Of a stretch of DNA of 36,699 bases, positions 1-36,699 are shown piece by piece (the first letter of the stretch is position 1; every line of letters starts with the position of its first letter). The DNA lies in contig CAYWMW010000006.1 in the NCBI GenBank assembly GCA_964458975.1, forward strand, positions 1 through 36,699. The letters run 5' to 3'. The translations under genes were made by a program, and so were the position numbers. The DNA is from an uncultured Lewinella sp. Lineage in GTDB: Bacteria; Bacteroidota; Bacteroidia; Chitinophagales; Saprospiraceae. Under the pieces are notes generated by a model, which worked only from the letters and a program-made list of their open reading frames with translations, searched no databases and was not told the DNA's origin.

Positions 1-791
1 ACCTCATCCACAAACAACCAAGGCTTCTTCCCCTTCCCCGGATGCCAACCCGGGATGGCAGACAAACTCTCCACCTCCAGCTTAATGGAGGCAGCGCGTA
101 GTTGCCGCGTAGTCAGCGTCAGGAAGCGGAATGATTTGGGTTTTTGGAGTTCTGCGAGGTACCGCTTTGAGACGGTTCTTAGCTCATTCCCCGCCACATC
201 ATAGAAGGTGGCCTTGAGGGAAGACGGGGCAAAAATCCAGCTGGCCTGATCTTCGAGGCAGGAGAGGGTGATGCCGGTCACCTGAGCGGAAGGGAAGGAC
301 AAAACATAAGTGACGGTCTCTTTTTTATAGCCGACCCAGTCGTCGTTACGGAAATCCATGCTGGATTTCTTCTTGTCCGTCAGGGCAGCCTGCGGGGTTT
401 TGTTGTAGGGTGGGTTGGCGAAGCTGGCCGCCGTTAGCGATGTTTTCTCCGGCCGGAGCTTTAGGACTTCCACCACTACTTCTTCACTGGGCATAAACCC
501 GCCACCACTGCGCTGAAAACGAAGCGTGGAAGACTCGTCTACCGTAATGGGCCGATCCGCTACCGGGCTGCCTGCATGAAGACTGTCTTCTCCCGTTGCG
601 TAACGGACGACGGTCCCCTCCTGAGGAGGGCCGGGGTGCAGCGTCGCTTCTTTCTCAAAGAAGTGGTGCTCGACCCTGACGACAGGTTTACTGAGTCGCA
701 CAGCTTCGGTTTGGACAAAAACGGTTTTTCCCTTCGGCGTACAGGCACCGAGGATCAGAAGGGCAAAGGAGGTAAATACTGCTGTTCTCAT
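1..791 (-). CDS. Putative lipoprotein with FN3-associated/chitobiase-beta-hexosaminidase C-terminal-like and discoidin-like domains (3' end runs off the window; not in the ORF track)
   Basis: Manual translation from ATG at 791, which overlaps the TGA of the upstream gene (ATGA): MRTAVFTSFALLILGAC (lipobox)...DFRNDDWVGY...CLEDQASWIFAP...IPGWHPGKGKKPWLFVDEV. The frame is open to position 1, and the terminal WHPG..WLFVDE motif is typical of this Bacteroidota domain. Confidence 0.75.
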   Translation of the reverse strand, partial: MRTAVFTSFALLILGACTPKGKTVFVQTEAVRLSKPVVRVEHHFFEKEATLHPGPPQEGTVVRYATGEDSLHAGSPVADRPITVDESSTLRFQRSGGGFMPSEEVVVEVLKLRPEKTSLTAASFANPPYNKTPQAALTDKKKSSMDFRNDDWVGYKKETVTYVLSFPSAQVTGITLSCLEDQASWIFAPSSLKATFYDVAGNELRTVSKRYLAELQKPKSFRFLTLTTRQLRAASIKLEVESLSAIPGWHPGKGKKPWLFVDE

Positions 792-1744
792 ACCCGGTGT
801 AATTTAATGGGGTAAACCTGGCCGGCGTTCCACTGGGGGACGTAGAGGTTCTCGTCGTCGTCCACACAAACATCGTGCGGATGTTTGAATAAAGTCAGGG
901 CCTGGGCGGTGGGTTGAAGTTGGTTGTTTTTGTAGGTTGGGGCCAGCCCGCCGGGCGCGGAGACGACGCGGTTTTCTTGGTTCAGAATACTGACGAAGCC
1001 CGAATTGTTTTCCTTCTCGCCAGACCAGATGGTCGCCAGATAGACCTCCGACCGGTGGATGACCGGGCGGCAGATGTAAGCCCCCGGCAAGTCGATGGTA
1101 GAGAGGTAATTGCCTTCGAGATCGAAGTACTTGAGCTGGTTTTTCTCCCGGGCGGTGATGAGTAGTTTGGGGTCACCGTCGCGGGTATCGATGGCGATGC
1201 CGTGGGCGTTGTGGAATTTATCGTCTTCAGCGCCGGGGCCGCCGAACTCGTGTTTGAGTCGCCCCTGTTGGTCGTAGACGTAGATGAACTGGCTGCCGTA
1301 GCCGTCGGCTACGTAGATATCTCCGTTGTCGGCGATGGCGGTTTCGGTGGGTAGGAAGGGGCGGTTTTTGCCTTCGGCATCGGGGCGCTGTGGGGCGGAG
1401 ATGCGGAGGATCTCCCGTCCGTCCGGCGTCATTTTGATGACCTCGTGCAGTTTCGTATCCGTTAGGTAGAGGAAGTCTTCGCCGCCTTCGTCGCGCAGCG
1501 TCAGGCCGTGGGCACCGGGGAAGCCATCGCCCCAGCTGTCGAGCAACTTGCCGTCCTTATTGTAGATGATGACGTTGTTGCTGGTGTGGTTAGTGAGCAG
1601 GATGAGGCGGCCTTTGCTGTCCTGAACCATCTCGTGGCAATCTTTGACCGGGGTGGCCTGGCCTAGCTTGCCCCATTCGGCGTCTACTTTGTAGCGGAAA
1701 TCGCCGTGGCCGATGATGAGGTCTCTGGTTGGCCTCGTCGTCAT
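788..1744 (-). CDS. NHL-repeat 6-bladed beta-propeller protein (peptidylglycine monooxygenase lyase-like)
   Basis: 318-aa ORF with NHL blades (AHGL, PTETAIADNGDIYVADGYG, NAHGIAID, HPHDVCVDDDENLYV). The frame extends upstream to a Tat-like signal (see findings). Confidence 0.85.
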   Translation of the reverse strand: MTTRPTRDLIIGHGDFRYKVDAEWGKLGQATPVKDCHEMVQDSKGRLILLTNHTSNNVIIYNKDGKLLDSWGDGFPGAHGLTLRDEGGEDFLYLTDTKLHEVIKMTPDGREILRISAPQRPDAEGKNRPFLPTETAIADNGDIYVADGYGSQFIYVYDQQGRLKHEFGGPGAEDDKFHNAHGIAIDTRDGDPKLLITAREKNQLKYFDLEGNYLSTIDLPGAYICRPVIHRSEVYLATIWSGEKENNSGFVSILNQENRVVSAPGGLAPTYKNNQLQPTAQALTLFKHPHDVCVDDDENLYVPQWNAGQVYPIKLHRV

Positions 1745-1915
1745 GGCTGGTAGGAAGCCAATACCTGCGGCGAGGCGGGTGCTTTGTTGGAGGAAGTTTC
1801 TGCGGTTGATGGCTTTTGTGTTTTTTGATTTGGGTTTAAGATAGGCACTTTTAATCTACTACTGTTTAATTTTCGACTGCCATGAATTTCTAAGCTATGC
1901 CCTGAAACCCTTTCC

Positions 1916-1974
1916 TTGCACCTGCGGCCGCGCCCAAATCCATGCTACTTTTTTGGGCGCGGCCGCAGGTGCAA
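1916..1974. repeat. Perfect 23-bp inverted pair of the dispersed GCACCTGCGGCCGCGCC motif (13-nt loop)
   Basis: TTGCACCTGCGGCCGCGCCCAAA at 1916-1938 and its exact reverse complement at 1952-1974. Confidence 0.95.
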
Positions 1975-2075
1975 AGAAGGTTTTTGAAATTTTGGTATGC
2001 TACGAGACGTTGAGAATAAACCCGCCATTCACTACCTTGCCCTCCCATGCAACTAAGCTCACTCAGTTTACCCAC

Positions 2076-3317
2076 GTGTCCGTACCTTCAGTTAAAACTC
2101 CCCGTCTCCATGCGCTTGATGCCCTGCGCGCCATCATGATGTTGCTTGGTTTGGTTATTCATACGGCTTTGACCTACAACGTGACCAAGCACGGAGATAG
2201 TTGGGGTATATCGCAAACGGTTGATACAAGCGTAGTGACAGATTTTCTGGTTTTGCTGATCCATACTTTCAGGATGCCGACCTTTTTTATGATCGCCGGT
2301 TTTTTTGGCGCGCTTCTTTTCTACGAGCGGGGGGTAGCCTCGATGGTGCGGAACCGTGTTTCCCGAATTCTCTGGCCGTTTATCGTCTTTCTACTTTTAC
2401 TGATGCCGATTAAGGTGTTTTGCTTCCGTTTCACTGAAGCAGTGTATGCAGGCAACGAAAGCCCCTGGTCTTTTGCCCTTACGTATTTCAATCAGCCTGC
2501 GGCATTTTTACCTGATAGTACTTCGCACCTTTGGTTCCTTTACTACCTGATGATGTTTACGCTTGCGGGGGTGGTGCTGGCGTTGCTTTTTGCTAAAGTT
2601 CCCAAGCTAACGGAGCTACTAAACGGTGCCCTCCGGGCTGCTTTTTCTCATCCTGCCCTCAGAATACTGTTTTTTAGTGGCCTGGCTTATGTATTGCTCA
2701 TGCTACTGGATACTTCGATGGTTAACGCTGCCGGTTCATTGACTCCTGAGTTACCTACGTTTTTATGGTTCGGATTCTTTTACGCAGTAGGTTGGGTGCT
2801 TTATTTTTCGAGAGACCTTCTAATGGCTCTTAAGCGTTTTGATTGGTTGTTTACCGTACTTGGGGTTTTGCTGGTTGCCGTTCAAGGGGTTATCATTTTG
2901 GCATCTGACGGAGCATTGTCACCGAGTGCCCCAACCCCAATGATGCTTGGGTTTGCTTCGCTGACGGTCTGGGTGTTCACTTTTGGCATCACTGGTCTTT
3001 TCTTGCGCTATGCAAGTGCGTATTCTCCCGTTATGCGCTATGTCTCGGATGCCTCTTACTGGGTATACCTGATTCATCTGCCCCTCACGGCACTGTTGCC
3101 GGGCTTTATTGCTGGCTGGCAGTTGCCTGCCCTTGTTAAGTTCCTGCTCGTTCTTTTATTTACCACCATCATCTGTTTTGTAACCTACCACTACTTCGTT
3201 CGCAACACCTTCATCGGGCAGTTCCTGAATGGACGTAAGTACGAGCCAGGATTACCGAAAAACCAACCAGTTAGCAGGTATTCCGTCAATTCCGAAGACC
3301 TAGAAAACGCTTTGTAA
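2076..3317 (+). CDS. Acyltransferase-3 family membrane protein, OpgC/MdoC-like
   Basis: Motifs RLHALDALRA, IHTFRMPTFF..AGFF, HLWFLYYL and SYWVYLIHLP, with multiple TM helices. The start was moved from the track's TTG at 1953 (inside the repeat) to the in-frame GTG at 2076. Confidence 0.8.
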   Translation: MSVPSVKTPRLHALDALRAIMMLLGLVIHTALTYNVTKHGDSWGISQTVDTSVVTDFLVLLIHTFRMPTFFMIAGFFGALLFYERGVASMVRNRVSRILWPFIVFLLLLMPIKVFCFRFTEAVYAGNESPWSFALTYFNQPAAFLPDSTSHLWFLYYLMMFTLAGVVLALLFAKVPKLTELLNGALRAAFSHPALRILFFSGLAYVLLMLLDTSMVNAAGSLTPELPTFLWFGFFYAVGWVLYFSRDLLMALKRFDWLFTVLGVLLVAVQGVIILASDGALSPSAPTPMMLGFASLTVWVFTFGITGLFLRYASAYSPVMRYVSDASYWVYLIHLPLTALLPGFIAGWQLPALVKFLLVLLFTTIICFVTYHYFVRNTFIGQFLNGRKYEPGLPKNQPVSRYSVNSEDLENAL

Positions 3318-3344
3318 TATCCCCAGAGCGCAAACAACATCAGC

Positions 3345-4127
3345 ATGACCGATTTAACCGTCACCCTCTTCCAAACCAACATTGCCTGGGAAGACCCGGA
3401 AGCTAACCTGGCACACTACACCGAGCTGATCGCCAGCATTGGCCAGCCGACGGACCTCATCATCTTACCCGAGATGTTTACCACCGGTTTCACCATGAAC
3501 CCGGCCGCTAACGCAGAAACAATGGCTGGCCCGGCGATGCAATGGCTGGCGCAGCAGGCGAAGGTTGCCCAAGCCGTAATCACCGGAAGCCTGGTGATCG
3601 AAGAAGACGGTAAATACTACAACCGCCTGATTTGGATGATGCCGGACGGCAATTATGAAGCGTACAATAAGCGCCACCTTTTCGCCATGGCCGGAGAGCA
3701 CGAATACTACGAGAAAGGAAGGGACCGGCTGATCGTGGAGTACAAAGGCTGGCGGATTTGTCCGCTGATCTGTTACGACCTACGTTTCCCGGTCTGGGCA
3801 AGGAACGAGGATGCTTACGATCTTTTGATCTACACCGCGAATTGGCCGGATAAGCGCGCTTACGACTGGCGCACGTTGCTGAAGGCCCGCGCCATCGAGA
3901 ACCAGTGCTATACCATCGGCGTCAACCGGGTGGGTACGGACGCCAACGGGCTGGGGTACAACGGAGATAGCTGCGTCATTAGCCCAGGATGGCTGAAGAC
4001 CGTTTACCACACCGAGCAGGTGGAGGACGTGCACACGGAACGCTTGTTCGGAGAACATCTGATAGAGGTGCGGCAGCAACTTCCTTTTTTGCAGGACCGG
4101 GATGGGTTCAACTTGTCCTTACAGTAA
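3345..4127 (+). CDS. Carbon-nitrogen hydrolase, omega-amidase YafV-like
   Basis: Nitrilase-superfamily triad E-K-C in LPEMF, YNKRHLF and ICYDLRFP; also ARAIENQCY. Confidence 0.9.
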   Translation: MTDLTVTLFQTNIAWEDPEANLAHYTELIASIGQPTDLIILPEMFTTGFTMNPAANAETMAGPAMQWLAQQAKVAQAVITGSLVIEEDGKYYNRLIWMMPDGNYEAYNKRHLFAMAGEHEYYEKGRDRLIVEYKGWRICPLICYDLRFPVWARNEDAYDLLIYTANWPDKRAYDWRTLLKARAIENQCYTIGVNRVGTDANGLGYNGDSCVISPGWLKTVYHTEQVEDVHTERLFGEHLIEVRQQLPFLQDRDGFNLSLQ

Positions 4128-4243
4128 AGCCTTGAACGGGGGAAAGTCAAAACCTTCCGCGCTTATTTCTAAGCGTAGGGTATTCCGTTAGACGGTGATG
4201 ACACTCACCATTTTTTGAATCCTATCCAGAAGTTGAACTTGCT

Positions 4244-4297
4244 CCCCTCTCCGCCGAGCCGGAGGCGAGGCTTATTGGAGAGGGGCCGGGGGTGAGG
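4244..4297 (-). repeat. REP-like palindromic element (CCCCTCTCC...GGAGAGGGG family), copy 1
   Basis: Hairpin CCCCTCTCC/GGAGAGGGG followed by CCGGGGGTGAGG; a near-identical reverse-complement copy lies at 16070-16122. Confidence 0.85.
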
Positions 4298-4457
4298 TTA
4301 TAAGCTGGCGAAGCGATACTAAATCTGGTGTAGATATTCTCCACTCAAAGAAAAACCTACTCCTAAACCCTTAAAATTACAGATTGGGGTTCCTTTGTTG
4401 TTATACGTGTGTTTGGACTCGATTATGAATTGAAGAATACAAAATTTCGCTAAGTCA

Positions 4458-4465
4458 TACCTTTG
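4458..4465 (+). promoter_or_regulatory. Candidate Bacteroidota housekeeping -7 promoter element (TAnnTTTG)
   Basis: TACCTTTG in the AT-rich region upstream of the ECF sigma gene. Confidence 0.4.
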
Positions 4466-4605
4466 ATATAATTTTTTGATTAAATAAAAACAAATAAATG
4501 TGATTCTATTTTTTTAACTAACTGAAAATCAGACTTTTAATACTTTGGCACGCTCTTTGAAAGTAAGAGGGCAGTTGATCTAGTAAATTATTAAAAACAG
4601 GTATT

Positions 4606-5115
4606 ATGACTAACCACGAATTCACAACAAAAACCAACGAGCTTAACAACCTTCTTTACGCGTTTGCACTACGCCTTACCCGGAGCCGCCAGGATGCGGA
4701 AGACCTGATGCAGGAAACGGCCATCAAGGCCTACAAGTACCGCAACAACTTTGCGGAGGGAACCAACTTCAAAAGTTGGATCTCGACCATCATGCGGAAC
4801 ACTTTCATCAACCAATACCGTAAGGCAAAGACGCGCCGCCACCTCAACCACCCAACTACCGAGGTAACGCAGAACATCGTTTCAAAGAACGTCGTAGCGA
4901 ACTCCGGGGAACAGACACTCCGTATGCAGGAGATGCAGCGGATGCTTGATACGATCGGCAGCCTCTACTCCGTTCCGTTCCTTCTCTTTTACAAAGGGTT
5001 CGAGTACCAGGAGATTGCCGAGCAGCTGAATATTCCGATCGGCACAGTGAAGAGCCGCATTTTCACGGCCCGCGTGAAGATGAAGCAGATGATCGGTAAG
5101 CGCCCTACGGCCTAA
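4606..5115 (+). CDS. ECF-type RNA polymerase sigma-70 factor
   Basis: Region 2 (LYAFALRLT..DAEDLMQET..FKSWISTIMRN) and region 4 (YQEIAEQLNIPIGTVKSRIF); 169 aa. Confidence 0.93.
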   Translation: MTNHEFTTKTNELNNLLYAFALRLTRSRQDAEDLMQETAIKAYKYRNNFAEGTNFKSWISTIMRNTFINQYRKAKTRRHLNHPTTEVTQNIVSKNVVANSGEQTLRMQEMQRMLDTIGSLYSVPFLLFYKGFEYQEIAEQLNIPIGTVKSRIFTARVKMKQMIGKRPTA

Positions 5116-5151
5116 GAATTACCGTTTTAAAGTTTATCCCAGTAAGATTTG

Positions 5152-5188
5152 CCCCGAAAGCTTCAATGGCTTTCGGGGTTTTTATTTT
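5152..5188 (+). terminator. Rho-independent terminator after the sigma gene
   Basis: Stem CCCCGAAAGC/GCTTTCGGGG, 7-nt loop, then TTTTTATTTT. Confidence 0.85.
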
Positions 5189-5215
5189 GGTAGTGGGGCC
5201 GTCAACACCCTACAC

Positions 5216-6382
5216 CTAAGCCCTGTTCGCCCGCTGCTTCAAAAAGCCCGCAATGAAAAAGGCGGTGAGCGCAAAGCCCAACAATACCATAAAACTTAAC
5301 CGTAAACTGCTGATACTGGACAAGAAACCGAGCAGGGCCGGACTGCCCAAAAAGCCAACGTACCCCAGCCCCGCAACTACCGCAATGCCTTCTGAAGAGG
5401 AAACGCCTTTGGTCTTACCCGCCAAGCGGAACAACTCCGGGATGATGACCGAAAAGCCAAGGCCGACAAGAGCAAAACCCAGGAGTGCTACGCCGTAAAC
5501 GCCGCTAAGTACCGCTACAAAGCCAAGGCTGGCCAGCAATGTACCGCCCATGATGATCTTTAGCGGGCCAAAGCGGCGGGAAATTCCGTCTCCCCAAAAC
5601 CGGCCCAGCATCATGGTGGTAGAGAAGGCTACGAAGCCGAAGCCCGCCAGCTGATCGGACGGAATTTTGACCACGTCCAGCATGTACAGTTTGCTCCAGT
5701 GCTCAATGGCGCCTTCGCTGCCCATGATCATGAAGCTAAGCACCGCCAGGCCAAGTAAGGGGCGTAAAAGGCTAAGTTTAAAGCCGCCATCTTCCTGCTC
5801 TGCCTTAGCACTGACCCGGCTCCAATACGCCCCGCAGAGGTACAGGTTGGTGCCGATGACCAGGGCTGCGACCGCCGCCATGTGCCAAACAGGAGCGGTA
5901 AACCACCCAATTACGAGGCTACCAATACCCGCCCCGATAACGCCCCCCATGCTGAAAAAACCGTGGGCGGCAGACATGAAATTCTGCTCGTCCTCCTTCT
6001 CAAGTTCGGAGACGAGGGCGTTCATCCCGATGTCGGTAAGGGAGGCCATCGTGCCGGCAACAAATAAGAGGCCACATAAGGACGTAAAGTCAGTAGCCAG
6101 TACCGGCCCGAGCATTGCCAGGCAGAAGGTACACAGGGCAAGGATGGTGGTACGGCCAAGCCCCACTTTACTGATGATGACCGTAGAAACAGGAATGGTG
6201 AGCAATAACCCGATGGAAAAGGCCAGCAGGGCCAGGCCCAGGGAGCCGTCGTCCAGCTCCAGCTTGGTTTTAACGGCCGGGATGTAAAGCGCCCAGGTGC
6301 CGACGACGATGTTGAGGGAAGCGAACACCCAGGAAGGAGCCAGGTAGCGGCGGTTGCTGAGGATGAGGAGGAGGGACTGCAT
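5216..6382 (-). CDS. MFS transporter
   Basis: 388 aa with about 12 hydrophobic segments, MFS motif-A-like GRFWGDGISRRFG, and HGFFSMGG. Confidence 0.9.
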   Translation of the reverse strand: MQSLLLILSNRRYLAPSWVFASLNIVVGTWALYIPAVKTKLELDDGSLGLALLAFSIGLLLTIPVSTVIISKVGLGRTTILALCTFCLAMLGPVLATDFTSLCGLLFVAGTMASLTDIGMNALVSELEKEDEQNFMSAAHGFFSMGGVIGAGIGSLVIGWFTAPVWHMAAVAALVIGTNLYLCGAYWSRVSAKAEQEDGGFKLSLLRPLLGLAVLSFMIMGSEGAIEHWSKLYMLDVVKIPSDQLAGFGFVAFSTTMMLGRFWGDGISRRFGPLKIIMGGTLLASLGFVAVLSGVYGVALLGFALVGLGFSVIIPELFRLAGKTKGVSSSEGIAVVAGLGYVGFLGSPALLGFLSSISSLRLSFMVLLGFALTAFFIAGFLKQRANRA

Positions 6383-6482
6383 GGTGTAAATGTAGTGTAT
6401 GCCTGCGGGTTTCGGGATGCGCTTTATTTCAGTCTGGTATTTCGGAGGTACGTTGGCTTAGTCCTTCGGCGTTTCGGCGGTT

Positions 6483-6537
6483 GAGTTCGAATAGACTGGT
6501 CTAATGGGAGGGGGGAGTTCGAATAGACTAGTCTAAT
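6483..6537. promoter_or_regulatory. Tandem palindromic operator-like sites TAGACT(G/A)GTCTA
   Basis: 23-bp direct repeat GAGTTCGAATAGACTRGTCTAAT at 6483-6505 and 6515-6537 (1 mismatch), in the divergent MFS/helicase intergenic region. Confidence 0.5.
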
Positions 6538-6762
6538 AACCCCGGACCACTCCATTACACTAATGTATTAAGCTTCAAAAAAAGAAACAATTCAAGAAAA
6601 TTTACAAATGGCTGAAAATCAGTTAGTAGTAAATGCGCAATCTGAATTTATCCGTTTATAAACGCATATATTCGTTTTTATACGTATAAAAGACGACTAG
6701 CGGATCAGCGCGTCCCGTACTTGCGGCAGCACCAGCCGACCAAGGCTACAAACTACAAGTAC

Positions 6763-8889
6763 ATGTCTACCAATCCGCAATTAGAGCTCGCTTTCCAGTA
6801 CATAAGCCAAACCAAACGCCACGTTTACCTTACGGGAAAGGCGGGCACGGGCAAGACCACTTTTTTGCACCGGGTACGGGCTGAAGTGGCTAAGCACATG
6901 GTAGTAGTAGCGCCAACCGGGGTAGCGGCGATTAACGCTAAGGGGCAAACAATTCACAGCCTTTTTCAACTCCCGTTTGGCCTGCTGCGGCCGGGAGATA
7001 CGCGGAGTAAATCCCGTAGGTTCAGCAAGAAGAAAATCCGCCTGATTAGTAGCCTGGACCTACTGGTAATCGATGAGATCAGCATGGTCCGCGCCGACGT
7101 GCTGGATGGCATCGATGAGGTCTTGCGCCGCATCCGCAGAACGGACGAACCCTTTGGCGGGGTCCAACTACTGATGATCGGTGACCTCCACCAGCTACCG
7201 CCCGTAGTGCGCGATGACGAACGACGGGAACTGCTGCGGATGTTCGACACGCCCTACTTCTTTGGCAGCCGCGCGCTGAAAAAGACGGACCTGGCTACTA
7301 TCGAGTTGACCCACATCTACCGCCAGTCTGACGAGCGGTTCATCAACTTGCTGAACAAAGTCCGGCAGGATAATATGACCGAGGAGGTCTTCGCCTCCCT
7401 GAACGAACGCTACCGCCAGGATGCTGACGGTAAGGGTGGCGCCATTACGCTGACCTCACACAACCACGCTGCCAACCGAATCAATACCAATAAGCTGCGC
7501 CAACTGGATACCCCTCAGTTTAGCTTCCGGGCGCAGGTTACCGGCAAGTTCCCCGAGTCGATGTACCCGAACAGTATTGAGTTGAACTTCAAAGTTGGCG
7601 CTCAGGTGATGTTCAACCGTAACGACCCGGACAAGACCTACTTCAACGGAAAGATCGGGACCATCACGGCCATTGAAGAGGAACTCATCACGGTGCGCTG
7701 CCCGGAGGATGACCACGCCCTCCAGATCAGCCCCGTCACCTGGCAAAACATCAGCTATGAAATGGACGCCTCCACTAAAGCGGTCAAGGACAATGTGGTC
7801 GGAGAATACACCCAGCACCCCCTCCGGCTGGCCTGGGCGATCACTATCCACAAAAGCCAGGGCCTGACTTTTGATAAGGTGATCATTGATGCCGCAGATG
7901 CCTTCGCCCACGGCCAGGTGTACGTTGCCCTCAGTAGGTGTAAGACCCTGGAAGGGATTACGCTGCGCAGCCGGATTGGCGAGCAAAGCGTAAGAACGGA
8001 TCGCGTAATCAGCAATTACAGCCAGGAGAACGCAAACAACCAACCTACGGCCGCAGACCTCGCGAACGATAAGCGGATCTTTCAGCTAGACTGTTTACGT
8101 GAGCTATTGAGTTGTAAGGCCTTGCACGAAGCTTCTGCCGCGCTGCAACGGGTGCTCTTCGAACACGAACGCAGCCTGCAAGCCGGGTTTCCGGCAGACT
8201 TTGCCCCGCTGGCCCGGCTGATCGCCGAGAAGGCCGTTCAGCCAGGGCGGAAGTTCCTCCCTCAGCTAAATGCCTGGGGGCATCCGGAGCTTACCGAGGA
8301 GCAAGGTGCTGCGCTGAACGCTCGGCTCGCTGCTGCGGGGAAATACTTCACTGGCCTTTTCACCGATCAAATCTTCCCCGCCGCCCGCGACTTCAGCTTC
8401 CTGACGGAGAACCAGCGGGTACGGGAAGCGGTACAAGAAAAGTTAGAGGACCTACGATTGGCCGTATTCGTGGCAACCAAAACCTTCCCGACCCTCAACG
8501 GAGACTTTGACGGGGCTGCTTACAGCCGGGCCCGGACCTCCGCCCGAATCGAATTTGAAGGGCCGGAGAAGAAGCCCGCAAGGTCCAGGCAGAGCGCCTC
8601 TGTAACCATACCGAGTAGTGTCCAATATCCCGGCTTGTTCAAATTACTTGTTGGTTGGCGACTCAACGAGGCGGAAGAGCGGGAAATACCACCCTACACC
8701 GTAGCGCACAACAGTGTGTTGGCTACGATCGCAACCCTGCTGCCCCAGAGCAAGAAAGAGTTGATGAGCATCAATAAGGTTGGCCCCAAGACCTGGGACA
8801 AATACGGGGAGCTGTTGGTCGGGATGGTGAAAGAGTACCTCCGGGAAAATGAGATTACCCCTCCGGAGCGACTTCAGGTCACTTATTAA
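6763..8889 (+). CDS. Pif1/RecD-like SF1B helicase with C-terminal HRDC domain
   Basis: Motifs GKAGTGKT, VAPTGVAA, IDEISMV, GDLHQLPPV, AITIHKSQGLT and GQVYVALSR; HRDC-like WR..EAEEREIPPYTV..INKVGPKTWDKYG. Likely start is ATG 6763. Confidence 0.9.
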   Translation: MSTNPQLELAFQYISQTKRHVYLTGKAGTGKTTFLHRVRAEVAKHMVVVAPTGVAAINAKGQTIHSLFQLPFGLLRPGDTRSKSRRFSKKKIRLISSLDLLVIDEISMVRADVLDGIDEVLRRIRRTDEPFGGVQLLMIGDLHQLPPVVRDDERRELLRMFDTPYFFGSRALKKTDLATIELTHIYRQSDERFINLLNKVRQDNMTEEVFASLNERYRQDADGKGGAITLTSHNHAANRINTNKLRQLDTPQFSFRAQVTGKFPESMYPNSIELNFKVGAQVMFNRNDPDKTYFNGKIGTITAIEEELITVRCPEDDHALQISPVTWQNISYEMDASTKAVKDNVVGEYTQHPLRLAWAITIHKSQGLTFDKVIIDAADAFAHGQVYVALSRCKTLEGITLRSRIGEQSVRTDRVISNYSQENANNQPTAADLANDKRIFQLDCLRELLSCKALHEASAALQRVLFEHERSLQAGFPADFAPLARLIAEKAVQPGRKFLPQLNAWGHPELTEEQGAALNARLAAAGKYFTGLFTDQIFPAARDFSFLTENQRVREAVQEKLEDLRLAVFVATKTFPTLNGDFDGAAYSRARTSARIEFEGPEKKPARSRQSASVTIPSSVQYPGLFKLLVGWRLNEAEEREIPPYTVAHNSVLATIATLLPQSKKELMSINKVGPKTWDKYGELLVGMVKEYLRENEITPPERLQVTY

Positions 8890-11800
8890 AAAACCGAAAA
8901 ACCGGCACATCCACACTAAACGTGAGCATGGCCCGCGTACTCCGCGCTTCGCGCATTCTGGTTTCTCCGGCGAGGGTGAACTTGCGCACACTGGGCCCGT
9001 CCTGAACACCGAAGCCAAGGGTGAAGGGAGACTTGGGGAAGTTGTACATCAGGTGGATGCCGGGCGCGATCACGTTTGCGGGTCGGAACTGCGGCAGCCG
9101 GTCTACCGTAGCCCCATCCCCATCATTGTTCCTGCTTTCGAGCCTGAAGGCCGTTAAAGCACCCAGGTCGAGCAGGGAACCGAAGAGGGTGAGTGATTTA
9201 TTGCCACCGATGTTGCGGCTGTAGCTGAAGCCTACGGGAACGAACAGCGCCGCCCCGAACACTTCTTCTTCCAACTCTGGAGCGGAGACACCGGGCGGAA
9301 GCACCAGCCGTTCCTGGCTCAGCGCTGCACCGAAGTAAGCGCCCAGTTCAAGGCTGGAAGGCTTACTTCGTTTGATCTGGGAACTTCCTACGGGCAAGGC
9401 AATGGAAGAGATTGCCGCTTCAAAATCTCCGGAGCTATTGGCGTTGGCAACGTCGGCCATAAAGGTGCCGTAGCGGAAGAGCTTTTCCCGGAAACGGTCT
9501 GTCCGCTCAGGGTTAAGCTTTTTAATTTTACCCTGCACCCGCTGTAGTTCCTCCTGGATACGGCGAATCTTCAGGTCCCGGATACCGTTGCGCGCATCTT
9601 CCCGTGCGTAATCATCAATACCGGGGGTGTTGAGCTCTGTTTGGTAACGGGAAAGTAGAATCTTGTCGCGGTCGTTGCCCAAAAGCGGCAAAGCATCGGC
9701 GGTAGGCACGGCCAGGCCTACGGCCTTCAGGTCTTCATCCTGGTCGACAACGTAACTTTCGATCAGTTGGCGGAGCTCATCCCGCCGCTCCGTCAGTTTT
9801 CTCTCCTTGCGGCTGGCCGTTGGGGCAACGTTGAAAATCTTAAGCAGGCTCAATAAGTTGTCTACGGCGTACCGGTACTCCCCGGTTTGGCTCAGGCGGA
9901 ACAACTCGTTGAGCTGGCGGCTGACCTCCGGTACGTCGGTGAAGGCGGGGTACTTCCCGGCAAGGCTGATCGGTTTGCCTTCCTCCTGCCTCGGGTTCAG
10001 AATCGGAGCTTCGAGTAAGGACTGGAGGGTCTGGCTAATGAAGTTCACCGCCTGAATGCGGCGAACGGCCCTGGGGCCCGCCTTCTGTAGGGCGGTGTCA
10101 TAATAACCGGACTTGAAATCGGAGAGAAAGAGCCCAAAATCAAGCAAGAAATTGGTAACTCCGGCAGACGAGAACTCTCCCTCAAACTCAGCTACGCGGC
10201 CAAGGCGCTCAATGCCTATTCCCGTCAATAGCTTCCGGGCGGCGGGCTTTGTCTGAAAATTGGCGAGTTGGCTGTTCTCAACGAAAAGCCCACCTTGCCC
10301 ACCATCAGAGAGCAGGAAAAATACCTGCTGCGCCATCCCAAAAACGGTCTCGAAAGTAGAGAGGTTGTGGTAAGCCCGGATAAGGGTATCGGCCTGGCTG
10401 GCGCTGTAGGTTTCTACTGCCGCGAGCAGGTCGTCATAAGCCGTTTTTGTGTCCGAGATGGCAAGTTGTAAAGGTGGGAAATAAGCGGCTTGCCGTGGGT
10501 TTAGCTTCATCTTCGCCGCGTAGGGCGAGTTGGAATCACCGATTTTTTTGACCCACTCTTGCAGGCGGGTTTCCACGGCCTTTAGGCGCTCAGCGGCCGC
10601 TTTTGTTCCGGCGGGAATTTCGTCGGTCAGGCGGCGGAGCATCCGGAGGGCCGGGGCATCGCGGTTGGCCAGTTCGGCCTCGATGTCGTTTTGTAATTCT
10701 TGTTTCCGGTCGGCAAAAGTTTTCGCTTTGCGTTTTTGGGCATCGCGCTTTTGCTGGAGATCAAGTTGAATTTCTACCAACTCCTCCCGGGCTTTGAATA
10801 AGTCCGTCAGGAGGGTTTGGTAACCGTCTACATTGTCGCGGTGGGCCAGCACTTCCCGAACGGCGGTGAGGCCGGCGGCGCGCAGTTCGTCTGGTTTCAA
10901 ACGCTTCGCGTTTGGGCCAAACAAGTCGTCGTACCGGGCCACGCTGGGGTAAGCCTCGTAGTAGTTGTACGGTTCGTGGCCCAGCAGCCAGGCGCGGATG
11001 ATGCCGGTGGCGGGTGGGTCGGAGCCAATCTCCCAGTAGTTGTTTTTCAGGGCCAATTTGGCGTCGTTGACCGGCGTGTAAACGTCCCGGATTTTTTTCA
11101 TGACTGGCATCAGGGCTTCCTGACCGAGGTTAGCTTTTTGAATGTCGGTCAGTAGTGGGTCAAACTGCTGGCTGCTCAGCCGTTCGCGGGCGAGTTGGAA
11201 GCGCGCGTTCAGGGTATCGGTGGAAAGCATCAGGTTATCGAAGGCGTTGAGAATAGCCCGGTAGCCGACGTTGGTCGTGTCCACCTTAGTCATGCGCAAA
11301 TCAATGCGGCAGCGGGTGTCAATGCGGGTGCGCTCCAGTTCTCCGTAGGTAAACGAGAGGATGTCCGCCAGGGAAACTTCGCGCATTTCCAGGTCCAGGA
11401 TGCGGTAAATAAGGAACACATTGTACACTACGGGGTCGCGGAAGGTGCCCGCGTCGCGTTTGTCCAGGAAGTTGCCGAGGTTGAAGGCGATGGCGTTCAG
11501 GTCTTCCACAAACGCTTTCCGGATACTGGGCAGGATGGCCTTATAATTCAGCAGGTCCAGCGTGGGTAAGAACTCACTGGTGTTGGGGAAAAGGTGGTTC
11601 AGGTCGTTCCGGTTGATGTCTTCCCGCAGCTTAGTGAGGAAGGTGTAGGTGAGTTCTTCCTGCGCCCGGCGGCTGATCCAGTCAGACAGGCCAGCCAGGG
11701 CGGTGCCCACCAAATTGGAGGTAGACAGGCCCGATGGTTTGGTGTTCGCTCCGGCGGCGGCGGCCTTCAGGCTCAGGTCCGTAGCGGGTGGCGCGGCGAA

Positions 11801-12247
11801 GGTCTCGTGGATTTTGCCGAGGTCAATAATTCCGTTGCGGCTGAACAGTTCCGCCCCGCTCAGCTGCTGGAGAAAATCCGCCCGCCCAGGAGAGGCGATC
11901 ATCGTGGGGATGGATAGACCTGCTGGTGGTAGGTAGCTTTCGAGGAGCAAATCGAGCTTCTCGTCCAGTAAAAAGCCCCTGATCGCTGGGTTTTTCGCGT
12001 AATGGCGCAGCAGTTCCGGGCCGGAAAGGAGGGCATCGATCTTGTCCTGATCGGGCATCCCCCCGTAATACGCCAACGTCATCACGATGGTATCCAGCGA
12101 GGGGTTACCGCTGGGCGTACCAATTTTACGGGCATTTTCGGTATGGCGCACAATGCGGTTCAGGTCCGCTCCGATATTTTGGGCGCTGACGCAGGTGCAG
12201 TGTAGAAGGACAATGAGCAGTGGAAGAAATACAGCAAGCTTTTTCAT
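8879..12247 (-). CDS. Large hypothetical exported protein (about 1122 aa): signal peptide, long helical body, beta-rich C-terminus
   Basis: Long uninterrupted ORF. MKKLAVFLPLLIVLLHCTCVSAQ signal peptide from ATG 12247. The C-terminus shows alternating beta-strand patterns ending FSVDVPVFRFFNK. Confidence 0.8.
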   Translation of the reverse strand: MKKLAVFLPLLIVLLHCTCVSAQNIGADLNRIVRHTENARKIGTPSGNPSLDTIVMTLAYYGGMPDQDKIDALLSGPELLRHYAKNPAIRGFLLDEKLDLLLESYLPPAGLSIPTMIASPGRADFLQQLSGAELFSRNGIIDLGKIHETFAAPPATDLSLKAAAAGANTKPSGLSTSNLVGTALAGLSDWISRRAQEELTYTFLTKLREDINRNDLNHLFPNTSEFLPTLDLLNYKAILPSIRKAFVEDLNAIAFNLGNFLDKRDAGTFRDPVVYNVFLIYRILDLEMREVSLADILSFTYGELERTRIDTRCRIDLRMTKVDTTNVGYRAILNAFDNLMLSTDTLNARFQLARERLSSQQFDPLLTDIQKANLGQEALMPVMKKIRDVYTPVNDAKLALKNNYWEIGSDPPATGIIRAWLLGHEPYNYYEAYPSVARYDDLFGPNAKRLKPDELRAAGLTAVREVLAHRDNVDGYQTLLTDLFKAREELVEIQLDLQQKRDAQKRKAKTFADRKQELQNDIEAELANRDAPALRMLRRLTDEIPAGTKAAAERLKAVETRLQEWVKKIGDSNSPYAAKMKLNPRQAAYFPPLQLAISDTKTAYDDLLAAVETYSASQADTLIRAYHNLSTFETVFGMAQQVFFLLSDGGQGGLFVENSQLANFQTKPAARKLLTGIGIERLGRVAEFEGEFSSAGVTNFLLDFGLFLSDFKSGYYDTALQKAGPRAVRRIQAVNFISQTLQSLLEAPILNPRQEEGKPISLAGKYPAFTDVPEVSRQLNELFRLSQTGEYRYAVDNLLSLLKIFNVAPTASRKERKLTERRDELRQLIESYVVDQDEDLKAVGLAVPTADALPLLGNDRDKILLSRYQTELNTPGIDDYAREDARNGIRDLKIRRIQEELQRVQGKIKKLNPERTDRFREKLFRYGTFMADVANANSSGDFEAAISSIALPVGSSQIKRSKPSSLELGAYFGAALSQERLVLPPGVSAPELEEEVFGAALFVPVGFSYSRNIGGNKSLTLFGSLLDLGALTAFRLESRNNDGDGATVDRLPQFRPANVIAPGIHLMYNFPKSPFTLGFGVQDGPSVRKFTLAGETRMREARSTRAMLTFSVDVPVFRFFNK
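12177..12199 (-). repeat. Variant copy of the dispersed motif (TGCACCTGCGTCAGCGCCCAAAA), encoding CTCVSAQ
   Basis: Differs from the consensus at 2 central positions and lies at the predicted signal-peptidase cleavage site. Confidence 0.75.
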
Positions 12248-12370
12248 AGTGGGATGGCAATGTGTACGGGCGTTGAGTACCTCAAACCCCTGGCTTCGTT
12301 GCCCGGAGAACAAGGTGTAATGCTATAAAAAGTAGGTAGTTTAGTCTCTCAATTCTCTCTCCTGGGGTCA

Positions 12371-12538
12371 CTTAGGAACGCGAATAGAATAAAACACGAT
12401 TTTCTGACCTGGCGTTTTTGTTCCTGCCGTTGTCAAAAATCCTTTGCATAGCCCCCGTTACGGAAATGATTTTTGGCGGCGGCAGGGGCAAAATAAGTCG
12501 GTCAGAAATCGTGTTTTATTTTGTTCGCGTTCCTTAAG
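12371..12538 (+). repeat. Long imperfect inverted repeat (about 80-bp arms, 8-nt loop); structured RNA or MITE-like
   Basis: CTTAGGAACGCGAATAGAATAAAACACGATTT... pairs with ...AAATCGTGTTTTATTTTGTTCGCGTTCCTTAAG; many mismatches are G-T pairs on the + strand. Confidence 0.85.
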
Positions 12539-12557
12539 AACGCAATAATCGGTAAAA

Positions 12558-13223
12558 TCAAACAAACAGCTTGCCCGATATGAAATCTGCCCCCGCCTGA
12601 ATGGTGTCGGGGAAGGTCGCTCCGCTGGCATCCCGGACGGCAGGGATGAGCACCTGCTCCAGCTGCGCACAGTCCGCATTGGTCGCCGTTACCTGATTGA
12701 GCTTTAAGCGCTCATCGTACACCGCACGCGACAGTGTAAAGGCGTTGCGGGCCGAAGTGTAAGCCTCCAGATCCGCAGGGTCTCCGTTCATCATTAGGTT
12801 CAGCCGGGTGCGATCAATCGTTGACCGGAATTTAGCCAGGCCATCCATCATTCGCTGGTTGATGGGAGGGGGACCCCCTCCTTTTTCGTCAGCGGCAGCA
12901 ACGGGGCCGGAGTCCGTGGCCGCCACCTGGGGATGAAAATCGTTCACCCAGTCCACTAACCCTTGCTGTACCGCAAACTGATCGCCTTCGGCATCGGCAA
13001 TATCATCCTTAAGCTTGTTTAGAGCCGTCATGTCCGTATCCTGTTCGGTAGGAAACGGATCAATTGCTCTTAATCCGTTAAGCCGAAGCACCAGGTGAAT
13101 CACATCCTGTTTGGCGTCTTCGCTGACCAGTGCCTGGGTCTGCACCAGCGCTAGCCGGCGCTCGTATAATTGTTGGCAAATACTGGTGACCTCGGTCAGC
13201 AGTTTTTCGCGAAAAGAAGGCAT
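12558..13223 (-). CDS. Hypothetical alpha-helical protein (about 221 aa)
   Basis: ORF with no recognised motif; the probable start is ATG 13223 (MPSFREKLL) after an AT-rich leader. Confidence 0.7.
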   Translation of the reverse strand: MPSFREKLLTEVTSICQQLYERRLALVQTQALVSEDAKQDVIHLVLRLNGLRAIDPFPTEQDTDMTALNKLKDDIADAEGDQFAVQQGLVDWVNDFHPQVAATDSGPVAAADEKGGGPPPINQRMMDGLAKFRSTIDRTRLNLMMNGDPADLEAYTSARNAFTLSRAVYDERLKLNQVTATNADCAQLEQVLIPAVRDASGATFPDTIQAGADFISGKLFV

Positions 13224-13317
13224 GTTTTGTAGTATATGGGAGTGTGTGGAATAGTAACGGAATGGAAAGGTAACGTATTTCTTGCGTAGCACTTTTTTAA
13301 GCCTTTACTTTACTGAA

Positions 13318-15981
13318 ATGACCAGCAGCACGGATCAAGCAGAAACCGCCCTCCCACCTTATAAGTTCAAAGAGCTTAAGGTGTACAACTCCACAGAATA
13401 CCTGTGGGAGAACGTAAAGAAGTACCGCCAGGTATTTGATCGGTTCGAGACGGCCTATATCTATACCGAACTGTCTCTTTTTAATAAGAATTTTGACCTC
13501 GAAGACTGGTCCCTGCGCGTAGACCTGAAGTGCTTCAGCATCGAGAACCAGGTCCGTACCGAAATGTGTAACCTCACCATCGAAAAAGAGGTGAGCAAGT
13601 TCGACAGCGTCGTCTACCTGCGCGAAGGGTGGGGCAACCAGAAAAAAGGCACCTTCTGGAAACGGGGAACCTACTTCTGGGAAGCTTACATCGACGGCCA
13701 AAAAGTAGGCAGCAAGTACTTCTACGTCATCGAACCCCACGACAATACGCCGGACCCGCTGGACGATGACTGGGAAATCAAGGAATCCATAGAGAAATAC
13801 ATCGAGCCCGTCTCCGCACGCTTATACGAAGGCCCTTACGACGATGTAACGGAAGACGACCGCGTATACCTCCGCGAGTTCGCCGTCAAGGAAACCCGCT
13901 ACATCTACCTCGAACTTACCTTCCGCAACCTGCAACCCGAAGCAGAGTGGCACCTGGAGCTGTTTACCAAGTTCCACAACCAGGCCCGCGAACTCAAAGG
14001 CCAGGTCGTCCGCCTCCACCACGTCCGCAAAGACCAGGACCTCATCAAAATAACTGCTGGCTGGGGTGCGGCAACGCCCAACCTCTGGCGCAGCAACAAC
14101 TACACGGCAGACATCGTCTTCCTGAACCGCCTAATCGCCAGCATCCCCTTCATGGTGGATGATGAGGCCGTTCCCGGCATCCCTGCGGTTTACCTCCCCG
14201 GTAATGAAAACACTATGGTGCTTGCCCCCACGGAGCAAGAAGCCGACGAAAGCTTCGACGAGATCATGGCCCGCCTCACCGCCCTCACCGGCCTGCACGA
14301 GGTGAAACGACAAATCAAAGAACACGCCGTCTACATCCGTTTCCTGCAACTCCGCCAAAAGCGCGGTTTTGACATGGACAAAGGGATGGACGTCCATTCC
14401 ATCTTCATCGGTAACCCGGGAACGGGTAAAACAACCGTCGCCCGGATGATGGGCAAGCTCTACCGTAAAATGGGACTCCTCTCCAGCGGGCACACCGTTG
14501 TCGCCGACCGCGTTGACCTGGTCGGAGAATACATCGGCCAAACCGCCCCCAAAACCAGGGAAGTCATCGACAAAGCCCGGGGCGGCGTCCTCTTCATCGA
14601 CGAAGCCTACGCCCTGGCGCGCAGCAATGACGACGGTAAGGACTTCGGCCGCGAGGTCATCGAAATCCTCGTCAAAGAAATGAGCAACGGCCCGGGAGAC
14701 ATCGCCGTCATCGTAGCTGGCTACCCCGAGGAAATGAAACGCTTCCTGGACAGCAACACCGGCCTGAAATCCCGCTTCAAACACAACTACGACTTCCGCG
14801 ACTTCATGCCGCAGGAGCTAAGTACCATCGCCGACTACGCCTCCGAAGGCCTCGGCGTAGAGCTCACCCTGACCGCAAAGGCCCGCATCGACGAGATCAT
14901 CACCCGCGCCTTCCGCGCCCGCGACCGAACCTTCGGCAACGCCCGCTACGTACACGACCTCATCGAAAAGGCGAAGGTGCAAATGGGCCTCCGCCTGATG
15001 AACGCCGGCGGAGTCGGTAAACTCACCAACGAACAACTCAGTACCATTGAGCTGGAAGACGTCAATAAGATCGAAGGCGTAAAAAAGAAAGAACTGCCCA
15101 CCATCCCCGTCAACGACGAGCTCCTCGCCGAAGCCCTCGCCGAGCTAGACGCCCTCACCGGGATGGACAACATCAAACGCCAGCTCAACGATCTCGTAAG
15201 TTTGGTGCGTTACTACCGCCAGATCGGGCGCGATGTCCTTAATAGCTTCCATCTCCATACCGTCCTCATCGGTAACCCGGGAACGGGCAAAACAACCGTT
15301 GCGCGCATTCTGGCCAAGCTCTACAACGCCCTCGGGGTGCTGGAGCGCGGCCACATCGTAGAAACCGACCGCCAGGGAATGGTGGCTGGTTACGTAGGCC
15401 AGACCGCAGAAAAAACCGCCAAGAAAGTTGAGGAAGCCATCGGCGGTGTACTCTTCATTGACGAAGCCTACGCCCTCACCCAAAAGTCTTCCCAGCGCGG
15501 AGACTTTGGCGACGAAGCCATCCAGACCCTGCTCAAACGAATGGAAGACCGCCGTGGCGAGTTCTTCGTCTGCGTAGCGGGCTACCCCGATAATATGGAC
15601 GTATTCCTGAAGGCCAACCCCGGCCTCAGCAGCCGCTTCGATAAAACCCTCCGCTTCGAAGACTACGAGCCGGAACAATTGTTAGAAATCGCCCAGAGGA
15701 TGTTTGTGGAGCAAGGCGCCCAGCTCACGCCCGCTGCGGAGAAACACTTGGATGCTTACCTGAAATTTCTCTACAAGTACCGCGATGCTTTCTTCGGCAA
15801 CGCCCGCTCCGTCCGTAAGATCGTTGGCGACATCGTTCGCCGCCACGATCTCCGCCGCTCCGCCGACGTTGCCGCTAAGGAAGATAAAGGCAAAACCGTC
15901 CGCATCCTCAAAGCCGACGTTGAGCACCTTAAGCTGGACACCAAGGAGCTTTCCATTCAACGGAAACGGATTGGGTTTTAG
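13318..15981 (+). CDS. Tandem AAA+ ATPase of the SpoVK/CbbX/EccA family with a duplicated N-terminal beta domain
   Basis: Two modules, each with GNPGTGKTTVAR, LFIDEAYAL, AGYP, N.GL.SRF and FGNAR; the C-terminus is RKRIGF. Likely start is ATG 13318. Confidence 0.9.
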   Translation: MTSSTDQAETALPPYKFKELKVYNSTEYLWENVKKYRQVFDRFETAYIYTELSLFNKNFDLEDWSLRVDLKCFSIENQVRTEMCNLTIEKEVSKFDSVVYLREGWGNQKKGTFWKRGTYFWEAYIDGQKVGSKYFYVIEPHDNTPDPLDDDWEIKESIEKYIEPVSARLYEGPYDDVTEDDRVYLREFAVKETRYIYLELTFRNLQPEAEWHLELFTKFHNQARELKGQVVRLHHVRKDQDLIKITAGWGAATPNLWRSNNYTADIVFLNRLIASIPFMVDDEAVPGIPAVYLPGNENTMVLAPTEQEADESFDEIMARLTALTGLHEVKRQIKEHAVYIRFLQLRQKRGFDMDKGMDVHSIFIGNPGTGKTTVARMMGKLYRKMGLLSSGHTVVADRVDLVGEYIGQTAPKTREVIDKARGGVLFIDEAYALARSNDDGKDFGREVIEILVKEMSNGPGDIAVIVAGYPEEMKRFLDSNTGLKSRFKHNYDFRDFMPQELSTIADYASEGLGVELTLTAKARIDEIITRAFRARDRTFGNARYVHDLIEKAKVQMGLRLMNAGGVGKLTNEQLSTIELEDVNKIEGVKKKELPTIPVNDELLAEALAELDALTGMDNIKRQLNDLVSLVRYYRQIGRDVLNSFHLHTVLIGNPGTGKTTVARILAKLYNALGVLERGHIVETDRQGMVAGYVGQTAEKTAKKVEEAIGGVLFIDEAYALTQKSSQRGDFGDEAIQTLLKRMEDRRGEFFVCVAGYPDNMDVFLKANPGLSSRFDKTLRFEDYEPEQLLEIAQRMFVEQGAQLTPAAEKHLDAYLKFLYKYRDAFFGNARSVRKIVGDIVRRHDLRRSADVAAKEDKGKTVRILKADVEHLKLDTKELSIQRKRIGF

Positions 15982-16069
15982 AAATAGGCTGTCTTATCTG
16001 TCGCGTACAGCTCCTTACGTCAACTACTAAAGCCAGGCTGTTAAATATGACACTAACCTCCCGTAACCA

Positions 16070-16122
16070 CCTCACCCCAACCCCTCTCCAACAAGCCTCG
16101 CCTCGGGCTCGGCGGAGAGGGG
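16070..16122 (+). repeat. REP-like palindromic element, copy 2 (between convergent genes)
   Basis: CCTCACCCCAACCCCTCTCCAACAAGCCTCGCCTCGGGCTCGGCGGAGAGGGG, matching the reverse complement of 4244-4297. Confidence 0.85.
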
Positions 16123-16201
16123 CTATTCAGAAGAAAACGCTTCGCGTTTTGGTGGTAAAAACCCGCCACGGGTAATCATCAACAGATTAAACAGCCTACT
16201 A

Positions 16202-17107
16202 CTAAAGCTCCGTAAACTCCCGGTCCGCAACATCAGTGAGGACTCCAATATTGCTCAACTGAAACCGCCCGCCCCGGTCTCCGGAAAGTACGAGGCCGTT
16301 GTAGGGTAGGTAACCATTCCAGGGCGTTTCCATCGCTGGTTCTTCGTCGTTGGCATCCCGGAAAAACTGCCAGGTGTTGATGCGCCAGCTCACTTTGTCG
16401 ACGTAGAGGCGGTACTTATTTTGTGGAGTGTTGCCCACTTTCTCGAAGGTCATGTCCAGGATGTAGCTGGGGCGAACGGCCTGGGGGTCGGTACGGACTT
16501 CGCCTTCGTACTTCAGGGTTACGCCGCTGTCTTTCAGCTTGAACTGGTGCACCAGCCAGTAGCTGTCGTTGATCCACATACTGTGGGCTTTTTTCAGGTC
16601 TTTGGCGAGGGCTACGGAGTCGGTTACTTCCACGCCGTTTTTCTTCACTTTGCCGGTAAGTTTGTCCGCATCGGCGAAATTGACCAGGTAGACGGTGCTG
16701 TCGTTCTGCATCGATATCCGGGCGCGTTTTTCGAGCTTGTCCCAGAGTAAGGTACGGGCACCGAAGAAGTTCCAGGTGAAGAAACGGGTGTTGGCGTAAG
16801 CATCCCAGCCGCCGTGGTACTTCACGATGCTGTCCGCCAGGCGGATGGCTTTACCGTCGGAACCAGCGGCATTGAAGCCTTCGGCGGCGGGGTATATTCC
16901 AGACTCGCCCACGGGCCAGGGCTGTGCTTCGATGACGATGGTTTTCTTACCGTCTTTCATGAATTTTTCTCCCGGTTTCGGGCTGTCGGCTTCTGTCTTT
17001 ATGGCTTCTGTGGTAGCTCCGTCTTCCGCCTCAACTTTGGGGCTGGTTTCGCAGCTGAAGGCAAACATTCCCAGGCACAGGATGAGGAGGTAGGTAAATG
17101 TTTTCAT
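16202..17107 (-). CDS. Hypothetical lipoprotein (beta-rich, possibly LolA-like fold)
   Basis: MKTFTYLLILCLGMFAFSC lipobox from ATG 17107, with HGGWDAY..TWNFFG and WINDSYWL motifs. The fold assignment is inference. Confidence 0.75.
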   Translation of the reverse strand: MKTFTYLLILCLGMFAFSCETSPKVEAEDGATTEAIKTEADSPKPGEKFMKDGKKTIVIEAQPWPVGESGIYPAAEGFNAAGSDGKAIRLADSIVKYHGGWDAYANTRFFTWNFFGARTLLWDKLEKRARISMQNDSTVYLVNFADADKLTGKVKKNGVEVTDSVALAKDLKKAHSMWINDSYWLVHQFKLKDSGVTLKYEGEVRTDPQAVRPSYILDMTFEKVGNTPQNKYRLYVDKVSWRINTWQFFRDANDEEPAMETPWNGYLPYNGLVLSGDRGGRFQLSNIGVLTDVADREFTEL

Positions 17108-17137
17108 ATGGGTATTTTGTTTTATCGTTTTGTCTGG

Positions 17138-17164
17138 TTTGGGCGCTGAACGCGGGTGCAAAGG
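17138..17164 (-). repeat. Degenerate copy of the dispersed motif (CCTTTGCACCCGCGTTCAGCGCCCAAA)
   Basis: Resembles the 12177-12199 variant with one substitution and one extra base; it overlaps a possible -7 promoter element. Confidence 0.5.
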
Positions 17165-17178
17165 TCGTCTTTTAGGGG

Positions 17179-17268
17179 CAAAGAGATCACAGAGATCGCA
17201 TAGGGCACAAAGATCACAAAGAGCACAGAGATCACAAAGATCACAGAGGGCACAAAGATCACATAGAA
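17179..17268 (+). repeat. 9-bp tandem repeat, 10 degenerate units (consensus CACARAGAT)
   Basis: caaagagat-cacagagat-cgcataggg-cacaaagat-cacaaagag-cacagagat-cacaaagat-cacagaggg-cacaaagat-cacatagaa. Confidence 0.9.
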
Positions 17269-17313
17269 CATAGCATCGCGACCGCTAAAGTGCCCTGTAA
17301 GGGTACGTCTCTT

Positions 17314-17420
17314 AGCGATGGGTTGATTGAGCCGCAGGCGAGATCAGCCCTTCGCGCTGCGAGGGCATGTCATTTCAGCGATGGGTTGATTGAGCCGCAG
17401 GCGAGATCAGCCCTTCGCGC
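17314..17420 (+). repeat. Two identical 44-bp hairpin-forming direct repeats separated by 19 bp (REP-like)
   Basis: AGCGATGGGTTGATTGAGCCGCAGGCGAGATCAGCCCTTCGCGC at 17314-17357 and 17377-17420. Confidence 0.92.
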
Positions 17421-17526
17421 CCATCGCATCTATCGCGCCCGAAACGAACATCACAGATAGCGTTAAACGCTTTCAGCATAAAAACCAATTCCTCCCATAA
17501 GATCCCCATGCCCAAAACCTTTCTTC

Positions 17527-17547
17527 GCACCTGCGGCCGCGCCCAAA
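17527..17547 (+). repeat. Dispersed motif copy (intergenic)
   Basis: GCACCTGCGGCCGCGCCCAAA preceded by AAAACCTTTCTTC; lies 14 bp beyond the stop codon of the EEP gene. Confidence 0.95.
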
Positions 17548-17561
17548 ATGAACGGAAGCTT

Positions 17562-18659
17562 CTACAGCAACTCCACCTCCACATAAACCGGCTGGTGGTC
17601 GCTGTACCGGAAATTCTGTTCGATGCCCTGCACTTTTTTGATGCGTAGATTGGGACTGAGCAGAAAGAAGTCAATCACTTTGCGCCGGGTCTTGAAGCGG
17701 TCGTAAGGTGCGGCGCTGGCTCGGTTAGAGGCCACGGCGGGATCGTAGGCAAACTGCCAGCCTGCGGGCATAAATTCAAAGTCGATGGAGATTGGAAGCT
17801 GGGTTGTCCGTACGGTTGGGTTCATGCTGAACCAGTTGAACCCTGGCGGCATCTGGTTCCAGTCTGCCCCGACGGCGACGTAGCGGCCTGCTTCATAGTC
17901 CGCTAAAACGAGCTCCTTGAGCTTCGCCATCTGCTGCCCCCGGATGCTGCCGTCGGCATCGTAAGCGGAGAAATGAACGTTGTAGACCACCAGCTCCTTG
18001 CCGCCGCGCACGGGGAGGGTCTGCCGCAGCGCGCAGCGGTCGAGCTGGAAAATTTTGGTTGGCCAGCTGTATTCCCCCGGCAATTGAATGCGCTCCGCAG
18101 AAGTCGGCTGGTAGCGCGAAAGACTCGCCAGCCCGCCCACCACGTAGCCGTAGTGGTCCCAGGGCTGCAAAAGAGGGAGCGGTACCCGCTTGCTTCTGAA
18201 GTTAGCCGCAAAATGCGCCGCATAATCCGGTCGGGATTCTCGCGCAACGGCCAGTTGGTTGATGTAGTGGCTGCGCCGGGCGGCCGTATCGACCTCCTGC
18301 AAAAGATAAATATCGGCAACGTTTCCTTTTAGTGTTACCTCCTGCCCAACAACGTTGCTCTTCACCCGCTCCTCGCTCATGCGGACGGTGCCGGGCTTCG
18401 TCCACCAAAACCCAGCGGCCTGATTGTAGAAGAAAAAATCTTTGTCCCCAATGCCGCCGTAGCCCACGTTCCAGCTCATCAGGCTCACGATGGAATCGTT
18501 GATGATGGGCTCCGAGGCGGTCTGGCCGTTGCTTTCCGCTAAGGGCTCCGTCCCTGCGGGCTGCCAGTCCGTAAACGTGCCAAAAAGTAGGAAGCCCACG
18601 ATGTAGAGGACGAAGATCAGGACGAGGTAGCCGAAGAATTTTAGTAGTTTGCGTAGCAT
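17562..18659 (-). CDS. Endonuclease/exonuclease/phosphatase (EEP) family protein, N-terminally membrane-anchored
   Basis: Catalytic motifs SWNVGY, LLQEVD, NVHFSA, GADWN, IDFFL and SDHQPV, with an N-terminal TM helix. Likely start is ATG 18659. Confidence 0.88.
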   Translation of the reverse strand: MLRKLLKFFGYLVLIFVLYIVGFLLFGTFTDWQPAGTEPLAESNGQTASEPIINDSIVSLMSWNVGYGGIGDKDFFFYNQAAGFWWTKPGTVRMSEERVKSNVVGQEVTLKGNVADIYLLQEVDTAARRSHYINQLAVARESRPDYAAHFAANFRSKRVPLPLLQPWDHYGYVVGGLASLSRYQPTSAERIQLPGEYSWPTKIFQLDRCALRQTLPVRGGKELVVYNVHFSAYDADGSIRGQQMAKLKELVLADYEAGRYVAVGADWNQMPPGFNWFSMNPTVRTTQLPISIDFEFMPAGWQFAYDPAVASNRASAAPYDRFKTRRKVIDFFLLSPNLRIKKVQGIEQNFRYSDHQPVYVEVELL

Positions 18660-18766
18660 AATGCGAAGGTACGGTAAGGCTGGATAGCTTGAGGCCAACT
18701 TTTAAGCCAGTATTGTAGCGAAAGCCTGGTGCTAAAACCTGAATGCTAAATGCTGGCTTCTAAAAG

Positions 18767-19819
18767 CTACACCAACAACCCTCGCAACCGCTCGACCTCT
18801 TTAATGATGAGGCCTTTCCCTTCAACGGCAACGAGCCCGTCCCGCTTGAAGTCGGACAGCGCCCGGATGACGCTTTCTTTGGTGGAGCCCACCATCTGCG
18901 CCAGTTCTTCGCGGGAAAGCTCAATTGGTGCACCGGCGTACTTTTCCTGCAGGTCACAGAGTACGAGGGCGGTACGGCGGCGGACGCTGTCGTAGGCCTG
19001 GAGGACGAGCCGTTCTCCGTGCTCAACCACCCTTCCGGCCATCAGGCGCATGAGGGCTTCGGTAATTGTCCGGTCGGTATTGAGGAGCTTGAGGAGTTTC
19101 TCGGTGGACAGGGCCTGGAGTATCGTATCCGGCGCTGCAGCTTTGGCCGAGTAATGGAAGGGTGTACGCTCCAGAGCGGAGGGCAAGCCGAAGATTTCCC
19201 CCGGGCCTAGTTCTGCAATGATGTACTCGCGCCCGTATTCGTGGGTGCGGCTGAGGTGAACCCGGCCCGCTTCCAGTCGGTAAATGGAGTGGGGGTGGTC
19301 GCCTTCCCGGACCACCTTATTGCCCTGTTCGAAAACCTGCTGGCGGCCCTCCTCGGCAAAGGCGTTCTCAAGGCGGAGCCGCCCGCCATCGGGGTCGCTC
19401 AGGTGCTCCTGCTCGGGCCGCGGCCCTGCCGCGCCTGCTCTTGCGCGGGCTTTCTTCAGGCGGGTACTGATTACGTTGAGTAGTTCGTCTTTGTAGAACG
19501 GCTTGGTGATGTAGTCGTCTGCGCCCAGGTTCATGCCCCGGCGGATGTCTTCGGTTTCGGTGCGGGCGGTGATGAAGACGAAGGGTATTCCGGCCGTTCG
19601 CTCGTTCTCGCTGAGCATATTGAGTACGCCGTAGCCATCGAGTTCGGGCATCATTACGTCGCACAAAATCAAATCCGGCGTATGCTCAATGGCCGTTTTT
19701 ACCCCGGCCAGGCCGTTGGGTTCAGCCATGGTGGAATAGCCGTAGAGCTCAAGAATCTCTGCCAGGTTCTCCCTTACTTCTTCGTTGTCTTCGATGATTA
19801 AGATGGCTGCGTTTTCCAT
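18767..19819 (-). CDS. Response regulator: REC domain fused to a cNMP-binding-like domain and a CRP/FNR-type HTH
   Basis: REC motifs IIEDN, LCDVMMP, ITA and YITKPF; CRP-like VVREGD..YRLEAGRV..GEIFG; HTH LSREELAQMVGSTKESVIRALSDF. Confidence 0.92.
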   Translation of the reverse strand: MENAAILIIEDNEEVRENLAEILELYGYSTMAEPNGLAGVKTAIEHTPDLILCDVMMPELDGYGVLNMLSENERTAGIPFVFITARTETEDIRRGMNLGADDYITKPFYKDELLNVISTRLKKARARAGAAGPRPEQEHLSDPDGGRLRLENAFAEEGRQQVFEQGNKVVREGDHPHSIYRLEAGRVHLSRTHEYGREYIIAELGPGEIFGLPSALERTPFHYSAKAAAPDTILQALSTEKLLKLLNTDRTITEALMRLMAGRVVEHGERLVLQAYDSVRRRTALVLCDLQEKYAGAPIELSREELAQMVGSTKESVIRALSDFKRDGLVAVEGKGLIIKEVERLRGLLV

Positions 19820-19852
19820 GCGTTTTTCTTGAAAGTTACTGGGGTTCTACTG

Positions 19853-20021
19853 CTAGTGGGTGAGTTCATAATTACTTGGCCGTTATTCCTTGTCTTTTCG
19901 CACCGTGACTTCGTTGCTGAAATCCTCATTTAGCTACGGCTAGACTCCGGTTTCAGCGCCTTGCCACGGCACGAAAATCCGGCGGACTAAACGACCAGAT
20001 AATTATGAACTCACCCACTAG
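19853..20021. mobile_element. 169-bp MITE-like element with 22-bp perfect terminal inverted repeats
   Basis: CTAGTGGGTGAGTTCATAATTA (19853-19874) / TAATTATGAACTCACCCACTAG (20000-20021). CTAG (containing TA) lies at both ends, the interior is also self-complementary, and there is no ORF. Confidence 0.75.
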
Positions 20022-20103
20022 TACACTGTACTTGTACTATATTTAGAACGCAATATATGCTTAGCCGGTAGAAATGAAAAGGCGCGAGGGGGGGGCAGCA
20101 GGC

Positions 20104-21294
20104 CTACGCCGGTAGCAGGATGGTAAAAGTTGATCCTTCTCCGAGCTTACTCTCAAATTCAATCTTTCCTTCCAGGAGCTCAACGTAGTGGTTTACGATG
20201 TTAAGCCCCAAGCCGGTGCCCTTCACGTTTTCTACGTTTCTCGCCCGGAAAAAACGGTCGAAAAGATGCGCCTGGTCTTCGGCGGGTATGCCGATTCCGT
20301 GATCGGTTACTCTGATGAAACACTGACCGTCTTGCATGCCCGTTTTGATGTTAATCTCTACGCCGGGGGAGGAATACTTGGCGGCGTTAGAAATCAGGTT
20401 GATGAGGACGTGGCGGAGAAGTTTTGGGTCGGAAACTATGCGCTTGGGCGTATCGCTCAGGTCCAGCATGATTTTTTGGCCAGGTTTCAGCTGGCCTTCG
20501 CTACTTTCTATACTGGTAGAGATGATGGCTTGCAGGTCAATAAGGCGGGGCATTACGGTTACCTTTCCTTGTTCCAGTTTGGATAGGGAGAGGAAATCGT
20601 TTAAGACCTCCGTGAGCTCATGGACGGCATTTTTGATCCGGCCAATGTGTTTTTCCCGCTTCGGCTGTTGCTCCCGCTCCTCGTAAAGCTCAATGAGTTC
20701 TACGGAGCTGAGGACCGTACTGAGTGGGGTTTTGAACTCGTGGCTCGCCATGCTCAGGAATCGGCTCTTGAGTTCGTTGAGCTCACGTTCTTTACCGAGG
20801 GCCCGTTGCAGTTCACTCTCTCGCTGACGTAGGGCGGCCGTTCGCTCTTCTACTTTGGATTCGAGCTCGGCGTTTAGCTGTTCCACCCTGTCTTTTGCCC
20901 GCTTAAAACTGGTCAGGTCGTGCAGAATCCCGGTGTAAATGGTTTGGTCGTAAAGCTTCACTTCGCTCACTGCAAGGCGGAGGGGGAACTCTTCCCCGTT
21001 TTTTCTGCGGCCGGTGACTTCCCGCCCAATGCCAATGATTCTTGGCTCATTGGTTTCGTGGTACCGATTGAGGTAGCCATCGTGGTGCCGTTGGTCGTGG
21101 TCGCCCATCAGCAGGTTAATTTTTTGGCCGCGCAATTCACTGGCCTTATAGCCAAATAAATCACAGGCGGCACGATTTAGGTTCTCAATAACCCCTTCGG
21201 TACTGATCGTGATGATCCCGTCGGTAGCCATTTCAAAGAGCGCCTTTAGCCGGCGGCTGTCTTCCTGACTCATCTTTTCTGGAAAGCTTTTCAT
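20104..21294 (-). CDS. Cytoplasmic PAS sensor histidine kinase, FixL-like heme-PAS
   Basis: PAS segment INLLM....RHHDGYLNRY....RIIGIGREVTGRRK.G..FP closely parallels the FixL heme PAS. H-box SHEFKTPL, N-box NLISNAAKY, G-boxes DHGIGI and GTGLGL; no TM helix. An alternative start is ATG 21273. Confidence 0.9.
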   Translation of the reverse strand: MKSFPEKMSQEDSRRLKALFEMATDGIITISTEGVIENLNRAACDLFGYKASELRGQKINLLMGDHDQRHHDGYLNRYHETNEPRIIGIGREVTGRRKNGEEFPLRLAVSEVKLYDQTIYTGILHDLTSFKRAKDRVEQLNAELESKVEERTAALRQRESELQRALGKERELNELKSRFLSMASHEFKTPLSTVLSSVELIELYEEREQQPKREKHIGRIKNAVHELTEVLNDFLSLSKLEQGKVTVMPRLIDLQAIISTSIESSEGQLKPGQKIMLDLSDTPKRIVSDPKLLRHVLINLISNAAKYSSPGVEINIKTGMQDGQCFIRVTDHGIGIPAEDQAHLFDRFFRARNVENVKGTGLGLNIVNHYVELLEGKIEFESKLGEGSTFTILLPA

Positions 21295-21340
21295 AAGCGG
21301 CCTTTGGTTCTTTTAACTGGTTTAATCCAGTTCTATGAAC

Positions 21341-21348
21341 CAAAGATA
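21341..21348 (-). promoter_or_regulatory. Candidate -7 promoter element (TATCTTTG) for the kinase/regulator pair
   Basis: Exact TAnnTTTG match on the minus strand, 46 bp upstream of ATG 21294 and just downstream of a terminator. Confidence 0.55.
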
Positions 21349-21373
21349 AGTCGCCTAATTTCTAACAAGCTGT

Positions 21374-21404
21374 AAAAAGTGCTCCCGGCTATGACCGGGA
21401 GCAC
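21374..21404 (-). terminator. Rho-independent terminator ending the cco-cluster transcripts
   Basis: Stem GTGCTCCCGG/CCGGGAGCAC with a 6-nt loop, followed by TTTTT on the minus strand. Confidence 0.8.
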
Positions 21405-21441
21405 GTAAAACATGGTGAACGTTCGAAAAACCCCAGAAGGC

Positions 21442-21672
21442 CTAGGCCGCTTTTCTTGTTTCACGCAATTCAGGTTTCCTATTCAAGTTCTTGACTTCTG
21501 CTACTACCTTTTCTTCAGGTAAGAAGCTGACCCCCAAAATGGCACTAAGGAACAGTGGAAGGGCCAGGATAGCAATCAGCGGTTGGCCAGCAAATAAGCC
21601 GCCAATGACGCAAGCCATCATGAGGTAGAAACGGATAAGAACTTTGTCGAAAGTACAAGCGAAGAAGCGCAT
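21442..21672 (-). CDS. Small two-TM membrane protein (76 aa)
   Basis: MRFFACTFDKVLIRFYLMMACVIGGLFAGQPLIAILALPLFLSAILG, with a basic C-terminal tail and its own promoter box upstream. Confidence 0.75.
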   Translation of the reverse strand: MRFFACTFDKVLIRFYLMMACVIGGLFAGQPLIAILALPLFLSAILGVSFLPEEKVVAEVKNLNRKPELRETRKAA

Positions 21673-21748
21673 GGTGTAGTGGTTTTGTTGTACCACAAAT
21701 ATCGGGTGGTAATGCGCCCAAACTACTGTCCAGAATCATGCCTGGAGG

Positions 21749-21760
21749 TGATCATAATCA
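21749..21760. promoter_or_regulatory. CRP/FNR-type box TGA-N6-TCA
   Basis: gTGATCATAATCAg, starting 30 bp from a minus-strand GTAGTTTG -7-like element (21719-21726). Confidence 0.6.
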
Positions 21761-21771
21761 GGTCTGGCTAC

Positions 21772-22176
21772 CTACACGTAATCCTCTAGTCGAATCTCCT
21801 CTTCGTCCATCAAACGGATCAGGTCCAGGGTCGTCAGAATACCGACCAGCTTGTCTTCTTCCAGCACGGGGAGTGCGTGGAATTTATTGAGGGTGAACAG
21901 GTTTGCGGCGGTACGGATAGTGTCCGTTGGCTCCAGTTTAGCGATGTGGGCCGTCATGATCTCGTTGACGGTGTGCATACCCGCGCCCCGGTCCGGCAGC
22001 TTCAGGAAGTCGGCATGGCTCAGCATACCCATCAGCGTGTGCTCGGGGCTCAGTACGGGGAGGTGGTGGATGTTGTGCTTCGAGAGCAAACCCAGCGCAG
22101 TAGCTACCGGCGTATGGATGGTTACGGTGATGAGCTCCGTCGTCATCAGGGTAGAAACTTTGGTCAATAAATTCAC
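21772..22176 (-). CDS. CBS-domain pair protein
   Basis: Two CBS repeats: VSTLMT..IHHLPVL..GMLS and VNEIMT..FHALPVL..LVGILT; GTG start. Confidence 0.9.
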   Translation of the reverse strand: MNLLTKVSTLMTTELITVTIHTPVATALGLLSKHNIHHLPVLSPEHTLMGMLSHADFLKLPDRGAGMHTVNEIMTAHIAKLEPTDTIRTAANLFTLNKFHALPVLEEDKLVGILTTLDLIRLMDEEEIRLEDYV

Positions 22177-22227
22177 GGTAAAAGTGTTTTATGGTTAACA
22201 ATATCGAACTCGCGCCAAGGAGTAAGA

Positions 22228-22911
22228 TCAATGGCACATTGGCGGGAAGACCATGTCCTGAAAGTTGAAAAAGTCAGCAGGCACGTGGGTGGCCCACCCC
22301 CTGTAGATTAATAGTAGGCCCGCGACGGTCATCACCACCGGGCTAATGGCCGCCAGCCGGGCCTGGTCTAGCCGGAACAACCGCTTCCCTGCGTAGAGCG
22401 TAGCGGTTAACAATGGCAGCGTTCCCAGCCCGAAGGCCATCATGAACCCCGCACCAACCAGCGGGCTTCCCGTATTAGCGGCACCGATCACGGCCAGGTA
22501 AACCAGGCCGCAGGGAAGTAGCCCGTTGCAACAGCCCAGGGCAAACCGGGCCTTTGTGCCGCCCTCAGACATGAAACCGGCTACCTGACTTCTTAGCCTC
22601 ACCTGAAAGCGGGCGTAGGCGGGTATCCTTTGGAGGAGGTTGCCGGGGTCCAAACGTAGTAACGCAAAGCCAATCAGTAAGACACCGGATAGCAGCGCAA
22701 TTGTGCTCTGGGCGTTCCAAAGTCGCAGCCCCAGCCCCAGCGCGCCGAGTAAGCCGCCGAGCAGGATGTACACCAGTATCCGTCCCCCCTGGTAGGCAAA
22801 GGCACTATGCCAGCGGCCACCGTTACCCGCCGCCAGCATCAACGGGCCGCACATGCCAACACAGTGAAGGCTGCCCGTAAGACCCAGTATGAATGCGGCG
22901 ATTAGTTCCAT
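22228..22911 (-). CDS. DsbD_2/TauE-SafE-like membrane protein associated with cbb3 oxidase assembly
   Basis: Motifs GSLHCVGMCGP, NGLLPCGLVY and FGLGTLP; usual position after ccoH. Confidence 0.88.
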   Translation of the reverse strand: MELIAAFILGLTGSLHCVGMCGPLMLAAGNGGRWHSAFAYQGGRILVYILLGGLLGALGLGLRLWNAQSTIALLSGVLLIGFALLRLDPGNLLQRIPAYARFQVRLRSQVAGFMSEGGTKARFALGCCNGLLPCGLVYLAVIGAANTGSPLVGAGFMMAFGLGTLPLLTATLYAGKRLFRLDQARLAAISPVVMTVAGLLLIYRGWATHVPADFFNFQDMVFPPMCH

Positions 22912-23096
22912 GATGTGGTAAAATTTTAACTCGTCTGCCGAGGCGGGCGATAGCCCTGACTCGTCGGCCGAGTGAGTCTGGGGCTTTAGTGAATTAGATG
23001 ATGCTGACTTCCGAGGGCAGGGCTGTAGGGCCTTGGTTTAGTCGGTCCAAACGCTCGGAGCTGTAAATCTTATAGGCCTTGCGTATCAGCAGAGTA

Positions 23097-23540
23097 CTAA
23101 GGCCGAACGTCCAAATCCAGCTCGTCGTAATAGTCCACCCCTCCGGCACTCCATTCCACGATGGCGGAATAACGGCCAGGGTTCATGCCTTTCAGGGGGA
23201 GTTTCATCGTACCGTCGTCGCGTACCGCTAATGGTAAGCGGCGGTCGTCGTTTTTGGTGCTTGGCCGGTAGAGGTGTACGGTACCAGCCACCTTACTGTC
23301 AATGGAGGCGGGGAAACGAAGTTCGTAGCCATCCTCAGAGGCGACCATCTGAAGCGGATCGCTCAGGGCGTTGCTGTTGAGCCGGCGGTCGTACTCCTGT
23401 TGGTAGTTGATGTCGTGGGCGTAGTAATCTTCGTACACCAGACTGTTGTCAAACGTCCGGCTCTTAACCACCACAATGATTAGGGTAGCAACGAAAAAAG
23501 CATAGAAAGTAAAGATGCCGTGGCCCCAGTGAAATTTCAT
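23097..23540 (-). CDS. ccoH: FixH/CcoH family protein
   Basis: MKFHWGHGI + TM helix + LV.EDYY..DINYQ, and LYRPS; follows ccoG. Confidence 0.85.
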   Translation of the reverse strand: MKFHWGHGIFTFYAFFVATLIIVVVKSRTFDNSLVYEDYYAHDINYQQEYDRRLNSNALSDPLQMVASEDGYELRFPASIDSKVAGTVHLYRPSTKNDDRRLPLAVRDDGTMKLPLKGMNPGRYSAIVEWSAGGVDYYDELDLDVRP

Positions 23541-23543
23541 AGC

Positions 23544-25181
23544 TTATTGTTTTTTAGGATGAACGAAAGTGGTCGTGAAGGTCTCCAGTTGTTCGTCTTC
23601 GGTCCAGACTTCTATTTCGAGTTTGCCGTCAAAGCCGGGTGGGGGGGCTGTTGGCAGGTCGATGAAGAGTGCTCCTTCGTTTACCTCGCCGGGCTCCGCC
23701 ATGGGAGATTCGCCGACGAAGCGTACCGCTGCGCCGGGCATGTCTGCTACCTCGAAACGCAGCTCCAGATCGCGGCCTGTTTTGTTGATGACCTGGTAGG
23801 TGTACAGGTTGTTGATGGTGCCATCAGCGTTTTCCTGGTACAGGGTGCCGGGGGTGCGGAGCATGATCACGTCCAGGCCATCCCGCCCGCCAAGGAGGAA
23901 GATGTTCAGGGCGATGAGGGCAATTAATACACCGGAGTAGGCAATTACTCTTGGCGTCCATATTCTGCGTTCCTGGCGGGCAACGCCCGCTTCACTGTCG
24001 TAGCGGATCAGCCCTCGGGGGCGGTCAATTTTGTCCATCACCGCATCGCAGGCATCGATGCAGGCCGTGCAGTTGATGCACTCCATCTGGATGCCGTTGC
24101 GGATGTCGATGCCGGTTGGGCAAACCTGCACGCAGAGGGTGCAGTCGATGCAGTCCCCTTTAAGTTTGGGCTCGGAAGTGGCCATGCTTAGCGTCCCGGT
24201 TTCCGTAAAGGATATTGGGGGCGCGGCCGCAGGTGCAGGGGAGGTTTTTGAAACGGCGCTTACCGCTTTAGGGGAAGTCGCGGGCGTTTTCTGCGGCGCA
24301 AGCCCATCTTTTGCAAGCGCGGCCTCCAGGCGGTGCAGCATCTGGTCTCCGCAGGTATCTTTACCGTCGCGGCAGTTTTCGCAGTCCGTACAGCTGCTTT
24401 TCTTGGGTTTGCCTTTACGGATTTTACCCCGGGGCTCTCCCCGTTCGTAGTCGTAGATTACGTTGATGCTGTCGTCGTCAAGGAGTACGCCCTGCAAACG
24501 GCCGTAGGGGCAGATAGCAATACAGACCTGTTCGCGCATATTGGCGAAGACGAAGTAGAATATCCCGATGAAAACCACAATGGCCAGAAAGCCGAACGGG
24601 GCACTCACCGGAGACTGGCTCACGGTCGCAAGCACCGCATCCGTACCAATAATATAGGCTAAGAAAGTGTGGGCAATGATGCCTGAGACCAATAAAAAGA
24701 GCGCATGCTTCGCTACCTTTTTCTTGATTTTATCTTTGGTCCAGGCAGCTTTGGCGAGCTTGCGCTGTGCGTTGGCATCGCCCTCAATCCAGTACTCGAT
24801 CTTACGGAAAACCATCTCCATAAAGATGGTCTGGGGGCAAACCCAGCCGCAAAACAGCCGCCCGAAGACTACCGTAAACAGGGCAATGAAAACCACCCCC
24901 GTAATCATCAAAATGGCAAAGAGGTGAAAATCCTGCGGGGTGAACGACAAACCGAAAAGAATGAACTTCCGCTCCAGTACGTTCAGCAAGATAATCGGCT
25001 CTCCGCCTACCCTGATCCAGGGGAGGCCAAACAAAACAAGCAATAGGGCATAGCTGAGGTAGCTCCGCCACTGGTAAAAGCGACCGTCCGGTTTCTTCGG
25101 GAATACCCACTTCCGCTTGCCATCGGCGTCGACGGTGCCGATGGTGTCCCGAAAGCTATCCTTATTGACTGTTTTACTCAT
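23544..25181 (-). CDS. ccoG: cbb3 oxidase accessory polyferredoxin CcoG/FixG (with an internal insertion)
   Basis: Motifs GRLFCGWVCPQT, CIAICPYG, CIDCTLCVQVCP and CINCTACIDAC. Confidence 0.95.
   Translation of the reverse strand: MSKTVNKDSFRDTIGTVDADGKRKWVFPKKPDGRFYQWRSYLSYALLLVLFGLPWIRVGGEPIILLNVLERKFILFGLSFTPQDFHLFAILMITGVVFIALFTVVFGRLFCGWVCPQTIFMEMVFRKIEYWIEGDANAQRKLAKAAWTKDKIKKKVAKHALFLLVSGIIAHTFLAYIIGTDAVLATVSQSPVSAPFGFLAIVVFIGIFYFVFANMREQVCIAICPYGRLQGVLLDDDSINVIYDYERGEPRGKIRKGKPKKSSCTDCENCRDGKDTCGDQMLHRLEAALAKDGLAPQKTPATSPKAVSAVSKTSPAPAAAPPISFTETGTLSMATSEPKLKGDCIDCTLCVQVCPTGIDIRNGIQMECINCTACIDACDAVMDKIDRPRGLIRYDSEAGVARQERRIWTPRVIAYSGVLIALIALNIFLLGGRDGLDVIMLRTPGTLYQENADGTINNLYTYQVINKTGRDLELRFEVADMPGAAVRFVGESPMAEPGEVNEGALFIDLPTAPPPGFDGKLEIEVWTEDEQLETFTTTFVHPKKQ
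24219..24253 (-). repeat. Dispersed motif copy inside ccoG (encodes SKTSPAPAAAP)
   Basis: Minus strand TTTCAAAAACCTCCCCTGCACCTGCGGCCGCGCCC; shares the TTTCAAAAACCT flank with the intergenic copy at 1952-1989. Confidence 0.95.
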
Positions 25182-26074
25182 TACTTTTTACTTAAGTCTG
25201 CTGCTTCGTACACTTCACCCTGGGGCTCTTTAGCGTCGGCGGGGTTGGTGCCAGCCAGGCTGATGATGTAACTGGCTACTGCCTGCATATCCTTAGGGCG
25301 CAGTTCGTTCTTCCAGGCAATCATTCCCTTTTCGGGGATACCGTACTTGATGGACTTGAAGACGTCTGAAATACTGCCGCCGTGCAGCCAGTACTTATCC
25401 GTGAGGTTAGGGCCAATACCGCCTTCACCCTGCGTGCCGTGGCATACTGCACACTTGGCGGTGAACATAGCCTGGCCTTTACCCAGCGCATCAGCATCAG
25501 CTAGTAGCTCGACGTTGGATTCGTCGATCGCGTTTTTCTGCGTAGCGAGGTAGGCTTTTACCTGGTCTTCAGCAATTTCCATTTCGTAGGCGTAGGCCTC
25601 GTGCTGCAAACTACCGTAGTCGGAGAAGTGGACAAACCAAATGTAAACCGGCGCAAAGGCCATGGACAGGTACAGGATGCCTTTCCACCAAGGGGGGAGG
25701 TTGTTGTCCAGTTCCATAATACCGTCGTAGTCGTGGTCCAGCAGAATGTCTTCCTCCTCTTCAATCGGCACATCATCGGTAAGGCGGTCGTAGAGGGTCT
25801 GCCACCAGGGAGTGGTAGCGGCGGCCGGTACCGGTACGCCTACTTTTTCAAGTACTTCAGGGTGGTACTTCTCCAGCATCCGGAGGCGTTGCATCCGCAT
25901 GAAGGTGAAGCTCAGGTTAATGATCGCCCCCATCCCCGCTGCGAAGACCAGTAACATAAGACCGAGCAAAAGCTGCTCCATCGGAGACATGCCGGAGAGT
26001 AAGTTTACGCTAGATGACTCAGTTGCCGGAGCGACAGTTTGTAAAAGCAGTGGTTTATAGCTTAGTAAGTTCAC
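25181..26074 (-). CDS. ccoP: cbb3-type cytochrome c oxidase subunit III
   Basis: HDYDGIMELDNNLPPWW, a single heme c motif CAVCH, GPNLTD and KGMIAW. Confidence 0.95.
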   Translation of the reverse strand: MNLLSYKPLLLQTVAPATESSSVNLLSGMSPMEQLLLGLMLLVFAAGMGAIINLSFTFMRMQRLRMLEKYHPEVLEKVGVPVPAAATTPWWQTLYDRLTDDVPIEEEEDILLDHDYDGIMELDNNLPPWWKGILYLSMAFAPVYIWFVHFSDYGSLQHEAYAYEMEIAEDQVKAYLATQKNAIDESNVELLADADALGKGQAMFTAKCAVCHGTQGEGGIGPNLTDKYWLHGGSISDVFKSIKYGIPEKGMIAWKNELRPKDMQAVASYIISLAGTNPADAKEPQGEVYEAADLSKK

Positions 26075-26259
26075 TGGTTGTCTTTTTTATCGTTAGAGGA
26101 ATAGCTGTCACGCAGAGGCTGTTGTTCTACCTCAGCATAGGACCCGCGTCCGCGCCCGAAAACCATAACGAGTACAATGCTGAAAATGAAGAAGAACGTA
26201 AGGAGGGCCATAATGGCGAGCCAGTTGATGTCAGAGCCGGCGAGAAGATATTTTGCCAT
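26071..26259 (-). CDS. ccoQ: cbb3-type cytochrome c oxidase small subunit
   Basis: 62 aa with a single TM helix followed by ..QQPL.D; lies between ccoNO and ccoP. Confidence 0.75.
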   Translation of the reverse strand: MAKYLLAGSDINWLAIMALLTFFFIFSIVLVMVFGRGRGSYAEVEQQPLRDSYSSNDKKDNQ

Positions 26260-26376
26260 TTTTCAAGAATTAGAGTGGTTAATGAAAAGCAGAAAGTCAA
26301 GAAAAGGAAGCTTGGAAACTCCAGTGGGGCGGTTGCTTATGGTCGTCCCACTGGATTGGTCTCCAGCGCTCCGGTG

Positions 26377-28545
26377 TTACTTCTTGGTTTGCTGCTCGGC
26401 CTCGGCCTTGATGTCAGTACCCAAGCGTTGGAGGTAGGCGATGAGGGCTACAATCTGCCGCTCTTCGAGTTCCTCGTCTTCAACGCCTTGTTCGCGGAGG
26501 TCTGCGGCAATTTCAGCTGCCTGCTCCCGCATATCGTCGATGGCAACGTCGGCGTAGCCTTCCGGATACGGAGTGCCCAGGCTCTGGAGCACCCGGATTT
26601 TAGCCGGTAGGTAAGCGCCATCGTACTTCCGCTCCAGCATCCAGGCGTAGGGCGGCATGATGCTGCCGGGGCTGGTGGAGTGGGGGTCTTCCATGTGGCG
26701 GTAGTGCCAGAGGTTGAGGTACTTTCCTCCCAGACGGTGAACGTCTGGCCCGGTACGCTTACTACCCCAGAGGTGCGGCCGGTCGTAGATGAATTCTCCC
26801 GATTTGGAGTACTGCCCGTAGCGCTCCGTCTCGGAGCGGAACGGCCGGATCATCTGGCTGTGGCAGTTGTTACAACCGTTGGCGATGTAGATGTCACGCC
26901 CTTCCAGTTCTAGCGGGGTGTAGGGGTTGACGGAAGCGATGGTCGGCACGTTGTCTTCTACCATCACCATGGGGAAGATCTCCGCCAGCGCACCGATGAG
27001 GATCACCACGGTAGAACCGACGAGCAACTGAACGGGCCGGCGTTCGATCCAGCGGTGCCAGTATTCGCCTTTGTGGGCGCCGGGGCTGGCGGCCAGGGGC
27101 GGTGCAGAAGCGGGCTCGTTGGCCAGGAAGTTACCCTGCTTCACTGTTTTGATCAGGTTGTAGATCATGATGAACACACCGACTACGTAGATGGTACCAC
27201 CAAAGGCACGCAGCATGTACATCGGTAGAATGGCATCAACGGTTTCCAGGAAGTTACCGTACTGTAGCAGACCGTCTGGCGTGAATTGCTTCCACATCGC
27301 ACTCTGCGTCCAACCCGCCCAGTAAAGGGGTACGGCGTAGAAAAGGGTGCCGAGGGTCGCGATCCAGAAGTGGACGTTGGCCAGGCTCTTGCTGTATAAC
27401 TTGGTACGGAAGATGCGCGGGAAGATGTAGTAGAGCACCCCGAAGGTGAGCATACCGTTCCAGCCCAGGGTGCCGATGTGTACGTGGCCCACCGTCCAGT
27501 CCGTATAGTGGCTGATGGCGTTGACGCTCTTGATGGAGAGCAGCGGCCCTTCCAGCGTAGCCATACCGTAGGCAGTGATGGCAACAACCATCATCTTCAG
27601 TACGGGGTCTTCCCGAACCTTGTCCCAGGCACCCCGGAGGGTGAGCAAACCGTTAAGCATACCACCCCAACTGGGCGCGATCAACATCAAACTGAATACC
27701 ATGCCCAGACTCTGCGCCCAGTCCGGAAGACTGGTGTAGAGCAGGTGGTGTGGCCCGGCCCAGATGTAGATGAAGATCAGCGCCCAAAAATGGATAATCG
27801 ACAGGCGGTAACTAAAAACCGGCCGATTGGCGGCTTTGGGTAGGAAATAATACATCAGGCCCAGGTAGGGCGTGGTGAGGAAGAAGGCCACCGCGTTGTG
27901 CCCGTACCACCACTGTATCAGTGCATCCTGCACCCCGGCGAAGACCGGGTAGCTGTGCATGAAAGCGTAGGGAACTTCAAGGCTGTTGCCCACGTGCAGC
28001 ACGGTCACCGTTACCCAGGTAGCGATGTAGAACCAGATGGCTACGTAGAGGTGGCGCTCCCGTCGCTTCAGGATCGTCATGAAGAGATTGATACCGAAAA
28101 CGATCCAGACCAGCGCAATGGCAATGTCTATGGGCCATTCCAGCTCTGCGTACTCCTTACTCGTCGTAAAGCCGAGCGGTAAAGAGATGGCAGCGGCAAG
28201 GATAATGGCCTGCCAGCCGTAGAAATTGATGGCACTCAGCAGGTCTGAATACATCCTGGTTTTAAGCAGTCTTTGCAGGGAATAGTACACCCCCATGTAA
28301 ATACCATTACCGACGAAGGCGAAAATCACCGCATTGGTGTGCAACGGGCGAATACGGCCAAAGGTCAGCTCGGCGGCCACGTTTAGCGAAGGCCACACCA
28401 TCTGTAGGGCGGCCAGTAAGCCAACAATCATGCCAATCAGGCCCCAAAAGGCCGTGGCGTACGCAAACCGCTTTACACTGGTGTTGTCGTACTCAAAATG
28501 CTCCAACGCCAGTTCTTCAGCAGGGGCAGTAGTTACTTTAGTCAT
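26377..28545 (-). CDS. ccoNO: Fused cbb3-type cytochrome c oxidase subunits I and II
   Basis: CcoN motifs RPLHTN, WWYGHNAV, GPHHL and GHVH; CcoO motifs GCNNCHSQMIRP, WGSKRTGPD and SIMP. Likely start is ATG 28545, overlapping the ccoS stop. Confidence 0.97.
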   Translation of the reverse strand: MTKVTTAPAEELALEHFEYDNTSVKRFAYATAFWGLIGMIVGLLAALQMVWPSLNVAAELTFGRIRPLHTNAVIFAFVGNGIYMGVYYSLQRLLKTRMYSDLLSAINFYGWQAIILAAAISLPLGFTTSKEYAELEWPIDIAIALVWIVFGINLFMTILKRRERHLYVAIWFYIATWVTVTVLHVGNSLEVPYAFMHSYPVFAGVQDALIQWWYGHNAVAFFLTTPYLGLMYYFLPKAANRPVFSYRLSIIHFWALIFIYIWAGPHHLLYTSLPDWAQSLGMVFSLMLIAPSWGGMLNGLLTLRGAWDKVREDPVLKMMVVAITAYGMATLEGPLLSIKSVNAISHYTDWTVGHVHIGTLGWNGMLTFGVLYYIFPRIFRTKLYSKSLANVHFWIATLGTLFYAVPLYWAGWTQSAMWKQFTPDGLLQYGNFLETVDAILPMYMLRAFGGTIYVVGVFIMIYNLIKTVKQGNFLANEPASAPPLAASPGAHKGEYWHRWIERRPVQLLVGSTVVILIGALAEIFPMVMVEDNVPTIASVNPYTPLELEGRDIYIANGCNNCHSQMIRPFRSETERYGQYSKSGEFIYDRPHLWGSKRTGPDVHRLGGKYLNLWHYRHMEDPHSTSPGSIMPPYAWMLERKYDGAYLPAKIRVLQSLGTPYPEGYADVAIDDMREQAAEIAADLREQGVEDEELEERQIVALIAYLQRLGTDIKAEAEQQTKK

Positions 28546-28696
28546 CTTCGGAATCTTTGGGGTCCTCAAATAAAATTCTCATTGCGGGAGTCACCTCATC
28601 ATCGTACTGCCCCGTACCCACCGCCCAGAAAAAGGCTACCAGGAAGCCAAGGGCTACCAGTAGGCTGACGATGATGAGGAGTATGATCACTTTCAT
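28538..28696 (-). CDS. ccoS: cbb3 oxidase assembly protein CcoS/FixS (52 aa; below the ORF-track cutoff)
   Basis: Manual translation MKVIILLIIVSLLVALGFLVAFFWAVGTGQYDDEVTPAMRILFEDPKDSEDD, with the WA...GQYDD...PA.RIL signature. Confidence 0.93.
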   Translation of the reverse strand: MKVIILLIIVSLLVALGFLVAFFWAVGTGQYDDEVTPAMRILFEDPKDSEDD

Positions 28697-28747
28697 GGCT
28701 GTCTCTGTTTATGCCTGCAAGGTGCGGCGAGACGCTGGGGTATGAAA

Positions 28748-28804
28748 TGAGGCAGATCACGGGTGGCGATGATATATGTCATTACGCTTGCATGACAATT
28801 GTCA
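28748..28804. promoter_or_regulatory. Three phased CRP/FNR-type boxes upstream of ccoS-ccoNO
   Basis: TGAGGCAGATCA (28748), TGATATATGTCA (28770) and TGACAATTGTCA (28793); spacing 22 and 23 bp. Confidence 0.75.
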
Positions 28805-28806
28805 TT

Positions 28807-31221
28807 TTACCCCCTCCGCCAAACCACCCCCGCCCCCAAAGAAGCCACCACCACAATCGTGACCGAACTAAGCGGCATCAGAATTGCGGCAACAACCGGG
28901 CTAAGGGCGCCGGTCATGGCGTAAGACAAACCGACCACATTGTAGGCAAAAGCCAGCAGGTAGGTAAGGGTAATCACCCATTTCATTCCCTTTGCTGCAC
29001 GGAGTACGGAGGGCAGCCTGGTGAGCTTATCCGCCTTCACGATGCCGTCGCAGGCGGGGTTGAAGCGGGCTTCGTCTTCGTTGACGGCCAGGCCGACCGT
29101 TGCGGCGGCCAGTGCGCCGGCGTCGTTCAGGCCGTCTCCGACCATGAGAATATTAGCCCCCGCTTCTTGTAGCTGGGCGATGTGTTGTCTTTTGTCGAAG
29201 GGGCTCTGCCGGAAACGGGCCTGATCTCCGGGGAAGTACTGCTCCCAGACGTTGTCCTTGGGGGCATGATCGCCGGATAATAGCCAGGTGGCTCCCCGGC
29301 TGTTCACCTCGTTGAGCATGGCTCCGCCGCCATCACGAATAACCGTTTGCTGGGGCTGGAGCCGGAACTGAAGCAATCCGTCAACCGCAGCAAAGGTGCC
29401 CGAGGTGTAGTTCGGGAAGCCGCAAAAAGTCGGACTACCGATCATGAACGCACGCCCCTGATGTTCCAGGCGGAGGCCAGCCCCCGTTATTTCCTCGACT
29501 TCGCCGATCCGGACGCTCATGGCGTTAGCAGCGTCGGCACTCAGTGCTCGCACAATCTCCTGACTGCGGGGGTGGGTAGACTGGCGGGCCATCGCAACAA
29601 ACACCGCCTCGAAGAAGGGAGAACGGGGCGGGACGTAAGAGAGTTGGTCGGTATTACCTTCTTCCGTTAACGTCCCCGTTTTATCAAAGACGAAGGTGTC
29701 TACCGTGCCTAATCGTTCAACGACCGCAGGCCCTCTGAAGTAGAATCCGTCACGGGCCAGCAACCGTTGGATGGTGCCGTAGGCAAAGGGAGCCGCCAGG
29801 GCCAGGGCGCAGGGGCAGGCGATGATGAGCACGGCCGTTGCTGCCCGGTAAGCCCGGGCGGTATCCACCTGGTACCAGTACGCAAGCGTTCCGGCGGCAA
29901 GGAGGAGAATGGTAGCCGTGAAGGCCCGGATCAGCCATTCGGGCGGGGCAACTTCGGCGGTTTTCTGGTTTTCTCCTTCCCGCAGCCACAGCTGGAGGAG
30001 GTAACTCTGGTCGGTAGGCTTGGTGACCAGGATGCGAAGGGCGGAACTCGTCGCCCGGCCGCCAGCAAATACTTCCTGGCCTTCGTGTACCGCAGCGGGC
30101 TCCGCCTCTCCGGTAACGAAGCTGTAGTCGATGCCGTGGGCGGCGGGGCTGAGCAAGGTTCCGTCGGCCGGAATCAGTTGTCCGGGGCGGATGAGCAGGG
30201 TGTCTCCCGCCTCCACGTCTTCGCTGGCGATGGGCTCGGGCGCGCCCTGTTCGTCTTCGCGGTAGGCGGCAACGGGGAAGTAGTCCCGATAATCCCGGTC
30301 AAAATTGAGGCGGGCAAAACTGTACGTCTGGAACCAACGCCCGATAAGCAAAAAGAAGACAAGGCCAGCTAAACTATCGAGGTAGCCCGAGCCCACGCCC
30401 GAAAATATCTCGTACAAAGACCGGCCAAAAAGCGCCAGCATACCGAGGGCAATCGGGAGGTCAATCGTAACGCGGCGCGCCCGCAAAGCATAGAGGGCGG
30501 ACGTGAAAAAGCTCTTCCCGGCGTAGAACATCACCGGTAAGCTCAAGAGCAATAAAAAGCCGTTCATGGCTACTTTAACCCACCCTGCACCTGCGGCCGC
30601 GCCCGCTAAAAGCTCCGACAGGCCGAAATACTCCGGGAAGCTCATCAACATGATGTTGCCAAAGCAAAAACCCGCCACGCCGATGCGGTAAATCAGGGCG
30701 CGGTTGGTACTTTTATCCGCAGTGGCATCCCCCTGCGCACGAAAGTGCGGCGGGTAACCGATGCGGTCCAGCATTTCCGTGACCTGGCGCAGATCGGTGA
30801 CGTTCGGATCGTAAACGATGGTGGCCAGTTTGCGGGCAAAATCAACGGTACAAGACCGAACGCCCGGCAGTAATTGCGGAAGCCGCTCCAGCAGCCAAAG
30901 GCAGGAGGAGCAATGGATGCCGGGCAATTCAAGCTCTACGTGGCAGCGCGTTTCGTCGCGGTAGCGCACGAAACGATCGGCGAGTTTGGGTACGTCCAGC
31001 CAGGCGTAATCAGTATTGTCCGCTTTGTCTTGCCGGGCCCCCGCGCGGTCATCGATCCGATAAAAATCTAGGAGGTTGTTTTCCTGTAAAATCGTGAAAA
31101 CCGTCGCGCAGCCTGAGCAGCAGAACGACTTCCCGTCTTGCACGATGGTCTCCGCAGCACAGGGCTCTCCGCAGTGCTTACAGGTGGTTTTGGTTAGCGA
31201 TGAGGTGGGGTCTTGGCCCAT
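28807..31221 (-). CDS. ccoI: Cu-transporting P1B-type ATPase CcoI/FixI
   Basis: N-terminal CKHCG..CCSGC, HMA motif IHCSSC, VTGE, ACPCAL, DKTGT, GDGLND and YN...MP.SS. Confidence 0.93.
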   Translation of the reverse strand: MGQDPTSSLTKTTCKHCGEPCAAETIVQDGKSFCCSGCATVFTILQENNLLDFYRIDDRAGARQDKADNTDYAWLDVPKLADRFVRYRDETRCHVELELPGIHCSSCLWLLERLPQLLPGVRSCTVDFARKLATIVYDPNVTDLRQVTEMLDRIGYPPHFRAQGDATADKSTNRALIYRIGVAGFCFGNIMLMSFPEYFGLSELLAGAAAGAGWVKVAMNGFLLLLSLPVMFYAGKSFFTSALYALRARRVTIDLPIALGMLALFGRSLYEIFSGVGSGYLDSLAGLVFFLLIGRWFQTYSFARLNFDRDYRDYFPVAAYREDEQGAPEPIASEDVEAGDTLLIRPGQLIPADGTLLSPAAHGIDYSFVTGEAEPAAVHEGQEVFAGGRATSSALRILVTKPTDQSYLLQLWLREGENQKTAEVAPPEWLIRAFTATILLLAAGTLAYWYQVDTARAYRAATAVLIIACPCALALAAPFAYGTIQRLLARDGFYFRGPAVVERLGTVDTFVFDKTGTLTEEGNTDQLSYVPPRSPFFEAVFVAMARQSTHPRSQEIVRALSADAANAMSVRIGEVEEITGAGLRLEHQGRAFMIGSPTFCGFPNYTSGTFAAVDGLLQFRLQPQQTVIRDGGGAMLNEVNSRGATWLLSGDHAPKDNVWEQYFPGDQARFRQSPFDKRQHIAQLQEAGANILMVGDGLNDAGALAAATVGLAVNEDEARFNPACDGIVKADKLTRLPSVLRAAKGMKWVITLTYLLAFAYNVVGLSYAMTGALSPVVAAILMPLSSVTIVVVASLGAGVVWRRG
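30586..30604 (+). repeat. Dispersed motif copy inside ccoI (read antisense as GAAAGA)
   Basis: TGCACCTGCGGCCGCGCCC, in the loop between the first two TM helices. Confidence 0.95.
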
Positions 31222-31230
31222 TATACAGAT

Positions 31231-31288
31231 TTCAGAATTCAGCGTTTAGCGTTCAGCGTACGTTCTAAAACCTGAACGCTGAATGCTG
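31231..31288. repeat. Inverted arrays of 7-bp repeats (TTCAGCG / CGCTGAA-like)
   Basis: ttcagaa-ttcagcg-tttagcg-ttcagcg ... ctaaaac-ctgaacg-ctgaatg-ctg; the right half matches 18732-18755 at 22 of 24 positions. Confidence 0.75.
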
Positions 31289-31294
31289 AGCACT

Positions 31295-32644
31295 TTAAAT
31301 AGCCTGGCTAAAGGTTTTCGTAACCGGCTGCCGCGCCCAGTAGTGGTCGTCCAGCGGCAGGCAGATATTGCGCAGAAACGGCTTGCCGACTTCGGTGACG
31401 TCGATGCGGTAGGGCGAGCGGGCGATGATGCCGTCGGTGGCCATGTCGTTCCACTGTTCAACGGCGCGGCCCAGGGCTTCGCAGCGCAGCGTTTCGGCGC
31501 GCCATTCGGTGTGGCCTTTGCACATCAGGTTCAGGATGTGGCGGCGCACGACCTGGTCATCTTCGTTCAGACGGTGCCCTTTGATGATGGGCAGCCGCTT
31601 GTCTTCGAGGATCGCTTTGGCGTAGGTTTCTACCTTTTTTTCGTTTTGTACGTAGGTGTCCCAGCTGTCTCCGATGGCGGAGCAGCCGAGCGCGAGGGTT
31701 ATCGGCGTATTGGCCGTGGTGTAGCCCATGAAATTGCGGTGAAGGTCGCCGGAGGAGGCCGCGCGGGCCAGATCGTCTTCCGGTAAGGAGAAGTGGTCCA
31801 GGCCGATGTCTTTGTAGCCGCTGTCTTCGAGCAGGTCGCGGCCGGTGGCGTAGAGTTGCCATTTGTCGCGGCCTTTGGGCAGGTCGGTTTCGTCGTAAGC
31901 GCGCTGGCCGGGGCTAACCCAGGGTACGTGCGCGTAGCCGTAAAAGGCGATGCGTTCGGGGCGCAGCTCCTGGATTTTTACGGCGGTGCGGATGATGTCG
32001 TTCTCGGTTTGCCGGGGCAGGCCGTAAATGACATCGAAATTGATGGATTGGTACCCGGCGGCGCGGGCGGCGTCTACCGTACGCTCTACTTCCTCCACCG
32101 TTTGTTTGCGGTTGATCAGGCGCATGATCTCAGGGTTAAAGTCCTGCACGCCGATGCTGATGCGGTTGAAACCCCGCGCAGCCAGTGCCTTGAGGTGCTC
32201 AGGTGTGGTGCTGTTGGGGTGGGCCTCGAAACCGAAGTTGTGGTCTTCGGCTACGTCGGCATCTTTCAGGATGCCGTCAATGAGGCGACCGAGTTCGGCG
32301 GGGGAGAAAAAGGTGGGCGTTCCGCCGCCGAGGTGAAGTTCTTTCAGGCGCGGCCGCAGGTGCAATGATCGGACGTAGATGGCCCACTCCGCCAGCACCG
32401 CATCGATGTAGGGAGCTTCGACGTCGTGCCGCTTGGTGATCCGTTTGTTGCAGCCGCAGTAAGTACAAAGCTCTTCGCAGAAGGGGAGGTGGATGTACAG
32501 GCTAATGTCCCGTGTTTCTGCTAAACGTGTATTCAGACTACCCAGCCATTGGTGTTGGGCGGGGGCTTGCACGTTCCAATAAGGAACGGTCGGGTAACTC
32601 GTATAACGAGGAACGGGTTTGTTGTATTTTTTGATTAACGGCAC
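31295..32644 (-). CDS. hemN: Oxygen-independent coproporphyrinogen III oxidase (radical SAM)
   Basis: Motifs PRYTSYPT, YIHLPFCEELCTYCGC (CxxxCxxC), HLGGGTP, GVQD, IGLDHF and LHRNFMGYT; GTG start. Confidence 0.95.
   Translation of the reverse strand: MPLIKKYNKPVPRYTSYPTVPYWNVQAPAQHQWLGSLNTRLAETRDISLYIHLPFCEELCTYCGCNKRITKRHDVEAPYIDAVLAEWAIYVRSLHLRPRLKELHLGGGTPTFFSPAELGRLIDGILKDADVAEDHNFGFEAHPNSTTPEHLKALAARGFNRISIGVQDFNPEIMRLINRKQTVEEVERTVDAARAAGYQSINFDVIYGLPRQTENDIIRTAVKIQELRPERIAFYGYAHVPWVSPGQRAYDETDLPKGRDKWQLYATGRDLLEDSGYKDIGLDHFSLPEDDLARAASSGDLHRNFMGYTTANTPITLALGCSAIGDSWDTYVQNEKKVETYAKAILEDKRLPIIKGHRLNEDDQVVRRHILNLMCKGHTEWRAETLRCEALGRAVEQWNDMATDGIIARSPYRIDVTEVGKPFLRNICLPLDDHYWARQPVTKTFSQAI
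32347..32365 (-). repeat. Dispersed motif copy inside hemN (encodes LHLRPR)
   Basis: Minus strand TTGCACCTGCGGCCGCGCC, a few codons before HLGGGTP. Confidence 0.95.
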
Positions 32645-32695
32645 GCGGCGGGGGTTGTTTGACCCAAAGGTCAGGTACCGCTGGCCGGTGTTCGA

Positions 32696-32750
32696 TGACG
32701 GATGTCAGTGGGGGGGGTGATCTTGGTCAGTTGGGGCATGATATAGATCA
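32696..32750. promoter_or_regulatory. Three phased CRP/FNR-type boxes upstream of hemN
   Basis: TGACGGATGTCA (32696), TGATCTTGGTCA (32718) and TGATATAGATCA (32739); spacing 22 and 21 bp. Confidence 0.75.
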
Positions 32751-32802
32751 TTGTTTGCTTTATGGAAACGTAAGGACAGGCTCCACGCTACACACCCCAG
32801 GC

Positions 32803-34020
32803 CTACACCTCCGTCCCCTGCGCCACCAACTTATGGTACCGCTCCAACAACTTCCCCGCCAAAACCCTCCGGTCATACTTCTTATGAAAGCGCGTAGCTG
32901 CTGCCCGACCGATGCGTTCCAGCTTGCGGCCCCGGGCCAGACAATCGGCTACGGCTTCAACGAACTGGGCGGGGGTATCGGCGATGAAGAGGTCGCGGCG
33001 GTGCTTCGCCGCGATGCCTTCCAGACCGATGGAGGAGGAGATCACCACCCGGCCCAAAGACATCGCTTCGAGGATCTTGGCGCGCATCCCTCCGCCGCTG
33101 AGCAGCGGAACGATGCTGATGCTGTGGGCAGAAACGAAGGCGCAGGCGGAATCTACTTCGCCGTGGACGACGACGTTCTTCATCTGCAGTTGCTTCATAC
33201 TCTCCGGCATGTTGCGGCCGGCGATGTGGAATTCGATCTCAGGGAACCGACGGTGCATCTCCGGCCAGACATCGTTGAGGAACCACTGCAAACCCTCCAG
33301 GTTGGGCAGCCAGTCTAACGAACCGATGAAGTGGAGGTTGGGTGCTTCGCGGAAGCTCTCGTAAGTCGGCTCTCCGCAGACGGTATCAAGGCCGATGGGG
33401 AGCACGTGGCGGTCGCCCCGGAAGCCCATGCGCTCGAAGCGCTTGCCGTCACGATCCGTGATGGGCAGCAGCAGGTCGTACTGGTTGAGCTGGGCGGTTT
33501 CGTAGTCTTTGAGCTGGCGCGTCAGGTGGCGGAGGTACCAGCGCTTGGGGGCGAAGCGGATGTTGGCGCTGCACCGCTCCCAGATTTCGTGCTCTACGTT
33601 GTGGCTGCGCATCACTACTTGAGCCGAAGAATTGCGGCGGATGGTGGGAACGTAAGGCGAAAGGTAGAGGGTCTCCAGCTGAACGACGGCGAAGTCTTCT
33701 TCCTGGAGCCATTTTTCCAGCGCAACGTGGTACTCCGGAAGGTCGAACCGGCTGATGTGGTAAGACGTGCCGCGTACCAGGTTGCCGAGGGCATCGAAGG
33801 GGCTGATGGCGTTGTCCACATTTACGGTCCGGACTTCTTTGTAGTGGGCCATCTTTTCGGGCAGCTCGGTACCGCTGAAAAAATGCTTGCTTGTGTTCAT
33901 CGCCAGCAGGCTGACCTCGCACCCCAGTTCGCTCAGGCTCTTGCTCAGGCCGTGGATGGCCTGGCTCTCACCGTCTTTGAGTGGGTAGGGGAACTTTTTG
34001 GTCAGTAGTAATAACTTCAT
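32803..34020 (-). CDS. Glycosyltransferase family 4 protein
   Basis: Motifs FPYPLKDG, HNVEHEIW, FIGSLDWLPNLEGL.WF and GGGMRAKILEAMSLG. Likely start is ATG 34020. Confidence 0.9.
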   Translation of the reverse strand: MKLLLLTKKFPYPLKDGESQAIHGLSKSLSELGCEVSLLAMNTSKHFFSGTELPEKMAHYKEVRTVNVDNAISPFDALGNLVRGTSYHISRFDLPEYHVALEKWLQEEDFAVVQLETLYLSPYVPTIRRNSSAQVVMRSHNVEHEIWERCSANIRFAPKRWYLRHLTRQLKDYETAQLNQYDLLLPITDRDGKRFERMGFRGDRHVLPIGLDTVCGEPTYESFREAPNLHFIGSLDWLPNLEGLQWFLNDVWPEMHRRFPEIEFHIAGRNMPESMKQLQMKNVVVHGEVDSACAFVSAHSISIVPLLSGGGMRAKILEAMSLGRVVISSSIGLEGIAAKHRRDLFIADTPAQFVEAVADCLARGRKLERIGRAAATRFHKKYDRRVLAGKLLERYHKLVAQGTEV

Positions 34021-34107
34021 GCTGGAACGGCGATGGTCTCTCAAATGAATCCTGATTGGTGTGAGTGAGTGCTCTTCGCTGGCTTGATACGGTGAGTTGG
34101 GGGAACG

Positions 34108-34539
34108 TTGCTTCTTGTTTTAAAATTTTATCCCGCTAGTGGCCGTTCTGACCAACAAGGAGCATATACTTTTACCGATGACGCGGTACTGCCAAACACA
34201 ACCTACTACTACCGTCTTCGCCAGGTAGACTTCGACGGAACTGAATCGTATTCCGATATTATCTTCGGAGCCATTAATGATGAGGGTTTTGGGTTAAGTG
34301 CATTCGTACCTAACCCGGCTGAAGCTGTTACCCAGCTTACCGTTCACCTGAAAAAAGATGCCAGTACGTCCGTCACCCTCTTCGACGCAACGGGGCGCCA
34401 GGTATTCCGGCAGGAACAACGCCTCCAGGCTGGAAACAACCCCATCGAGATTAACGTGGAGCACCTGCCAACAGGCAGCTACACCGCCCGTGTGAGAACC
34501 GCTTCCAGGGTGCTCACCCGTAAACTGATTGTGCGTTAA
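34108..34539 (+). pseudogene. Orphan C-terminal fragment of a T9SS (Por) substrate: Ig-like strand plus type A CTD
   Basis: YTFTD..YYYRLRQVDFDG..YS followed by the CTD (PNPA..LFDATGR..LPTGSY..TRKLIVR). No ATG or signal peptide; the domain begins part-way through. Confidence 0.65.
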
Positions 34540-34580
34540 AAACGCCAACCCTTCGAAAAAACTATTTTTTAGGGGGAGCG

Positions 34581-34626
34581 AAACAGGAGTCATCCGGCAA
34601 GTTCGGGATGACTCCTGTTTTTTGTT
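34581..34626 (+). terminator. Rho-independent terminator, probably bidirectional
   Basis: Stem AAACAGGAGTCATCC/GGATGACTCCTGTTT with a 10-nt loop and a T tract; lies between convergent ORFs. Confidence 0.85.
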
Positions 34627-34652
34627 GTACAAGCCCTGCAACAAAAACTTCC

Positions 34653-34673
34653 TTTGCACCTGCGGCCGCGCCC
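34653..34673 (+). repeat. Dispersed motif copy (intergenic)
   Basis: TTTGCACCTGCGGCCGCGCCC preceded by CAAAAACTTCC. Confidence 0.95.
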
Positions 34674-34798
34674 TTATTTAGTCAAGTAACGCGAATCAAG
34701 AGCGAAAACAGGGAGGGCCGGGAACTCGGAGGTAGTCAAACAGCAACTGCCGCACAGGAAGTCCCACGCGGCAGCTACTACTTGGCTGTTTGATTGCT

Positions 34799-36634
34799 TT
34801 AATACTTCCAGACGTTGTTCTCCATATTGTCCTCAAACATCCGCTCGGTAGGGTTGATCATGACGGACTTAACGTCGTCCTTCGGCGCATCAACGGTGAA
34901 GATGTAGGTCGGGTAAACCCAGCCCCAATCCGCCAGTACTTTCCAGTTTTTGGCGTAGCCCGGCTGCTGCTTGGTACCGCGCATGATCTGCGGGGCGGTG
35001 TAGAACCACTGCTCGTCGCCATTTTTCATGGTCACCAGAATTTCTAGGGGCATGGGCATACGGCCGATTTTCTCCAGCTCTACTTTGGTGGTTTTGCCTT
35101 TGCCTTCTTTCACGCTCTTCACCGCATAGTCGGCGTAGTTCACGGAGTTGACGAAGTAGTCGTTGTACCAGTCAAGTTCAAAGCCAGATTCCTTTTCCGC
35201 GATGCGGATGAAATCGTTGGGGTTCGGGTGCTTGAAGGCCCAGTCGTGGAAATAGCGAAGCATGATGCGCTGGTGTACTTCTTCGCCCACAATGTAGCGC
35301 AGTTGCTCCTGGTAGACGGAGCCGTTGGTGTAGGCCGCAACACTGTAGGCGGCGTTGGTCGCGTAGTGATCGGAGTGGGTGCTGAGTGCTTCCTGGCGGC
35401 CGCTGGTGCGGAAGTTGCGCAGGCCGTTGTAGGTGCGGGCGAAAGGGTTTTCGACGGCATCGCCACCGACGAGGCCTTTCTTGCGCAGGTGGTTCATCAC
35501 CTCGGCGCTGGCCCAGCTGGTGAAGCCCTCGTCCATCCAGGGGTGCAGGGCTTCGTTGGTGCCCATCAGGTGCTGGTACCAGCTGTGCATCAGCTCGTGT
35601 ACGGATACGCCGACGAGGCTCGGGAAGCTGCGCTCTCCGGTGATGAGGGTCCCCATGGGGTACTCCATACCGCCGTCGCCACCCTGAATGAAGCTGTACT
35701 GCTCGTAGGGGTAATGGCCGTAGTGGGCGTTGATGAAGTTGAAGGCTTCGTCCATCACCTTCGGCAGGTTCTCCCAGTTGGTGCTGGTTTTTTCGCCTTC
35801 CTGATAGAAGAAGTGCATCGTCATACCGTCGGCCCGTTTCAGGCTGGTGTGGCGGTAGTTGGGGTCTGCGCCCCACATGAAGTCACCCACTTTGGGCGCT
35901 TTGAAGTGGTAGGTAATCTTTTTCTTGCGCTTATCCGGTTCGGGGCCGTAGCCGTAGCCGATTTCTTCCGGGTTTTGGAGGTAGCCGGTGCCGCCGATCA
36001 CGTAGTTGCGGTCGATGGTGATCTTCACGTCGAAGTCACTCCAGATGTGATAAAACTCGCGGCCAACGTAGGGGTCGGCGTGCCAGCCTTTGTAGTCGTA
36101 TTCGGCCATTTTGGGGTACCACTGGGCCATGCTGTATTCAATGCCTTCGGCGTTGTCGCGGCCACTGCGGCGGATCTGCAGGGGCACCTGGGCGTCCCAT
36201 TCCAGGTTGAAGGTGGTGGAGGCACCGGGCATGATGGGCTTGGCCAGTGTTACTTCCATTACGGTTCCTTCAACGGCGTAAGCCTGGGGCGTACCGTCGC
36301 GCAGGAGGGCCTTGGGCTTAATGTAGCCGATCTCGTCGTCCTTAAGTTTGCTGATGCGGTCGCCGACGCGGCGGTCGGCATCGGGGAGGGTCAGGTTGCG
36401 CACGTCCATCATGCTTCCGGGCTGGAAGGCATTGAAGTAGAGGTGGTAGAATACCTTAGTGAGGGTATCCGGGGAGTTGTTGTAGTACTTGATGGTCTGT
36501 TTGCCTTCGTACTGGTTTTTCTTGACGTTCATGTCAATTTCCATCGTGTACTCGGCCCGTTGTTGCCAACGGTCGGGCTGGGCCGCGAGGCTGATGGTGG
36601 AGGCAAGAAGGACTAAAAGGAGTAGGTTACGCAT
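34799..36634 (-). CDS. M1 family zinc aminopeptidase, exported
   Basis: Signal peptide, GGMEYP (GAMEN-like), and HELMHSW followed by WMDEG (HExxH-x18-E). Confidence 0.93.
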   Translation of the reverse strand: MRNLLLLVLLASTISLAAQPDRWQQRAEYTMEIDMNVKKNQYEGKQTIKYYNNSPDTLTKVFYHLYFNAFQPGSMMDVRNLTLPDADRRVGDRISKLKDDEIGYIKPKALLRDGTPQAYAVEGTVMEVTLAKPIMPGASTTFNLEWDAQVPLQIRRSGRDNAEGIEYSMAQWYPKMAEYDYKGWHADPYVGREFYHIWSDFDVKITIDRNYVIGGTGYLQNPEEIGYGYGPEPDKRKKKITYHFKAPKVGDFMWGADPNYRHTSLKRADGMTMHFFYQEGEKTSTNWENLPKVMDEAFNFINAHYGHYPYEQYSFIQGGDGGMEYPMGTLITGERSFPSLVGVSVHELMHSWYQHLMGTNEALHPWMDEGFTSWASAEVMNHLRKKGLVGGDAVENPFARTYNGLRNFRTSGRQEALSTHSDHYATNAAYSVAAYTNGSVYQEQLRYIVGEEVHQRIMLRYFHDWAFKHPNPNDFIRIAEKESGFELDWYNDYFVNSVNYADYAVKSVKEGKGKTTKVELEKIGRMPMPLEILVTMKNGDEQWFYTAPQIMRGTKQQPGYAKNWKVLADWGWVYPTYIFTVDAPKDDVKSVMINPTERMFEDNMENNVWKY

Positions 36635-36699
36635 ATTGGAGTAGTTGTTCTTATTGGTTGAAAAGGCGTTTTGGGGTGGGAATGTTTTGAGTCTGGAGT

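What the first reader, a model, noticed from the sequence alone, without database searches (positions are those of the whole stretch)
1916..34673. A 17-35 bp DNA word dispersed between and inside genes in four different reading frames: candidate DNA-uptake-like signal or gene-invading micro-repeat
Seen: the exact 17-mer GCACCTGCGGCCGCGCC occurs 7 times (1918+, 1956-, 17527+, 24220-, 30587+, 32347-, 34656+), with variants at 12177-12199 and 17138-17164, about one per 4-5 kb on both strands. Flanks extend it to roughly AAAAACYYYYYTGCACCTGCGGCCGCGCCCAAA. Four copies are inside genes and each is read in a different frame: APAAAP in CcoG, LHLRPR in HemN, CTCVSAQ in the 1122-aa protein and, antisense, GAAAGA in CcoI. 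The conserved entity is therefore DNA rather than peptide. Only its 8-bp NotI core is palindromic, unlike classical REPs. Established: Neisseria DUS and Pasteurellaceae USS show this pattern (non-palindromic, both strands, in genes in several frames, inverted pairs between genes), and Rickettsia palindromic elements insert in-frame into genes. Inference: a lineage-specific uptake, recombination or nucleoid-protein signal, or a tiny selfish element. I am not aware of one described in Bacteroidota, but I cannot check the literature.
Basis: partly seen in the sequence, partly recalled or inferred. Interest (0 to 1): 0.9.

Follow-up and report, generated by a model that had tools for sequence, protein, structure and literature searches.

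The report
Strand-specific DNA hairpin lattice in Neolewinella
These marine bacteria carry about 1,500 copies of a short DNA word, spaced evenly every 5-6 kb on each strand separately, written even into protein-coding genes and changing from species to species; it is predicted to fold as a tiny single-strand hairpin and likely acts as a direction-sensitive 'stop degrading, start recombining' mark for an enzyme that processes DNA ends, a pattern our searches did not find described before.

Summary
The 17-mer occurs 451 times genome-wide; a profile finds 1,475 sites against 7 in a reversed control. The genus is most likely Neolewinella. 44 of 47 genus genomes carry a clade-specific dialect; 396 other family genomes have at most 3 matches to the main pattern. 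Two features were not in the finding. (1) Copies on the same strand repel each other: 16 pairs under 1 kb against 136 expected. Opposite-strand copies show no such exclusion, and there is no replichore or transcription polarity. Control DUS/USS loci and E. coli Chi lack this signature. (2) Positions 9 and 14 co-vary in all four Watson-Crick pairs, so the word is predicted to be a single-strand mini-hairpin behind a conserved 5' foot; the NotI palindrome is incidental. In-gene copies mostly arise by substitution, and the genome's RAYT genes have other repeats, so it is not a REP/RPE insertion. No pilin was found, and 38 of 47 genomes lack the known Bacteroidota DNA-uptake lipoprotein, so a classical DUS is unlikely. 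Best guess (0.4): an unpolarised Chi-like signal for AddAB. Main rival (0.25): a single-strand transformation signal. No reader protein is shown.

The parts
1918..1934 (+). core copy (extended element about 1905-1938); with the 1956 copy it forms a face-to-face inverted pair
   Evidence: the pair folds at -38 kcal/mol, z -10
1956..1972 (-). core copy (extended about 1952-1985), upstream of the acyltransferase domain of ORF 1953-3317, whose true start is probably later
12182..12198 (-). variant copy (loop TCAG) encoding CTCVSAQ at the end of the signal peptide of the 1122-aa protein (8879-12247)
17138..17164 (-). variant copy with a 5-base loop (GCG-TTCAG-CGC)
   Evidence: window sequence printed
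17527..17543 (+). intergenic core copy
24220..24236 (-). core copy in CcoG, sense frame APAAAP, inside a loop that is shorter in other clades
30587..30603 (+). core copy antisense in the CcoI P-type ATPase (GAAAGA)
32347..32363 (-). core copy in HemN (LHLRPR), made by substitution: orthologs align without a gap
34656..34672 (+). intergenic core copy

Best explanation
This is a genome-wide lattice of about 740 sites per strand, evenly spaced on each strand independently, predicted to fold as single-strand mini-hairpins, and it likely serves as a direction-sensitive Chi-like stop for the genus's AddAB helicase-nuclease. Shown: a 5' foot TGCA(T)CCN, then a stem GC(N) with a loop of 4 bases (sometimes 5-6), then (N')GC, CC and an A-rich tail; per-strand even spacing; no polarity; creation by substitution; positional conservation; clade dialects; AddA and AddB orthologs in 45 of 47 genomes. 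Inferred: a machine moving along one strand from a DNA end reads the foot, and the hairpin just 3' of it caps the strand against further 3'-5' degradation, leaving a tail for RecA. A two-ended break, or an incoming linear fragment, needs a correctly oriented site on each side. Each strand therefore needs its own site within a few kb, and a second same-strand site nearby adds nothing, which would give two independent even lattices. Because the site stays in the recombining tail, recombination would also drive its spread.
For: Same-strand repulsion: 16 against 136+-10 pairs under 1 kb; CV 0.57 against 0.92+-0.03 in a null that keeps the coding/intergenic class. Adjacent sites are on opposite strands 781 times and on the same strand 231 times. 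The pattern repeats in G030 (27 of 130 adjacent pairs same-strand), G022 (22 of 96) and G017 (30 of 94). It does not depend on pair identity, which argues against deletion between direct repeats. Single-strand reading: positions 9/14 are G-C 806, T-A 31, A-T 8 and C-G 7 times, with each mismatch class at most 7, from an anchor on the left half only. Left halves with a stem of 3 bp or more rarely have a same-strand site within 2 kb (0.12-0.22); those without behave as background (0.53-0.56 against 0.54, partly circular because the stem-3 class is mostly the profile's own sites). G065 varies stem and loop freely while keeping pairing. Mean per-strand spacing of 5.5-6.3 kb is close to E. coli Chi spacing (about 5 kb, PMC8022716 passage) and below the 14-kb mean processivity of B. 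fragilis AddAB, whose Chi is unknown (PMC2887965 passages). The genus AddB has the B. subtilis AddB fold (E 7e-23). A temperate phage contig carries 8 copies in 30 kb on both strands. An unrelated Cytophagales lineage has a Chi-length octamer with the same signature; its complement GCGGGAGG is 7/8 identical to the Chi variant GCTGGAGG.
Against: No binding or cleavage by AddAB is shown, and AddAB is near-universal, so its presence discriminates nothing. Known Chi sites are 5-8 nt and unstructured. E. coli Chi is polarised (63 against 10 in 300 kb) and randomly spaced (CV 1.04); neither matches. The Chi-like octamer GCAGGTGC alone is not enough: 305 lone copies do not obey the repulsion. The same AddA type occurs in 120 of 200 family genomes, yet 6 of 7 sampled ones showed no clear candidate motif of this kind in 40-60 kb (too little DNA to see a 5-7-mer). 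Six or more dialects in one genus is faster change than reported for Chi. The hairpin-capping step rests on recalled properties of DNA mini-hairpins, not on a call.
Confidence: 0.4

Rival explanations
1. A single-strand transformation signal. The one strand that enters through ComEC is kept and recombined only if it carries a site, read by ComEC, DprA or a partner. Either strand enters at random, so molecular drive builds one even lattice per strand.
For: DUS-like traits: clade dialects (compare PMC3630211 passages), substitution at poorly conserved codons (compare PMC2817400 passages), intergenic excess, and gaps over likely acquired islands and the ribosomal-protein operon. ComEC is in 44 of 47 genomes and DprA in 43 of 47; a multi-HhH ComEA-like protein and ComM are in this genome. 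A hairpin fits single-stranded incoming DNA directly. Related Bacteroidota (Riemerella) are transformable and prefer self DNA (PMC7965970 passages).
Against: DUF5689, part of the outer-membrane step in Riemerella (PMC8459023, PMC12478041 passages), is found only in 9 basal genomes and not in the 38 that include every genome with the window's dialect. ComEC and DprA are common in bacteria of all kinds (controls). comEC itself was not found in this 88%-complete assembly, probably because of a contig end.
Confidence: 0.25
2. A priming or replication-restart site on single-stranded template (pas/ssi-like), read by PriA or DnaG.
For: The phiX174 pas is a hairpin read by PriA (PMC5778457 passage). 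A maximum-gap requirement per template strand would give even spacing. PriA and DnaG are intact, and a phage carries the sites.
Against: Lagging-strand use predicts polarity. None is seen (443 against 408 relative to inferred leading strands; best replichore split 58%, p 0.64), although replication skew exists (rho 0.30). Gaps of 11-16 kb are tolerated. Chromosomal restart is described as sequence-independent (PMC5778457).
Confidence: 0.12
3. A classical DUS/USS: a double-stranded word bound at the cell surface.
For: Copy number, two-strand symmetry, frame bias, dialects and A/T-rich soft flanks resemble USS/DUS.
Against: USS (346 sites, 47 loci) and DUS (203 sites, 17 loci) show no same-strand repulsion (ratios 0.96-1.14; loci are prophage-derived, not whole chromosomes). 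Covariation implies base pairing within one strand. No prepilin motif was found and DUF5689 is missing in the main clade.
Confidence: 0.08
4. Dispersed nick sites of an HUH relaxase-like enzyme that releases single-stranded segments running from one same-strand site to the next.
For: A nick-to-nick unit would explain independent lattices. The GCATCCTG variant (about 15% of sites) resembles the recalled IncP nick consensus YATCCTG (from memory, not tested).
Against: No MOB-P relaxase (PF03432) and no DUF5712 in 5 of 5 genomes searched. The Y1 HUH genes present are flanked by other repeats.
Confidence: 0.06
5. A selfish micro-element (REP/RPE/MITE-like) that inserts into genes and spacers.
For: 14 of 71 site-ortholog comparisons have a gap of 4 or more residues in the ortholog (control 2.5%). 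RAYT-like genes occur in 46 of 47 genomes.
Against: 45 of 71 comparisons are gap-free substitutions. The profile has no sharp edges or target duplication. Sites are evenly spaced, not clustered. 35 of 38 alignable sites are kept between genomes at 77% nucleotide identity. The RAYTs carry different repeats.
Confidence: 0.03

Closest known systems
Chi / Chi-like sites of RecBCD and AddAB
   Same: Direction-sensitive and read on a single strand; about one per 5 kb; found in temperate phages; a divergent AddAB pair is present; the related Cytophagales octamer is 7/8 identical to GCTGGAGG.
   Different: 17-20 specified bases plus a co-varying hairpin instead of 5-8 unstructured bases; no replichore polarity; evenly spaced, whereas E. 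coli Chi was random in the 300 kb tested; not explained by codon use; fast dialect turnover.
Neisseriaceae DUS / Pasteurellaceae USS
   Same: About 1,000-1,500 non-palindromic copies on both strands; frame bias in genes; made by substitution at variable codons; intergenic excess; some inverted pairs; clade dialects.
   Different: Same-strand repulsion is absent from DUS/USS control loci; there is an internal hairpin; no type IV pilin motif; the known Bacteroidota outer-membrane uptake lipoprotein is missing in the main clade.
REP / REPIN with RAYT (Y1 HUH), and Rickettsia palindromic elements
   Same: Short 5' foot followed by a single-strand hairpin; species-specific sequence; some inverted pairs.
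   Different: Stem of only 3 bp; 45% of copies lie inside genes and mostly arise by substitution; evenly spaced, not clustered; not linked to the genome's RAYT genes.
Primosome assembly / single-strand initiation sites (phiX174 pas)
   Same: Single-strand hairpin signal for a directional machine.
   Different: Those are few per replicon and on mobile elements; here there are about 1,500 chromosomal copies with no lagging-strand bias.
Cyanobacterial HIP1
   Same: Hyper-abundant, unexplained, in genes and spacers (search listing only).
   Different: HIP1 is a perfect 8-bp palindrome, so it has no strand; this motif is strand-specific.

Membership tests
DUS/USS | hundreds to thousands of non-palindromic copies on both strands, no replichore bias | tested here: met
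DUS/USS | in-gene copies arise by substitution in preferred frames at variable codons | tested here: met
   45 of 71 gap-free; local identity 0.34 against 0.59; frames
DUS/USS | type IV pilus with a sequence-specific minor pilin (ComP/ComN) | tested here: not met
   no prepilin motif in my gene calls of an 88%-complete assembly; a regular-expression test only
DUS/USS | orientation-blind spacing, as expected of a double-stranded signal | tested here: not met
   controls show no same-strand repulsion; the counts for all 7 genus samples fall below the shuffles (small counts in several)
DUS/USS | raises DNA binding, uptake or transformation | not testable with these tools
   needs a culture
Chi | co-oriented with replication | tested here: not met
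   unpolarised candidate Chi motifs are reported for Vibrio (PMC8022716 passage)
Chi | 5-8 nt unstructured word sufficient by itself | tested here: not met
   lone octamers and stem-less left halves behave as background
Chi | cognate RecBCD/AddAB present | tested here: met
   AddA-like and AddB-like in 45 of 47 genomes each
Chi | orientation-dependent attenuation of the nuclease | not testable with these tools
   needs biochemistry
REP/RAYT | copies flank the cognate RAYT gene | tested here: not met
   4 RAYT-like genes found in the genome; 3 have no site within 1.5 kb and 1 has a single site 1.4 kb away; all have other repeats
REP/RAYT | extragenic, clustered | tested here: not met
   657 of 1,475 in coding DNA; under-dispersed spacing
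Rfam RNA family | match at gathering threshold | tested here: not met
   0 matches in the window

The most novel reading that the evidence does not exclude
Bacteroidota use a previously unrecognised class of chromosomal signal: two independent, evenly spaced, unpolarised lattices of single-strand marks, read by a machine that is neither a pilus receptor nor a classical Chi pocket. It appears in at least two orders (a hairpin form in Neolewinella and an octamer in a Cytophagales lineage). Its sequence changes clade by clade and so could act as a species barrier, and it has rewritten parts of the proteome, such as the CTCxRAQ signal peptides.
Probability: 0.3. Interest if true: 0.95.

Novelty: new variant of a known kind. 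Interest (0 to 1): 0.86.

Why it matters
Abundant sequence-specific recombination or uptake marks are established for only two families (DUS/USS) and a handful of Chi sites. The Chi equivalent of Bacteroidota AddAB was reported as unknown (PMC2887965), and computational Chi searches require polarity (PMC8022716), so they would miss this. The finding supplies a precise and testable substrate (foot, hairpin, orientation rule, compensatory mutants), natural dialect series in culturable species, and a new statistical signature (per-strand even spacing) that can be scanned across all genomes. It already picked up a second case in another order. It also explains a recurrent signal-peptide motif as a by-product of a DNA signal.

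Tried and rejected
Replichore polarity was suggested by all-plus listings. It is a listing artefact: the fetched regions hold both strands and the full listing is mixed. A weak contig-level correlation of strand bias with raw GC skew (rho 0.19, p 0.014) did not hold against codon-corrected skew (p 0.24). Promoter reading: only 3 of 1,052 copies have TAnnTTTG upstream, and distances to start codons are broad. Terminator reading: only about 10-16 face-to-face pairs exist. Peptide-driven origin: rejected by synonymous shuffles. Loss of the motif in 'have-not' genomes: rejected, because they carry other dialects; G021, G026 and G070 remain unresolved. Deletion between direct repeats as the cause of repulsion: close pairs are no less alike than distant pairs. 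Recombination between copies: the joints have 20-36-base sides and come from other copies of the motif, so they are no evidence. No RNA holder was listed. A single copy folds no better than shuffles (z about 0), so the hairpin claim rests on covariation, not on energy. A PF12705 search of this genome hit only Cas4; AddB was found through an ortholog. The PDB sequence search with AddB found nothing. The ComEC tree is the quick tree, midpoint-rooted, and is used only to group dialects. I did not test co-evolution of any protein with the dialects. Literature searches and scan look-ups returned no description of this motif. The library holds only openly licensed papers, so older or subscription surveys of bacterial repeats, and supplements such as the non-polarised motif lists of PMC8022716, which I did not open, could bear on novelty.
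Full report
OBSERVATION. A further variant lies at 26140+, and chance gives 0.22 matches. The 17138-17164 variant is a copy with a 5-base loop. The window is contig C6 of a 4.70-Mb, 495-contig, 88.6%-complete assembly at 54.5% GC. Its DNA is held by seawater metagenome runs of one study. The closest named CcoG relative among the loci returned is Neolewinella aurantiaca at 81% identity, and the named AddA homologs are Neolewinella/Lewinella, so the genus is most likely Neolewinella.

ANATOMY. Genome-wide there are 451 exact copies (233+/218-) and 1,052 within two mismatches. An iterated 39-position profile (34 bits) finds 1,475 sites at 14 bits or more, against 7 in the reversed genome. The consensus is a soft W-A-A-C-C-Y-Y-C-Y-Y 5' flank, the foot TGCACCT (TGCATCCT in about 15%), GCG, four variable bases, CGC, CC and an A-rich tail, with no sharp edges. 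With my own gene calls (a simple hexamer model, 82% coding), 818 sites are intergenic, 335 sense and 322 antisense. Frames are biased: APAAAP, GAAAGA, ARPQV and CTCGRA are used, and RGRRC almost never. All 19 exact copies in the CTCGRA frame lie in the first 40 codons, and 52 of 54 CTCx[RLPS]A peptides are in the first 45 residues, so signal peptides have been rewritten by the DNA word. In coding DNA the 17-mer occurs 148 times against 0-2 in 10 synonymous shuffles.

IT IS A HAIRPIN. Anchoring only on the left half, the bases at positions 9 and 14 are G-C 806, T-A 31, A-T 8 and C-G 7 times, with each mismatch class at most 7. The non-GC pairs occur in sense (19), antisense (14) and intergenic (20) copies, and they obey the spacing rule (3 of 31 have a same-strand neighbour within 2 kb). 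Loops of 5 and 6 bases also occur (49 and 42). In G065 the foot is followed by stems and loops of quite different sequence that keep pairing. In the G066 clade the loops fit GNRA and the closing pair is G-T on the C-rich strand, which suggests that this strand is the one that folds (inference). A single copy folds no better than shuffles, so the stem is marginal and probably protein-stabilised (inference). Equal sense and antisense use argues for single-stranded DNA rather than RNA. The NotI palindrome is incidental.

TWO LATTICES. Adjacent sites are on opposite strands 781 times and on the same strand 231 times. Same-strand neighbours closer than 1 kb number 16 against 136+-10, and closer than 2 kb 56 against 239. 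The CV of spacing is 0.57 against 0.92+-0.03 in a null that keeps each site's coding or intergenic class; the mean is 5.5 kb. Opposite-strand pairs show no comparable exclusion: back-to-back pairs at 50-300 bp are enriched, face-to-face pairs are mildly depleted at 150-2,000 bp, and 16 lie under 50 bp. Close same-strand pairs are as alike as distant ones, and weak sites avoid same-strand sites too. The rule holds in G030 (400 kb; minimum same-strand gaps 1.6-2.3 kb), G022 (97 listed sites; CV 0.56/0.40) and G017 (95 listed sites; CV 0.44/0.58). There is no polarity: on the 5.19-Mb contig of G023, 100 of 107 sites listed give 43+/57-, and the best replichore split is 58% (p 0.64). In this genome the count is 443 against 408 relative to inferred leading strands (p 0.24), although replication skew exists. 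Controls: USS (346 sites in 47 of 56 de-duplicated IMG/VR loci) and DUS (203 sites in 17 of 68) show no repulsion (ratios 0.96-1.14; prophage-derived loci, not chromosomes). E. coli Chi over 300 kb is polarised (63/10) and random (CV 1.04).

DISTRIBUTION AND DIALECTS. A degenerate pattern has 226-1,374 copies in 33 of 47 genus genomes. In 396 other family genomes, 17 have a match to a similar pattern, and none has more than 3. The remaining genus genomes carry other dialects: G022 about 1,250 of GCACCYGCGRCAGCGC type (control 96); G001/G020/G010/G027 462/214/140/335 of CCYGCGCTVCGYCGC; G017 1,429 of KGCTACTTYG-N1-2-AG; G009/G066/G067/G034 686-1,248 of ACCDGCGVRAGT; G065 a GCTCCYGC-hairpin form seen in sampled DNA only. 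G021, G026 and G070 are unresolved. Dialects follow clades of a quick ComEC tree. Between this genome and G030 (77% nucleotide identity), 35 of 38 alignable sites are kept; 94 intergenic or diverged sites could not be aligned. Against orthologs in other clades, 45 of 71 comparisons have no gap, 14 have a gap of 4 or more residues (control 2.5%), and local identity is 0.34 against 0.59; 15 further sites fell outside the alignments. The longest site-free stretches (10-16 kb) include the ribosomal-protein operon and likely acquired low-GC clusters. A 44.6-kb IMG/VR contig with integrase, terminase, head protease and tape measure carries 8 copies in the 30 kb fetched, 3+ and 5-, none closer than 3.4 kb on one strand. 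A second case turned up outside the family: two Cytophagales genomes (reached through L043 and L057) have 1,505 and 1,650 copies of WHCCTCCCGC, strand-balanced (controls 5 and 9), with 52 opposite against 17 same-strand neighbours (shuffled 33+-4) and no evident hairpin.

CANDIDATE READERS. No prepilin motif was found. DUF5689, part of the outer-membrane step of Riemerella transformation (PMC8459023 and PMC12478041, passages read), is in 9 basal genomes and not found in the other 38, including this one. ComEC is in 44 of 47 and DprA in 43 of 47. comEC is not in this assembly, but the gene that follows it in relatives sits at a contig end. An HhH protein, ComM, PriA and DnaG are present. An AddA/RecB-like helicase and an unlinked AddB-like protein each have strong orthologs in 45 of 47 genomes. 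The AddB model (pLDDT 87) matches B. subtilis AddB (E 7e-23, 13% identity). This AddA type is also in 120 of 200 family genomes. Of 7 such genomes sampled, only G180 showed a candidate dispersed word of this kind. RAYT-like genes are common (46 of 47), but the four found here have other repeats. No relaxase was found in 5 of 5 genomes for two families.

MECHANISM. The data require a reader that sees one strand at a time, needs one site per several kb on each strand, gains nothing from a second site nearby, and is indifferent to the direction of replication and transcription. End-processing of linear DNA fits: from a two-ended break, or from the ends of an incoming fragment, a helicase-nuclease needs one orientation on each side. 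I therefore favour (0.4) an unpolarised Chi-like signal for AddAB, in which the foot is read and the adjacent hairpin caps the 3' strand. This step is inferred, and the nuclease resistance of mini-hairpins is recalled, not shown. Against it are the length, the structure, the lack of polarity and the even spacing, none of which E. coli Chi has. A preprint argues that E. coli Chi abundance is largely a codon-usage effect (10.1101/2021.07.08.451572, passages), which may be why Chi shows no spacing signature. The main rival (0.25) is a signal read on the single strand imported in transformation. It fits the hairpin and the dialects better, but the known outer-membrane step is missing in the clade where the window's dialect occurs. 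Priming sites (0.12), a classical DUS (0.08), relaxase nick sites (0.06) and a selfish insertion (0.03) fit worse; about 0.06 is left for an unrecognised process.

KNOWN OR NEW. It shares population-genetic traits with DUS/USS (PMC1939737, PMC2817400, PMC3630211 and 10.1101/2025.10.24.684340, passages read) and directional logic with Chi (PMC8022716 and PMC2887965, passages read), but it fails a tested defining feature of each, and of REP/RAYT. PMC7965970 (passages) looked for uptake words in Riemerella and Flavobacterium, and the top k-mers shown there were A-rich. Ten literature searches in an open-licence library, and four scan look-ups, found no description of this motif. The descriptive findings are firm; the mechanism is not.

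Noticed in passing
L043, L057 (Cytophagales; handles G467, G468): The octamer CCTCCCGC occurs about 1,500-1,650 times per genome, strand-balanced, alternating and evenly spaced per strand, with positions shared between two species. Its complement is 7/8 identical to the Chi variant GCTGGAGG. It is a second, hairpin-less case of the same signature.
   Followed up: partly
L705-L707 (G180:C1:2000001-2060000): CTTTCGC(C/A)AA occurs 11 times in 60 kb on both strands, mostly preceded by G; the complement then contains GCGAAAGC. It is a possible further dialect elsewhere in the family.
   Followed up: partly
L004 (Saprospiraceae MAG): ATCCGCTTCG occurs 5 times exactly in 20 kb on both strands; the complement contains GAAGCGG, the S. 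aureus Chi-like word.
   Followed up: no
genome-wide; window 12182-12198: A recurrent signal-peptide ending L-C-T-C-x-R/S-A-Q (52 of 54 such peptides are N-terminal) is a by-product of the DNA motif.
   Followed up: yes
genus-wide: The DUF5689 DNA-uptake/DNA-utilisation lipoprotein is kept in 9 basal genomes and not found in 38 genomes of the crown group.
   Followed up: partly
G000 C168:1900-5142, C32:6765-9596, C396: An unlinked, divergent AddA/AddB pair, unlike that of other Bacteroidota orders tested, plus a second UvrD-PD(D/E)XK protein of about 1,050 aa.
   Followed up: partly
G000 C28:256-2283: DnaB contains an intein.
   Followed up: no
window 17169-17276 and 17314-17420: A 9-bp tandem array next to two identical 44-bp copies that resemble the repeats flanking the RAYT-like gene on contig C115.
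   Followed up: no
window 12374-12534, 19853-20021, 4244-4291/16075-16122: Other intergenic inverted repeats; the 19853-20021 element is high-depth in the runs laid, so it is a multicopy REP/MITE-like family distinct from the finding.
   Followed up: no
G000 C35, C115, C96, C64, C46, C360: At least six Y1/RAYT-like genes of two size classes; the four examined each have their own repeat array.
   Followed up: partly
L363-L364 (G023:C7): A 43.5-kb contig with a contractile injection system cluster that also carries 6 motif copies in the 40 kb read.
   Followed up: no
genome-wide: Abundant short tandem repeats built on CTAGTTC and ACTCCCG units.
   Followed up: no
window 32180-32318: A cluster of at least 9 strain differences next to the HemN copy in the runs laid; too few data to link it to recombination.
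   Followed up: no
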